Shown: piece by piece, positions 1 through 64,000 of the stretch
Layout: every line of letters begins with the position of its first letter
How positions within the stretch are numbered: position 1 is the first letter of the stretch
NCBI RefSeq assembly: GCF_000497125.1
Contig: NC_090599.1
Location: forward strand, 868,001 to 932,000
Direction of reading: 5' to 3'
Source: Spironucleus salmonicida
Lineage: Eukaryota
Length of the DNA: 64,000 bases
Notes under the pieces: model-generated
What the model was told of the DNA's origin: nothing
Database searches by the model: none
Seen by the model: only the letters and a program-made list of their open reading frames with translations
Made by a program: the position numbers and the translations under genes

Positions 1-650
1 AATTATTATACTAATAAGTTAAGGGTTAAAATAATAAGTAAGTGTAACTTTAATATAAACCTAGCAAAAAGTAGATACTAAATATTTAAACAATGTATAA
101 TATAATCAATATACTTACTGTACCGTGTTATTAACCATATTAAATCAACTAAGTTGCAAAAACTACTAATATATAAATTTTAGTTATTAACTTATACAAA
201 ACATAGCGTTATTAACATACTTTATCTGTGCTATAATTTCAACTTAGATTAAGCATTTGGTAGTGAAAAGTGTGCACAGAAAAAATTAAAAATTAGTTAT
301 ATATAACTAAAGAATAATTATAGCAACTTATTATTCCAATTTCGGATTTAAATAGGTTTTCATATACTTATATATATTTTAATAAAACTGAATTTTTAAA
401 AATACTGCAAGCATTTCTAAGTATACGGCTAGTCTAGATGAAAAGAAAAAATATAATATAGTTATTTATATAATTACTTTATTATCTAACAAATGATGTT
501 CCATTTTATTTAATAAATATATTATTAAATAACTTATATAATTGCTATTTTTAATTTTAGTTTCTTCTACCACATAACCATATATTTTTGTAATTAAAAT
601 ATAATTACCGACAAATATGTAAACTAACAAGCTAATTTATATAATATATT

Positions 651-806
651 ATGAATGTCATTAAAAAAATGTTCAAGGCTTGTTAAAAAAGTTACCCAAA
701 TGAATTTTTTTATGTAGATTGGAATCATATTTAACAAGGACCACCTATAACATCTCATAGTACTTCTATCACTGTTGTAGAGGATACAGAATATGTCAAT
801 GAGTGA
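651..806 (+). CDS. Small hypothetical protein, 51 aa (code 6)
   Basis: ATG651...GAG TGA; MNVIKKMFKACQKSYPNEFFYVDWNHIQQGPPITSH...; ends in the AGTGA stop context shared by most genes here. Confidence 0.4.
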
Positions 807-939
807 GTGTATCAGTTTGACTAAGTTTCTTTATTATTTACTAATAAAAACCTTTGAAATCATTATTATCAAAAAAACAAGACACTGTGTTGTCAGTATA
901 ATTATAAAAAGGATAAATATTTAACGTGGATTAATTTAT

Positions 940-1125
940 TCACTCCAAACTTATAAAATCATCCAAATCTAATTCTAATTCTAAATCAAAATCAAATGAT
1001 AGATCTTCTGGCAGCGTATATTTATTCATATTTGGCAAATTTCTGGCACTTTTAAAAGGTTACTATTTTTCTGTAGCCATATGCATATTCAAAGCCTCTG
1101 AAAGTGATCTTCCTTATAGTTTCAT
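940..1125 (-). CDS. Small acidic-tailed hypothetical protein, 61 aa (code 6)
   Basis: MKLQGRSLSEALNMHMATEKQQPFKSARNLPNMNKYTLPEDLSFDFDLELELDLDDFISLE*; ends GAGTGA. Confidence 0.45.
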
Positions 1126-1264
1126 TTATATTTTTAAAATAATATTCTTATATCTAGATAAATTATTTTAAAAAGTATTACATATTTACTTTTTATTATG
1201 ATATTCTATTACCAATTATGCTTGGAAAATAAGTTACTTAAATTTGTAGAAATATTAAATAATC

Positions 1265-1876
1265 TCACTCAACATGAATTGCAGGCTACATTTAACCAAC
1301 GCTTTTTGGAGCAAATATTTATAAATATCTATTAAATCTTTTATATATACCTCTTTCTTTCTCAAAGAGCAAAAACTTAGCTTTGTGATGATGATATGCA
1401 TGCGCTATGATTCTATAACTTCTACGTTCTAAAAATGAGTAATTTTTACCTGCTTCCGGCCCATCGCAGTTAGCATAAAACTGTGAAAGACCGCTATCAA
1501 GAAAGTGTGCGCAGTAACTTTACGCGCAACAGTCCACAGGATCGTTTCCATGAACAGTACATAAAAATTTCCATTCCATAGTAGCAAGCATTGTGGGGCA
1601 AGTTGAACGTGTACAATCATCACCTAAAAAAGCAAGAAGATGAGACATTTCAGTCAAAAGAAATAAGAAATTTTCATATCTTAGTACCTTTGATAAATTT
1701 GGCGAGGAATAGGGTGGCTCAAAAAATAAAGATGTCTGCAGAGGGTTAGTTTGAGCAAGCGAATCTAGATATTCCCTTACAGCTAAATGCAGCTACTATG
1801 TATCTGGCTATGCCGGTAAGGCTTTGGACAGGTTAAGAACACCGTTATCATAAAATGCTGAAGAATATTAAATCAT
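1265..1876 (-). CDS. MOB4: MOB4/phocein-like (Mob1/phocein family) protein, 203 aa
   Basis: Code-6 translation contains CTRSTCPTMLATMEWKFLCTVHGNDPVDCCAQSYCAHFLD and ERRSYRIIAHAYHHHKAKFLLFEKERGIYKRF, matching the phocein motifs CPQMTATEQWIFLCAAH and RRIYRIFSHAYFHH. Confidence 0.85.
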
Positions 1877-2128
1877 TAATTTTTAAGGAAAGGAATATTA
1901 ATATAAATAATATATATTATCTATTATACAATTCTTGCTAATTACCTTCTTTTTTTCATATAATAATATTCTTATTATTATATTTCCAAAATTTTTAAAA
2001 AGCACTATTATACATTTAAATTACTTTAAATTTTATTCTTAAATTCGCTTCACATTTATCAATTTTTTTTCATATATCCTAATTATTATACGCGAATACT
2101 AAGTTTCCGCTCCGCTTCTCATTTTTTA

Positions 2129-2827
2129 ATGTTGCTCAGCCTTGCAGTTATCACCAAGCAGTCCACGTACGTCGTTCCCACCACGACGCTCGCGGGAACT
2201 CCTCAGAAGCAGTTTTCCTGGCTCACGGCCTCCCCAAACTGTATTTCAGAGTCGGTATAGGCCGATTCGTCCCAATTCTCCCAATTAGCTCACGCCACCG
2301 CACAGGCGTTCGCCGACAACCGTTGCATCTAACGTGTTGACCTCACACTGACATCCTACTCCTCAGCATTCTTCCTCGCATGCTATGGCGATAACGCTAC
2401 CGTTCCCGCGAACTACCAAATGCTGAAATACGCTGGAATCGCCTCTAGAAAGTGCGTCCCGAACGCGGTTGACGTATGCCCTCTCCTTTGTGAAAATGGT
2501 GGCCCCATAAATTTGAAGCAGATCCTCAACGAGCTCGTATTTGCGGACGTCGTGTCAATAAAGAACGCAGTCGAGAAGTATGGCGTTTTGCTGGCCAAAA
2601 TGAACATTTTTGAGGACTTCTATAGCCATAAGGACGGCGTTTACGAGCACCGGGCCGGGCAGCTCGTGGGCGTGCAGGAAATCGCGATTGTAGGCTTCGG
2701 TGACGACTTCTGGCTTGTTAGGACGAGCGAGGGCTCAAATTTCGCTGAAAATGGCTTCCTGCGCGTCAGAATCGGTCAGGAAGCTCTTGGGATCGAGGCG
2801 CGCTGCACGGCGTTCGAGGTCGCGTGA
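2129..2827 (+). CDS. Cathepsin B-like papain-family (C1A) protein, predicted catalytically inactive, 232 aa
   Basis: Read-through of TAG/TAA extends ORF 2420..2827 to ATG2129 (MLLSLAVI...). Motifs FSW...PNC, AFADNRCIQ, FEDFYSHKDGVYEH, IVGFG, ENGFLRVRIG, GIE. Catalytic Cys/His/Asn positions are substituted. Confidence 0.85.
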
Positions 2828-4205
2828 GGGTTTATTTGTACAAAGTTCATTTTGCTGTATAGGGGTTAAGTAAGGAAAATGGGTCAAAATGGACGTTAGT
2901 GATGTAGTTGTGTAGGGTAAAAATGTGCAGTTAAGAGGATTTAGCATTCGGATGGATCTGGAAGTTTTTCTTAATGCAAAGGGTATCTAAGCAGATTTTA
3001 GGATATGTGATTGGAATTAATTCTAAATTAAGCTATAATTATCTTTAATGAGGCATATTAGCTTATCTGCAGGCTTAAGTGAGCGTGGGAAAATAACATT
3101 ATATACAGTAAAAAAATATATGTTAATTATATAGAATTATATTTGAAATATAAAATTTCTTTGAAAGTTCTATAATGAAATTAACATAGAAAATCTGATA
3201 GAACTGTCAATATTAGTTGTTAAAAGTAACCATAACTTAGTATCTTCACTGTATAAATGTATGAAGAGATTAATCAAGATACGTAATAGAGGATAAGAAC
3301 AAGGATATGAGTACGTATTGTCAAATTTGGTGCATGGCGCTGTGTTAATTTAATTGATTTGGAGACGTTACTTTATGAATATATTAATTAGATCTATTAG
3401 TGAATCGTATATCAAGTACATGAAGATCAAATAAATACACTATTTTATGTATAATAATCGGATATTTATTTTTATGCTTATATACCTTTTTATTATTTAT
3501 TTTCAGTTTCGTAAACTCTAACTCGCAACCGAAACGAACGCAGCGGCTCAGACTGACCAGGAGGAAATCGTCATTTAAAGCATGTTTTGAGCGCCCCTCC
3601 TAATTCATCATATGGCAACTAAGAAGTAAGAGGATGCAAAAAAGAACAAAATAGTTACAAAAATTCGACAGAAGACAGTTTGTTTATGAATTTTAATAGG
3701 TTAACATAGAAAATTATTAATTACCAAATTTCATATAATATTAATAATAAACGTTTTAAGATAAAAATATCAAAATCTGCAAGGTTGGATATCGGTAGAA
3801 GAAGAAAAGGTTAAGTTACTGGAGGGAAATGTTTCCATTTTGGGCTAGGTTGTTTTCCACGGCATTGAAAGAGCTATAGTCGGTCATTGGAGCGATATTT
3901 GTTGAGTAATACCTCTGGAATAAATATATAACAAAATAAGTAAAAGTTAGTGTAGAAGAAATGAATAATTTATTGGTAGTGCATTTCTGTCTTTTTAGCT
4001 ATTTGTACTTGATGGTGCGAAAATATAAGTTAAAGGTGTTAAAAAATTTATAAATAGACACAGAAATTTACTTTAAGGTATTCTCATGTATTCTAATAAA
4101 TTTTAGCATAGCTGGTTTATATATTTTAGTGGAATTGTGTAAAAATGTTTATATAATACTACTATATATTATTATAGATTAATTCCAAAATATACTTAAT
4201 TTTAA

Positions 4206-4577
4206 ATGAACTATTAATTACCAAAATATGCTATACCTACATCCTAGTAAGGCAATTAGGCAGCTTAAAAAATTTAAACGCAATATAACAGTGCTAGTTT
4301 TGTTCCAGCGTAGTAATCTTCATATATTCCAAATTAGTAATCTCTAATTAGTGATGCATCCAACTATTAAGTATTAAATCAACCATAATAAGACACACCT
4401 TCATATATTCCATTATCTTATATTAATTAGTTATAAGAGTAAACTCATAGGTCTAATTTAAATTAAGCTGAGCCTATTTTACCAGTCTTGCCAGTACAAG
4501 AAATTAAAATTGAGATATCAGGTGCTTATGAAGATATTGAGCCATTATAAGTACCAGAAATTAATACGGTAATATGA
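4206..4577 (+). CDS. Gln/Pro/Ser-rich low-complexity hypothetical protein, 123 aa
   Basis: MNYQLPKYAIPTSQQGNQAAQKIQTQ...EDIEPLQVPEINTVI*; many in-frame TAA/TAG read as Gln. Confidence 0.6.
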
Positions 4578-4588
4578 GAAACTATTAT

Positions 4589-4990
4589 TCACTAAATTTA
4601 AAAACATTCATCTATATTTTCTTTATTATATTGTTTAAAACCCTAAGGTTAATATTACCATAATTGAACCTACTAAACATCAGATTCAATAGGAATTTCT
4701 TGATTATGTATCACAACGGTTATACCACTTTATGAGTCTTTTAAAATTTCTTAGAATCCGTCCCTTATTATATTCACAGAGGGAGAGGAGGTATCAATAG
4801 CAGTTCTATGTGATTTTGTCTCTACAAATAAAACTGAATCGGAAAATCTAGCTTTGGCATTGATTTACCGACCGTCCTAAGATTTAAGAGTCGCATTCAT
4901 TTCAGCTAGCTTAATTTAGGTAGACAGGAGTTATTGAAAGTAATATAGAATAAAATAAGTATTCTAAACCACAAATATTTTGTGGTTCAT
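4589..4990 (-). CDS. Hypothetical protein, ~133 aa (start uncertain)
   Basis: Open code-6 frame ...MNATLKSQDGRQINAKARFSDSVLFVETK...ENIDECFQIQ*; ends TAGTGA; convergent with 4206..4577. Confidence 0.45.
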
Positions 4991-5350
4991 ATCTATTGCA
5001 TGTAGAGGCTTGTCTGAATCTCTTGTTTCCTTTAAAAATATAATATAATTTTTTGAATTAGATTATTTAATGTATATTAATCATGTATTTAAAAATATAA
5101 TATCTCCCTAATGATTATAGGTTGTGCAAGAATTACAATCGTGATACTTGTTATATTCAAATATTAGATATTATGTGAACTTCAAATAAAGGATACATTT
5201 TATAATAATATTTTTAAATTTATAAACCAAATATTAATAAGAATAATATTATGATGGAGATCAATACTGAATTTGTGATTTGCAAACCACATTCTTAGTA
5301 TATAAATAGTGGACTAATACCATTTTTCGTATACCTCTTTAGAAATTATA

Positions 5351-5593
5351 ATGAAGCACTAATATGATTTTTGGTCACCGGATTAAACCTCATTAATTTT
5401 ATAAGAGATACTAAATTATGAAAAGAGCAACACTAAAAAATCATGGATACGCATTGGACTAGCTGTGGGTAAGTCGCCTAGACAATGTTATGACTTTTTC
5501 ATTAAAAAATATTCCAAACTTAGTGAATAACCATAAAAAGTATTCAATGACGACTAAATATAGTCGCTAATAATGCTGTTCGGCAACTAATGA
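5351..5593 (+). CDS. Small single-repeat Myb/SANT-like protein, 80 aa
   Basis: MKHQYDFWSPDQTSLILQEI...KKSWIRIGLAVGKSPRQCYDFF: Myb pattern W(S/T)...W..I...vG.KS..QC. Confidence 0.75.
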
Positions 5594-5814
5594 ATGTTCT
5601 ATTTTATCATTATCAAAAACTAGTTTTAAACTTTTAAACCAAATTTGTAGACTAATATAATAGTAAGTGATTAGTATTTATGTTATGCATATTTTCAAGT
5701 TATATTAAAAACATGTTATAGTATTAAAAGAGTAAAATATTTATATACCTGTGATATAGAAATATATAATAAATAACTAATTAAGCTTTATATGTCTCAT
5801 TTATAAATATTATT

Positions 5815-6657
5815 TCAACTTACCTTAACCTCTCCTTGTTAAACCCAGCCAGAAACAGATAGCGTTAATAACCAAATATATTCAACATAGTTATATTCAG
5901 TTATTCTGTGTACTAATAAACCTAAAAATGTTCTAGAAAATCCATTCTGGGCCTGAAACAATTTAACTATTTCAGGATTAAACGTTATAACTTATTTTAT
6001 CAATACATCTTTTGCACCATTACCAACAATCCTTTCTTGGGGGCTCATACGTTTCTTTATGTCATCCCGTGTAGTTTTATCAGTCCAAATAAGTTTAAAA
6101 TGATAGATAATTAGAGAAGCTGTAATAAGAAATGATAAAAATGAAATGATGATAGAAATTCCTAAAATAATATAACTACTTATTTCCCAAATCTGAGAGT
6201 AAATAATCAAGTATATGTTTATTGCAAGTGACGAAATGGATAGAATGAAAATAGAAATTATGAACATTATAAAATATGCATAATTTCGTATTCCAATACA
6301 TGTTCCTACCCATGAGCAATGATGATCTAAATACACAACACATTTTTAACATATATTGCAATGAGAGGTTCCAGGAGGCTTAGGAAATCCACAAGTTATG
6401 CAAGGTAACGCATAAAAGGTGCAATTATAAATAGATACGGTAATAGGTTCATCAGAATCTATAATATTGTATTTATTTGATTTTGGAACATATCCTGGAT
6501 CGGTAAGACTTGTAGCAAAAAAGAAAATATATCCTATAACAGTCAGAGAAGGAACTACATAACATAATTTTTATTCAGCTTACACTGAAATAGAATGAAG
6601 GACTAGATTGGTCTATGTTAAAATAATGAATAGCACCAATGGGATCTCTATTTTCAT
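5815..6657 (-). CDS. DHHC (zf-DHHC) protein S-palmitoyltransferase, 280 aa
   Basis: TDPGY, CITCGFPKPPGTSHCNICQKCVVYLDHHCSWVGTCIGIRNY, TM segments and TTxD; continuous in code 6. Confidence 0.92.
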
Positions 6658-7085
6658 TAATTTATTATATAATTTATTATATTATATATTTAATATTATT
6701 ATATTTACATGTATAGATTAAAATTTTAAAACCATTCAAATTATATATACACTATCAATAAGAATTCTCTATGCATGTATTAATAATAAATAATTATCAT
6801 ATATTTGCTATTAAATGAACTTGAACTAATATTTTTAGCTAAAAATGTTATATTTTAGAGCTCGTAAAATTGTTTAATAAGTAAAATATGGAGATTTTAA
6901 TAATATTTCTGTATCTTTAGGGAAAAGTTGTCTTTTAGAGTATTGCTATTATTTAAATAGCCTTATATAGGTAATAATTCAAATATAAAAATTATTACAT
7001 ATAAAACTCTAATATAACAGCATAGAAATATTTATTAAACGAATACAAATTTATAACAAGGTTATTACAAAATCAAAATTACGTA

Positions 7086-8495
7086 TCACTTTTATAACTG
7101 AATTTCAAATGGGAATTTGTCAACACCCATATAGTTCCTTAACGCTTCTGGAACTTCGATAAATCCATCCTTTTAGCAATTTTCAACTATAGCACACATA
7201 GTACGTTCAGTAGCAGTTAATGTAGAATTAAGGAGATGGTAATATTTCTTAGATTAGTCTTTAATATTCAAAGCTCTAGATTAGAAGTCAAGGCAGTTTG
7301 AACATGATACAAGTTCTCTATAACACTGAGAGGCTGGGAACCAACCTTCGAGATCAAACTTACGGCAGGCAGCATCATTTAATGCACCTGATACAATATC
7401 TACAACTCTATAGGGAATATTCAAAGAATCATAAAATTCCATAGAAAGGGAAATCATCATAGCATGTAATCTATGAGAAAGCTCTGGCTTACAAAGAATC
7501 AGTTATTCAACCTTTTCAAATTAATGAATTCTGAATATACCTAATGTATCTTATCCATGTTTACCAACTTCCTTTCTGAAACAGCTAGAATATCCGCCAA
7601 ATAAAATTACACCTTATTCAAATTCTTCTTCCGTTAAAGGTGCATATTATTCGAAATACCCTTTATGAGTTTCAGTGTAATACTTTGACTTTAAAGCTTC
7701 TCTATATTACTTATAACCATTATTAAAAGCCTTAATATCAACAACTTCATCCGAGAAATAGCTGCAAAGACTTTATTCGCTAGTAGCAATAAGATATTTA
7801 TCATTGCCTTCACCAGAGACCTTATAAAGTTGTTCATCAAAATCAGCTAGTTGAGCACATCTAGCCATAACATTCTTTTCTAAAAAGAATGGTGTCTACA
7901 TAGTTATGAATCCACGAGATGCAAGGAACTTCTAAGCATATTATATTAATGCTTAATTTAAAAGTGCACCAAATCCGCATAAGAAATAACCTCTGCTTCC
8001 AGCCACTTTAGTACCTCTAATGGTATCACTGCCATTGATAGCCTTAAAGCAACCAATGTGGTTCAACTTAGCTTGAGGGGGAAGATCTTCAGTCTTATGG
8101 GAGCTATAACGAACACAGTTATTTTCTTCATCATTAGAAACAGGAACATCTTCAGGAACAAGATTTCCGATAGTATTAACTTTGTTATCTAGTGAACTTT
8201 CTAAAGCAGAGCAAGCATCGTCAGCAGTTGCAATCTTCGCTTTTGCCTGAGTAATTTATTCAGTTAAATCATCAGTACTCTCATTAGCTTTCTTGGCTAC
8301 TGCAAATTGCTTTGAGAGATCATTTAATACCTTTCTGGCCTGAGCAAGATCGTAAGATGCTTTGACCCACTGGTTATCAAGCTCGATGATTTCGTCTACA
8401 ATTTCAACAGATTAAAAACGTTTACGTTATGATTCACGTACGAGTTCAGGGTTACCACCTTTAGCAGTTCTGAAAAGATTAATGTCTATGGGCAT
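7086..8495 (-). CDS. SARS: Seryl-tRNA synthetase (cytosolic type), 469 aa
   Basis: [35 protein letters not shown]; motif 2 [50 protein letters not shown]. Confidence 0.97.
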
Positions 8496-9873
8496 TAAGG
8501 AGTAGTGGAATGGGAAATAATTTTTTATTTTTAACGATAATATATTCAGTATTGTATATAAATTATTTGTGATTCAAATCGGCATAAATAATAGCATATT
8601 TACCTAATGAAGGTTAATCTAAAAAGTGTTAGTTATAAAAATAAATATATTTGTTTTAAAATAAACACTAAAGGGTATTTTTGCCATACTTAAACCGCAT
8701 AATAAATTTCCATTATAATACTTTAACCAGTATGGGAAGCAAAAAATTGTGCAAATTTATTTTTCTTAAAAGGCTTATAATAACCCCTTAATAAATACTT
8801 CAAATCATTATTTGTGATGTTACGTAGATATCCTAAAATTTAAATAATATATGAATTATAAGAAATATACGTTAAATAAGTAGATTTTATTCAATAGTAC
8901 ATTAGCTCTCAATGTTTAAGGTATGTTTTATTTAATTATAAGTATTTCCATTTCTTATCATAATTTTGTTACATTTATTTTCCTAAAATCTCATTATACA
9001 TAAACAGCTATTAGTATTACAACGTACAATAATACTTACACTTCTGTAATCTCATATCTGGCGTATTTTAGTCTTAATTTGCCATTTATTATTATGTTAT
9101 CTAATGGCTATCAAAGCATCAAACAAATAATTTATGCTACAATTATCACTAAAATCAAGTTAACAGATATGTTTCAACACTAACTCCTTATCGAATGCCC
9201 AGGTGCACTAGGTTTTAAACCTTTTTGCAGCGATGCGAACTATTCAAATATATACAAACTATTATTATAGATTATATAAACTAATATCTATCGAAAACCA
9301 AAAAATGCAATACAGATTTCAACCAAAATGTAACCACACAACGTGAAATCTTACCATCTACACGCCAGCGCCACATATTTCTAACGCATAATAATAAGCA
9401 TGACGTCTTAAAGATACGTCAGTTTTTAAAGTTATTTGCGGCGATGCGGCTCTCAGCGTAGTTCAAGATGCTGTGTGAACGCGGCAGTGAACAGTTTTAT
9501 CAAAATTAAATTTTTTTCACTATATCACCTGCTGCGATATCGACGCTGCGCGCAGAAGCGAAGTGTGGTTTGTTAGGGAGGATTTGATGAATGAATTTTG
9601 ACGAATTGCACTGCATTATATCAGATACCACGTATACCGCTATTTTCGCATTCTGCGCGCTTGTGCGCACCAGTCAGGCGTAGTTGAAACGTAATTTTGA
9701 CCCGCACTGTGGCTTCGCTGGGATGCGTTATATCAGTTGTCTGAAACTCACATAAGTGCAAAACGTGAAATGCAGGCAGATGGCGAAGTATCAGAGCCCT
9801 GTGTGGATCCGCAGAACGCCAGGATTTGCTAAAACGCCACGGCCAAAATACTGAAATCTGCGATTTCCGGCTC

Positions 9874-10131
9874 TCACTTCTGGTTCAGCAGCGCGATAAT
9901 GCCGCTCAGAAGCAGATCGTCGTTGTCTGCTGATATAATGAACTGTTTTTCCGAGGTTTGCTCGTACAACTCTCCAAAACCGTCTTGGACCATCTTCGTC
10001 CACTTATTCTTCAAAATCGAGACGGTAGAGTCGGGAAACTGCTTCTGCAGAATTAGCCGCCATTTCTTGCCATAGCGCTACACCGCTAGTGCCAGCTGCT
10101 CCTCGCGTTCGAATGTCCAGTAAAGCTTCAT
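9874..10131 (-). CDS. Small single-repeat Myb protein (telobox-like), 85 aa
   Basis: MKLYWTFEREEQLALAVQRYGKKWRLILQKQFPDSTVSILKNKWTKM...; ends AAGTGA; paralog at 26190..26444. Confidence 0.85.
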
Positions 10132-12679
10132 TTTGTACTGGTAAAATATACAAAGGGCCAATGAAATATCGATAATTCGAATATAATTCTTTGAACAATT
10201 CGAAAATTTAGAAAAATCAAAAAAATGAGTAGAAATAAACTATTTATTTGCGTAAACGTATTATAACCCTTCAAAATATTTGCTCTTCCAAATATGTGGA
10301 AATCGCAATACTTAGTTTATACAAATAATAATTGATAATTATCTATTTTACAGCTCTGTAAAACATTGTACAACAGTAATTATTTAAATATAATAATAAA
10401 TAAATTTATGCACGAGTAATATACTATGAAAAAAATTAGCACAAATATTAAACTACTTATATTTGATTCAAGTTAAAAGAAAAAACTAATATTTACATGG
10501 TTTTAAAAAACGATAGATTAGTATATTAGATAGCTAGAACTTTTATAATCTAATGATAATAACTATTATTTTGATTTCTGGGCCTGATGTTTGTGAAGTA
10601 TACATGTTGTAAAACGTATTAAATTACATAGTATATATCAAAAAAGCTTTAATAATGACTTGTTTCTATTATATTTTTTTAAGTGAATTAATTCTTTAAA
10701 ACATTCCACATTACTAATTTCTATTAATAAAACTTTAAATATTTATTAAAATTTATAAAATTTTCAGATTTTTATACTCATAGATATTAGTGAAAATATA
10801 TATCAGTAAGTTGTGTATTTTAAGTAAATGGCATTTATTTGAAAGATAAAAAAATGTTGATATAATAACCAATTTCCGACTAGGACTATAATAATGTTAA
10901 AAATATTGAATAATTCATTATTCACATATATCAACCTAGTATTCACATACTTCATGTTTAATTTGTGTTTTTTCTAAAACTAAATTTGCGATTTCTCATA
11001 AAAATAGTAGATTTTACAATCAGAAATAACCATAACACTTAATTTATAATAGAATATATGTTACTTAACGTAATATACGTGAACATATTCAAAGATTCAA
11101 AATGATACATTTAATTAGTCAAAAATAAAATGGTATCGTTGGCAAATACATTAGAATTATTAATTAATAAACTAATTTATTACTATTCAATTACTTTAAG
11201 TGATACAATTATTATCAATAACGAAGATATTTTTTTAATAAATATTAATATTTTTACTTTCAATTTACTAGCAGTTATTTTTATTATAAACATATATTAT
11301 TGTTATTAGCAAATAAGATGATTAAAATTTTTATAATTTGTGTATTCTATTTAACAAATCAAAATAATATTATATTATATGGAAATATTAGAAACATGGA
11401 TGGAAATATTATATTCAATATGAAAATTCATTCAAACTGCCAGATTTATTATTTCATCGATTATCACCATATATTCAGTTTTTATATATAGCATTACTAA
11501 GGTTGTTACCGCTACCAAACTTGAGTTTCAAAAGAATTTTCCTAAGCTAATTAAATTCCTGTTAAACACTGAATGTCTACTTATTAATCCACTATATTTT
11601 CTAGAGTACTTTTATAATTTTTGATTTAATAAAATATGGCCACCAAACTAACTATAAGAATTAAAAGAAATCCGAGATAAACTGAAATAATTTAAGTATA
11701 TATTAGAAACGAATTTTTAGGTGTAAAGCATTAATCATTTTAGTTTTTTCCATAATTGAAATCCATTGCGGCCTAATTTACTTATAAATTTTACGAAATA
11801 AGTTAGCTTATTGTTTAACTATTTTTATTTTATTAAGTTAACCTGCAATAACTATCCATCTCATATTTATCTTTTTATATATGATTAAACTGAGTAATTT
11901 ATTAAGTTAATAAACAATCAAAGTTATTCACATTAGACTGCAAAATCATAGTTTAATCTTTTGCTTATCTACAAATATTAACAATATCATTATCTAATCT
12001 TTGTATATTCTTATTTCCATGCATTTATATCTATAAATCTATGTTAGGATTATTTATATTTAAAAGTTAATCATCTGGATACAGATTATCCATCTGGCAT
12101 TGATTTATCATTTTATTTATAGTATATGAAATACAATATAGTATTATAATAAGGTATTTTCCACTTTAAATGCTTTTATTTCCTGGATAAGTAATCTCTC
12201 ATGATAACTCATTATAATCGGGAGATAATACATATTGGTAAGATAATTAGCTGCTAGCATAGGTTATTGGAAAACTTGAAATAAATGATAATAAGGCAAA
12301 AGTAGTTCCATTAAACTCATTAGCCTAACCGAGAAATGGGGATATTGCCATTGCTACCGTTTAGTTTATTACCCAGCAAAAAAGTTTGTTAAATATTGTA
12401 TCAATAAATGGGTAGCGCTGTAATTTTAATGGGGTATTGCGAATATAAGATGCAAAATAATAGCGATTGTCTGTAAACCAGATCATATAGTGCCAGGTTC
12501 TTTAAATGTAGAGTGGCATCATTAATGTTTCTACTTTGGGCGATGATATGGGGATAGTTAAGGTCTGATTTTTAACTAGTATTGCTTTTATCTTTTAAGT
12601 TTATTTAAATATTATATCTTTATTTCTATAAATCGCTCCATAAGTGTCGCTCCATTTTTCACTTCTTTTCACTCCCTCA

Positions 12680-13270
12680 ATGGAACGCGATTATCGTCCT
12701 TCTTACAACAACCAGAAAAATGACCGTGAACAGCGCCCTCCTTATCGTGACGACCGCAATGGACGTCCGAATAACAATTACCGTTCAAACGACAGACCAA
12801 TGAACACCAGACCCGTTTTTTGGACACCTGAAATCGTTGCTAAGTTCTAAGAGCTCGTACCCCAGCACACCAAGGACGGCATCATTGACTTCAACACTAT
12901 CGCCCAGCTTATCGGATCCAACGCCCACGCTTGCCTGAACAAGTTCACTTCCCTCAACGAGCCTACCTGGACCGAGCTCGAAGTCCTTCAGCTAACCAAC
13001 AAGTGGACTGAATCTAACGGATGCGTCACCTTTGAAGAGCTCGCCGTCCTTTTGGCACCCCACTCCCTCCAGGGAATCAAGATGAAACTCGAAAACACTA
13101 TTCGTGAAAGAAAATTAGTGCCTACCTACAGAATGGTCTCTAACACCCCAATCTCCATCGTATACGAGATCAAAGAGCTTGCCGAGAACTCAATATTTTC
13201 CAAAAACTACAACATCCCTAAAAAATTGAACGAGTTGACAGAGCTCCTCAAAACCTTATTATCCCAGTGA
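12680..13270 (+). CDS. Protein with R/D/N-rich N-terminus and two Myb/SANT-like repeats, 196 aa
   Basis: ORFs 12644.. and 13052.. join through one TAA: FWTPEIVAKFQELV...IDFNTIAQLIGSNAHACLNKF...TWTELEVLQL...; ends CAGTGA. Confidence 0.75.
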
Positions 13271-13315
13271 TATATCACCTAATTATCTTTTCTTCAAAGC
13301 CTGCGAGCCCTAGCA

Positions 13316-13957
13316 ATGCGCCATTTTTCATCGCCGCAGGCCGTCGTGCAGCATCTCCTGCGCGTCTCCACGTCGCTAACGCTCGCGATTCTGCCGCTTT
13401 CGCGCGGCGCGGGCCGCGCGGCGCTGCGGGACGTCTGCCTCACGGTTCTCCTGGGCGCGTTTTCGGGCCTCGACGCCGCGCTGCCGCCGGATGCGATTTC
13501 GCGCTTCCTGGCGCAGCAAATCGCCCAAAATCTTCAGGTTCTGCGCGCCGTTTCGGGCGTCGCGGCGCCAGAATTTCGATTTTGTGACAAAATAGGAAGG
13601 GGAAAAATAGGAGTGGAAAATCAAAATGAATTTGAAATCTCAACGTTCTATTTTTGCGCATTTCCGGCGTCGCTAAAAGTGGAGCGGAGTCCGTTCCAAA
13701 ACCTCGAATTTGAAGCGCAGGAAAATGCTCGCGAGCACGCTCTGGAATTCGCTAGAATTCAGGCGTTTTTTGGCGTCAAATCGGCCGATTTCGAGGCCGA
13801 AAGTGCCGTTCGCGCGTCGCGTTTGTACGAATTGGAGCGGGTGGCGCGCGGGGTCAGCCGGCTCCTGGGCGGTGCGCACGAGCACGTGCTGGCTGCTGCA
13901 GAGCTGCTGCTGCGCTGTTACATCGAGGGCGGAAAATTTGACGCGTTGGTGGAGTGA
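13316..13957 (+). CDS. Hypothetical protein, 213 aa
   Basis: ATG-initiated GC-rich ORF with helical composition; ends GAGTGA. Confidence 0.65.
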   Translation: MRHFSSPQAVVQHLLRVSTSLTLAILPLSRGAGRAALRDVCLTVLLGAFSGLDAALPPDAISRFLAQQIAQNLQVLRAVSGVAAPEFRFCDKIGRGKIGVENQNEFEISTFYFCAFPASLKVERSPFQNLEFEAQENAREHALEFARIQAFFGVKSADFEAESAVRASRLYELERVARGVSRLLGGAHEHVLAAAELLLRCYIEGGKFDALVE

Positions 13958-14502
13958 AGTTAAATCGTGTTTATATTGTATAATAATAGTAATAGGGTGT
14001 AAGTGGAAGGGAAAAATAATAGTATTTATATTGTATAATAATTATAGTAGTTGTAAGGATGAAAATAATGGAAATAATGGAAATGAGAATTAAAATGAGA
14101 ATTAGTAGAAGCAGAATTGGAATTAAATGAAGGGAAGGAGTAATGGATATTTGAATGAGCGGGAAGTTAACGGAGGGCAAGTTAGCTTGCTTCAGCATGA
14201 CCGTTGGGAATATGTGTTCTAGGCGGCAGGAGTGAGTGTAGGGGGAGGTTGGCAGGCAGAGTTGGCAGATAACGGTAGCAGAAGATGGGAACCATTAGGC
14301 AAGCGTAGTGTATGTGGCTGGTATTTCAATCAGTCTTATTTTAAAAGTTAAAGTCCGTAGTTTTCTGCAGTAGTCCTAAAAATGCTCTATGCAACATCGT
14401 TTGCTCGCCACTGTGCAATAGTTAATACAGCTGAGGTAAGACTCAGTTGCCCATGTCTCCACGGATAGTCTATCGATGCTGCATTTTTTGGAAGGGGCTC
14501 AC

Positions 14503-15165
14503 TCAGACGCCGACCACGCGCAGGTACAGCCGCAGCCATGCAGCCAGGAGCACGAACAGGTTCACGACCCCCAGTGCGCAGGCGACCGCGTTGAGGGCGT
14601 TCCCGGCGAGGGAAGCAGCCGCCAGCGTGCTGAAGTCGAAGCCGTGCACCTGGGCCGCAAGGACGAGGAACACGTTGGCGGCGAGGCGCGAGAGTAGCAT
14701 CTTGCAGTGGGCGAAGAACAGCTGCTGCACCGCGCCGAGCCTGCACAGCCCGAGGAGGAAGGCCGCCCCGGCAGCACCCAGGAACACCGCCCGGATCGTG
14801 GCCGTGGGGCCTGCTGGCAGCGTCAGGACCGCGAGCTGGGCGGCGATGGCAAAGAGCAGCGCCGCGATGGTCGCCACCAGCACGTACACCTGGGCGCCCT
14901 GGGAGCGCAGCGGCAGGTTGTCGCTGAACTGGAACCAGCGCTCCGCGAACACATCCCCAAAGAGCTGCTCGTTCTCCTGCGTGCGGTCCGCCAAGAAGCC
15001 GGGGCGCGCCCGCTTCGGTTTCTGCTTCGATGCGAGAGGCTGTTCCGGGATGCTAGGATGCTCCTCGACGCGGAAGTTCGGGTTGGGAACTGCAGGGGGT
15101 GCGATATCCATCTGGGGTTGTGGTTCTGGGGACACGTTGCTGTCGACGCGGACTGCGAAGTCCAT
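14503..15165 (-). CDS. Four-TM membrane protein with Pro-rich N-terminus, 220 aa (cassette gene A, solo copy)
   Basis: MDFAVRV...; about 4 hydrophobic segments; near-identical to 28095..28757. Confidence 0.75.
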   Translation of the reverse strand: MDFAVRVDSNVSPEPQPQMDIAPPAVPNPNFRVEEHPSIPEQPLASKQKPKRARPGFLADRTQENEQLFGDVFAERWFQFSDNLPLRSQGAQVYVLVATIAALLFAIAAQLAVLTLPAGPTATIRAVFLGAAGAAFLLGLCRLGAVQQLFFAHCKMLLSRLAANVFLVLAAQVHGFDFSTLAAASLAGNALNAVACALGVVNLFVLLAAWLRLYLRVVGV

Positions 15166-15226
15166 TATTTGGAAGGATGTCTTGCTTGTCCCCTTCCAAT
15201 TTAGTGAAAACAAAACAAATTTCGCA

Positions 15227-15535
15227 ATGATATGTAACTAATTAATTCCATTATCATGCGGTTTTGGCCGGGTTTGTTTGGATTCTGGAGTTTGTGCACC
15301 GCTATAATCTCATGAGCTTTATTTATCTCCTTGTAATGCTGATAGGTTTTGTGGTGTTTTAAAATGTCACGAACTTCTCTGCTCAGAATGTAGAAATGGC
15401 GATATTATAGATTAGTATATGTGTCAAGGTGGTAAGATGGTTTTATAGAGTCGTTTTACAGGTCTTGGTGTCATAGCAATAATTGGTTGGTTAGTGGCAG
15501 CTGGGGCATTTATGCTTAGGAGCCATAAGAAGTGA
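15227..15535 (+). CDS. Small cysteine-rich membrane protein, 102 aa
   Basis: MICNQLIPLSCGFGRVCLDSGVCAP...CHELLCSECRNG...GLGVIAIIGWLVAAGAFMLRSHKK*; Cys-rich ectodomain, C-terminal TM, basic tail, AAGTGA. Confidence 0.7.
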
Positions 15536-16158
15536 TTAATTATATATAAATATATTATACTATATAATGTATATCTTTGTATTCCACTAAATCAATTTAG
15601 GTCAGAAATATAAGCCAGAATGATTCCATCTTAGTAAGGGTAATATTGATAGGTTAATTATGCTATCCATAGCGGTTTACTTATGAGGGTTAAAAACAAT
15701 AATTACTAAAAAAGAAGTAAACCTCCTCTTAAAATAATTTAAGTAAAATTATAAATACTTTAATTGCAAAAACAAAATAATTTTCAACGACTCTATGTTA
15801 GTTTAAATTATATATGATATCATATACCTAATAAAGATAAATATTGAAGACCTTATACTTTGAAATTTATTAACCAGTGAACATTTACTTTTACTTATAT
15901 TTTGTGATTATGAAATTAATTACTATATAAATAATAGTATTATGTATATTTATTAGGAGGACACTAAGAAGTGAAAATCAGAAAACTCAAATCTCATGAT
16001 TATAAACTTTTTAATTAGTGTACACATTTTATTTTTATACAATTGTATACATTAATTTTATCCATTTTTTGTATAATAATTAATATTATGAAACATTATT
16101 TTTACAATTCTAGCTTTATTTCTAAGTTTAAGATATCCCCATTTTACCATTTCTTTAA

Positions 16159-18162
16159 ATGTCTTGCCATATTCAAAATTGCGTAAGTACGATTCCTCCA
16201 TGCTCATGCACGCGGTGCCAGAATGGATTTACTCCTTCCAAAGATTAGGCTATCTGCCTCTAAAACACATTCTGCAAAACCTGCTTCAACGCCAGGCGCG
16301 TTTGCGACCCCAGTGGGGCCTTTAAGTGCAATGAGTGCTCCGGGCAGCCCTCCGAAGACGGGATGCAGTGCCTTGACAACACTGTATGCGCAAGCTGCAC
16401 GAGGCTGGAAAGATGCACCAGCATGAACGGAGAACTCTCGTGCACGCCTTGCAGCTCCGGCCAGATCTCCTCGTTCGACAAGCAGACATGCATATCGGCA
16501 AGCCAGTGCACCACATGTCCCCCGAATACGCACTGCGTGCAGGTGGTGAGCGAGAGCTCGTTTTCCGCGTCGACCACCTGCCGGTACTGCGCAGACAACA
16601 TGCCGAGCTCGGACGACCGGCTGTACTGCTTTAACAAGGCTGCCTGCGAAGTTTGCGCGGCAAGGGGCGAAGTATGCACCCCGGAGGGCGCCTGCTAGGC
16701 ATGCCCGAGCGGCACCGTTCGGAGCGACGACAGCACTGCATGTACCACTGCTCCCCCCTGCGATACGATTTTCGGCTGCCAGCGCTGCGAAAATAACGTC
16801 TGCGCTGCCTGCGCGCCGGGGATGGCCGTCGTCAGCGGCGGATGCGGGCCAGCGACCAGCTGCTCGCACGTCTAGAACTGCCTGATTTGCGACGGGTCCA
16901 GATGCAAGGTGTGCCAGAAGGGCTTCAAAAGCGAGTATGGACGCTGCTACGAGGCCCTCTGCAGCTCCAGCGAGGAGTGCCCCGACATCGTCGTGAACAG
17001 CATATCGTGCAGCCTCCAGGATGGCAAATTCCAGTGCGTGTGCAAGTACGGCGAGCAGCTTTCTGACGACAAGAAGATTTGCCTGAATAGTGACGCATGC
17101 TACGACTGTATCAAAAACAAACAGATCTGTACGATGAATGCAGGCGGGACCGCGTTTGAGTGCCAGGACTGCCCCGAGGGCACGATCTTCCAGACCGATA
17201 GGTGCCTGACGAGCTGTGCTGGATGTGCCGAAGACGAGTTTTGCGGGTATTCCTACTCCGCCAAAAAGTTCGAGTGCCAAAAATGCCCAGACGGGCAGCG
17301 CATAAACCCCTCTAAGACCGGCTGCGCGCAGAGCTCCTGCGTGGAAGACTGCGCAGCTGTACACCCTGACTTCGCGTGCGTGTTCGATGGGAAGTCTTTT
17401 CAGTGCACCTGCCCAGACGGGGGGAAGCTAGACAAGGGGAGTGGAAAATGCGTTGCCGATGGATGCAGAAACTGCAATTAGTTCCAGGACGTGTGCATCC
17501 TGGGCGCGGACGGGTTTTCCTGCTATTGCAGCAATGAGAACTACCGCTATGATGCCCAACAGGGCTGCGTGCCGGACTGCGCGGGCGACTCGGCGAAGTT
17601 CTGCAGCTTTAGGGGCAAATGCAACGACAGAAGCGAGTGCGTCTGCACGGGCCACTTCGCCGGCAAGAACTGCGAGGGCTGCGCAGCAGGGTACGAGCTG
17701 CACACCGGCGTCTGCATGGCGAGCACGTGCTTGGGCGAGGCGCACTGCAACGGCAACGGCTACTGCCAGCTGGGGCTCTGCAACTGCTTGCCGGGCCACG
17801 GGGGCACCAACTGCGAGGTATGCCCCACCGGCGCCCGCTTCGACGGCGCGAGGTGCGTCAGCAACAGCTGCGGGCTGGGCAGGCAGTGCGACGGGCACGG
17901 GCGGTGCCAGGACGACATCTGCCAGTGCGACGCCCTGTACGAGGGCTGGAACTGCGGGAAGTGCCAGGACGGCGTCCTGCGGAACTTCGCGGGCGAGTGC
18001 CTGCCGGACGGGGCCGGCGCCGGCGCGGTGGTGAAGTCTGGCGCGGGGATGGAGATCGCGGGGATCGCGCTGGCGGTGCTCTGCGGGGCCCTGCTGGTGG
18101 TCGTCGTGGTCGTCGCGGTGAAGTGCAGCGCGAGGAAGCGCCAGAGCGGGCCGTGGAAGTGA
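16159..18162 (+). CDS. Cysteine-rich membrane protein (CRMP/VSP-like; CxxC and EGF/tenascin-like repeats), 667 aa, copy 1
   Basis: ORFs 16363.., 16909.. and 17491.. are in one frame joined by TAG/TAA; TM IAGIALAVLCGALLVVVVVVAV; tail KCSARKRQSGPWK. Confidence 0.9.
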
Positions 18163-18251
18163 TGGTAATTTGTGCTGAGGGAGGGGTTTCTTTCTGGGGT
18201 AGTGGAATATAATACGATTGCGAACAACGCTACTAATTGGCGTTTCCAAAA

Positions 18252-19073
18252 ATGGCATTCGTCTCGCTGCTCGACAGCTCGGACTCCGAGGTGTACATCC
18301 AGGAGCTGTCGCGCAACGTGTCCTACCTCGAAGAGCAGGACTGCATCCGGCGCATGCGGCGGCTGCGCCAGCTCGAGGCGCTCCTCCAGCAGGTCGACGC
18401 CGAGCTAGCGGTTTACCTCCCAAGGTTCGAGGAGGACTGGGAGACGTGCTCGATTGTCTTCAACGACATGGTGTCCGACGCCGCCATCCAGTCAGAGACC
18501 GAGAGGCGCGTCCGGGACTGCGAGGAGATCCTCGCGATCCAGCAGATGATCAACGTGCAGCCGGCCTCGCGCGGCAAACCCGTCACCTTCCAGCTAGAGC
18601 GCTCCGTGCAGATTCCGAAGCAGAAGCCCCAGAGCGTGCTCTTCAGCGGCTTCAAGATCAGCCTGCAGGAGGTGGGGCTCGCGCATTCTACCGCGAAAAC
18701 GCAGTCCGCGCGAAGGCAGCAGCAGCTCACCGACAGACTGTACCCGGCCCACACGGAGCGCACGCAGCCCGTCGCCAGGCAGGTCCCGACGCCGCCGCCT
18801 GTTCTCCGGCCACGCGCCCCCGCGGGTATCCTGAGCAACCCGCCGTCCCCGTACAAGGACCTGAAGGCGATCATGGACGCGGGCCCGGTGTCCCCGGGGC
18901 GGCACGCGCAGACGCTGCAGGACATCCGAGTGTAGGCCCACCGCGCTGGGGGCCGGCGGCAGAGCGTCCTGCGGTACCAGGCCCAGCTCGCCCAGACGGT
19001 CGGCGGCGCTGCCCCGAGCCACCCTCCGGCAGAGGCGAGCCCGTACAGCAAGCGGCTCGAGGGGCGGGAGTGA
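18252..19073 (+). CDS. Hypothetical protein, 273 aa (cassette gene D, copy 1)
   Basis: MAFVSLLDSSDSEVYIQELSRN...; reads through TAG18933 to GAGTGA at 19073; coiled-coil-like N-half and Pro-rich C-half. Confidence 0.75.
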
Positions 19074-19148
19074 GCCAGGTTCGCCGCCACTGTGCCCTGG
19101 GCCTCCCGGAGAGGCTAAAGATTGGCACCAGCCGAATTGCAAAACCGC

Positions 19149-19730
19149 TCACTCGGGCAGGCACTCGCGCCCGATCAGCCGCTGGCGCACCAGCCCCTCG
19201 CCGATGGCCTGCAGGCGGTACCGCACCTGGATGTCCGTGCGGCCCTGCACCTTGTCCGCGATCAGCCGCCACCTGCGCGGCGGGGACCCGGCGACCGCCG
19301 CCACGAGCTGGGCGTCCTCCGCGGGGCTCCACTTGCCCTTGCGGATCGCGGGGTTCGCCACGCGGGCCCAGCGCTGGTTGCACTGCGCGGGGGACCGCAC
19401 CGGCGCGCCCGGGACCTGCCGGTGGATCGCCCGCGCGATGTGCGGCCAGGTGCCGCGCTCCGGGCACGCCGCGAGCCGCCGCAGCAGGCTGTCCTCCTCG
19501 GGCGCCCACTCGCTCTGCGCGCGGCGGGTGCGGCGGGGGCTGTCGGACGCCTCGGAGGCCGCGAAGCTGGAGGACACGTCCGCGCGGGCCGAGGGCGTGG
19601 CGCTCAGCGTGCCGGTCTCGAAGTCTGCGGGCGTGAACAGCAGGGGCGCCGAGTACTCCTGGCCGAGGTCGAGGTCGAGGCCGAAGGAGAGGTCCGCGAA
19701 GGAGACCTTGGAGGGATAGTCGAAGTTCAT
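19149..19730 (-). CDS. Two-repeat (R2R3-like) Myb transcription factor, 193 aa, copy 1 of 5
   Basis: WAPEEDSLL...TWPHIA...RSPAQCNQRW...NPAIRKGKWSPAEDAQL...RWRLIADKVQGRTDIQVRYR. Confidence 0.93.
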   Translation of the reverse strand: MNFDYPSKVSFADLSFGLDLDLGQEYSAPLLFTPADFETGTLSATPSARADVSSSFAASEASDSPRRTRRAQSEWAPEEDSLLRRLAACPERGTWPHIARAIHRQVPGAPVRSPAQCNQRWARVANPAIRKGKWSPAEDAQLVAAVAGSPPRRWRLIADKVQGRTDIQVRYRLQAIGEGLVRQRLIGRECLPE

Positions 19731-19786
19731 TGCGGAGTGGGGCGGGCGAAATATCGCTGCGGGCGGCCCGAGTGCGGTTTCTGCTT

Positions 19787-20587
19787 ACCGCTCCCCGTTT
19801 TTTCTGCGGCCCGAGTAGAGCGGTGAGTAGAGGGGAGCGTATAGAATAAGGAGTGGACAAGCAGTTGATATCATAGTAACACTGCTAAAAATAGAAATGC
19901 GGATATTCATAGATGCATGCAGGAATGTATTATTACTAAATATAATATTTAATGCAACGTTAAAAATATCGTAGCATATTACTAGTTGCATTTTCTAATA
20001 AATACCAAGCACCAATATATTTATAACAGAATATAGTCAACATTGCGTATTCCTCAGTTAACTGAACGAACCTAGCGTATATGGTTGGCATGTATCTATT
20101 GGCTGTGCGACTCTGCAAACCAACTAAAGATTGCCAGCTATTTGGTAGGATTCTATCTAGCAGCTATGGATTTTGACGGAAAGCCTGAGCCAGCACCCTC
20201 GCTGGCATGACTCCTCACCCAACTCCCGGCTGCCAGCTCCATAACAGCACGAGCGCTTTGCGGGACCGGGCATACGAACAGGGTGTAACCGGGTGCCAGC
20301 ATAGCAAGCAGCCGCATACTCCGAAGCCACCCAGCGCAATCCCCTAGCCTGGCCAAAGCACGGAAGCACGTAACTATGGGGCCAGCTGCACACCAGCATG
20401 GGCAAATAGAGTTGCCGTTGGTGGAATTTTGCTACCTCCGGCGCGGCCAGAGAAGGTAATTCTTCCCTCCGACTCGCATGCCGGCCAAAGGCACCGCGGC
20501 GGGACCCTCGGCTTGGCGCAGCGGCAAGGGCACTTTGCATGCGGGTCTGCCCACCGCTCCCCGTTTTTTCTGCGGCCCGAGTAGAGC
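19787..20587. repeat. ~730-bp intergenic module flanked by a perfect 35-bp direct repeat (19787..19821 and 20553..20587)
   Basis: ACCGCTCCCCGTTTTTTCTGCGGCCCGAGTAGAGC occurs at both ends; the module recurs at ~30.4-31.3, 36.4-37.2 and 44.9-45.7 kb and partly at 57.7-58.2 kb. Confidence 0.85.
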
Positions 20588-20610
20588 CCGGTCTACGCGG
20601 CCCGCTCCTC

Positions 20611-21489
20611 ATGTTACGGGTTCTCGCGCACACCGTGTTCGCCGCCGCCGCCCTGCCCTCCGAGGCCCTGCTGCTGCTCGCCGCGCCGGACGACCCGATG
20701 CTGGAGCTGCTGGACGGCGTCTGCGCGCAGGTGGACGTGCCCTGCGGCGCGGTGGACTGCGGTCTGGAGGCGGCCTTCTGCGGGGGCATCCCCGGTGCCG
20801 GTGCGTCCCAGTACGTGATTCTGCAGAGCGGCCACTTCCAGCCCGTCCCCCGCGAGAAGGCGGCCGCGAAGTACGCCGCGATGTGGTTCCAGGACATGTT
20901 CTGCACGGACCTCTGCCACGAGCTCCGCGCGCAGCTGCGCCTCCACACGGTCTTCTCGGTCCGCGGCCCCGCCTCGGTGCGCGCCGACTTCCAGGCCCAG
21001 CTCAACCGCTTCAAGCTCGCCGCCGTGTTCGTCTTCGCCGAGGACGCCGCCTTCGCGCTCTCCGCCAACCTGGACGGCCGGGACTTCGCCTACGAGGGGC
21101 CCTGCGACATGGGCCACGTCGCGCGCTTCCTGGCCTCCCGGACCAACTCGGCCCTGCCCCGCGCCGACGGGAGGGGGCTCTCCGCGCTGCTGGCCGGGGG
21201 CGAGGCCACCGTGCTGCTGCTGCCCGACTTCGGTGCGCACGCCGCCGCGCTGGACGCCGTGTACGCCCGGGGATACGAGCGGGTGCTCTACGCGGACTGC
21301 TCGCGCGTGCCCGACTACTGCAACCGCTTCAACGCGCTCCAGGGCGGGGCGGCGGTGCTCATCCGCGGCGCGGCCCAGCAGTACGCGGTGCTGCGCGGCG
21401 AGGTGGGGGCCGTGCTCGCGCAGCTGGCCTCCGGGGAGTTCGCCATGCTGAGCGAGGCGGAGCTGGTGCAGCAGCTGTCCAGCGAGTGA
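20611..21489 (+). CDS. Putative redox-inactive PDI-like / multi-thioredoxin-fold protein, 292 aa (cassette gene C, copy 1)
   Basis: GAVDCGLEAAFC, YEGPCDMGHVARFL and YADCSRVPDYCNRF resemble PDI-domain signatures; no WCxxC. ATG20611 chosen because the upstream ATG lies in the module. Confidence 0.6.
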   Translation: MLRVLAHTVFAAAALPSEALLLLAAPDDPMLELLDGVCAQVDVPCGAVDCGLEAAFCGGIPGAGASQYVILQSGHFQPVPREKAAAKYAAMWFQDMFCTDLCHELRAQLRLHTVFSVRGPASVRADFQAQLNRFKLAAVFVFAEDAAFALSANLDGRDFAYEGPCDMGHVARFLASRTNSALPRADGRGLSALLAGGEATVLLLPDFGAHAAALDAVYARGYERVLYADCSRVPDYCNRFNALQGGAAVLIRGAAQQYAVLRGEVGAVLAQLASGEFAMLSEAELVQQLSSE

Positions 21490-21499
21490 GCCGCCTTCC

Positions 21500-22240
21500 T
21501 CACGCCCCGCGGTCCCAGGCCTGCAGCCGCGCGAGCTCGAGCCCCAGGTCCGCCTCCCCGAGCGTGCTCGTCACCCCCAGCGCGGGCAGCGGCCAGGCGC
21601 CCAGCACCTCCGCCAGCGCCCACACGGAGCGCGCGCCAAGGAGTGCCCGGGGGCGGCGGCCCTTGAACTCGGCCGTGTCCAGGTCGTCCGTCAGCGCGCC
21701 GGGGCAGCCGCAGAGGGTGGCGAGTCGGTCCGCGGCGCACTGGAGGAGGCTGCAGTCGAAGAAGCAGCGCTCCGGGTACTCGCCGTCCTCGCTCGCGCGG
21801 CCCCGCACCAGCAGGTCGAAGTCGGCAGGCCCCAGCGCGGCGGTGGCGACGCGGAGAGCGGCGAACTGGGCGTGCAGGAGGGGCAGCAGCGCCAGGAACT
21901 CGTCGCGCGCGTACGCCTGGAACGCCCGCCGGAGGGGCGCTGGGGCGCGGACGGCAGGCGGGGAGCGCGCGAGCAGCACGGGCGTGGCCATGCAGGCGAG
22001 TGCAGCCGCGGCATGGGCCCGGTACGCCCTGCGGATGCCGGGCAGGTCCACGTGGCGCGGAGGGTGGGGCAGCAGGCAGGCCAGGTAGAGCACCGCGGGG
22101 GCGCTCGCGTGCCCCAGGAGCCCGAACAGCCCGAACAGCGTGGCCGGGTCCTCGACGTCCTGGGACTCCAGCCGGGCGAGGACGCGGCGGGACCGGCTGC
22201 CGCTGACGAAGGGCCGCAGGAAGGCCAGAGCGCTTCGCAT
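21500..22240 (-). CDS. Hypothetical protein, 246 aa (cassette gene B, copy 1)
   Basis: ATG-initiated, strongly G/C-ending codons, tightly packed between neighbours; conserved at 28771..29511. Confidence 0.7.
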   Translation of the reverse strand: MRSALAFLRPFVSGSRSRRVLARLESQDVEDPATLFGLFGLLGHASAPAVLYLACLLPHPPRHVDLPGIRRAYRAHAAAALACMATPVLLARSPPAVRAPAPLRRAFQAYARDEFLALLPLLHAQFAALRVATAALGPADFDLLVRGRASEDGEYPERCFFDCSLLQCAADRLATLCGCPGALTDDLDTAEFKGRRPRALLGARSVWALAEVLGAWPLPALGVTSTLGEADLGLELARLQAWDRGA

Positions 22241-22253
22241 TTTGGAAGGGGCC

Positions 22254-22628
22254 TCAGACGCCGACCACGCGCAGGTTCACGACCCCCAGTGCGCAGGCGA
22301 CCGCGTTGAGGGCGTTCCCGGCGAGGGAAGCAGCCGCCAGCGTGCTGAAGTCGAAGCCGTGCACCTGGGCCGCAAGGACGAGGAACACGTTGGCGGCGAG
22401 GCGCGAGAGTAGCATCTTGCAGTGGGCGAAGAGCAGCTGCTGCACCGCGCCGAGCCTGCACAGCCCGAGGAGGAAGGCCGCCCCGGCAGCACCCAGGAAC
22501 ACCGCCCGGATCGTGGCCGTGGGGCCTGCTGGCAGCGTCAGGACCGCGAGCTGGGCGGCGATGGCAAAGAGCAGCGCCGCGATGGTCGCCACCAGCACGT
22601 ACACCTGGGCGCCCTGGGAGCGCATCAT
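22254..22628 (-). pseudogene. 5'-truncated, internally deleted copy of 4-TM gene A (124-aa open frame)
   Basis: Lacks the N-terminal ~85 codons and a 36-nt in-frame segment (FVLLAAWLRLYL) relative to 28095..28757; ATG ATG occurs at the junction. Confidence 0.7.
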
Positions 22629-22853
22629 CAGGTTGCTTATATCACCAATTCCTTCATTTATTAACCCTTTCTACCCTTGAATTTTTAATTCCCAGCTCAC
22701 ACTCGCCGCTCTACGTTTTCGACACAAATTTTTAAACTTAATATAATTATATAATAATCAATATATCAAATTTTTTAAAATCCCCTTCCTTTTATCCCAC
22801 ATATTTCTTATTATTATACATAATTACCCAAAATATTTTCCCCTCCCACAAAA

Positions 22854-23552
22854 ATGGCGGAATCGAATTTCAACCTGCTGGAAATCGTGCACAAGTTCAA
22901 AACCTACGAGGAGTACCTCGACTCGCACATCAAGCCCGAGGACCTGTTCTTCCTGAATTCGCTCGAAACGGCGCGCAGGATCGTGGAAACTTCGTCGCTG
23001 AAATCCGAAATTCTGAAGAGGGACGAGTTCGAGTCCGCAAAACGTGAAATTAACTCACAGAAACAGCGCGGGCAGTCGTACCAGACCACGAACTTCGCGT
23101 CTGACGGGGCGAACGTGGACGAATTTCCGTTCCTTTTTGCGCTCAAACAGCGCGAGCAGCTCGTAAAGGAAGGGAAACTGGCGGTCATCGTGTTCTTACG
23201 CGACAAGAACCACAGCGGGCAGGAGATTTCGGGCTACATCGACTACGGCCAGAGGCTGAAAAACGAAGATTGCAGAGGATATTTTTTGCGGCAGAAAAAA
23301 CTGCTCCCCAAGAGCACCGATTTGAGCTTTTACAACTGGGACACGCAGTTCGTTAGCAGCATGGCGAGCGAGAATTTCGAGCTAATGGCTGATAATGAGG
23401 CCGGATTTCTGTTCAAATGCAGGCGCGACAGAAAGGTCATAAACGTTAATCCGGGGGCTGTGCTGGACGAGAAGAGCGTTAGGCACGTGATTGACACGCA
23501 CGAGTACGTGCATTGCGTTATTTACGACCACGTGCTGAGAAGAAAAATGTGA
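22854..23552 (+). CDS. CFAP299: Cilia- and flagella-associated protein 299 (DUF4464/C4orf22 family), 232 aa
   Basis: YEEYLDS...DLFFL...ARRIVE; PFLFALKQRE...KLAVIVFLRDKNHSGQEISGYIDY...LLPKSTDLSFYNW; VIYDHVLRRK. Confidence 0.85.
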   Translation: MAESNFNLLEIVHKFKTYEEYLDSHIKPEDLFFLNSLETARRIVETSSLKSEILKRDEFESAKREINSQKQRGQSYQTTNFASDGANVDEFPFLFALKQREQLVKEGKLAVIVFLRDKNHSGQEISGYIDYGQRLKNEDCRGYFLRQKKLLPKSTDLSFYNWDTQFVSSMASENFELMADNEAGFLFKCRRDRKVINVNPGAVLDEKSVRHVIDTHEYVHCVIYDHVLRRKM

Positions 23553-23616
23553 GCATTTTATTTATATATGATTATTATATATTATATATTAATAATAATG
23601 TTTTGCATAAATTAAA

Positions 23617-24045
23617 ATGCTGACTTTCTACTAACTCGACTAAATTCAAGAAACCGCTGCCGCCGGCGACGACACGATAGCTGCGTTAATCAAAACACAC
23701 AAATTCACTATTTCGCAGCTTCCAATTACCGCTGCAAATCCCTTATAGCTTGCTCCTCTAACATTCGAATTTGAGAACCTTTTTGCTTAGCTGGAGGAGT
23801 GCAAAAAAATTGCTCAAAACTAACAGATCGCTGGGTTCATGTCCCGCTGCGCTGCTTTTTTGCCGCAGTCGAACTTCGCAGATTTCGACGATTCGAGCGA
23901 CGGCGGCGTAGAGGTCCAGGAGCTCGCAGAGGCCCCGGGTTCTTGCCGGCACGCGCCGATTTCGCTACCTGAATTTCGGAGCGGAGGCGCAATTCTGCGC
24001 GGCTGTGGCGCGTGCGGGGCGCGCTATTTCTGCGCCGTCCAGTGA
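23617..24045 (+). CDS. Hypothetical protein with C-terminal CxH...CxxC zinc-ribbon-like motif, 142 aa
   Basis: Code-6 extension of ORF 23839..24045 to ATG23617; SCRHAP...RGCGACGARYFC; ends CAGTGA. Confidence 0.65.
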
Positions 24046-24057
24046 GCCGTCGAAGCG

Positions 24058-24453
24058 TCACTTTACTGCGATGACATGAGTGAACGAAATCAACCGCCTG
24101 CTGGCGCTGCTGCAAAGGAGGAGAGACAGCGCTATCTGGAGCCCCACGGCGCCCAGCGCCACGCGATTCAGCCCAAATTTGCCCGCGAAAAGTCCGGCGA
24201 AAAATAGCGAAAAGTTGAATTTAAATACGAATTGAGAGGCTTTGGAATGGATTCTGAGCGAAATGCAGCGGGCGTTGAACGTGAGGACGCCGGAGAAGAG
24301 CATGAGAGCTGGAAGCGACGATATGGTGCAGTTTGGGGAAGATGATAAATAGCGAAAATCTGCGTAATACGTGTCATAGTAGACTACTGAGGAGATTAAA
24401 ACGATTAGTAGGGGCCCTACGCCTAGATTTTTGTATGGGATGAGAACGTTCAT
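24058..24453 (-). CDS. Putative small multi-TM protein, 131 aa
   Basis: Hydrophobic ORF ending AAGTGA, convergent with 23617..24045; a competing + strand ORF exists at 24076..24345. Confidence 0.5.
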   Translation of the reverse strand: MNVLIPYKNLGVGPLLIVLISSVVYYDTYYADFRYLSSSPNCTISSLPALMLFSGVLTFNARCISLRIHSKASQFVFKFNFSLFFAGLFAGKFGLNRVALGAVGLQIALSLLLCSSASRRLISFTHVIAVK

Positions 24454-26189
24454 AATTGCGAAACTGAAAATATGTTATAAATAGTATATAAATAGGGTTT
24501 AGTGTAAATGAAAAAAAGTTTCAAAACTTTCAAAATGGCATAAGAACTTACTTATAGGAGCACTATGGCTTAAATTAATTTTGTGTTAATAGTGTATATT
24601 TCATTAGGTAAGTTTTAATAGTGCATCATGAAAACGTAGTTATTATATGTTAGTTCAACGCAAGTGTGATTATATTACCATAAGTTTATAATCATATCGT
24701 AAATATTCCAGTATTATCCGTAATATTGCTATATGAATTATTATATGTAGTTATACTGTAATTTATTTTTTAGAATTAATACAGGATGATATATTATTAA
24801 AGGTGTCTTAAATTTCGGATTAACAAAATGAAATTCATAGTCATTAACAAACTTTTGTTATTAGTGCTACCATAAATCCTGAGATATCATTATAGATTTG
24901 CATAGACTTAGTAATTTAAAATTAATCTTAATTAACACAGTATAATCTTTTTACAGCAATGATTTTAACTGTAACATGGTTGTATTCATCCAAATATCTT
25001 TAAAGCTATAATATATAAAAAGGTAGATGTAATATTTATTATTATTCACACATAGTTATTATATTAAATTTTCAAAAATTTGTGTAAATTGTCATTATTT
25101 ACTTTAAAAATAGAGAATGAAATATATAGTTAAGTTACTTAATTTAACGATTTCATTTAATTAATCTACAGAAGTGTAATTTATTTAATCTTAAAATAAT
25201 CTGTATTTTTATGGATATTAAATTATCTTAAATTAATATAAATTTAATGATATTATTTAATCAAATTATCTTTACTTTAATATATTCTTGCTAATTTAAA
25301 TAATTTAAAACATAATTTTATGATAACTTGATTATTATACCAAATTTTATGATTAAGTATGTTAAAGCAATTGCAACATAAAATAGTAAATATATATGAA
25401 TTATAAGCTAATAATTCTATTTTATAAATATTATTGAATTAGTACTATTAATTATTATGTAGTATGTTTTATTATATCCATTAAATTGAATAAATTGATA
25501 TAACTGAAAATATGTACAACATAGGATTAGCATAATTATTATTGTTAGTATCATATATTATATTTGATTTGCTAGTATTGTATACACTATACTTTACTAA
25601 TATTTATATTTATAGATATTATTTAGGAAGATTTTCAGCCTATTTAAAAAAATTAGAAATAACAATTATTGGTAGTTATTACATTCACTATTAAATTGCA
25701 AACTCAAGTTTTAATTAAATTAATTTATCTATTCAGCTATATAGTTATAAATGCTACGATTAATTTGCCATAAAACTCTCAGTATTTCTCATTGATATGA
25801 TGAATGATATTCATATTTATAATTATATAATATTATAGTTAAATAAAATTATGATATCTAACTGCCACACTATTTTTATATATAAGATATAGTAATGTTT
25901 TAACATTATGTTATGCTTTTTTAAAGTATCAAATTTGTTAACATGTTTTAGAAACTCATAATCGCTTTTATGTTAGCCTCATCGCAAAAATTAATCTTTT
26001 TGAATGTTATTTTTAAAGAATTTTTTTAATCCCTTCGTGGCAAATGGTGAACACTCGAACTAATTAAGAATGTTTACATTTTATTATATAAACAGATATA
26101 ATAACAAATATTACTGGTGCTGTATGATTTTTTACATTATGGCAAATTAGATTATTATCTAATACTTCTAACTATTACATATTTACGAA

Positions 26190-26444
26190 ATGAAGCTGTA
26201 TTGGACGTTCGAGCGCGAAGAGTAGCTTGCACTGGCGGTCTAGTAACATGGCAAAAAGTGGTCATTTATCATGAAAGAGGCATTTCCTGATTCTAGTGTA
26301 TCAATTTTAAAAAATAAATGGACAAAAATGTAATAAGAGGGATCTTTAACGATGTACAATCTTAGTAATGCGCGAGAAATGCCAGAATTAAATGATGATG
26401 ATGTACTAGTTAATGAGATAATATAGGTAATCAGAAATTAGTGA
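26190..26444 (+). CDS. Small single-repeat Myb protein, 84 aa; paralog of 9874..10131
   Basis: MKLYWTFEREEQLALAVQQHGKKWSFIMKEAFPDSSVSILKNKWTKMQQEG...; ends TAGTGA. Confidence 0.85.
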
Positions 26445-28094
26445 ACCATGTATATAAAATTACTAATTTTATCTTCGTAGTTATTTATAATGACCTTTAT
26501 GTATAAGTCTACTTTTATAAGGTATACTAAGTAGTTACTTAGGAATATCAAGTCAGATAAGCTTCGATAAAATGCAAATGAATTATTTTGCTTAGACTAC
26601 GATTAGGAAAATAAAGAGTAAAAATTGTGAATTAAATGAATAGATAAGAAATGAATGAATAAGTCATAGTAAGAACGTACATAGATTGTATAATTATAAT
26701 TTATATAAACAAATTCATTTTCATCTAAATAACTATTAATAATATACTACAATATATTAGATTAATAATTATTGATACTTTCGAGAATAAAATATAAGTA
26801 TGATGATGTGTAAGGATATAACATATTACTTTTATTAGCATCACATTATAACCAATTATTGTGATAATATATGAATGCATAATCATAATACTACATAGCT
26901 ATGTTATTAATTAATAATCACTAAAACTTGATATACAAATTGAAGCATAAATCTCAATAAAGATATGGTGAATATCAATGTTAATCTTTAGTATATACAA
27001 GCTTGTGGATAATAATATTTAATAAAATAATAACGTATAGTATTTTATTGGTACTATTAATTATTTACATTCACTAAAAGGAATGAAGTTAATTATACTA
27101 TATATTGATATATTATTTATATTAAGAAAGTTCAACTCTACAATAAATATTTTTTCAATATAAAATCGTTATAATGTTTATAAACAGATCTAAATCCACG
27201 AATATATAGTATAATTATATTATTTCCTAATTTCCGGTTAATCTATAAAAGTATAATAATAAATTAGTGTTAAGATATACTTGTAAGTATACTCTGTAGA
27301 GTTAAATATAAAATTATTTCTTAATAGATATAAAATATAAATTAATAATTTAATCAAATTTGATATATTATTACCAAAACAAAATGTTAATTAATTATCA
27401 GTGACCATTTTACGGCTTTAATTAAGTTAATAAAAGTACTTCTTACCTGAGTTGTTAATTCGTCATTTTAAAGATTATTTCGTTAAAACTAACTTTAATA
27501 AAAATGCTTCTAATCTAGAAAATGATACACACAATTTCAAAATGATAACTTATAGTAAACTAATTTTTTTTAATATAATAGATATTTAAATGTATACAAA
27601 ATAGTTTTATCGACATGATTTTTATTATATTCTCTAAGGATTATTATTTTTTCATAAGGTTAGTATTGAATATAATTGAGTATTATAATTATTATTTTCC
27701 TCGTATATACTTACTGATCAAACCTAAATATGAATAAAATCGATTAAATAATTATATATAGTAAGTTTAACATAGGATAAAATGTAGTAATAAAATTAAT
27801 AATTATAAAGCACTGGCATATTAGATGTTATCATTTAGTTAATATTACTAGCATTAACAAAAAATATAAGTCAATATTCATAGTTTATATCTATTTAACT
27901 TTTCCATTAATTGAGATAAGTTTAAGTAGTTTTATAATCTATTTTAGCAATATTATTTAGCAAAAATAAGCATAAATTTGTTCATGATAGACATGTGATG
28001 TTGGGTTTAATTTTTCTATTAATAATGAATTTTATGTAATCGGCGAATATGTAGACTCAACCTGTAACCCTCCAGCCAGAAACATGTTAAAATA

Positions 28095-28757
28095 ATGGAC
28101 TTCGCAGTCCGCGTCGACAGCAACGTGTCCCCAGAACCCCAACCCCAGATGGATATCGCACCCCCTGCAGTTCCCAACCCGAACTTCCGCGTCGAGGAGC
28201 ATCCTAGCATCCCGGAACAGCCTCTCGCATCGAAGCAGAAACCGAAGCAGGCGCGCCCCGGCTTCTTGGCGGACCGCACGCAGGAGAACGAGCAGCTCTT
28301 TGGGGATGTGTTCGCGGAGCGCTGGTTCCAGTTCAGCGACAACCTGCCGCTGCGCTCCCAGGGCGCCCAGGTGTACGTGCTGGTGGCGACCATCGCGGCG
28401 CTGCTCTTTGCCATCGCCGCCCAGCTCGCGGTCCTGACGCTGCCAGCAGGCCCCACGGCCACGATCCGGGCGGTGTTCCTGGGTGCTGCCGGGGCGGCCT
28501 TCCTCCTCGGGCTGTGCAGGCTCGGCGCGGTGCAGCAGCTGCTCTTCGCCCACTGCAAGATGCTACTCTCGCGCCTCGCCGCCAACGTGTTCCTCGTCCT
28601 TGCGGCGCAGGTGCACGGCTTCGACTTCAGCACGCTGGCGGCTGCTTCCCTCGCCGGGAACGCCCTCAACGCGGTCGCCTGCGCACTGGGGGTCGTGAAC
28701 CTGTTCGTGCTCCTGGCTGCATGGCTGCGGCTGTACCTGCGCGTGGTCGGCGTCTGA
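28095..28757 (+). CDS. Four-TM membrane protein, 220 aa (cassette gene A, full copy)
   Basis: Near-identical to 14503..15165. Confidence 0.75.
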   Translation: MDFAVRVDSNVSPEPQPQMDIAPPAVPNPNFRVEEHPSIPEQPLASKQKPKQARPGFLADRTQENEQLFGDVFAERWFQFSDNLPLRSQGAQVYVLVATIAALLFAIAAQLAVLTLPAGPTATIRAVFLGAAGAAFLLGLCRLGAVQQLLFAHCKMLLSRLAANVFLVLAAQVHGFDFSTLAAASLAGNALNAVACALGVVNLFVLLAAWLRLYLRVVGV

Positions 28758-28770
28758 GGCCCCTTCCAAA

Positions 28771-29511
28771 ATGCGAAGCGCTCTGGCCTTCCTGCGGCCC
28801 TTCGTCAGCGGCAGCCGGTCCCGCCGCGTCCTCGCCCGGCTGGAGTCCCAGGACGTCGAGGACCCGGCCATGCTGTTCGGGCTGTTCGGGCTCCTGGGGC
28901 ACGCGAGCGCCCCCGCGGTGCTCTACCTGGCCTGCCTGCTGCCCCACCCTCCGCGCCACGTGGACCTGCCCGGCATCCGCAGGGCGTACCGGGCCCATGC
29001 CGCGGCTGCACTCGCCTGCATGGCCACGCCCGTGCTGCTCGCGCGCTCCCCGCCTGCCGTCCGCGCCCCAGCGCCCCTCCGGCGGGCGTTCCAGGCGTAC
29101 GCGCGCGACGAGTTCCTGGCGCTTCTGCCCCTCCTGCACGCCCAGTTCGCCGCTCTCCGCGTCGCCACCGCCGCGCTGGGGCCTGCCGACTTCGACCTGC
29201 TGGTGCGGGGCCGCGCGAGCGAGGACGGCGAGTACCCGGAGCGCTGCTTCTTCGACTGCAGCCTCCTCCAGTGCGCCGCGGACCGACTCGCCACCCTCTG
29301 CGGCTGCCCCGGCGCGCTGACGGACGACCTGGACACGGCCGAGTTCAAGGGCCGCCGCCCCCGGGCACTCCTTGGCGCGCGCTCCGTGTGGGCGCTGGCG
29401 GAGGTGCTGGGCGCCTGGCCGCTGCCCGCGCTGGGGGTGACGAGCACGCTCGGGGAGGCGGACCTGGGGCTCGAGCTCGCGCGGCTGCAGGCCTGGGACC
29501 GCGGGGCGTGA
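28771..29511 (+). CDS. Hypothetical protein, 246 aa (gene B, copy 2)
   Basis: One amino-acid difference (T/M) from 21500..22240. Confidence 0.7.
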   Translation: MRSALAFLRPFVSGSRSRRVLARLESQDVEDPAMLFGLFGLLGHASAPAVLYLACLLPHPPRHVDLPGIRRAYRAHAAAALACMATPVLLARSPPAVRAPAPLRRAFQAYARDEFLALLPLLHAQFAALRVATAALGPADFDLLVRGRASEDGEYPERCFFDCSLLQCAADRLATLCGCPGALTDDLDTAEFKGRRPRALLGARSVWALAEVLGAWPLPALGVTSTLGEADLGLELARLQAWDRGA

Positions 29512-29521
29512 GGAAGGCGGC

Positions 29522-30400
29522 TCACTCGCTGGACAGCTGCTGCACCAGCTCCGCCTCGCTCAGCATGGCGAACTCCCCGGAGGCCAGCTGCGCGAGCACG
29601 GCCCCCACCTCGCCGCGCAGCACCGCGTACTGCTGAGCCGCGCCGCGGATGAGCACGGCCGCCCCGCCCTGGAGCGCGTTGAAGCGGTTGCAGTAGTCGG
29701 GCACGCGCGAGCAGTCCGCGTAGAGCACCCGCTCGTATCCCCGGGCGTACACGGCGTCCAGCGCGGCGGCGTGCGCACCGAAGTCGGGCAGCAGCAGCAC
29801 GGTGGCCTCGCCCCCGGCCAGCAGCGCGGAGAGCCCCCTCCCGTCGGCGCGGGGCAGGGCCGAGTTGGTCCGGGAGGCCAGGAAGCGCGCGACGTGGCCC
29901 ATGTCGCAGGGCCCCTCGTAGGCGAAGTCCCGGCCGTCCAGGTTGGCGGAGAGCGCGAAGGCGGCGTCCTCGGCGAAGACGAACACGGCGGCGAGCTTGA
30001 AGCGGTTGAGCTGGGCCTGGAAGTCGGCGCGCACCGAGGCGGGGCCGCGGACCGAGAAGACCGTGTGGAGGCGCAGCTGCGCGCGGAGCTCGTGGCAGAG
30101 GTCCGTGCAGAACATGTCCTGGAACCACATCGCGGCGTACTTCGCGGCCGCCTTCTCGCGGGGGACGGGCTGGAAGTGGCCGCTCTGCAGAATCACGTAC
30201 TGGGACGCACCGGCTCCGGGGATGCCCCCGCAGAAGGCCGCCTCCAGACCGCAGTCCACCGCGCCGCAGGGCACGTCCACCTGCGCGCAGACGCCGTCCA
30301 GCAGCTCCAGCATCGGGTCGTCCGGCGCGGCGAGCAGCAGCAGGGCCTCGGAGGGCAGGGCGGCGGCGGCGAACACGGTGTGCGCGAGAACCCGTAACAT
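29522..30400 (-). CDS. Putative redox-inactive PDI-like protein (gene C, copy 2)
   Basis: Same protein as 20611..21489. Confidence 0.6.
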   Translation of the reverse strand: MLRVLAHTVFAAAALPSEALLLLAAPDDPMLELLDGVCAQVDVPCGAVDCGLEAAFCGGIPGAGASQYVILQSGHFQPVPREKAAAKYAAMWFQDMFCTDLCHELRAQLRLHTVFSVRGPASVRADFQAQLNRFKLAAVFVFAEDAAFALSANLDGRDFAYEGPCDMGHVARFLASRTNSALPRADGRGLSALLAGGEATVLLLPDFGAHAAALDAVYARGYERVLYADCSRVPDYCNRFNALQGGAAVLIRGAAQQYAVLRGEVGAVLAQLASGEFAMLSEAELVQQLSSE

Positions 30401-31333
30401 GGGGAGCGGGCCGCGTAGACCGGGCTCTACTCGGGCCGCAGAAAAAACGGGGAGCGGTGGGCAGACCCGCATGCAAAGTGCCCGATGCCAGCTGGCTGGT
30501 GATTATCTTGAGGTTTCCCGTCCAAGTTCCGTTCCCTATGCCGCTGCGCCAAGCCGAGGGTCCCGCCGCGGTGCCTTTGGCCGGCATGCGAGTCGGAGGG
30601 AAGAATTACCTTCTCTGGCCGCGCCGGAGGTAGCAAAATTCCACCAACGGCAACTCTATTTCCCCATGCTGGTGTGCAGCTGGCCCATAGTTACGTGTTT
30701 CCTGTGCTTTGGCCAGGCTAGGGGATTGCGCTGGGTGGCTTCGGAGTATGCGGCTGCTTGCTATCCTGGCACCCGGTTACACCCTGTTCGTATGCCCGGT
30801 GCCGCAAAGCGCTCGTGCGGTTATGGAGCTGGCAGCCGGGAGCTGGGTGAGGAGTCATGCCAGCGAGGGTGCTGGCTCAGGCTTTCCGTCAGAATCCATA
30901 GCTGCTAGACAGAATCCTACCAAATAGCTGGCAATCATTAGTTGGTTTGCAGAGTCGCACAGCCAATAGATACATGCCAACCATATACGCTAGGTTCGTT
31001 CAGTTAACTGAGGAATACGCAATGTTGATTATATTCTGTATAAATATATTGGTGCTTGGTATTTATTAGAAAATGCAACTAGTAATATGCTACGATATTT
31101 TTAACGTTGCATTAAATATTATATTTAGTAATAATACATTCCTGCATGCATCTATGAATATCCGCATTTCTATTTTTAGCAGTGTTACTATCATATCAAC
31201 TGCCTATCCACTCTTTATTCTATACGCTCCCCTCTACTCACCGCTCTACTCGGGCCGCAGAAAAAGCGGGGAGCGGTAAGCAGAAACCGCACTCGGGCCG
31301 CCCGCAGCGATATTTCGCCCGCCCCACTCCGCA

Positions 31334-31915
31334 ATGAACTTCGACTATCCATCCAAGGTCTCCTTCGCGGACCTCTCCTTCGGCCTCGACCTCGACCTCG
31401 GCCAGGAGTACTCGGTGCCCCTGCTGTTCACGCCCGCGGACTTCGAGACCGGCACGCTGAGCGCCACGCCCTCGGCCCGCGCGGACGTGTCCTCCAGCTT
31501 CGCGGCCTCCGAGGCGTCCGACAGCCCCCGCCGCACCCGCCGCGCGCAGAGCGAGTGGGCGCCCGAGGAGGACAGCCTGCTGCGGCGGCTCGCGGCGTGC
31601 CCGGAGCGCGGCACCTGGCCGCACATCGCGCGGGCGATCCACCGGCAGGTCCCGGGCGCGCCGGTGCGGTCCCCCGCGCAGTGCAGCCAGCGCTGGGCCC
31701 GCGTGGCGAACCCCGCGATCCGCAAGGGCAAGTGGAGCCCCGCGGAGGACGCCCAGCTCGTGGCGGCGATCGTCGGGTCCCCGCCGCGCAGGTGGCGGCT
31801 GATCGCGGACAAGGTGCAGGGCCGCACGGACATCCAGGTGCGGTACCGCCTGCAGGCCATCGGCGAGGGGCTGGTGCGCCAGCGGCTGATCGGGCGCGAG
31901 TGCCTGCCCGAGTGA
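31334..31915 (+). CDS. Two-repeat Myb transcription factor, copy 2 of 5
   Basis: Near-identical to 19149..19730. Confidence 0.93.
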   Translation: MNFDYPSKVSFADLSFGLDLDLGQEYSVPLLFTPADFETGTLSATPSARADVSSSFAASEASDSPRRTRRAQSEWAPEEDSLLRRLAACPERGTWPHIARAIHRQVPGAPVRSPAQCSQRWARVANPAIRKGKWSPAEDAQLVAAIVGSPPRRWRLIADKVQGRTDIQVRYRLQAIGEGLVRQRLIGRECLPE

Positions 31916-31990
31916 GCGGTTTTGCAATTCGGCTGGTGCCAGTTTTTAGCCTCTCCGGGAGGCCCAGGGCACAGTGGTGGCGAACCCGGC

Positions 31991-32812
31991 TCACTCCCGC
32001 CCCTCGAGCCGCTTGCTGTACGGGCTCGCCTCTGCCGGAGGGTGGCTCGGGGCAGCGCCACCGACCGTCTGGGCGAGCTGGGCCTGGTACCGCAGGACGC
32101 TCTGCCGCCGGCCCCCAGCGCGGTGGGCCTACACTCGGATGTCCTGCAGCGTCTGCGCGTGCCGCCCCGGGGACACCGGGCCCGCGTCCATGATCGCCTT
32201 CAGGTCCTTGTACGGGGACGGCGGGTTGCTCAGGATACCCGCGGGGGCGCGTGGCCGGAGAACAGGCGGCGGCGTCGGGACCTGCCTGGCGACGGGCTGC
32301 GTGCGCTCCGTGTGGGCCGGGTACAGTCTGTCGGTGAGCTGCTGCTGCCTTCGCGCGGACTGCGTTTTCGCGGTAGAATGCGCGAGCCCCACCTCCTGCA
32401 GGCTGATCTTGAAGCCGCTGAAGAGCACGCTCTGGGGCTTCTGCTTCGGAATCTGCACGGAGCGCTCTAGCTGGAAGGTGACGGGTTTGCCGCGCGAGGC
32501 CGGCTGCACGTTGATCATCTGCTGGATCGCGAGGATCTCCTCGCAGTCCCGGACGCGCCTCGCGGTCTCTGACTGGATGGCGGCGTCGGACACCATGTCG
32601 TTGAAGACAATCGAGCACGTCTCCCAGTCCTCCTCGAACCTTGGGAGGTAAACCGCTAGCTCGGCGTCGACCTGCTGGAGGAGCGCCTCGAGCTGGCGCA
32701 GCCGCCGCATGCGCCGGATGCAGTCCTGCTCTTCGAGGTAGGACACGTTGCGCGACAGCTCCTGGATGTACACCTCGGAGTCCGAGCTGTCGAGCAGCGA
32801 GACGAATGCCAT
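31991..32812 (-). CDS. Hypothetical protein, 273 aa (gene D, copy 2)
   Basis: Inverted copy of 18252..19073. Confidence 0.75.
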
Positions 32813-32901
32813 TTTTGGAAACGCCAATTAGTCGCGTTGTTCGCAATCGTATTATATTCCACAACCCCAGAAAGAAACCCCTCCCTCAGCACAAATTACC
32901 A

Positions 32902-34704
32902 TCACTTCCACGGCTCGCTCTGGCGCTTCCTCGCGCTGCACTTCACCGCGACGACGACGACCACCAGCAGGGCCCCGCAGAGCACCGCCAGCGCGATCCC
33001 CGCGATCTCCATCCCCGCGCCAGACTTCACCACCGCTCCGGCCCCGGCCCCGGCCCCGTCCGGCAGGCACTTGCCCGCGAAGTTCCGCAGGACGCCGTCC
33101 TGGCACTTCCCGCAGTTCCAGCCCTCGTACAGGGCGTCGCACTGGCAGATGTCGTCCTGGCACCGCCCGTGCCCGTCGCACTGCCTGCCCAGCCCGCAGC
33201 TGTTGCTGACGCACCTCGCGCCGTCGAAGCGGGCGCCGGTGGGGCATACCTCGCAGTTGGTGCCCCCGTGGCCCGGCAAGCAGTTGCAGAGCCCCAGCTG
33301 GCAGTAGCCGTTGCCGTTGCAGTGCGCCTCGCCCAAGCACGTGCTCGCCATGCAGACGCCGGTGTGCAGCTCGTGCCCCGCTGCGCAGCCCTCGCAGTTC
33401 TTGCCGGCGAAGTGGCCCGTGCAGACGCACTCGCTTCTGTCGTTGCATTTGCCCCTAAAGCTGCAGAACTTCGCCGAGTCGCCCGCGCAGTCCGGCACAC
33501 AGCCCTGTTGGGCATCATAGCGGTAGTTCTCATTGCTGCAATGGCAGGAAAACCCGTCCGCGCCCAGGATGCACACGTCCTGGTACGAATTGCAGTTTCT
33601 GCAGCCATCGGCAACGCATTTTCCACTCCCCTTGTCTAGCTTCCCCCCGTCTGGGCAGGTGCACTGAAAAGACTTCCCATCGAACACGCACGCGAAGTCA
33701 GGGTGTACAGCTGCGCAGTCTTCCACGCAGGAGCTCTGCGCGCAGCCGGTCTTAGAGGGGTTTATGCGCTGCCCGTCTGGGCATTTTTGGCACTCGAACT
33801 TTTTGGCGGAGTAGGAATACCCGCAAAACTCGTCTTCGGTACATCCAGCACAGCTCGTCAGGCACCTATCGGACTGGAAGCTCGTGCCCTCGGGGCAGTC
33901 CTGGCACTCAAACGCGGTCCCGCTTGCATTCACCTTGCAGAGCTGTTTGCTTCTGGTGCAGTCGTAGCATATGTCCTTATTCAGGCAAATCTTCTTGTCG
34001 TCAGAAAGCTGCTCGCCGTACTTGCACACGCACTGGAATTTGCCATCCTGGAGGCTGCACGATATGCTGTTCACGACGATGTCGGGGCACTCCTCGCTGG
34101 AGCTGCAGAGGGCCTCGTAGCAGCGTCCATAGTCGCTTTTGAAGCCATTCTGGCACACCTTGCATCTGGACCCGTCGCAAATCAGGCAGTTCTGAACGGC
34201 CGAGCAGCTGGTAGCCGGCCCGCATCCGCCGCTGACGACGGCCATCTCCGGCGCGCAGGCAGCGCAGACGTTATTTTCGCAGCGCTGGCAGCCGAAAATC
34301 GTATCGCAGGGGGGAGCAGTGGTACATGCAGTGCTGTCGTCGCTCCGAACGGTGCCGCTCGGGCATGCCTAGCAGGCGCCCTCCGGGGTGCAGACTTCGC
34401 CCCTTGCCGCGCAAACTTCGCAGGAAGCCTTGTTAAAGCAGTACAGCCGGTCGTCCGAGCTCGGCATGTTGTCTGCGCAGTACCGGCAGGTGGTCGACGC
34501 GGAAAGCGAGCTCTCGCTCACCACCTGCACGCAGTGTGTATTCGGCGGACATGTGGTGCACTGGCTTGCCGATATGCATGTCTGCTTGTCGAACGAGGAG
34601 ATCTGGCCGGAGCTGCAAGGCGTGCACGAGAGTTCGCCGTTCATGCTGGTGCATCTTTCCAGCCTCGTGCAACTTGCGCATACAGTGTTGTCAAGGCACT
34701 GCAT
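32902..34704 (-). CDS. Cysteine-rich membrane protein, copy 2; 5'-truncated relative to copy 1 (600 aa from nearest in-frame ATG; possibly silent)
   Basis: Homology to copy 1 stops at 34721; lacks the first ~63 codons; upstream ATG34762 is out of frame. Confidence 0.75.
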
Positions 34705-35453
34705 CCCGTCTTCGGAGGGCGCCACTTCGCCAAATTTGCAGAAACAGCGCAGGAAATGCCATTATTATATAGTGAATGAACGTAATTCGGGAGGTGTGGA
34801 GCGGGAGCGGTGTTAAAAATGCAGCGGTAGGGCTGAAAAGGCGTTTTGCGGGTTTGCGCGCAAGGGGCTCAAAACGCAATGATCAGCGCCTAGTTTTGGA
34901 AGGTAAATGCGCAGAGGATCAAAAATGGGTAGTACAGAGGAGATTAAATTGCGGGTTTGGTAGAATATAGCGTAGCGTGGCTAGGGCGCAATTTTGGGTT
35001 GGGCCTATTTGGATCCATTTTGGGATATTGATTAATACTGAGAATAATATAATATATTTATTATTATATAATAATAGGTATTTTTAGAAACAAAAATGAC
35101 GTTGATTGTGAATGGTGGTGAATAGATGAATCTGTGATAGGATTTTAGTTAAATCAACCATATCAATTTTATATCTAATATTAGTTATGATATGTTTCTT
35201 TTATAATACTATATGATTGAATTTTGGTTACTAAGGCATATGTTATGAATAAATTTTTTAATATTTCATAGTGCAATAGATCAACGGTGCTTCTATACAA
35301 TTCACTAGCTGCTTAAGAGGATATAAAATGATAAATTAATCACAAATTAAAAGAATTATACAAAAATTGTTTTTTAGATGATGAAGTCTGAAATAAATAT
35401 GAAATATTTTATTATGCCGGTTACAAAATGATAACATATTAACAACTAGCAGC

Positions 35454-35680
35454 CCCCGTACAAGGACCTGAAGGCGATCATGGACGCGGGCCCGGTGTCC
35501 CCGGGGCGGCACGCGCAGACGCTGCAGGACATCCGAGTGTAGGCCCACCGCGCTGGGGGCCGGCGGCAGAGCGTCCTGCGGTACCAGGCCCAGCTCGCCC
35601 AGACGGTCGGTGGCGCTGCCCCGAGCCACCCTCCGGCAGAGGCGAGCCCGTACAGCAAGCGGCTCGAGGGGCGGGAGTGA
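35454..35680 (+). pseudogene. 3' fragment of gene D
   Basis: Starts abruptly at PYKDLKAIM after AT-rich unique DNA. Confidence 0.7.
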
Positions 35681-35755
35681 GCCGGGTTCGCCACCACTGT
35701 GCCCTGGGCCTCCCGGAGAGGCTAAAAACTGGCACCAGCCGAATTGCAAAACCGC

Positions 35756-36337
35756 TCACTCGGGCAGGCACTCGCGCCCGATCAGCCGCTGGCGCACCAG
35801 CCCCTCGCCGATGGCCTGCAGGCGGTACCGCACCTGGATGTCCGTGCGGCCCTGCACCTTGTCCGCGATCAGCCGCCACCTGCGCGGCGGGGACCCGACG
35901 ATCGCCGCCACGAGCTGGGCGTCCTCCGCGGGGCTCCACTTGCCCTTGCGGATCGCGGGGTTCGCCACGCGGGCCCAGCGCTGGCTGCACTGCGCGGGGG
36001 ACCGCACCGGCGCGCCCGGGACCTGCCGGTGGATCGCCCGCGCGATGTGCGGCCAGGTGCCGCGCTCCGGGCACGCCGCGAGCCGCCGCAGCAGGCTGTC
36101 CTCCTCGGGCGCCCACTCGCTCTGCGCGCGGCGGGTGCGGCGGGGGCTGTCGGACGCCTCGGAGGCCGCGAAGCTGGAGGAAACGTCCGCGCGGGCCGAG
36201 GGCGTGGCGCTCAGCGTGCCGGTCTCGAAGTCCGCGGGCGTGAACAGCAGGGGCGCCGAGTACTCCTGGCCGAGGTCGAGGTCGAGGCCGAAGGAGAGGT
36301 CCGCGAAGGAGACCTTGGATGGATAGTCGAAGTTCAT
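35756..36337 (-). CDS. Two-repeat Myb transcription factor, copy 3 of 5
   Basis: Near-identical to the other copies. Confidence 0.93.
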   Translation of the reverse strand: MNFDYPSKVSFADLSFGLDLDLGQEYSAPLLFTPADFETGTLSATPSARADVSSSFAASEASDSPRRTRRAQSEWAPEEDSLLRRLAACPERGTWPHIARAIHRQVPGAPVRSPAQCSQRWARVANPAIRKGKWSPAEDAQLVAAIVGSPPRRWRLIADKVQGRTDIQVRYRLQAIGEGLVRQRLIGRECLPE

Positions 36338-37270
36338 TGCGGAGTGGGGCGGGCGAAATATCGCTGCGGGCGGCCCGAGTGCGGTTTCTGCTTACCGCTC
36401 CCCGTTTTTTCTGCGGCCCGAGTAGAGCGGTGAGTAGAGGGGAGCGTATAGAATAAAGAGTGGACAAGCAGTTGATATGATAGTAACACTGCTAAAAATA
36501 GAAATGCGGATATTCATAGATGCATGCAGGAATGTATTATTACTAAATATAATATTTAATGCAACGTTAAAAATATCGTAGCATATTACTAGTTGCATTT
36601 TCTAATAAATACCAAGCACCAATATATTTATACAGAATATAATCAACATTGCGTATTCCTCAGTTAACTGAACGAACCTAGCGTATATGGTTGGCATGTA
36701 TCTATTGGCTGTGCGACTCTGCAAACCAACTAATGATTGCCAGCTATTTGGTAGGATTCTGTCTAGCAGCTATGGATTCTGACGGAAAGCCTGAGCCAGC
36801 ACCCTCGCTGGCATGACTCCTCACCCAGCTCCCGGCTGCCAGCTCCATAACCGCAAGAGCGCTTTGCGGGACCGGGCATACGAACAGGGTGTAACCGGGT
36901 GCCAGCATAGCAAGCAGCCGCATACTCCGAAGCCACCCAGCGCAATCCCCTAGCCTGGCCAAAGCACGGAAGCACGTAACTATGGGGCCAGCTGCACACC
37001 AGCATGGGGAAATAGAGTTGCCGTTGGTGGAATTTTGCTACCTCCGGCGCGGCCAGAGAAGGTAATTCTTCCCTCCGACTCGCATGCCGGCCAAAGGCAC
37101 CGCGGCGGGACCCTCGGCTTGGCGCAGCGGCATAGGGAACGGAACTTGGACGGGAAACCTCAAGATAATCACCAGCCAGCTGGCATCGGGCACTTTGCAT
37201 GCGGGTCTGCCCACCGCTCCCCGTTTTTTCTGCGGCCCGAGTAGAGCCCGGTCTACGCGGCCCGCTCCCC

Positions 37271-38149
37271 ATGTTACGGGTTCTCGCGCACACCGTGTTC
37301 GCCGCCGCCGCCCTGCCCTCCGAGGCCCTGCTGCTGCTCGCCGCGCCGGACGACCCGATGCTGGAGCTGCTGGACGGCGTCTGCGCGCAGGTGGACGTGC
37401 CCTGCGGCGCGGTGGACTGCGGTCTGGAGGCGGCCTTCTGCGGGGGCATCCCCGGAGCCGGTGCGTCCCAGTACGTGATTCTGCAGAGCGGCCACTTCCA
37501 GCCCGTCCCCCGCGAGAAGGCGGCCGCGAAGTACGCCGCGATGTGGTTCCAGGACATGTTCTGCACGGACCTCTGCCACGAGCTCCGCGCGCAGCTGCGC
37601 CTCCACACGGTCTTCTCGGTCCGCGGCCCCGCCTCGGTGCGCGCCGACTTCCAGGCCCAGCTCAACCGCTTCAAGCTCGCCGCCGTGTTCGTCTTCGCCG
37701 AGGACGCCGCCTTCGCGCTCTCCGCCAACCTGGACGGCCGGGACTTCGCCTACGAGGGGCCCTGCGACATGGGCCACGTCGCGCGCTTCCTGGCCTCCCG
37801 GACCAACTCGGCCCTGCCCCGCGCCGACGGGAGGGGGCTCTCCGCGCTGCTGGCCGGGGGCGAGGCCACCGTGCTGCTGCTGCCCGACTTCGGTGCGCAC
37901 GCCGCCGCGCTGGACGCCGTGTACGCCCGGGGCTACGAGCGCGTGCTCTACGCGGACTGCTCGCGCGTGCCCGACTACTGCAACCGCTTCAACGCGCTCC
38001 AGGGCGGGGCGGCCGTGCTCATCCGCGGCGCGGCCCAGCAGTACGCGGTGCTGCGCGGCGAGGTGGGGGCCGTGCTCGCGCAGCTGGCCTCCGGGCAGTT
38101 CGCCCTGCTGAGCGAGGCGGAGCTGGTGCAGCAGCTGTCCAGCGAGTGA
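37271..38149 (+). CDS. Putative redox-inactive PDI-like protein (gene C, copy 3)
   Basis: Differs from copies 1 and 2 by GQFAL versus GEFAM. Confidence 0.6.
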   Translation: MLRVLAHTVFAAAALPSEALLLLAAPDDPMLELLDGVCAQVDVPCGAVDCGLEAAFCGGIPGAGASQYVILQSGHFQPVPREKAAAKYAAMWFQDMFCTDLCHELRAQLRLHTVFSVRGPASVRADFQAQLNRFKLAAVFVFAEDAAFALSANLDGRDFAYEGPCDMGHVARFLASRTNSALPRADGRGLSALLAGGEATVLLLPDFGAHAAALDAVYARGYERVLYADCSRVPDYCNRFNALQGGAAVLIRGAAQQYAVLRGEVGAVLAQLASGQFALLSEAELVQQLSSE

Positions 38150-39010
38150 GCCGCCTTCCTCACGCCCCGCGGCCCCAGGCCTGCAGCCGCGCGAGCTCGA
38201 GCTCGAGCGCGGGAAGCAATAAGTATTTCGAACATACAGATGCAATACAAATTCGGATAGTATATTTCTACTATCTGAATTAATTCAGTGTTTAAATTAA
38301 GTAATAGTATTCTATATTAAGCTAAAATACTTTAATTACGAATAAAATTGTTGAAAATCGAGGTTATCATGTGAGTATATGCTTTTTATTGAAATTATCT
38401 GGTACTATAAGATTTTAAATTAAAAAGATAGTACTTCGTGTTTAATAATAAATAACCAAGATAAGTAGAAAAATTATAGATTATATAGTATACAAGTATT
38501 CCATGAAACGGTATAAATTACACATAAATACGCTTAGAATTGAGAAAGGACTAAAATGCTTACATAAATTTAGAATAATTATGTAATTATGGGAAAATAT
38601 CATCATTATTTAATTAATAATTTATTTGGAGTTTTATTTGTTAAGTATATAATGTTGAATAATAAAGTTATTTTATTTCTTATTTCTCATAATACCAGTC
38701 TTAAGACATATATTGCTACCGATATAATTCAATACAGATATAAAATTATTATGAACTCGCGTCAAAACTAAGTACACCCAATAATGTAATATTATTCTTT
38801 TAATGAATTGTAACAACAGTTATCTTAATGAATACCGTATAATAAAACATACACTAAATAAATAGTGTATAAACTAACTATAAACTAGTAGCAAAGCTAA
38901 TAATAGCTAAGCATTTATGACAGACATTAATCATGACATTATACTAAAAATAATATATTATAAATACATGAATTTAGTTAATCAATTTTAAATTTTACTT
39001 TCCTAAATAA

Positions 39011-40447
<1,437 letters not shown>

Positions 40448-40577
40448 TAGTTTCTTCTTTATTCTATACGCTCCCCTCTACTCACCGCTCTACTCGGGCC
40501 GCAGAAAAAACGGGGAGCGGTAAGCAGAAACCGCACTCGGGCCGCCCGCAGCGATATTTCGCCCGCCCCACTCCGCA

Positions 40578-41159
40578 ATGAACTTCGACTAGCCCTCCAA
40601 GATCTCCTTCGCGGACCTCTCCTTCGGCCTCGACCTCGACCTCGGCCAGGAGTACTCGGCGCCCCTGCTGTTCACGCCCGCGGACTTCGAGACCGGCACG
40701 CTGAGCGCCACGCCCTCGGCCCGCGCGGACGTTTCCTCCAGCTTCGCGGCCTCCGAGGCGTCCGACAGCCCCCGCCGCACCCGCCGCGCGCAGAGCGAGT
40801 GGGCGCCCGAGGAGGACAGCCTGCTGCGGCGGCTCGCGGCGTGCCCGGAGCGCGGCACCTGGCCGCACATCGCGCGGGCGATCCACCGGCAGGTCCCGGG
40901 CGCGCCGGTGCGGTCCCCCGCGCAGTGCAGCCAGCGCTGGGCCCGCGTGGCGAACCCCGCGATCCGCAAGGGCAAGTGGAGCCCCGCGGAGGACGCCCAG
41001 CTCGTGGCGGCGGTCGCCGGGTCCCCGCCGCGCAGGTGGCGGCTGATCGCGGACAAGGTGCAGGGCCGCACGGACATCCAGGTGCGGTACCGCCTGCAGA
41101 CCATCGGCGAGGGGCTGGTGCGCCAGCGGCTGATCGGGCGCGAGTGCCTGCCCGAGTGA
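40578..41159 (+). CDS. Two-repeat Myb transcription factor, copy 4 of 5
   Basis: Intact in code 6: codon 5 is TAG (Gln) where copies 1-3 have TAT. Confidence 0.9.
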
Positions 41160-41411
41160 GCCTTGTTGGATTTTATTTATATACCTATTCCATTAGGGAG
41201 GCAGGGACGCCCGAAGCGGCAGCGTGCACCTGGTCTGGAGTGCTTGGGCCCGGATAGCGACATTGTATTCGCCCCAGGCCTAGCAATTGGGATGATGGGC
41301 GGCTAGGCCTGTACTTTTCAAGTTCACCACCAGCGTGGTGGGAGTCATGCTAAAGGTTGCCGCATCAACGCATGTGCTTCCAGAGGCACTAATATTAGGA
41401 ATAGATAAATT

Positions 41412-41485
41412 TGATTCTACCGAGACTTGAACTCGGGACCGCTTGTACGTCAAACAAACGTGCTAACCAACTACACCATAGAATC
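41412..41485 (-). tRNA. tRNA-Val (anticodon GAC)
   Basis: Reverse complement of 43961..44034. Confidence 0.9.
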
Positions 41486-41543
41486 TGTAATCTAAGTACC
41501 TAATATAATGTGGGGCACGATATAATATTTTAGGTCGCTTCGA

Positions 41544-42233
41544 ATGGAAGTTTTACAAACAAGTAATCTGAGCCTAGTGCACCGCTAAGAACTGGACGAG
41601 TAGTCTCGGTTGCATTAAACCGAGGTCTAAAACATTCGCCGCGAATACGAGTCTAAACTGTGGGCAATGTAAAGGGCCCACGAGGATCAGAAGGACGTAA
41701 TTATTCAGCAAGTTAAAGCTCAAGTATAGTCGGAGGTAGTGAAGGTGCAAAGCGTCAATTCGGCATCAATTTCGCTTTTATAGCAGACGAATGCATCGCA
41801 GCTGTCCCAAGTTCGGGATGAGTACCAAAAGATAGTTAACTAGCAGGTAGATTTCATTCGCATCTTAAAATAAGAAGTAGTGGGTCTGCAGCAATCGAAA
41901 GTCAATGAAACGCCACTGCGAAACCAAATTGAGCATCTTACTGCTTCTCTTAGATAGGCCAATAGCTAGCTTTAAATCTCATCGAAACGCACATTAGATA
42001 TGGAAGCATAAATTCATCATCTCAGCGAGCTATCTCAATTGAGCTTAAAGTAGTAGAATGAGCTTACACTATAAGCATAAGCCATAAAAATACTAACGTA
42101 GGAGCGAGACGTTCTTTACGCGCGACTAGAAATAATGAACTAAGATATTGCAATCAGAGGGTAAGGTGCAGCTATGAGAGGGTAAAGTGGAGTGTAACGC
42201 ATAGAGTCATAATTAGGGCCTTAGCTACAATGA
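41544..42233 (+). CDS. Gln-rich coiled-coil protein, 229 aa, copy 1
   Basis: MEVLQTSNLSLVHRQELDEQSRLHQTEVQNIRREYESKLW...; uninterrupted in code 6. Confidence 0.75.
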
Positions 42234-42249
42234 GTGAAATATAAAAGTT

Positions 42250-43155
42250 TCATATTTATAGTTTTTCTTCTATTTTTGATAGTCTCAACTGGACTTCTTG
42301 TTAAAAATTATCTAATACATTCTTAATACTACTAACATTTTGAAAATTAACTATTTGTTATAAGTCTTTCATTTTAAGTTTTAAAAATTTAACTTCTTCT
42401 TTCATTTCTTCAAACTCTTATTAATCTAATGGTTTAGGATATTAAAGGGCCTAAATTTGATATAGTTTCCTTGTATTGGTATTCTAGAAAGAAGTATTAA
42501 TAAGATCAGTTTACAATAAATCCGCATTAAGGTTTAATGAATTATCTTCTAAATTATTTTCTAAAATAATGCTAGTATTTAAACTTAACCCAGATTACAA
42601 TCTTATTGGAGTTAAACTTCGTTAAATACTTCTTTTTCTAGCACTTTATCTAGATGTATTATTATAGAATAACTCCATATTATAAAGGCTTTTTTTTAAT
42701 AGCTCGATAATTTACTGTGCATTTTCAATTTTAAATTCAAGCATTTCTAACTATTTCAGATTGTCAGAAGATGGAGATAAATTTGTGATGTATTTAAATT
42801 GGCCAATTAATAAGCGAAGTGATGTTCTTGTTATATCTAATAACTTGTTGACATGTTTAAACTTAGAGTCTATTTCTTAGCTGGCATAAACAATATGAGT
42901 TAGATCAGAGTTTGACAATTCATTGACCATATCAAAACATGTACAAGATTAGCGTTGACATTTCAATAAAATTGCAGATACTTTAGAAAAATTATCAATA
43001 TCTGGATTTTTAATAGAGAATTACCTATTTTCCTTTATTAAAGTGTTAATTGAACATATTAGCTATTAGGTTTATTCAGAAAAGTAGTAAAACTCATGAT
43101 AGATTTCCGCATATTCATTTATTTTACTAATAGATTCTTTAACAGATGTGTTCAT
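42250..43155 (-). CDS. Hypothetical protein with C-terminal coiled coil, 301 aa; sole gene in the IR-D loop
   Basis: MNTSVKESISKINEYAEIYHEF...EEMKEEVKFLKLKMKDLQQ...EEKLQI*; 302 codons without an internal TGA. Confidence 0.75.
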
Positions 43156-43212
43156 TTGAAGCGGAAAGATAAACTTGGTTCATAATGATATATATTATAT
43201 TTAATATTTCAC

Positions 43213-43902
43213 TCATTGTAGCTAAGGCCCTAATTATGACTCTATGCGTTACACTCCACTTTACCCTCTCATAGCTGCACCTTACCCTCTGATTGCAATA
43301 TCTTAGTTCATTATTTCTAGTCGCGCGTAAAGAACGTCTCGCTCCTACGTTAGTATTTTTATGGCTTATGCTTATAGTGTAAGCTCATTCTACTACTTTA
43401 AGCTCAATTGAGATAGCTCGCTGAGATGATGAATTTATGCTTCCATATCTAATGTGCGTTTCGATGAGATTTAAAGCTAGCTATTGGCCTATCTAAGAGA
43501 AGCAGTAAGATGCTCAATTTGGTTTCGCAGTGGCGTTTCATTGACTTTCGATTGCTGCAGACCCACTACTTCTTATTTTAAGATGCGAATGAAATCTACC
43601 TGCTAGTTAACTATCTTTTGGTACTCATCCCGAACTTGGGACAGCTGCGATGCATTCGTCTGCTATAAAAGCGAAATTGATGCCGAATTGACGCTTTGCA
43701 CCTTCACTACCTCCGACTATACTTGAGCTTTAACTTGCTGAATAATTACGTCCTTCTGATCCTCGTGGGCCCTTTACATTGCCCACAGTTTAGACTCGTA
43801 TTCGCGGCGAATGTTTTAGACCTCGGTTTAATGCAACCGAGACTACTCGTCCAGTTCTTAGCGGTGCACTAGGCTCAGATTACTTGTTTGTAAAACTTCC
43901 AT
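43213..43902 (-). CDS. Gln-rich coiled-coil protein, copy 2
   Basis: Inverted copy of 41544..42233. Confidence 0.75.
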
Positions 43903-43960
43903 TCGAAGCGACCTAAAATATTATATCGTGCCCCACATTATATTAGGTACTTAGATTACA

Positions 43961-44034
43961 GATTCTATGGTGTAGTTGGTTAGCACGTTTGTTTGACGTA
44001 CAAGCGGTCCCGAGTTCAAGTCTCGGTAGAATCA
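43961..44034 (+). tRNA. tRNA-Val (anticodon GAC)
   Basis: Cloverleaf: acceptor GATTCTA/TAGAATC+A; D arm GTGT-AGTTGGTTA-GCAC; anticodon arm TTTGT-TTGACGT-ACAAG; T arm CCGAG-TTCAAGT-CTCGG. Confidence 0.92.
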
Positions 44035-44286
44035 AATTTATCTATTCCTAATATTAGTGCCTCTGGAAGCACATGCGTTGATGCGGCAACCTTTAGCATG
44101 ACTCCCACCACGCTGGTGGTGAACTTGAAAAGTACAGGCCTAGCCGCCCATCATCCCAATTGCTAGGCCTGGGGCGAATACAATGTCGCTATCCGGGCCC
44201 AAGCACTCCAGACCAGGTGCACGCTGCCGCTTCGGGCGTCCCTGCCTCCCTAATGGAATAGGTATATAAATAAAATCCAACAAGGC

Positions 44287-44868
44287 TCACTCGGGCAGGC
44301 ACTCGCGCCCGATCAGCCGCTGGCGCACCAGCCCCTCGCCGATGGTCTGCAGGCGGTACCGCACCTGGATGTCCGTGCGGCCCTGCACCTTGTCCGCGAT
44401 CAGCCGCCACCTGCGCGGCGGGGACCCGGCGACCGCCGCCACGAGCTGGGCGTCCTCCGCGGGGCTCCACTTGCCCTTGCGGATCGCGGGGTTCGCCACG
44501 CGGGCCCAGCGCTGGTTGCACTGCGCGGGGGACCGCACCGGCGCGCCCGGGACCTGCCGGTGGATCGCCCGCGCGATGTGCGGCCAGGTGCCGCGCTCCG
44601 GGCACGCCGCGAGCCGCCGCAGCAGGCTGTCCTCCTCGGGCGCCCACTCGCTCTGCGCGCGGCGGGTGCGGCGGGGGCTGTCGGACGCCTCGGAGGCCGC
44701 GAAGCTGGAGGAAACGTCCGCGCGGGCCGAGGGCGTGGCGCTCAGCGTGCCGGTCTCGAAGTCCGCGGGCGTGAACAGCAGGGGCGCCGAGTACTCCTGG
44801 CCGAGGTCGAGGTCGAGGCCGAAGGAGAGGTCCGCGAAGGAGATCTTGGAGGGCTAGTCGAAGTTCAT
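44287..44868 (-). CDS. Two-repeat Myb transcription factor, copy 5 of 5
   Basis: As copy 4 (TAG at codon 5) but QCNQ instead of QCSQ. Confidence 0.9.
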
Positions 44869-45812
44869 TGCGGAGTGGGGCGGGCGAAATATCGCTGCGG
44901 GCGGCCCGAGTGCGGTTTCTGCTTACCGCTCCCCGTTTTTTCTGCGGCCCGAGTAGAGCGGTGAGTAGAGGGGAGCGTATAGAATAAAGAGTGGATAGGC
45001 AGTTGATATGATAGTAACACTGCTAAAAATAGAAATGCGGATATTCATAGATGCATGCAGGAATGTATTATTACTAAATATAATATTTAATGCAACGTTA
45101 AAAATATCGTAGCATATTACTAGTTGCATTTTCTAATAAATACCAAGCACCAATATATTTATACAGAATATAATCAACATTGCGTATTCCTCAGTTAACT
45201 GAACGAACCTAGCGTATATGGTTGGCATGTATCTATTGGCTGTGCGACTCTGCAAACCAACTAATGATTGCCAGCTATTTGGTAGGATTCTGTCTAGCAG
45301 CTATGGATTTTGACGGAAAACCTGAGCCAGCACCCTCGCTGGCATGACTCCTCACCCAGCTCCCGGCCGCCAGCTCCATAACCGCAAGAGCGCTTTGCGG
45401 GACCGGGCATACGAACAGGGTGTAACCGGGTGCCAGCATAGCAAGCAGCCGCATACTCCGAAGCCACCCAGCGCAATCCCCTAGCCTGGCCAAAGCACGG
45501 AAGCACGTAACTATGGGGCCAGCTGCACACCAGCATGGGGAAATAGAGTTGCCGTTGGTGGAATTTTGCTACCTCCGGCGCGGCCAGAGAAGGTAATTCT
45601 TCCCTCCGACTCGCATGCCGGCCAAAGGCACCGCGGCGGGACCCTCGGCTTGGCGCAGCGGCATAGGGAACGGAACTTGGACGGGAAACCTCAAGATAAT
45701 CACCAGCCAGCTGGCATCGGGCACTTTGCATGCGGGTCTGCCTGGTTTGCGTGGCAACCATCCAGCGCTCCGCTCTAGCCCGCCGCCGGGTCTACACCCT
45801 ACGCTCCATAAT

Positions 45813-48083
45813 ATGCATGCGGCGCTGTCTGTGCTGGTGCTCTATGCCGTCTTCACCTCCCTCATCGCAGGGCTGAAGTGCTTCATGCTAGGGCCAGCCG
45901 AGAACCAGCAGATCTCGCAGCGGGCGCTTTTCCTGCTCGCGGTGCTCGTGAACGTGCTGGACGCGTGCCTGCTGGCGTCCGTGCTCGCCGCGCTCCAGTT
46001 GCTTGGCGCCAAGGCGAAGGTCGCCAGAGCCGTCCCGACGTGCGTGGTGCTCTACCTCGCGGTGCTCTTCATGGTGGTCTGCATCTACGACACCGAGCTG
46101 GGGCGCGAGATGCAGGGCATCGCCAGCTTCTCGCTGTTCAAGAGCTACATCCTCGGCGTGCCGACCCTGTTCCCCAGCACGCTGCTAGTCGCGGGCGAGA
46201 AGACCTCCTCCAACACGCTCGCCACGCTTCTGCTGGCCATCGGAAGGGACATCATCCACTGGGTGCTGCTGTCGTCGATCGTCATCGGCTCGGCCGGGCT
46301 GGCGCTCCTGCTGGTGCTGATCGGACGGAAGCACATAGTATCCTCGTTTCTGGTCCGGCCAGCTGCCCCGCACAACTTTGTGCTGCAGGCCGTCAGCGCC
46401 GGGCTCGGGAGCGAGATGGACATGCAGACCGCCAAGATATCCTCGGCAACGCGGAGAGTCCGACGGGCGGCCGGCCCTGTTGGGGCCCTGCTCTCCCTCG
46501 TCGCGGTCGCACTATTCGCCTCCTTCATCGCCTTCCCCTACGGGCAGCTGGCCGAGGCGGCGCCAGGGCACTGGAACATGCTCAAGTCGCTGACGCGCTA
46601 CCACCTGCCGGAGGCGAGGCTGCAGGCGTTGATCCGGGACGAGCGCCAGAGCGTTGAGCTGCCGCCGGGCCTGTTCTACATCGACAACCGCGACAGCGTC
46701 CAGTTCCCGTTCGTGGTGGGGGACGAGGCGAGCTACTGCCAGTTCAACCAGTGCGAGGCCCCGGCGCCCCAAGGCAGGGAGCAGCCAGGAGAGATGCCGA
46801 ACGTCTACATGGTCATCATCGAGTCCCTGTCGGCAGTCCCCCTGCTGGTCGCGAACAACACCTTCTCCGAAACGCTGATGCCCACGCTGCACGGCCTCCA
46901 GCAGAGCGGGACGACAGAGCTCACGCTCTCCACGCTGTCGCTGCCCACGATCAACGGCTGGTACGCACTTATGACCGGCGAGCTCCCCCTGCAGTACGGC
47001 GCGGCAATGACGCAGCTGCGGCACCACGCGCACGACTCGCTGGCGGGCATGTTCAGGCGGATGGCCTACTCCACCCACTACACGTCCCCGTCGCCCCCGG
47101 AGTTCGACGGCAAGCAGAACATTCTGTACAGCCACTTCGACACGGCGCAGTACTACTTCCCCCGGAAGGGGTACCTGCCCGACCTGCCGCCGCCCAACTC
47201 GTGGGTGTGCGACCGCATCACCACCCGCCAGTTCATCGACCAGATGTCGGTTGCGGCGCGGCCGGCCTTCGGGGTCGTGATGACGGTGGACACGCACACC
47301 CCATTCACGGGCTACGACCAGCCGAAGTTCTACGACAACGCCATCGAGAATGACTACCAGCGCGTCGCGAACTACGCGGACCGGCAGCTGGGCGACCTCG
47401 TGGCCCACCTGCGCCTAAACGACCCCCACTCCCTGCTGGTGGTGGTGGGCGACCATGGGCCCCGGGAGCGGCCCGTGATCTCGGAGTTCCCCCAGTGGGA
47501 CGGCGACTGCGCGCGGCGGGTGTTCAGCGACGCGTACTTCACCACCACCGGCGTCGTGGCCTACCTGGGGCAGGACGAGCGGCTCATGGCGGAGTTCAAC
47601 CAGGGGAGGACGCACACGCGGGCCATCGACACGAACGCCTTCGTGCACGACATCGTGTGGCGGCTGAGCCGGTTCGGCGGGAAGCGGTACATCTCCAACC
47701 GGGTCCCGCAGAGCGTCTCCTTCACGCCGCGCATCATCGAGGTCAGACAGGAGCAGCAGATATTCAGGGGCTACCTCCGCGACCAAACCTCCTTCGTGGA
47801 CTTCAACGAGACCATCACCTGCTAGTTCGCCAGCGCACCGAGGCCTGCGCTGAGCTACCGGGGAAAGATCCAGCTGCACAATGCCGTCTCCGCCAAGAAC
47901 CGCCAGTGGCACGCCGACTTCGACTGCGCCGCCGAGCGGTGCGCTTTCCCCGTCGCGGAGGCAAACTTCGAGAACGAATCGGGCGTGTTTTGGATTGGCT
48001 TCGTGCTGGCCCCCGTCGTGGTGGGCCTGCTTGCGTTCTGTGTGAGCCTGGTCGTGCAAAGGCGCCTCAAGGCGGGCAAATGA
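45813..48083 (+). CDS. LtaS/OpgB(MdoB)-like membrane phosphotransferase (alkaline phosphatase/sulfatase superfamily), 756 aa, copy 1
   Basis: About 5 N-terminal TMs; PNVYMVIIESLS, LPTINGWYALMTG, MTVDTHTPF, YADRQLG, VVVGDHG; read-through of TAG47823 adds a C-terminal TM. Confidence 0.82.
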
Positions 48084-50072
48084 TCCAGGCGCTGCGAGGC
48101 GCTAGAGTAGCGGTGTCCCCACTTACCAGCAGCGCTGCCGTATAGTTAGTGGAGGACGTGGTTAGTCTTTGTAAACAACCATTACCGGATCTAAGCTGGG
48201 CGCAAACAAGCACGGCCGCGTCTTTTATTGCTAGGAGGTGGCGAAATTGGGTTAGCCAACTTACCATTCGGAACTGAGGCGCGCAGGCAAACGCTATTGC
48301 CGCAGCAGGCGAGAGACTGAGCGTTTTAGATTCTATACTTTACAGTTGCATTCGCAGCCGGGGGTTCCAGACCATATGGATGCACTCCACGGTTGGGACA
48401 TGGAGTAGTACCGCCTCGCGTAATTACCAGCCGTGCACACTTGAAATGTGGGAATTATTTGCCTGAGAACACGAACTTACTGTCAAGTCCTAGCCTGCAT
48501 GCGGACCCAAACAATGTTGCAAGGCCAGGTTGAGACTGCGCAGTCTACGAATTGAGCACACTGCCGTACGCTTGCGGGCGCAGTAGCAATATTCTCCGAC
48601 CGGGCCTTAGGTGAACAATGTTGCGGGACTTCGCACATAGGAGGCTAGAGATATCCAGCTCGTATCGAGGACCATAGATATCTAATTGGCAGGGACGTTA
48701 AGATTTGCCACGCGTTTGGGTCTAAAGGAAGCAACTAGCTAACAGGGATACTGTCACACTCTGTAAAGCCCCGGAGCAGCGGCGGGGTAGGAGCTCACGA
48801 AACTCTAGGCTCTTGCAAAATATCAGTTCCGCTGTAATAGCAACTCCGTAAAGATCTGGCCGGGTGCCGCAGATGATGGTTAGTATTTGTCTGCAATGAG
48901 GCACTGGGAAAAACTTGGGTAGGCTCTATAGGCGCGAGCAGAGCGTACAACAATTCGTCAGCTCTCAGTAGCTAAGTGCGGCCGGTTGTAATTATGGGCA
49001 ATCTGCTCTAATGCCCTCTGTAGGCAGACCGCTGTTTCAGTTGAACCGCTTTGCCAGGTATTGCTATCTCACATGGCGCATCTTGTTCTACAGGTTTTCG
49101 CGGGAAAGCATTTTTTAGTAGTTCAGGCACCGCACGTACGCTTCCCTGCCGGGCGAGGGAACAGAAGGGAATGAGATGCGTAAATCTAGCTGCAAGCCCG
49201 CAGAAAGATTGCAGAAAGTAAAATTAGCAAAGATGGGACAGGCAATACCGAGGTAAGGTCCCACATAATTTGCAATTATTATAGTGCTAATGAATACTCG
49301 AGTCATATTCCAACCAGTACTCTAAAATATCAAGTAGGATACTTTGAGCTACACTACTTGTTGAATAGTCATTCAAAGTATTTATCCGAATGCCAGAATT
49401 AATCTAACAACGGCAGGAAATAAGGTCTAAAAATGAGCCAATACGAACGTAGATCCCAAAGGCTAGCGGGCAGGATTGGCCATGCAATAGAATTTATTTG
49501 TCAGCAACTAATATCTGCAAATCTGCATGGTGCTCTACTTTCCAGCAGCAACCTGCTAGTTGCATGGCGGTGTTTTGTGTTAGACAATGTAGTTACAAAG
49601 CTGGCCGCATTCGTGCACATATTTAAATTGCAATAGCCTTCCCAGAGTTAACCGTAAGTGCTTTGTGGTATCTGTGGAACTAGCGTTATACCTTGCTGAT
49701 ACACCACAAAAAGCATTTAAAGCAGATCTGAGGCAATATACTTGCAGCAGGCCAGTATACACTCATTTGATAGAGTTGGTACAGGGCTGAAAATGTGAGA
49801 GCTGCATCGTATTTATAGCTGCGCTAGTTTACTATTTCATAGATAAGGACGGATAGCTAGTGCAGAATGATAGCTAATTTGCTAGCCAATATGCAGTTAG
49901 TAAAAGATATAGAACCATTAAGAACTGGAGAAGCTAAAGTCAAACAGGGCAGAACATCTTTCATTGGGAATTTGGCCCAGACTTACATAGTGGACACATT
50001 ATCTGTTAAAAGTGACAGTGGATTATAGTTTTGTATTTAGTATATTTGTCTCACAACCACTCCAATTTGATA

Positions 50073-50462
50073 ATGGAAAAGCTTCAAAATGATTAGATAA
50101 TTAAAGTTATGTAACAGCATTATTCTTTCTTACAGACAGCATATTTATAGACTAAAAATTTGGCGTAAGAGTCGAATATTTCATCCCAATATATCAACTT
50201 GTTAGTTGACTTTCTTTTAACATCTGCGAACGAGAATTTACTAAATCGCTCTTTCTGCGATTTTCTGAAGGAGTTCACACTACTAACCCAAAATCAAAAT
50301 TAATTCAGTCTACTACCGTAAAATGATCTTAAGCTGAGTGAAATCAACTAGAAAATGAATACGTAAGCAGACAGTTGTATAAAGGAAAACATAAATCTCA
50401 AAAAGACCATATTCCTACTTATTGGTATCATTTTTATGCTCTTATGCCTTCTGATTTTCTGA
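50073..50462 (+). CDS. Putative tail-anchored membrane protein, 129 aa, copy 1
   Basis: MEKLQNDQIIKVMQQHYSFLQ...NLKKTIFLLIGIIFMLLCLLIF*. Confidence 0.6.
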
Positions 50463-51269
50463 GTTTTATATTTTTGTCAGTTAGTTTGGAGTAGGTTTCC
50501 TCATTTTCAAAACTGCTTTATACTTATTTATTTTATCTATACCTCGCTAATTATTGATTTAAAAAGTCAAATGAGCTCTTTCAGTATTAATCAAATAAAC
50601 TACACAAAAACCTTTTAAAATGAGGTAAGATACTTTGTACTAGTTTATTTTAACAGAATTGTAGAGTTTAATGTGCAATAATTCTGTAATTTTCTATTTC
50701 TTAGGTTAATACGTATTATGCTTCTCAAAAAGCATGATAAGTTTTGGTGAAATTATTAAATATCTTATAAGCTTTCAGTTTGGTATCATTAAAAATAAAT
50801 AGGATAAGTAAAATACTAATGTTAACCTATAGTAGAAAGCAGCACTTAACATAAAACTTAGGTTAATAATTATTATTTTCTCCAACAATTTACTATATAG
50901 TTAGTTTAATACTTATATACCGTAACAAATATCAGCTAGATCGACTTAGTACATCTTCAAAGAAGGTTCTTCTAGATTACTAAGATTTAGCACCTATTCA
51001 CATAGGGTGACTTTTTTACAGTTTAATTATACATCTCACTTCACCTCGACTGCTCTTTTTACGAGAAATACATTCATTTAAACAAGGCAAATTATATTTT
51101 TTATATTCAGGCCTTAATTAAGTATGATAATTAATCATAATGGTTGAATATAATAAACAAATTATTTTGTATACTTTTTGAGTAATAAAATAAAATGTAT
51201 AATATTTTTCGTTTTAATGGTCGCATATATATATATACTAAAATTTACATTAATTATTTGTGTTTAAAA

Positions 51270-52448
51270 ATGCTGAAAAATATTGATTCTACATAGCTTA
51301 AGCTTTAAGAGTTATTTAATAATTCTACTATAAACGCACGTAATGGATCATATTCTTCTAAGATTGATTTACCCAGAGCAGAATTTAATAATTAAAATCT
51401 TCTCAGTTTTGCTAAAGCTGATTTTGAAACTCCCACTCCATAACCTATTTAGTCTTTATTGATAGATCATATTTAAAAGTATAGCTCAGGTTATAGTTAT
51501 CATCCGGATTCCCTTTATGCCGCTATAATAAATTGGTAATAAAAATATTTTGGTGTCAATCTCAAAAAGCAAGATATTGCATTTATCCCAGGAGTTATGC
51601 CAGGAATTTGTTTAGCATTAAAAGCTATTATGAACCCAGGAGATAAAGTTACGTTATTCACTCCAGAATATCCAGCTTTTTTTACATTAATGGAAGCAAA
51701 TAGATATATATGGGATAGTGTAAGTATTTAGGACGATACTATTAATTTTGAAGCATTAGACTTATAGCTTAAAAATTCAAAAGTACTTTTATTGTCGAAC
51801 CCACATAATCCTACTGGAAAAGTACTTAGCAGGTCTGAGATATAGAAAATTGTTTAGCTTTGTAATAAGTATGATATTTACTTAATTATCGATGAAATAT
51901 GGTAGGATATAACGTTTGATGTGTAGCATTAATCAATTTTAAAGTATCGTTCAGAGAAAACAGTTTCTTTTTCTTCTGGATCGAAATCATTTAACACTGC
52001 AGGATTTTAGTTAGCATTTGCATTAATTGAAGATTAATCACTCCGGAGAGCATTTTAAGCTGAACAAGATAAGTCATTTCTTAATTCATCTAATATAGCT
52101 GGAATATTAGCATTACAAACTGGTTATGAACAATGTGATTAATATCTATTTGCTTGGAAAAAATATATTGCTGAGAATATGGATTATTGTTCAAAATATC
52201 TTCGAGATAATGTCCCATAGGTTTTGACTTATGTGCCTGATGCAACATGTCTGCTCATGTTAGATTTTAGTTAGGTATTTAAAAATTGTGAAGAGGCTGA
52301 ACAAGCTTTAGCCAAATAGAATATTTATCTATAAAAAGGCTCAGATTTTAAATTTAATGGTGTTTTTATGCGTCTGAATTGTGGTACTAGTCGTTAAGAG
52401 CTTAATTTGTGCATGTAAGCAGTGAAAAGAGCAGTCGAGGTGAAGTGA
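51270..52448 (+). CDS. PLP-dependent class I/II aminotransferase-fold enzyme, MalY/PatB (cystathionine/C-S beta-lyase) type, 392 aa
   Basis: AKADFETP, IPGVMPGI, PGDKVTLFTPEYPAF, LSNPHNPTGKV, IIDEIWQDI, SGSKSFNTAG (PLP Lys), FMRLNCG. Confidence 0.88.
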
Positions 52449-53021
52449 GATGTATAATTAAACTGTAAAAAAGTCACCCTATGTGAATAGGTGCTAAATC
52501 TTAGTAATCTAGAAGAACCTTCTTTGAAGATGTACTAAGTCGATCTAGCTGATATTTGTTACGGTATATAAGTATTAAACTAACTATATAGTAAATTGTT
52601 GGAGAAAATAATAATTATTAACCTAAGTTTTATGTTAAGTGCTGCTTTCTACTATAGGTTAACATTAGTATTTTACTTATCCTATTTATTTTTAATGATA
52701 CCAAACTGAAAGCTTATAAGATATTTAATAATTTCACCAAAACTTATCATGCTTTTTGAGAAGCATAATACGTATTAACCTAAGAAATAGAAAATTACAG
52801 AATTATTGCACATTAAACTCTACAATTCTGTTAAAATAAACTAGTACAAAGTATCTTACCTCATTTTAAAAGGTTTTTGTGTAGTTTATTTGATTAATAC
52901 TGAAAGAGCTCATTTGACTTTTTAAATCAATAATTAGCGAGGTATAGATAAAATAAATAAGTATAAAGCAGTTTTGAAAATGAGGAAACCTACTCCAAAC
53001 TAACTGACAAAAATATAAAAC

Positions 53022-53411
53022 TCAGAAAATCAGAAGGCATAAGAGCATAAAAATGATACCAATAAGTAGGAATATGGTCTTTTTGAGATTTATGTTTTCC
53101 TTTATACAACTGTCTGCTTACGTATTCATTTTCTAGTTGATTTCACTCAGCTTAAGATCATTTTACGGTAGTAGACTGAATTAATTTTGATTTTGGGTTA
53201 GTAGTGTGAACTCCTTCAGAAAATCGCAGAAAGAGCGATTTAGTAAATTCTCGTTCGCAGATGTTAAAAGAAAGTCAACTAACAAGTTGATATATTGGGA
53301 TGAAATATTCGACTCTTACGCCAAATTTTTAGTCTATAAATATGCTGTCTGTAAGAAAGAATAATGCTGTTACATAACTTTAATTATCTAATCATTTTGA
53401 AGCTTTTCCAT
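53022..53411 (-). CDS. Putative tail-anchored membrane protein, copy 2
   Basis: Inverted copy of 50073..50462. Confidence 0.6.
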
Positions 53412-55400
53412 TATCAAATTGGAGTGGTTGTGAGACAAATATACTAAATACAAAACTATAATCCACTGTCACTTTTAACAGATAATGTGTCCACTATGTA
53501 AGTCTGGGCCAAATTCCCAATGAAAGATGTTCTGCCCTGTTTGACTTTAGCTTCTCCAGTTCTTAATGGTTCTATATCTTTTACTAACTGCATATTGGCT
53601 AGCAAATTAGCTATCATTCTGCACTAGCTATCCGTCCTTATCTATGAAATAGTAAACTAGCGCAGCTATAAATACGATGCAGCTCTCACATTTTCATCCC
53701 TGTACCAACTCTATCAAATGAGTGTATACTGGCCTGCTGCAAGTATATTGCCTCAGATCTGCTTTAAATGCTTTTTGTGGTGTATCAGCAAGGTATAACG
53801 CTAGTTCCACAGATACCACAAAGCACTTACGGTTAACTCTGGGAAGGCTATTGCAATTTAAATATGTGCACGAATGCGGCCAGCTTTGTAACTACATTGT
53901 CTAACACAAAACACCGCCATGCAACTAGCAGGTTGCTGCTGGAAAGTAGAGCACCATGCAGATTTGCAGATATTAGTTGCTGACAAATAAATTCTATTGC
54001 ATGGCCAATCCTGCCCGCTAGCCTTTGGGATCTACGTTCGTATTGGCTCATTTTTAGACCTTATTTCCTGCCGTTGTTAGATTAATTCTGGCATTCGGAT
54101 AAATACTTTGAATGACTATTCAACAAGTAGTGTAGCTCAAAGTATCCTACTTGATATTTTAGAGTACTGGTTGGAATATGACTCGAGTATTCATTAGCAC
54201 TATAATAATTGCAAATTATGTGGGACCTTACCTCGGTATTGCCTGTCCCATCTTTGCTAATTTTACTTTCTGCAATCTTTCTGCGGGCTTGCAGCTAGAT
54301 TTACGCATCTCATTCCCTTCTGTTCCCTCGCCCGGCAGGGAAGCGTACGTGCGGTGCCTGAACTACTAAAAAATGCTTTCCCGCGAAAACCTGTAGAACA
54401 AGATGCGCCATGTGAGATAGCAATACCTGGCAAAGCGGTTCAACTGAAACAGCGGTCTGCCTACAGAGGGTATTAGAGCCGATTGCCCATAATTACAACC
54501 GGCCGCACTTAGCTACTGAGAGCTGACGAATTGTTGTACGCTCTGCTCGCGCCTATAGAGCCTACCCAAGTTTTTCCCAGTGCCTCATTGCAGACAAATA
54601 CTAACCATCATCTGCGGCACCCGGCCAGATCTTTACGGAGTTGCTATTACAGCGGAACGGATATTTTGCAAGAGCCTAGAGTTTCGTGAGCTCCTACCCC
54701 GCCGCTGCTCCGGGGCTTTACAGAGTGTGCCAGTATCCCTGTTAGCTAGTTGCTTCCTTTAGACCCAAGCGCGTGGCAAATCTTAACGTCCCTGCCAATT
54801 AGATATCTATGGTCCTCGATACGAGCTGGATATCTCTAGCCTCCTATGTGCGAAGTCCCGCAACATTGTTCACCTAAGGCCCGGTCGGAGAATATTGCTA
54901 CTGCGCCCGCAAGCGTACGGCAGTGTGCTCAATTCGTAGACTGCGCAGTCTCAACCTGGCCTTGCAACATTGTTTGGGTCCGCATGCAGGCTAGGACTTG
55001 ACAGTAAGTTCGTGTTCTCAGGCAAATAATTCCCACATTTCAAGTGTGCACGGCTGGTAAGTACGCGAGGCGGTACTACTCCATGTCCCAACCGTGGAGT
55101 GCATCCATATGGTCTGGAACCCCCGGCTGCGAATGCAACTGTAAAGTATAGAATCTAAAACGCTCAGTCTCTCGCCTGCTGCGGCAATAGCGTTTGCCTG
55201 CGCGCCTCAGTTCCGAATGGTAAGTTGGCGAACCCAATATCGCCACCTCCTAGCAATAAAAGACGCGGCCGTGCTTGTTTGCGCCCAGCTTAGATCCGGT
55301 AATGGTTGTTTACAAAGACTAACCACGTCCTCCACTAACTATACGGCAGCGCTGCTGGTAAGTGGGGACACCGCTACTCTAGCGCCTCGCAGCGCCTGGA

Positions 55401-57671
55401 TCATTTGCCCGCCTTGAGGCGCCTTTGCACGACCAGGCTCACACAGAACGCAAGCAGGCCCACCACGACGGGGGCCAGCACGAAGCCAATCCAAAACACG
55501 CCCGATTCGTTCTCGAAGTTTGCCTCCGCGACGGGGAAAGCGCACCGCTCGGCGGCGCAGTCGAAGTCGGCGTGCCACTGGCGGTTCTTGGCGGAGACGG
55601 CATTGTGCAGCTGGATCTTTCCCCGGTAGCTCAGCGCAGGCCTCGGTGCGCTGGCGAACTAGCAGGTGATGGTCTCGTTGAAGTCCACGAAGGAGGTTTG
55701 GTCGCGGAGGTAGCCCCTGAATATCTGCTGCTCCTGTCTGACCTCGATGATGCGCGGCGTGAAGGAGACGCTCTGCGGGACCCGGTTGGAGATGTACCGC
55801 TTCCCGCCGAACCGGCTCAGCCGCCACACGATGTCGTGCACGAAGGCGTTCGTGTCGATGGCCCGCGTGTGCGTCCTCCCCTGGTTGAACTCCGCCATGA
55901 GCCGCTCGTCCTGCCCCAGGTAGGCCACGACGCCGGTGGTGGTGAAGTACGCGTCGCTGAACACCCGCCGCGCGCAGTCGCCGTCCCACTGGGGGAACTC
56001 CGAGATCACGGGCCGCTCCCGGGGCCCATGGTCGCCCACCACCACCAGCAGGGAGTGGGGGTCGTTTAGGCGCAGGTGGGCCACGAGGTCGCCCAGCTGC
56101 CGGTCCGCGTAGTTCGCGACGCGCTGGTAGTCATTCTCGATGGCGTTGTCGTAGAACTTCGGCTGGTCGTAGCCCGTGAATGGGGTGTGCGTGTCCACCG
56201 TCATCACGACCCCGAAGGCCGGCCGCGCCGCAACCGACATCTGGTCGATGAACTGGCGGGTGGTGATGCGGTCGCACACCCACGAGTTGGGCGGCGGCAG
56301 GTCGGGCAGGTACCCCTTCCGGGGGAAGTAGTACTGCGCCGTGTCGAAGTGGCTGTACAGAATGTTCTGCTTGCCGTCGAACTCCGGGGGCGACGGGGAC
56401 GTGTAGTGGGTGGAGTAGGCCATCCGCCTGAACATGCCCGCCAGCGAGTCGTGCGCGTGGTGCCGCAGCTGCGTCATTGCCGCGCCGTACTGCAGGGGGA
56501 GCTCGCCGGTCATAAGTGCGTACCAGCCGTTGATCGTGGGCAGCGACAGCGTGGAGAGCGTGAGCTCTGTCGTCCCGCTCTGCTGGAGGCCGTGCAGCGT
56601 GGGCATCAGCGTTTCGGAGAAGGTGTTGTTCGCGACCAGCAGGGGGACTGCCGACAGGGACTCGATGATGACCATGTAGACGTTCGGCATCTCTCCTGGC
56701 TGCTCCCTGCCTTGGGGCGCCGGGGCCTCGCACTGGTTGAACTGGCAGTAGCTCGCCTCGTCCCCCACCACGAACGGGAACTGGACGCTGTCGCGGTTGT
56801 CGATGTAGAACAGGCCCGGCGGCAGCTCAACGCTCTGGCGCTCGTCCCGGATCAACGCCTGCAGCCTCGCCTCCGGCAGGTGGTAGCGCGTCAGCGACTT
56901 GAGCATGTTCCAGTGCCCTGGCACCGCCTCGGCCAGCTGCCCGTAGGGGAAGGCGATGAAGGAGGCGAATAGTGCGACCGCGACGAGGGAGAGCAGGGCC
57001 CCAACAGGGCCGGCCGCCCGTCGGACTCTCCGCGTTGCCGAGGATATCTTGGCGGTCTGCATGTCCATCTCGCTCCCGAGCCCGGCGCTGACGGCCTGCA
57101 GCACAAAGTTGTGCGGGGCAGCTGGCCGGACCAGAAACGAGGATACTATGTGCTTCCGTCCGATCAGCACCAGCAGGAGCGCCAGCCCGGCCGAGCCGAT
57201 GACGATCGACGACAGCAGCACCCAGTGGATGATGTCCCTTCCGATGGCCAGCAGAAGCGTGGCGAGCGTGTTGGAGGAGGTCTTCTCGCCCGCGACTAGC
57301 AGCGTGCTGGGGAACAGGGTCGGCACGCCGAGGATGTAGCTCTTGAACAGCGAGAAGCTGGCGATGCCCTGCATCTCGCGCCCCAGCTCGGTGTCGTAGA
57401 TGCAGACCACCATGAAGAGCACCGCGAGGTAGAGCACCACGCACGTCGGGACGGCTCTGGCGACCTTCGCCTTGGCGCCAAGCAACTGGAGCGCGGCGAG
57501 CACGGACGCCAGCAGGCACGCGTCCAGCACGTTCACGAGCACCGCGAGCAGGAAAAGCGCCCGCTGCGAGATCTGCTGGTTCTCGGCTGGCCCTAGCATG
57601 AAGCACTTCAGCCCTGCGATGAGGGAGGTGAAGACGGCATAGAGCACCAGCACAGACAGCGCCGCATGCAT
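55401..57671 (-). CDS. LtaS/OpgB-like membrane phosphotransferase, copy 2
   Basis: Inverted copy of 45813..48083; one amino-acid difference seen (AEAAP versus AEAVP). Confidence 0.82.
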
Positions 57672-59034
57672 ATTATGGAGCGTAGGGTGTAGACCCGGCG
57701 GCGGGCTAGAGCGGAGCGCTGGATGGTTGCCACGCAAACCAGGCAGACCCGCATGCAAAGTGCCCGATGCCAGCTGGCTGGTGATTATCTTGAGGTTTCC
57801 CGTCCAAGTTCCGTTCCCTATGCCGCTGCGCCAAGCCGAGGGTCCCGCCGCGGTGCCTTTGGCCGGCATGCGAGTCGGAGGGAAGAATTACCTTCTCTGG
57901 CCGCGCCGGAGGTAGCAAAATTCCACCAACGGCAACTCTATTTCCCCATGCTGGTGTGCAGCTGGCCCCATAGTTACGTGTTTCCGTGCTTTGGCCAGGC
58001 TAGGGGATTGCGCTGGGTGGCTTCGGAGTATGCGGCTGCTTGCTATGCTGGCACCCGGTTATACCCTGTTCGTATGCCCGGTCCCGCAAAGCGCTCGTGC
58101 GGTTATGGAGCTGGCAGCCGGGAGCTGGGTGAGGAGTCATGCCAGCGAGGGTGCTGGCTCAGGCTTTCCGTCAAAAAATGGCGCACACTTATTTATTGCC
58201 TCTCCTAAAAAATTATCCATATTAACTAATACCACCATGACAACTTCTAAACCTCATAATTTTTATAAAATAATATATTTGATACTAATCACTTAATATT
58301 TTTACTAGGTCCTACAAAATCTTTGTGTAAAGGAAGTACGTGTAGTATTAGAGGAAGCTTCGGATCAGTTCATGTATATTCAGTTCATCAGATGGATTTA
58401 GTTATTTCGATAGAAAATGCCTATTCTCTTTTCTAGCTGTTTTAAAGATATATATTAAATGAAAGTTATTGAATCAAATTGCAAATAAGATTGTAGTCTA
58501 GTTACAATCATCACTGTAATTCATAGAAAGATCAAACATTAGCTAGATAATCCATGTGATTTCTCACGCCAGTATCGTTATGAAAGCTTTTTCTTTTTAC
58601 TCTGCTAAATTACTTATGATGTGTAAGCATAGCAGTTGTAAGTTACCAAAGTGAATGATTTAATGGAGTTTCGACCATCCACGTGTTGCAAAGCACCGAG
58701 GCTGTCCTCGAACTTAATAAAACAGCAATATACCGGCCGTCTGGGCACGCCGACGGCGTAAATTGGCAAATTGAAAACTATTCATAACCGCACCCTGACC
58801 AATGCAGGGCAGCGAGGCGCGTCTATGGTGCGAAAGGACTAGTCTGGCGTAAGCCTGCAGCGTGCTCCCCGGGAGGCTACTGTACGCCCAGGACGCATCG
58901 GCTGCAGCAGTTGCCGAGTGCAAGCACAGTCCAGCGCCCCGTGGTGTCTACTACACATTTCTCCTAGAGCCGCAAATCCTCCCGGTCCGCTCGCGGCGAC
59001 ATCCCGCACCGTGTGCAATAAGTAACCAAACCGC

Positions 59035-62000
59035 TCACTTGCTAAACATGTTGTGCTGGGTGTAGAACTTCTTGGGGCGGTGCGTGTAGTAGTAGATCAG
59101 GTAGCCCACGATCGCCACGATGGTCGCTCCGGCGGCGACGCAGCCCACCACGTCCCAGGGGCCCAGCGCGGTGCTGGTCTGCTGGAGGATCTCGCACACG
59201 GAGGGGAGCTCGTGGATGAGCTCGTAGCCCGCGTCGCAGTTCTGGCACGAGCCTTGGACGTTCTGGACGTACCCGTCGAGGCAGCCGTTGCACTTCTTGT
59301 CGACCGTGCAGCCCAGGCAGTTCTGGTTCGCCGCGCACTTGCAGAACTGCATTCCGTCGCAGGTGACGCATACCTGCTAGGCCAGGTCGCACTGCTCGCC
59401 GTCGGAGCACTGGGCCACGTTCGTGCACTTGACCCGGCAGGCGCCATCGATCATGGTCGCGCCCTCGACGCAGCGTTTGCAGCCGCTCCCGTCGCACTCG
59501 GCGCAGTTGAGCTGGAGCGTGTCGGCGGCGCACTTGCAGGACATCCCGACGTCGAGCGTCGCGCAGTTGATGCACTGACCGTACTACTTGCAGCCGAGGC
59601 CCTCTGCGCACCACTTGGAGGTACCGAGGTCGTCGCAGCTGCCCTTGTAGCCTGGGGGCGTGAAGACGCAGACCCCGCTCATGAGCGTGTAGTCGTTGAG
59701 GCACTGCTTGCACTGGTCGATTTTAGGCTCGCAGTTCGCGCAGCCGGTTACCGCGGCCCCGGTGGCGTCCTTGCCGCAGTTGCAGGAGTGCTGCATGCTG
59801 CTGATGACGAGCGGGTTCGTGGAGCAGTCCTGGGGCGAGTCTGGCCCGGCGCAGTACTTGTCGCGGCCCGGTGCTACGGTGCAGATGGGGATCTTGCAGT
59901 TACCATTCGCGTCCTGCAACCAGCCGTTTATGCAGTTCACGCACGCGCCCTGCTGGCCGCAGTTCTGGCAGTTCACAGCCTCGCCGCAGGAGCAGGCGAT
60001 CTGCTGTTCAAAGCAGGTTTCGCAGGTCAGGTTGTTGCAGTACTGGCCGATGGGGCATGGCAGAATCGCGTTGCAGTTGGGCGGTACCGCGCACACGCCG
60101 TTGATGAGGGTGAAGCCGCTGACGCACGTCTGGCACTGGTTGTTGAGCGAAGTGCAGGACTGACAGTGCGCGGCGGTTCCGCAGTTGCAGAGCTCCTGGT
60201 TGTCCAGCGAGCAGGGGCGGCAAGAGGTCTCAGCGGGGGCACCCGTGGGGCAGAAGAATCCGGGCAGGCAGCTTTTCCCTTCGTCGCCGCACTTGTTGGG
60301 AACGCAGATGCCACCGATGGCCTCGTAGCCCCGGACGCAGGCCTGACACACCGTTCCTATACAGAACTGGCAGTTCTCGATCAGGGCCGTATCACATTTG
60401 CACTTCTGGCCCTGCTGGAGAACTACGCATGACTGGCACGTGTCGTTCTCTTTGCCGTCGCAGAAGTAGTTGTTAAAGCATTCTGTCGAGGATTTATCGG
60501 CGTTGCAGATATTGCTACCCGTCTACGGTGTAACACAGGACAACGTGCTGGGGTCCAGCACGAGGCCAGAAAGGCAGTCCTGGCACGTGCTGGGGGTGAT
60601 ACCGCAGGTTGCGCAGTTGGATGCGCCGCCGCACTTGCAGGGCTGAGCCTGGTTTTTGTCGCAGACTGTGCAGGGGTCGTTCTCCTTGCTGCCAGTCTAG
60701 CAGTAGAAGCCGCTCGCGCACTGGTTGTTGGAGAGCTGTTTGTCGCAGATATTTACCTGACAGACGCCCTTGATGGGGTGGTAGCCGGTGAAGCACTTCT
60801 TGCAGAGCGAATCCTTGCACTCTACGCAGTTCTGCAGCAGATTGCCCCCGCAGTTGCAGAAGAGATCCGTGGTGATGTTCGCGCAGGTTTTACACTTGTC
60901 TAGGAAAGAGCCGTTGCAGAAATTTCCCTGTGAGCAGAGCGAGGAGGACCCGTTCTGGTCGCAGATATTAGGGATCTGCGTGCATTTCCCCGCAGTAGCC
61001 TGCTCAAAGCCCCGCAGACACTTATCGCACTTGGTGAACTTGTCATCGCAGGTGGCACAGTTGTCCTCAGCCCCGCAATTGCAGGCCACGGTGGACTGCT
61101 CAAAACACAGCAGGCAGTTCGTGGTCTGGCCCGCGGGAGTAACCGGACAGTAGTTGTTCACCGCGCACTGCGTCGATTTCTGCCCGCCAACGCACGTGTT
61201 GGGCGAGCAGATGTTGTTGACCGGGTAGAGTCCCGACTTGCAAGCGGTGCAGTCTCCGGTGATGCAGGTGGTGCAGTTCTGAATTTGGTTGTCCCCGCAG
61301 CGGCAGGCACTGTTGTAGTTAATGAACGTGCAGACAATGCACTTGATGCCGAAGACGCCGTTGCAGTAATAGCCAGTATCACAGAGCGCCGAGTCGAAGT
61401 TCTCGCCGCAGCTGTTCTTGTCCCTTTCGCACTTGCCGCCATTGATGTGGTACCCGACGAAGCAGGAGCCGCAGGTGTTAATAGTATTCCCGCAGGTCTT
61501 GCAGCCGAGGATGGTGCCGCAGTTGCACTGCTGGCTCTAGTCGCACGCGATGCAGACCTGGTTCGGGGAGGAGCCGTCCTTGCAGAGGTGGTTGAAGGCG
61601 CAGTTCAGCGTGTTCTGGATCTGCCCGCAGGTGTTCAGCTGGCACCGGCCGAACTGCACCGCGTAGCTGGTCAGGCACTCCGAGCACCCGTTGGTGTCGC
61701 ACTTGACGCAGTTCTTGACCTCACCCTTCGCGCACTTGCAGGACTGGTTGACCTGGAGCTTAGCGCAGAGCTCGCACGTGTCCCCGAATTCCCCGTTGCA
61801 GTAGGAGCCGTCATTACACAGGATGCTCTGCCGGAACTGGTTGCAGATGTTGCTCTCCAGCACGCAGTTCCCGTCGTCCAGCACGAAGCCCTTCAGGCAG
61901 GCCCCACACTGCTTCCCGCTGCCGTCGCAGATCGAGCAGTCGGCCTTTTTCCCGCACTTGCAGGGCGTGGCCTGGTTTCGTGTGCAGGCCTGGCAGTTGG

Positions 62001-62304
62001 ACCGGTCGATCGAGTTGGCCGGGCAGACCTGACCGTTCGCGCACTGGCTCACGTAGGTCGAGCAGAAGTTGGGAAAGCAGTTCAGCTTGGTGTCATCTAG
62101 CAAGTAGAAATCTAGGCATAATGTGCATTAATCGGGATTGGAGTTTTTGCAGTTTCGTACATTTCCATTTCTTGAAATTTTACAATAAAATCCTTCAGTA
62201 ATTTGAGCACATGGTGTACAAGCCGCATGTGCTGTAGGAGATGTACATGAATAGTTAAAGCTGCAACCATTATTGGATAAATTTAAATCACAGCTTCCTG
62301 ACAT
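59035..62304 (-). CDS. Large cysteine-rich membrane protein (CRMP/VSP-like; CxC and CxxC repeats), 1089 aa
   Basis: ORFs 61537.., 60697.., 59584.. and 59035.. share one frame joined by TAG/TAA from ATG62304 (MSGSCDLN); TM VVGCVAAGATIVAIVGYLIYYY; tail THRPKKFYTQHNMFSK; AAGTGA. Confidence 0.9.
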
Positions 62305-64000
62305 TTTTGAAATTAAAAAAATAAACTATGTATATATTACCTAAATTATCGAAACGTGTTAAATTTACTTATGGTTATATAAGTTGTTCAGTGCAGATTA
62401 AATAAAATATTGATTTATTTTCAATAATTTATGTATTATTATTATTATTTTATTCATTTATTGTTATAGTAAAAACTAAATAAAACTAAGATAATTGAAA
62501 TATATATATAAATATATGACTTATACTTCGGTTAAAAATTTCAATGACGATTATTATTCAATATTTTTCAATTTTGAAAATAAATATAACGGTTTACTTT
62601 TGAGATACTACATATAATGGACACATTATTATTTAATTAACAAGAATATTAATATTTATTAGTTTAGAAAGAGTATAAAATAAATTGTATACTAAAACAG
62701 AATCGTATAGATAAATGTTTATATATACTATTACAGCATAAATAGACCTGGACTAGATATGACAAATTTAGGCCAATCAATAAAGGTGGTTCTTAGGGTA
62801 TAAAATGTTATAACCGTTAGTTATTTGTGCATAATTACTATATTCGTTATAAATTATTGATTCATAGCTGATCAGGATATCTGAATCAATAAGGACCTAT
62901 CAAACGCGAAAATTTAGCTTAGTATAAATCTAGTTTTATTATTTTCGGTAATAATTCACTGTGAGAATTAAGTAAATTTATCCTTATTAATTAGCATGTA
63001 TAAAAGATCACAGTTCATGAAGCAATGTATCCCATTTTAAAATAGGTAGGCCTTGTTTTGTAAACCTAAATAGATATTACTCTCATAGTTTCTATTGGAT
63101 TGCTTAAAATCATAAAAGCAGCTAATAATGAGTATATGTTAAATTTTTATTTTTAAGAGTGTTAACCAGTCAAGTACTTACTTCTATTGGGAAATTTATA
63201 TTGTTGACATCTTTTTCGTATACTTTATTTAAATCCAAAAATACTTGTAAGGTTAAAATAAAACTTTTGTATTTTAAAAGTATATATATATATATTATAT
63301 GTTTTAGAGTGGCAATATTTTTATTATATTCTGGTATATAATATTATGTTTTTCCACTTTATTTTCTATTCCTTACTTAATATTATATAGTATATAATAA
63401 CTTTTAGCTTTTGAAAACTACGAAACTATATATCTCCCACTTCTGTTGTTGTATACTTAAATCTTTTTAAGTATTATATCCAATATATAGTATAATAAAA
63501 TTGTGTAAAGTAGAAGTTTCCTACGTATGGGTAATGGCAATTATAAATTTTTAACGATGCCTCTGGGCTTAAGTCCAGATAATGGCATAATAGCTTGGCC
63601 GAAAGTTTAAATGCCAAAAAAGTTAAATTGTGAGTGGAGGCTCAGTTTCATTTTTAGCAAGACAGAACTGTCTGTTACAATAAGAATGAAACAATGAAAA
63701 TTAATTTAACAAAAATAAAATAGAAAACGACCTTTTATCATCAGGTTGGCCAAAACTATTAACGATTAAAATTTTTGAGTAGGAATTTTAAAAAAGTGAT
63801 TTTTCAAACTTTCAGTAGGCGACTAGCAATTGAGGGTCCTTGTGTTAACACATTTTGGTGGTGCTAGATGACTTCTCTGGATGACCTTGTGCGAAACATG
63901 ATCTAGGTTTGTCAGAGGGATGAGAACCGACATAAATATTATATATTCTATATATCGACAATATATGCATAAATTAGTTTTTTCTACGTATACAATTCTG

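Follow-up and report, generated by a model that had tools for sequence, protein, structure and literature searches.

Along the stretch of Spironucleus salmonicida DNA analysed here (the window, 64,000 nucleotides) GC-rich modules lie inverted around single-copy genes in AT-rich DNA of 25–31% GC, and the question is whether this arrangement is a real chain of mirror-image gene duplications and, if so, what process could have built it.

Architecture of the chain

Repeats were located by repeat search and self-BLAST and then compared in pairwise alignments. All five inverted pairs of a preliminary description, made from the letters of the window, were found within a few bases of the positions claimed:

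Pair A: 16347-22635 and 28340-34720, 83 substitutions in 6284 aligned positions (1.32%), seven indel events
Pair B: 29469-32217 and 35454-38202, 15 substitutions in 2748 (0.55%)
Pair C: 35754-36459 and 40456-41161, 6 substitutions in 706 (0.85%)
Pair D: 40456-42246 and 43200-44990, 2 substitutions in 1791 (0.11%)
Pair E: 45308-51062 and 52422-58176, 16 substitutions in 5755 (0.28%)

By construction, a mismatch follows each of these arm boundaries. Kilobase-length repeats with identity of 98.7–99.9% are far beyond chance, and the 44-kb chain of mirror-image gene duplications is confirmed as a real structure. Whole palindromes span 4.5 kb (D), 12.9 kb (E) and 18.4 kb (A), with spacers of 0.95–5.7 kb between the arms, and the divergence of the arms drops roughly from left to right (A, C, B, E, D). 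Not every pair is a separate step, as had been supposed: A, B, D and E represent four independent inverted duplications, while pair C follows from B plus D as a by-product. A sixth inverted relation, absent from the earlier list, connects 14486-15170 with 28090-28771 (4 substitutions in 682). The elements of the chain are as follows:

14486-15170, minus strand: single-gene copy of G1 (ORF of 220 aa, 14503-15165), in opposite orientation to its copy in A-R (28090-28771)
16347-22635: arm A-L, modules S1-S8, 66.5% GC, with genes for a CRMP-type Cys-rich membrane protein (+), Myb 19149-19730 (-), G3 (+), G2 21500-22240 (-) and 5'-truncated G1 22254-22628 (-)
22636-28339: loop of A with CFAP299/DUF4464 22854-23552 (+)
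28340-34720: arm A-R, inverted copy of S1-S8, with complete G1 28095-28757 (+), G2 28771-29511 (+), G3 29522-30688 (-), Myb 31334-31915 (+) and 5'-truncated CRMP 32902-34704 (-)
35454-38202: B2, third copy of S2-S6, with Myb 35756-36337 (-) and G3 37004-38149 (+)
39011-40447, plus strand: single-copy gene for TIP49/RuvB-like 2, located between B2 and D-L
40456-42246: arm D-L with Myb 40578-41159 (+), tRNA-Val(GAC) 41412-41485 (-) and a 241-aa coiled-coil ORF 41508-42233 (+)
42247-43199, minus strand: loop of D with a single 301-aa coiled-coil ORF 42250-43155 (-)
43200-44990: arm D-R with the coiled-coil ORF 43213-43938 (-), tRNA-Val 43961-44034 (+) and Myb 44287-44868 (-)
44991-45307: S4, an AT-rich piece of 317 nt with 34% GC, of which there are four copies
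45308-51062: arm E-L with the S5+S5b module 45308-45742, a gene 45513/45813-48083 (+) for a TM + sulfatase-domain protein and, beginning at 48349, AT-richer DNA with an expressed 129-aa ORF 50073-50462 (+)
51063-52421, plus strand: loop of E with a PatB/MalY-type C-S lyase gene (aminotransferase fold) 51270-52448 (+)
52422-58176: arm E-R, which repeats E-L in inverted orientation and has its sulfatase-domain gene at 55401-57971 (-)
59035-62271, minus strand: large gene with a GC3 of 0.84 that lies right of the chain, is unique in the window and encodes a CRMP-type cysteine-rich membrane protein

The presence of the last gene places the chain in an island of surface-protein genes. Modules S2-S6 run direct, inverted and direct in A-L, A-R and B2, respectively, so that B2 is direct relative to A-L and inverted relative to A-R, from which it differs by 0.55%. 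Homology of the G1 copy at 14486-15170 starts 5 nt before the ATG codon and ends 17 nt past the stop, while the stop codon of TIP49 sits 8 nt ahead of the Myb module of D-L. About 4 kb of loop A after CFAP299 (22–27% GC) gave no family match.

Short-read contigs at palindromes D and E

Positions 42100-52600 were compared with short-read contigs from two DNA runs. Both runs belong to a single sample, possibly the source of the assembly itself. The loop of D is bridged by a 1021-nt contig (42213-43233), which contains the loop and 34 nt of each arm, and the loop of E by a contig of 1424/1425 nt (51030-52454) extending 33 nt into each arm. Loose ends of the contigs match the flank of D-L that borders TIP49 and the second flank of the E arm, on the side of 58177. 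Word depth of contigs, which according to the warning of the tool is no measure of copy number, was in the two runs 15.9 versus 32 and 170.9 versus 461.9 for loop and arm of D, and 10.4 versus 22 and 169.9 versus 414.6 for those of E, i.e. arm contigs have approximately twice the depth of loop contigs. At D and E both the bridged junctions and the contig depth speak for the structure. Alleles of both E arms are present among the runs. Contig depth marks the D loop as single-copy. RNA-like contigs also cover this loop, and an RNA-like contig that begins exactly at the first position of D-R (43200) has poly-T at a loose end.

The Myb core and the content of loops

All five Myb copies (5/5) are open over 193 codons and follow each other in the strand order -,+,-,+,-, exactly as initially described. 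For the two copies in D this requires that TAG at codon 5 encodes Gln; the window uses TAA/TAG as Gln, and the TIP49 gene, whose best named relative is TIP49 of Hexamita inflata (66% identity), has 20 such in-frame codons. The 193-aa Myb is lineage-specific; its cluster has 7 members on one contig, and one of them, found at another two loci, carries the name of S. salmonicida. The role of a hinge, ascribed earlier to the Myb gene alone, finds no support: Myb belongs to a 1.4-kb core together with S4 and S5, and the two edges of S4 are the outer ends of the youngest two palindromes, D and E. Variants are shared among the five Myb copies in a mosaic, tree-incompatible manner. Besides this Myb, the cargo of GC-rich modules includes the CRMP-type protein, the TM + sulfatase-domain protein and three unnamed ORFs. 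As for the loops, which were expected to carry unique AT-rich housekeeping genes, their genes are indeed single-copy, but CFAP299 with its GC3 of 0.73 is not AT-rich, and the loop of B contains part of arm A-R instead of a housekeeping gene.

Incomplete arms and patchy divergence

The arms of both A and E are each complete at a single end. The CRMP frame of A-L runs on upstream of 16347 and retains there at least 62 further CXXC-type codons, which A-R does not have. Conversely, A-R possesses the whole 220-aa G1, while the copy in A-L is short by about 82 codons; the 5' part of G1 (28090-28339 in loop A) is kept solely in A-R and in the copy at 14486. The final 8 codons and the stop of the C-S lyase gene fall in arm E-R, and these codons align with the C-terminal helix of nine bacterial homologues. 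At the outer end of E-L, S4 joins S5 (S4|S5) in the same way as in three other copies. Such one-end-complete arms can arise by template switching, by copying seeded from homology or by a flip of the loop afterwards, but not by copy-paste insertion.

Divergence within the arms is patchy and is, therefore, no clean clock. E arms differ by 1.15% in S5+S5b and by 0.21% elsewhere (binomial P = 0.005), with clustered differences (P = 0.0013), and A arms differ by 1.1–2.2% in S1-S5 versus 0.27–0.40% in S6-S7. E-L shares one S5 variant with B2 and E-R shares one with A-R. These patterns may mark older seeds enclosed in younger arms, but conversion at a later time by the three remaining copies would explain the raised divergence of S5 just as well. 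In D no such older seed shows up, since 1/706 positions differ in the Myb part, much as in the rest of the arm. Altogether the arms and their patchy divergence fit gene conversion combined with either loop flipping or replicative copying from homologous seeds, and not copy-paste.

The GC content is 64–73% in long-resident modules, 39–44% in recently recruited parts of arms and 25–33% in unique DNA, and GC3 of the CRMP gene changes over the arm boundary as a gradient rather than a step (0.58, then 0.72–0.99). Polarisable differences between A-R and B2 (about 4 AT-to-GC versus 2–3 GC-to-AT) hint weakly at GC drive by conversion. Since the single-copy CFAP299 also has a GC3 of 0.73, codon selection may add to the high GC.

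Possible origin of the chain

Inverted duplication of GC-rich modules took place at least four times, giving pairs A, B, D and E. Based on the arrangement described, we infer that the chain was most probably built by homology-seeded replicative repair in an island of multigene families (probability of about 0.55). In such a scenario a broken or stalled DNA end within one module would invade a nearby paralogous module in opposite orientation, with the Myb-S4-S5 core providing the seeds; the invading end would copy outward beyond the old homology into unique DNA and then be rejoined, so that every event would make or enlarge a palindrome with a kilobase-scale spacer, in which single-copy genes stay. 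Gene conversion from arm to arm and from copy to copy would hold the arms at 98.7–99.9% identity, in patches, and may also drive long-resident modules to high GC. Close direct repeats would presumably be deleted, and the persistence of mostly inverted ones would then be a survivorship bias. The order of events is likewise a matter of plausible reconstruction. The original proposal of an iterative template-switch or fold-back walk along the chromosome stands in part: the left-to-right fall in divergence and the one-end-complete arms agree with it, but the spread was not one-directional, since the single-gene copy 14486-15170 lies to the left of A, and the divergence is patchy. One-end-complete arms may equally result from a replicative event with two switches, or from plain fold-back and a single subsequent inversion of the loop.

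Classical fold-back, in which the 3' end of a resected break primes on its own strand kilobases away and the loops of A and E flip afterwards by crossover between arms, appears rather unlikely. A single later flip gives exactly the one-end-complete arms of A and E, B and D appear unflipped, the loop contigs of D and E have about half the word depth of arm contigs, and spacers of 0.95–5.7 kb lie inside the range of 0.77–70 kb (median 3.4 kb) reported for human fold-backs (PMC3907307). The published cases led, however, to a dicentric chromosome and terminal deletion (PMC3907307), whereas here all palindromes are interstitial with intact genes on both sides, and the two-level divergence in the arms of A and E requires extra conversion events.

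It is improbable that the chain is a passive outcome of unrelated ectopic recombination or insertion in both orientations, where direct repeats were deleted and inverted ones kept and homogenised with no specific generator. Strict alternation of five copies has on its own a chance probability of 2/32; the surviving direct copies (A-L/B2 and B2/D-R) are kept apart by TIP49 or CFAP299; and in Giardia lamblia 14 of 14 identical vsp pairs are reported as inverted, with no identical genes otherwise arranged (PMC2996952). Passive sorting leaves unexplained, though, the nucleotide-exact sharing of modules by successive pairs, as at the outer ends of D and E at S4 edges, and the completeness of each A and E arm at one end only.

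Transfer of the Myb-S4-S5 core or whole units by a mobile element (DNA transposon, Helitron-like or retro-copy) is very improbable. The G1 copy at 14486-15170 does coincide almost exactly with a single transcription unit (the ORF with 5 nt before and 17 nt after it), D-L is flanked by a 6-nt duplication, AGTTTC, and reverse-transcriptase genes exist elsewhere in the S. salmonicida genome (PMC9509377). But Pfam matches of 122 ORF queries included no transposase, integrase or reverse transcriptase; terminal inverted repeats were found in 0/11 units (best 16/40 matches versus the null maximum of 21); 10/11 units have no flanking duplication longer than 3 nt, and a lone 6-nt match has a chance of about 8% in such a series; poly-A tails are absent; and the units vary in extent and carry several genes on both strands. 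This agrees with the initial impression of no transposition and no evident recombinase in the window; the absence of a tandem array was also borne out, as the tandem-repeat search gave no relevant match. Finally, an assembly artefact, i.e. palindromes from chimeric long reads or mis-joined repeats, is hardly credible: D and E arms are indeed almost identical (0.11% and 0.28%) and the 5.75-kb arm of E is long for typical older long reads, but independent k-mer contigs of two DNA runs cross their inner junctions with 33–34 nt per side, loose ends agree with the alternative outer flanks, arm contigs have about twice the loop depth, both E-arm alleles turn up among the runs, and the arms of A, B and C are 0.55–1.3% apart, with indels, which an artefact would not produce.

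Comparison with known systems

Palindromes of mammalian sex chromosomes also have inverted arms, a unique spacer and arm identity above 99% due to arm-to-arm gene conversion, reported as GC-biased, with rare inversions (PMC8981503, PMC3723533). They differ from the present chain in size (tens of kb to Mb there, kb here) and in their sex-chromosome and testis-gene context, which is lacking here, while the GC contrast is far larger here (~65–70% versus ~30%), where conversion may likewise be GC-biased. On the human Y, palindromes are nested within palindromes. Origin-dependent inverted-repeat amplification (ODIRA) in yeast gives an inverted triplication, with short hairpin loops at short inverted repeats. 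The direct/inverted/direct order of S2-S6 in A-L, A-R and B2 resembles such a triplication, but the three copies are unequal in extent (6.3, 6.4 and 2.7 kb) and age (1.3% versus 0.55%), and the junction loops are 3.2–5.7 kb rather than short hairpins. Human non-recurrent fold-back duplications likewise combine an inverted copy with a normal-copy spacer (~0.8–70 kb, median 3.4 kb), but adjoin terminal deletions, translocations or rings, via a dicentric chromosome, while here the flanks are intact and the position is interstitial (PMC3907307).

Closer parallels come from diplomonads. In S. salmonicida 19.2% of the assembly is in self-matches of ≥2 kb with ≥95% identity, mostly of multigene families; the mean GC of duplications is 44.7% versus 30.7% elsewhere, CRMP genes have gene-poor, GC-rich surroundings, and the authors suggested gene conversion as a cause (PMC9509377). 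The present locus fits each of these statements, while the main text of that paper is silent on orientation, palindromes, single-copy-gene spacers and this locus. For Giardia, also a diplomonad, 14 identical vsp pairs are described in G. lamblia with 2190–3847 bp between ORFs (PMC2996952) and 7 VSP pairs in G. muris (PMC7641422). There, too, identical or nearly identical genes lie head-to-head or tail-to-tail, with kilobases of other DNA, at times with genes, between them, and with flanks identical until an abrupt point of divergence. Compared with these pairs, the arms here are multi-gene and reach 6.4 kb, their genes are mostly not surface-antigen ones (Myb, tRNA, a sulfatase-domain protein, coiled-coil ORFs), a shared 1.4-kb core runs through an interlocking chain of pairs, and the genetic code of the host, a Spironucleus-like hexamitid, is different. 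Thus, the chain is an elaborate case of a duplication style known in relatives and no new kind of element.

Five inverted pairs and their common modules

An inverted-repeat scan and self-BLAST of the window recovered all five inverted pairs, A to E, claimed in the preliminary description. Across the pairs the arms span 0.7-6.4 kb, differ by 0.11-1.32% substitutions in pairwise arm alignments and are separated by spacers (loops) of 953-5704 nt; two inverted arms of high identity thus enclose a unique spacer, which is the arrangement of a palindromic segmental duplication.

Inverted pairs (left arm / right arm, alignment, spacer)
A: 16347-22635 / 28340-34720; 6284 nt aligned, 83 substitutions (1.32%), 7 indel events; spacer 5704 nt
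B: 29469-32217 / 35454-38202; 2748 nt aligned, 15 substitutions (0.55%); spacer 3236 nt
C: 35754-36459 / 40456-41161; 706 nt aligned, 6 substitutions (0.85%); spacer 3996 nt
D: 40456-42246 / 43200-44990; 1791 nt aligned, 2 substitutions (0.11%); spacer 953 nt
E: 45308-51062 / 52422-58176; 5755 nt aligned, 16 substitutions (0.28%); spacer 1359 nt

The Myb ORF expected in alternating orientation was found five times in the order -,+,-,+,-, and the view that these are not tandem arrays agrees with a tandem-repeat search, which gave one irrelevant array of 48 nt. The segment 14486-15170, missing from the initial list, matches 28090-28771 in inverted orientation (4 substitutions in 682) and the end of A-L, the left arm of A, in direct orientation. 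It qualifies the idea that duplications walked along the chromosome: divergence indeed drops roughly from A to D and E, but this copy, which carries the unnamed ORF G1, sits left of A, so the spread was not simply rightward.

Break points of all self-matches, projected on the A arm, were taken as module borders.

Modules, with limits on A-L, content and number of copies in the window
S1: 16347-18846; cysteine-rich membrane protein (CRMP); 2
S2: to 19146; content left blank; 3
S3: to 19852; Myb; 5
S4: to 20170; AT-rich; 4
S5: to 20530; content left blank; 5
S6: to 21542; unnamed ORF G3; 3
S7: to 22271; unnamed ORF G2; 2
S8: to 22635; G1; 3

According to this map, B2 (the right arm of B) consists of S2-S6, while the segment 44285-45742, direct to B2 with 99.2% identity, is S3-S4-S5 with an additional 74-nt module S5b. 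The D arms combine S3 with a 1085-nt piece bearing a tRNA and a coiled-coil ORF, and the E arms combine S5 and S5b with 5.3 kb. Since pair C is by the same map merely the Myb gene of B2 set against the Myb gene copied in D, the chain of five pairs is present in full but only A, B, D and E are independent inverted duplications. Besides them there is one direct transfer of the Myb-S4-S5 core (1.4 kb) and the single-gene copy of G1 at 14486.

Genetic code and gene content

Read by table 11, AT-rich parts of the window contain no ORF of at least 150 aa, and table 4 was no better; they become open under table 6, with real genes confirmed by Pfam, so that a bacterial reading of the window was rejected. 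The host code is therefore one in which TAA and TAG specify Gln and TGA is the sole stop. Two Pfam fragments of TIP49, for instance, share a frame and are separated by exactly 198 nt, where the profile expects 66 residues. By table 6 this frame encodes a 478-aa RuvB-like 2 protein with 20 in-frame TAA/TAG codons, its best named relative being TIP49 of Hexamita inflata (66% identity); Gln is specified there by 16 TAA, 4 TAG, 3 CAA and no CAG. For Gln, TAA predominates in AT-rich genes, while GC-rich genes have almost only CAG and an occasional TAG and are for this reason readable by the standard code. Both Myb copies of pair D have TAG at codon 5 (40590-40592 and 44854-44856) and would seem broken under that code.

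Genes of the window
1265-2122, -, Mob1-like gene, single-copy, table 6
2129-2827, +, papain-type protease, single-copy, table 6
5815-6735, -, DHHC palmitoyltransferase, single-copy, table 6
7086-8495, -, seryl-tRNA synthetase, single-copy, table 6
22854-23552, +, CFAP299/DUF4464, single-copy in loop A, E = 5e-74
39011-40447, +, TIP49, single-copy between B2 and D-L (left arm of D)
42250-43155, -, 301-aa coiled-coil ORF, single-copy, fills loop D
51270-52448, +, PatB/MalY-type C-S lyase, single-copy in loop E
Repeated modules: Myb, 193 aa
Repeated modules: CRMP-type protein, CXXC-rich, with a C-terminal membrane anchor
Repeated modules: sulfatase-domain protein with several N-terminal membrane spans, the sulfatase domain and a C-terminal anchor
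Repeated modules: G1, G2 and G3, no family match, GC3 0.86-0.97
D arms: tRNA-Val(GAC) and 241-aa coiled-coil ORF
Right of E: second large CRMP-type gene

In-frame TAG occurs in GC-rich modules in the D copies of Myb, in CRMP and in the sulfatase protein, and the right-hand CRMP gene has 5 TAG and 1 TAA. A foreign origin of these modules is ruled out by such TAG codons read as Gln, together with their diplomonad-typical gene families. NCBIfam gave no match for the sulfatase-domain protein, CRMP, Myb, G1, G2 or G3, and PDB no sequence match for the sulfatase-domain protein. The 90% protein cluster of Myb has 7 members. A 196-aa Myb variant (93% identity) is encoded at two further loci of the same contig outside the window, with protein accession numbers nine apart, and these loci may be another inverted pair on the same chromosome. 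Left of the chain, at 12680-13270, an AT-rich ORF of 196 aa has a weak Myb_DNA-bind_8 match (fragment 12851-13267, E = 0.0095); its sequence is unrelated to the repeated Myb.

Several features of single-copy and arm DNA deserve a separate mention. The CFAP299/DUF4464 gene, located 219 nt from the inner end of A-L, uses only CAG for Gln and has GC3 of 0.73 versus 0.20-0.25 in other unique genes. An Rfam-type search of the whole window placed only two genes above threshold, both tRNA-Val (41412-41485 and 43961-44034) with the anticodon GAC, which is unusual in eukaryotic nuclear genomes; since DNA contigs branch just upstream (loose end 43959), this tRNA gene is also present in other genomic contexts. 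Among the matches listed, close relatives of the C-S lyase are bacterial only (Bacteroidota-type PatB/MalY, 29-32% identity) and none of the 120 is a diplomonad homologue, so that this gene is a candidate for an old lateral transfer. About 4 kb of loop A (24000-28000) have 22-27% GC and no family match in the ORFs tried; such gene-poor DNA beside a CRMP island matches the general description of S. salmonicida (PMC9509377).

Support in sequencing data

The region 42100-52600, picked because only short pieces of second arms lie inside it, was compared with contigs of two DNA runs from one sample (X1 and X2) and of runs X5 and X6 from another study, which behave like poly-A RNA and are called here RNA-like, their RNA nature being guessed. 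Eight datasets in two studies contained matching sequence, none of them recorded as RNA; stretches that X5 and X6 leave uncovered carry no weight here. The DNA runs may come from the assembled sample, and the comparison is then a test of the assembly method rather than of another isolate. In both of them a single contig, 42213-43233, spans the D loop completely and reaches 34 nt into either arm; another one, 51030-52454, does so for the E loop, reaching 33 nt into either arm, which confirms the inner junctions of both pairs. Loose contig ends at 45308 are the reverse complement of the 58177 flank, i.e. of the right outer junction of E; those at 44990 are the TIP49 flank of D-L, and those at 44285 are similar to the S2 flank in the copies of A and B. 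The loop contigs had about half the word depth of the arm contigs for D (15.9 versus 32 in X1, 170.9 versus 461.9 in X2) and for E (10.4 versus 22 and 169.9 versus 414.6, respectively), which is a rough sign of double arms, as word depth is not copy number. Judging by variant positions in the pairwise alignment, alleles of both E arms are present among the runs.

A loose end at 48348 and an X1 depth of about 40-44 over 45.9-48.3 kb suggest more copies of the sulfatase gene elsewhere in the genome. RNA-like contigs at 45911-45968 and 47022-48190 carry a variant of this gene, in which 19 other letters replace 56 nt and about a dozen substitutions are absent from both E arms; a further paralogue located elsewhere is therefore expressed. 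The top depth of the compared region in RNA-like contigs of two runs fell on S4-S5 (44925-45539 and its equivalents in other copies), with about 150-250 versus about 30 for the sulfatase gene. This segment has no convincing ORF and no Rfam match at E up to 1, and it folds no better than shuffled sequences (z = +1.53 and +0.85), so it is no recognisable structured RNA. Each unit contains two copies of a 42-nt element (95% identity), one upstream of Myb and the other at the S5b/S6 border upstream of G3 (19780-19821, 20546-20587, 30424-30465, 36387-36428, 37206-37247, 40487-40528 and 44918-44959); it could represent a common regulatory motif, and the DNA contigs branch where it ends (loose end 44959).

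Junctions and the search for a mobile element

All pair boundaries are abrupt. Terminal inverted repeats were found in none of 11 units tested (the best score was 16/40 against a null maximum of 21), and ten of these units have no flanking duplication longer than 3 nt. The remaining one, D-L, has AGTTTC (6 nt) on both flanks with one-base offsets, for which the null rate is 0.8% per unit and about 8% for the series of 11. The reported lack of a recombinase or transposase was borne out by 122 Pfam queries with ORFs (14 + 55 + 26 + 27, read by table 11 or table 6), which detected no transposase, integrase, recombinase or reverse transcriptase family, although divergent enzymes beyond Pfam's reach would escape such a search. 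Thus a transposable element was rejected on three grounds: there are no terminal inverted repeats or defined ends, target duplications are limited to a single 6-nt case, and no enzyme is encoded.

Several boundaries lie close to gene ends: 2 nt past the Myb stop, 8 nt past that of TIP49, 3 nt away from that of the gene in loop D and 13 nt past that of the coiled-coil ORF; at this last boundary an RNA-like contig whose loose end is poly-T begins exactly at 43200. The G1 copy 14486-15170, 0.59% different from that in A-R (the right arm of A), extends from -5 nt of ATG to +17 nt of the stop codon, approximately one transcription unit; it has no poly-A tail and looks like a retro-copy or a gene-limited conversion tract. 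In total about 9 of 12 boundaries are intergenic, several of them 2-17 nt past a stop codon, while donor-side boundaries taken alone (6-7 of 10) show no clear enrichment. A mechanism read from gene-end boundaries was set aside, since compactness of the genome and selection against broken genes explain this preference.

Arms complete at one end only

The most informative result is that the arms of A and E are each complete at one end only. The outer boundary of A at 16347 falls inside the CRMP reading frame: upstream of it A-L adds at least 62 CXXC-type codons, while A-R enters unrelated AT-rich sequence. At the inner end, on the contrary, A-R has the whole 220-aa G1, while the copy in A-L is devoid of approximately the first 82 codons. 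In pair E the C-S lyase gene ends inside E-R (the right arm), which carries its stop and last 8 codons. In 9 equally long bacterial homologues these codons align with the C-terminal helix and its hydrophobic-K-x-A-hydrophobic pattern, which makes the junction between loop E and E-R the natural one. The S4|S5 joint known from three other copies is, at the outer end, retained by E-L.

Copy-and-paste of one arm is ruled out by this pattern in A and E, which can be obtained in several other ways. An older and shorter inverted pair can grow if copying from one side proceeds beyond the old homology. This route is supported by two levels of divergence: the E arms differ by 1.15% in S5+S5b versus 0.21% elsewhere, 5 of 16 differences being located within 435 of 5755 nt (binomial P = 0.005) and all differences being clustered overall (P = 0.0013), while the A arms differ by 1.1-2.2% in S1-S5 and by 0.27-0.40% in S6-S7. 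Moreover, S5 of E-L has a variant in common with B2, and S5 of E-R one in common with A-R. However, later conversion from other S5 copies could mimic the high divergence of S5+S5b in E, and D contains no older seed. The same completeness can also arise from a duplication of the fold-back type followed by one loop flip through arm-to-arm crossover, or from a single replicative event with two template switches, in which the spacer is inverted while the arm is copied. Past loop flips would therefore agree with the chimeric arm ends of A and E, as would other explanations; a loop yields identical junction sequences in either orientation. Pairs B and D look like plain copies: the S3|S4 joint is intact in D-R, and the part of B that belongs to A-R lies in its natural surroundings.

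Gene conversion and GC content

The five copies of Myb and S5 share variants in a tree-incompatible manner, for which exchange among copies is the simplest reading; Myb codon 118, for example, is Asn in A-L and D-R and Ser in A-R, B2 and D-L. Signs of sequence exchange between arms or copies were thus found in variant sharing, in the clustered differences of E and in the two-level divergence of A and E, the last two of which stepwise arm growth could also produce.

Unique DNA of the window has 25-33% GC and the loops 25-30%, versus 66-67% in A-L, A-R and B2, 73% in the Myb module and 64% in the outer 3 kb of the E arm. Modules of old pairs have 64-73% GC, while parts recruited only by young D or young E have 44% and 39%, respectively, i.e. 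GC content tracks the time spent in the repeated state. For duplicated regions of S. salmonicida 44.7% GC was reported versus 30.7% in the rest of the genome, and gene conversion was suggested (PMC9509377). The pattern described here fits GC-biased conversion, for which direct support is thin: polarisable changes between A-R and B2 comprise about 4 AT-to-GC and 2-3 GC-to-AT, GC3 across the CRMP boundary forms a gradient with no step (0.58, then 0.72-0.99), and GC3 of the single-copy CFAP299 is also 0.73. Near the outer end of B2 (about 37930-38175, the copy of A-L 21273-21513) five of its six differences from A-R are changes to C, namely from A, G, G, A and T, a pattern that consensus errors or conversion by an unseen paralogue may explain.

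A possible self-extending system

Parasitic diplomonads such as Giardia and Spironucleus enlarge and alter their surface-protein repertoires through duplication and conversion processes that are poorly understood; to our knowledge, neither meiosis nor classical sex has been observed in diplomonads. With a probability of roughly 0.2, the chain is a self-extending, GC-ratcheting palindrome system, in which loops A and E would each have undergone at least one flip. An inverted pair of short family modules, here the Myb-S4-S5 core, would seed replicative copying that drags adjoining unique genes into new arms, so that the island walks along the chromosome, and biased gene conversion would ratchet DNA inside the arms from about 30% to about 70% GC. 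The window could then be read as a time series from unique DNA (25-33% GC) via newly recruited arm DNA (39-44%) to old modules (64-73%). If true, such a system would offer a concrete mechanism for building and diversifying islands of surface-protein and regulator genes in diplomonads. The locus is a good test site for palindrome growth from short inverted seeds, loop flipping and a conversion-driven GC-rich compartment, as it combines one-end-complete arms, older seeds in younger arms and GC content stepping up with time in the repeated state. The repair pathway behind the duplications is what we infer rather than observe.

Comparison with known systems

The closest counterparts are found in Giardia. 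For G. lamblia the available part of PMC2996952 describes identical vsp genes that form 14 pairs in head-to-head or tail-to-tail orientation, 2.2-3.8 kb apart and with abruptly diverging flanks, and, within that part, identical genes in no other arrangement; for G. muris seven such inverted pairs with genes in between appear in the part of PMC7641422 at hand. The ORFs of our locus are likewise near-identical, head-to-head or tail-to-tail, kilobases apart and abruptly divergent in their flanks (compared with the same part of PMC2996952). Unlike vsp pairs, a CRMP-type gene is present only in pair A, while B, C and D pair Myb and E pairs the sulfatase-domain protein. In S. salmonicida 19.2% of the genome belongs to duplications that are 2 kb or longer and 95% or more identical, GC-rich and tied to multigene families (PMC9509377). 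No paper on palindrome chains of Spironucleus was found in the literature searched, and for Hexamita inflata nothing specific on inverted duplications came up; figures and supplements of PMC9509377, outside this search, may show the locus.

Mammalian sex-chromosome palindromes maintain arms more than 99% identical via GC-biased conversion and undergo rare inversions, as stated in the available parts of PMC8981503 and PMC3723533. Human fold-back duplications have normal-copy spacers of 0.77-70 kb and inverted microhomology of 2-8 bp and adjoin terminal deletions, according to the accessible part of PMC3907307. A normal-copy spacer is shared by our pairs D and E, whose loops have about half the arm depth by the rough measure used, but every palindrome here is interstitial and flanked on either side by intact single-copy genes, with no adjacent terminal deletion, translocation or ring. 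Inverted microhomology at the spacer edge would, in the finished duplication, blend into the arms. In inverted triplications of the ODIRA type, short inverted repeats join three equal copies in direct, inverted and direct orientation. The copies of S2-S6 follow the same pattern of orientations, but they are unequal in length and age and separated by loops of 3.2-5.7 kb.

The locus thus works like known inverted pairs and palindromes and is of the same kind, with no new class of element. Its structure is real and well documented, ordinary for diplomonads and unusually instructive in detail. New here are multi-gene arms that are not mainly composed of antigen genes, an interlocking chain with a common 1.4-kb core and internal evidence of arm growth, so that four successive inverted duplications with their spacers, ages and gene content can be read in one 44-kb stretch.

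What the first reader, a model, noticed from the sequence alone, without database searches (positions are those of the whole stretch)
45813..48083. Lipoteichoic-acid-synthase-like enzyme in a eukaryote, duplicated
Seen: about 5 N-terminal TMs followed by a domain with NVYMVIIES, PTINGWYALMTG, VDTHTPF, NYADRQLG and VVGDHG. Knowledge: bacterial LtaS/OpgB-type phosphoglycerol transferases have this topology, with a metal-binding ES, catalytic Thr, an HxPF motif and GDH. True sulfatases instead need CxPxR, which is absent here. Code-6 read-through reveals an extra C-terminal TM that typical LtaS lacks. Inference: a possibly laterally acquired enzyme transferring phospholipid head groups onto a surface glycan or protein, or building a teichoic-acid-like polymer on a protist.
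Basis: partly seen in the sequence, partly recalled or inferred. Interest (0 to 1): 0.72.

Follow-up and report, generated by a model that had tools for sequence, protein, structure and literature searches.

The report
LtaS-like membrane enzyme in Spironucleus
A fish-parasite gene labelled "sulfatase" is really built like the bacterial enzymes that move phosphate-linked head groups off membrane lipids, and it belongs to an unstudied protist family whose job is still unknown.

Summary
Window 45813-48083 (+) is an intact 756-codon gene of Spironucleus salmonicida, publicly annotated as a truncated 542-aa "Sulfatase". A second copy lies at 57671-55401 (-) and differs by one base. The two copies sit in the arms of a 5.7-kb inverted repeat.

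The protein has five N-terminal membrane helices, a sulfatase-fold domain and a C-terminal membrane helix that is reached only by reading one TAG as Gln. That downstream part is conserved in relatives, so the read-through is real.

By sequence profile and by fold the domain is closest to VP1736 (3lxq), LtaP and LtaS, then PbgA. It is further from true sulfatases, EptC and BcsG. The LtaS metal ligands and nucleophile (E, T, H, DH) are all present. No CxPxR motif is present. The residues aligned to LtaS's FWNR are FDGK, which argues against copying LtaS's glycerol-phosphate specificity.

The nearest relative is an AT-rich paralogue in the same genome, and both sit in a eukaryote-type clade that includes Giardia. 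So this is not a recent bacterial import, and there is no evidence for a teichoic-acid-like polymer.

Best reading: a Thr-nucleophile phospho-head-group transferase (or hydrolase) acting on the luminal or outer membrane face, with unknown substrate.

The parts
45813..48083 (+). Copy 1 of the LtaS-like gene: 756 codons plus TGA, read with TAG=Gln
   Evidence: GC3 0.89; PF00884. 100% identical to the annotated S. salmonicida 'Sulfatase' over residues 202-734.
55401..57671 (-). Copy 2 of the same gene. It differs at one base (mirror of 46561, A250V).
45813..46535 (+). N-terminal membrane domain, residues 1-241, with five hydrophobic helices
   Evidence: Kyte-Doolittle peaks and AF2 helices. Positive loops 58-72 and 171-222 fit an N-in topology (read from the sequence; inference).
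46620..47972 (+). Extracytoplasmic alkaline-phosphatase/sulfatase-fold domain plus a family-specific beta module, residues about 270-720
   Evidence: VIA-align model ranges 241-720 against 3lxq, LtaP and LtaS. Pfam PF00884 covers 329-551.
46821..46823 (+). Glu337, predicted metal ligand (aligned with LtaS Glu255)
   Evidence: E in 30 of the 31 eukaryote-type rows that have a letter there.
46947..46949 (+). Thr379, predicted catalytic nucleophile (aligned with LtaS Thr300)
47295..47297 (+). His495 (aligned with LtaS His416)
   Evidence: H in 39 of 39 eukaryote-type rows.
47451..47456 (+). Asp547-His548, predicted metal ligands (aligned with LtaS Asp475-His476)
   Evidence: D and H in 39 of 39 eukaryote-type rows.
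47823..47825 (+). In-frame TAG read as Gln671
   Evidence: The alignment continues across it into conserved motifs.
48000..48056 (+). C-terminal transmembrane helix, residues 730-748, followed by a basic tail QRRLKAGK
   Evidence: A C-terminal hydrophobic segment occurs in 34 of 39 eukaryote-type rows against 2 of 67 others.
45308..51062 (.). Left arm of the 5755-nt inverted repeat that carries copy 1
52422..58176 (.). Right arm of the inverted repeat that carries copy 2
45163..45742 (.). Upstream module shared with other GC-rich genes of the window. It ends 71 nt before the ATG.
   Evidence: Repeat families D3, I8, I12, I14 and I16

Best explanation
The gene encodes a polytopic membrane enzyme of the LtaS/OpgB/PbgA branch of the alkaline-phosphatase superfamily. 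It belongs to a eukaryote-type (at least metamonad) clade. Shown here: five N-terminal helices, then a metal-site domain with Glu337, Thr379, His495 and Asp547-His548, then a family-specific beta module and a C-terminal anchor helix. Inferred: the topology is N-in, with the catalytic domain on the luminal or outer face and the basic tail in the cytosol. Inferred by analogy with LtaS, OpgB and EptA: the membrane domain presents a phospholipid. The metal-activated Thr379 attacks its phosphodiester and releases the lipid backbone. This leaves a phospho-alcohol bound to Thr379, which is then passed to a hydroxyl of a glycan, glycolipid or glycoprotein acceptor, or to water. The head group is unknown. 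The positions aligned to LtaS's FWNR stretch are FDGK here, so glycerol-phosphate cannot be assumed. The gene is an old paralogue of an AT-rich S. salmonicida gene. It now lies in a GC-rich, recently duplicated repeat region next to surface-protein (CRMP) and Myb genes.
For: Identity and organism: 100% match to S. salmonicida 'Sulfatase'. Domain: PF00884 at E=3.7e-17. Model: AF2 with 106 aligned rows gave pLDDT 86.4 and pTM 0.88. Fold ranking by VIA-align: 3lxq Z 31.0, LtaP 28.8, LtaS 27.8-26.7, YejM/PbgA about 26, best true sulfatase 23.1, EptC 21.6, BcsG 21.0. Foldseek gives the same order at the top. A profile of the 13 eukaryote-type rows hits 3lxq at 1.8e-16 and LtaP at 7e-10, while sulfatases match only the C-terminal GDHG part. 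The catalytic residues align with LtaS E255, T300, H416, D475 and H476. They are invariant or nearly so in the family. No CxPxR motif. Whole-length likeness: the Atlas model of paralogue P0003 aligns over residues 1-727 to bacterial LTA-synthase-family models at TM 0.61-0.64. Family and origin: P0001 groups with P0003 and P0004 (SH-aLRT 95) inside a 34-row clade (99). P0003 is a named S. salmonicida protein. P0011 shares 110 of 110 words with the Giardia gene of earlier notes.
Against: No activity, substrate, location or product is known for any member. The N-terminal membrane domain has no detectable sequence homology to bacterial LtaS-like proteins: hhalign aligns only columns 314-666. Its likeness therefore rests on topology and predicted models. 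The stretch aligned to LtaS's FWNR is not conserved. I could not superpose residues, because no model coordinates were available to scripts. Another copy seen in public runs and in the 2014 annotation is frameshifted near codon 34 and has lost the stop codon. It also differs at 8 non-synonymous against 4 synonymous sites, so the GC-rich copies may be under relaxed constraint.
Confidence: 0.6

Rival explanations
1. It is only a hydrolase: a Thr-nucleophile phospholipase-C-like or phosphodiesterase enzyme that cleaves lipid or glycan phosphodiesters on the outer or luminal face, for example for scavenging or remodelling, with water as the only acceptor.
For: The same catalytic set serves hydrolases of this superfamily. 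The top structural match, 3lxq, is uncharacterised. Nothing in the window points to an acceptor pathway.
Against: The polytopic membrane domain plus ectodomain layout is the layout of the transferases LtaS, OpgB and EptA and of PbgA. Soluble hydrolases of the fold rank lower.
Confidence: 0.2
2. One reading: a recently acquired bacterial LtaS that builds a polyglycerol-phosphate (teichoic-acid-like) polymer on the protist surface.
For: The fold and catalytic residues are LtaS-like. The gene is 65% GC in a genome reported as 33% GC.
Against: The nearest relative is an AT-rich paralogue in the same genome, and the gene sits in a eukaryote-type clade. The neighbouring native gene families (CRMP, Myb) are equally GC-rich, and duplicated regions of this genome are reported as GC-enriched (PMC9509377, passages). 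The gene uses TAG as a sense codon. FWxR occurs in 0 of 39 eukaryote-type rows. The NCBIfam LtaS model gives no hit and OpgB scores 12.1 bits against a cut-off of 572.
Confidence: 0.05
3. It is a true formylglycine sulfatase, as annotated.
For: The Pfam family name, and the fold shared with S1 sulfatases at Z up to 23.1.
Against: No [CS]xPxR motif. The nucleophile position holds Thr. Sulfatases rank below the LtaS group in both structure searches, and by sequence profile they match only the GDHG region.
Confidence: 0.02
4. The window copies are non-functional or non-catalytic: decaying duplicates in a repeat region, or a PbgA-like lipid-binding regulator.
For: PbgA/YejM is among the top matches. 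A frameshifted, stop-less variant copy exists, with 8 non-synonymous to 4 synonymous differences. The region is repeat-rich.
Against: Both window copies are intact over 756 codons. They keep every family-invariant residue despite only 35% identity to the paralogue. GC3 of 0.89 shows a maintained coding frame.
Confidence: 0.1
5. It is a GPI ethanolamine-phosphate transferase (PIG-N/O/G type).
For: The 'PT..G...L.TG' nucleophile motif resembles that of the PF01663 family (my recall). Several relatives pass the PF01663 threshold weakly.
Against: P0001 scores 12.8 bits on PF01663, below the cut-off of 23, against 63 bits on PF00884. Its layout is five helices before the domain and one after, whereas PIG-N-type proteins have many helices after the domain (recalled, not tested).
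Confidence: 0.03

Closest known systems
LtaS / LtaP (lipoteichoic acid synthase and primase of Firmicutes; PDB 2w5q, 4uor, 4uop, 2w8d)
   Same: Five N-terminal membrane helices followed by an extracytoplasmic sulfatase-fold domain. Z is 26.7-28.8 over about 355-363 residues. Glu, Thr, His and Asp-His align with E255, T300, H416 and D475/H476.
   Different: About 12-15% identity. The stretch aligned to LtaS FWNR is FDGK. There is an extra beta module and a C-terminal membrane helix. The membrane domain is not alignable by sequence. It is a eukaryotic gene that uses TAG=Gln.
VP1736 of Vibrio parahaemolyticus (PDB 3lxq), an uncharacterised alkaline-phosphatase-superfamily domain
   Same: Best match by profile (1.8e-16), by Foldseek (2.3e-16) and by VIA-align (Z 31.0, 374 residues, rmsd 3.2). 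It shares the FDN-type motif where LtaS has FWN.
   Different: Its function is unknown, so the match gives no chemistry. The nucleophile position aligns to Ser in 3lxq.
PbgA/YejM/LapC (PDB 6xlp, 6v8q)
   Same: It is the only solved full-length protein among the listed matches whose alignment range runs from the membrane domain into the ectodomain (model 1-695). Z is 25.4-26.6.
   Different: The global rmsd is 12.6-12.9 over the full length, so the domain arrangement or the membrane domain differs. PbgA is mainly a lipid/LPS-binding regulator (recalled).
OpgB/MdoB phosphoglycerol transferase I
   Same: It is the only NCBIfam enzyme family touched by the eukaryote-type proteins: P0003 at 1.1e-6 and P0001 at 0.055. 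It is a lipid-head-group-to-glycan transferase.
   Different: The scores are 12-28 bits against an equivalog cut-off of 572.
Giardia 'Sulfatase' gene (earlier findings e1-638453, e1-638469, e1-638590; P0011 here)
   Same: Same eukaryote-type family, with all signature residues and the C-terminal helix.
   Different: It is 1009 aa with inserts. It is not the closest branch to the Spironucleus genes in my tree.

Membership tests
LtaS family (LTA synthase / primase) | Extracytoplasmic sulfatase-fold domain most similar to eLtaS | tested here: met
   VIA-align Z 26.7-28.8 for LtaS and LtaP against at most 23.1 for sulfatases. The Foldseek ranking agrees.
LtaS family (LTA synthase / primase) | Metal ligands and nucleophile (S. 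aureus E255, T300, D475, H476) plus H416 | tested here: met
   The profile alignment to 2w5q places E337, T379, H495, D547 and H548 on them. They are conserved in the family. Residue-level superposition was not possible.
LtaS family (LTA synthase / primase) | Five-helix N-terminal membrane domain (Pfam LtaS_N, PF27449) | tested here: inconclusive
   Five hydrophobic helices are present. The paralogue's Atlas model aligns over 1-727 to LtaS_N-bearing clusters at TM about 0.63. But there is no Pfam hit and hhalign does not align this region. The Pfam copy may lack PF27449, since the bacterial LtaS-like rows did not hit it either.
LtaS family (LTA synthase / primase) | Glycerol-phosphate pocket (the FWNR stretch with W354 and R356; residue roles recalled from the LtaS structure paper, not read here) | tested here: not met
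   It aligns to FDGK in P0001. FWxR occurs in 0 of 39 eukaryote-type rows against 8 of 67 bacterial-type rows.
LtaS family (LTA synthase / primase) | NCBIfam equivalog NF053595 score | tested here: not met
   No hit for P0001 at E<=1.
LtaS family (LTA synthase / primase) | Makes a polyglycerol-phosphate chain from phosphatidylglycerol | not testable with these tools
   Needs biochemistry.
OpgB/MdoB phosphoglycerol transferase | NCBIfam equivalogs NF009027 / NF003000 | tested here: not met
   12.1 bits against a cut-off of 572. No hit to NF003000.
Type I (formylglycine) sulfatases | C/S-x-P-x-R motif at the nucleophile position | tested here: not met
   No [CS]xPxR in 756 residues. Thr stands at the aligned position.
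EptA/MCR-type phosphoethanolamine transferases | EptA_B_N membrane domain (PF08019) and a closest fold match to EptA/EptC | tested here: inconclusive
   No PF08019 hit. EptC ectodomain Z is 21.6, below the LtaS group.
GPI ethanolamine-phosphate transferases (PIG-N/O/G) | PF01663 catalytic domain above threshold, plus the C-terminal multi-helix PigN domain | tested here: not met
   PF01663 scores 12.8 bits against a cut-off of 23. No PigN-domain hit. Only one helix follows the domain.
Eukaryote-type LtaS-like family (unnamed; Spironucleus, Giardia and others) | Signature P378-T379, D467-R468, D502, C566 and D573 plus a C-terminal membrane helix | tested here: met
   All are present in P0001. 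The signature is on 39 of 106 aligned rows. 34 of those 39 have the C-terminal hydrophobic segment.

The most novel reading that the evidence does not exclude
Metamonad protists, and perhaps other microbial eukaryotes, have an undescribed pathway in which an LtaS-like enzyme takes phospho-alcohol head groups from membrane phospholipids and decorates surface or secretory glycoconjugates. In S. salmonicida a GC-rich paralogue has been drawn into the recombining repeat regions that also carry the cysteine-rich surface-protein genes, so the modification could be part of surface-coat variation in this fish parasite.
Probability: 0.15. Interest if true: 0.75.

Novelty: new variant of a known kind. 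Interest (0 to 1): 0.5.

Why it matters
No eukaryotic LtaS-type enzyme has been described in the text I could search. There were 0 papers for 'lipoteichoic acid synthase' + 'protist' and 0 for 'Spironucleus salmonicida' + 'sulfatase'. The one paper for 'LtaS-like' + 'eukaryot' is a Listeria study, and the 6 papers listed for 'LtaS' + 'Trichomonas' look unrelated by their titles.

If the family transfers lipid head groups onto surface molecules, it would point to an unknown cell-surface chemistry in diplomonads and their relatives. Such an extracytoplasmic enzyme, if animals turn out to lack it (not tested here), would be a reasonable drug or diagnostic target in Giardia and Spironucleus.

The finding also corrects the public annotation. 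The gene was split into a 184-aa and a 542-aa model and named sulfatase.

Five earlier notes of this scan reached the same reading for the Giardia homologue, so the idea is not new within the scan.

Tried and rejected
- **Whole genome:** none is held for this window.
- **Single-sequence searches:** phmmer of P0001 against PDB sequences found nothing at E<=1. A single-sequence AF2 model was unusable, with pLDDT 37.5.
- **Word-indexed homologue searches:** three searches returned almost only the query's own records. They were useful only for names.
- **Atlas:** I queried paralogue P0003 instead. A second Atlas query with P0021 gave only bacterial neighbours and no taxon for that clade.
- **Sequencing runs:** no RNA holder is listed. 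The four runs laid are of guessed type, so I do not count them as evidence of expression. Bins 50608-51241 had no cover.
- **Membrane-domain homology:** hhalign of the eukaryote-type profile against a bacterial LtaS-like profile aligned only the catalytic domain, so this homology is not shown by sequence.
- **Single origin:** the 40 eukaryote-type rows are one side of a branch in the best tree, but with support 0. A single origin is neither shown nor rejected.
- **2014 genome paper supplements:** 'sulfatase' and 'EST47934' were not found in the text read from 11 of the 15 files, and 'sulfatase' was not found in file 14. File 7 (a scan) and files 13 and 15 were not searched.
- **A six-term literature search:** it was badly framed. 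None of its 15 listed papers holds 'lipoteichoic acid synthase'.
- **Earlier findings:** look-ups by place and with P0003, P0021 and P0006 gave nothing.
- **Readings rejected:** an assembly chimera or contaminant as the cause of the GC-rich islands, and a ciliate origin.
Full report
**What is there.** The window is nuclear DNA of the diplomonad Spironucleus salmonicida. The ORF product is 100% identical over residues 202-734 to the database protein 'Sulfatase', Spironucleus salmonicida, EST47934.1/V6M3Q6. Read with TAA/TAG=Gln, the frame from ATG 45813 to TGA 48083 gives 756 residues with a single in-frame TAG at codon 671. Third-position GC is 0.89, against about 0.5-0.6 for the other long frames over the same DNA, so this is the coding frame.

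Hydropathy gives five N-terminal helices and one C-terminal helix at 730-748. The loops rich in Lys/Arg (58-72, 171-222) and the tail QRRLKAGK fit an N-in topology, with the catalytic domain outside the cytosol. That topology is my inference from the sequence.

**Duplication and setting.** A second copy lies at 57671-55401 on the minus strand and differs at 1 of 2271 bases (A250V). The copies sit in the arms of an inverted repeat (45308-51062 and 52422-58176; 16 mismatches in 5755). The arms flank a 1359-nt spacer that holds most of an AT-rich aminotransferase gene.

The whole window is a mosaic of 22-30% GC stretches and 60-77% GC islands. The AT-rich stretches hold ordinary genes: seryl-tRNA synthetase, TIP49, aminotransferase, DUF4464 and a papain-type protease. 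The GC-rich islands hold five copies of a Myb-domain gene, cysteine-rich membrane proteins and several ORFs with no family.

The 2014 genome paper reports 107 Myb proteins and large CRMP families (PMC3916229, passages). The 2022 assembly paper reports that duplicated regions average 44.7% GC against 30.7% elsewhere (PMC9509377, passages). High GC is therefore a property of this genome's repeat regions and is not a sign of foreign DNA.

**Annotation history.** The public 542-aa model starts at Met202 and ends in a shifted frame. A separate 184-aa database protein (P0049) carries the first 34 residues and then runs in another frame.

Contigs of two of four public runs (type guessed, one study) show that same form: 56 nt at 45912-45967 are replaced by 19 nt. 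The other two runs read straight through. So a frameshifted copy or allele exists beside the intact ones.

In three of the four runs a single contig of about 3.5 kb covers 45713-49232 or further. That span includes the whole ORF, the TAG and the C-terminal helix. In the fourth run the cover is in pieces and leaves about 46591-46750 uncovered.

In all four runs the stop codon reads TCA. The contigs differ from the window at 12 further ORF positions, of which 8 are non-synonymous and 4 synonymous. None of these touches a catalytic residue.

**What it is.**
- Pfam gives PF00884 at E=3.7e-17 and only a sub-threshold PF01663 match.
- A full HMMER scan of 1.84 billion representatives found 196 proteins at E<=1e-3 and 11 at E<=1e-30.
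- I aligned 105 of the 150 listed hits with the query. I left out fragments under about 300 aa, P0002 (the same gene) and a hand-picked set of long or partial bacterial-type rows.
- Of these 106 rows, 39 carry a distinctive signature (Cys566 and Asp502, with Pro378-Thr379 and Asp467-Arg468). Of those 39, 34 also have a C-terminal hydrophobic segment. The five without one are four fragments and P0014.
- Of the other 67 rows, which are 552-896 aa with a bacterial LtaS/OpgB-like layout, only two have such a segment, and both nest inside the signature clade.
- The motifs after the TAG (N-R-x-W-H-x-D-F, C-x-F-P and the helix) are conserved across the 13-row alignment. So the read-through is real and the C-terminal anchor is a family trait.

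**Fold.** With the 106-row alignment AF2 gave pLDDT 86.4 and pTM 0.88.
- Foldseek against the PDB ranks 3lxq (VP1736) first, then full-length PbgA, LtaS and LtaP.
- VIA-align gives Z 31.0 (3lxq), 28.8 (LtaP), 27.8-26.7 (LtaS) and about 26 (YejM/PbgA). The best true sulfatase scores 23.1, EptC 21.6 and BcsG 21.0.
- A profile of the 13 eukaryote-type rows alone hits 3lxq at 1.8e-16 and LtaP at 7e-10. Sulfatases match only around GDHG.
- In the profile alignment to S. aureus LtaS, Glu337, Thr379, His495 and Asp547-His548 fall on E255, T300, H416 and D475-H476. I checked the numbering for E255 from the chain index.
- There is no CxPxR motif.

**Limits of the LtaS likeness.**
- The LtaS stretch FWNR aligns to FDGK (Asp432 nearly invariant). 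I recall, but did not read here, that this stretch holds the Trp and Arg that bind glycerol-phosphate. FWxR is found in 0 of 39 eukaryote-type rows and in 8 of 67 others. Many bacterial rows, and 3lxq itself, have FDN there.
- The NCBIfam LtaS model does not hit P0001. The OpgB model gives 12.1 bits against a cut-off of 572.
- hhalign between the eukaryote-type profile and a 25-row bacterial profile aligns only the catalytic domain (E=3.2e-39, columns 314-666), not the membrane domain.
- Likeness of the membrane domain rests on helix number, on the Atlas model of paralogue P0003 aligning over 1-727 to LTA-synthase-family models (TM 0.61-0.64), and on a loose full-length alignment to PbgA (rmsd 12.6).

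**Origin.** The best hit after the gene itself is P0003 (797 aa, 35% identity over the full length). It is named 'Sulfatase [Spironucleus salmonicida]', lies on a 1.07-Mb contig, and has an AT-rich amino-acid make-up.

In a maximum-likelihood tree of the catalytic domain (104 rows, 337 columns, quick search), P0001 groups with P0003 and P0004 (SH-aLRT 95) inside a 34-row clade (99). A second eukaryote-type clade of 6 rows (99) lies nearby. All 40 eukaryote-type rows are one side of a branch, but with support 0.

P0011 shares 110 of 110 words with the Giardia 'sulfatase' gene of five earlier notes of this scan. Those notes reached the same reading and list Hexamita and Tritrichomonas as further holders. 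They are unchecked AI notes. I tested only the family membership of P0011.

The Atlas lists a Parabasalia cluster (score 0.97) and an Oomycota cluster (0.94) as neighbours of P0003. These are leads only.

The gene is therefore an old paralogue within a protist family. A bacterial origin of the whole family is possible but remains untested.

**How it most likely works.**
- Shown: the architecture, the fold class, the conserved catalytic set, the absence of the sulfatase motif, the read-through and the duplication.
- Inferred by analogy with LtaS, OpgB and EptA: metal-activated Thr379 attacks the phosphodiester of a membrane lipid presented by the helices. A phospho-alcohol-Thr intermediate forms and is passed to an acceptor hydroxyl on the luminal or outer face, or to water.
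- Unknown: the head group, the acceptor and the location.

**Verdict.** I put 0.6 on a transferase-type mechanism, 0.2 on hydrolase only, 0.1 on non-functional or non-catalytic, 0.05 on an LTA-like polymer, and less on sulfatase or PIG-N.

This is a real, mis-annotated member of an unstudied eukaryote-type branch of LtaS-like enzymes. It is of moderate interest. It is not a recent lateral transfer, and there is no evidence for teichoic acid.

Noticed in passing
window 1-64000: The base composition is a sharp mosaic of 22-30% GC stretches with ordinary genes that use many TAA/TAG=Gln codons, and 60-77% GC islands whose ORFs reach GC3 0.86-0.94 (for example 21500-22240 on the minus strand). GC-biased gene conversion among repeats is a possible cause but was not tested.
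   Followed up: partly
19149-19991(-), 30857-31915(+), 35756-36814(-), 40269-41159(+), 44287-45345(-): There are five near-identical copies of a GC-rich Myb-domain gene. At three sites (20026-, 36632- and 45163-) the same 300-600-nt stretch beside the Myb gene leads into different downstream genes: the LtaS-like gene, or a 381-aa protein with no family. This looks like a shared promoter/leader module shuffled between cargo genes.
   Followed up: partly
29522-30688(-), 37004-38149(+), about 20344-21489(+): A GC-rich ORF of about 381 aa (GC3 0.87) with no Pfam family is present three times. Its 5' leader is identical to the region upstream of the LtaS-like gene up to position 45742.
   Followed up: no
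40456-42246 / 43200-44990 and 45308-51062 / 52422-58176: There are two large near-perfect inverted repeats. The spacer of each (953 and 1359 nt) holds most of one AT-rich gene: a coiled-coil-like ORF at 42250-43155 and the aminotransferase at 51195-52448. Further long inverted pairs occur at 16-38 kb.
   Followed up: no
45912-45967 and 48082: Public-run contigs and the 2014 annotation show another copy or allele of the gene. It has 56 nt replaced by 19 nt (a frameshift after codon 33). In all four runs the stop codon TGA reads TCA, which would extend the frame by about 78 codons.
   Followed up: partly
16159-18162(+), 32902-34704(-), 59035-62865(-): These are cysteine-rich membrane protein (CRMP-like) genes with CxxC/CxC repeats, a C-terminal helix and a basic tail. 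They are GC-rich like the LtaS-like gene.
   Followed up: no
50476 and 52462: Contigs of the coded runs end in loose A-runs 14 nt after the stop codons of ORF 50073-50462 and of the aminotransferase gene. They also leave 50608-51241 uncovered. This pattern would fit transcripts with very short 3' UTRs, but the runs' type is only guessed.
   Followed up: no
48084-49277: The contigs that cover the LtaS-like gene run on for about 1.2 kb past its stop, through DNA of intermediate GC (about 50%). The ORFs there (48067-48675 and 48795-50120, both on the minus strand) have no Pfam family. What this stretch encodes is unexplained.
   Followed up: no
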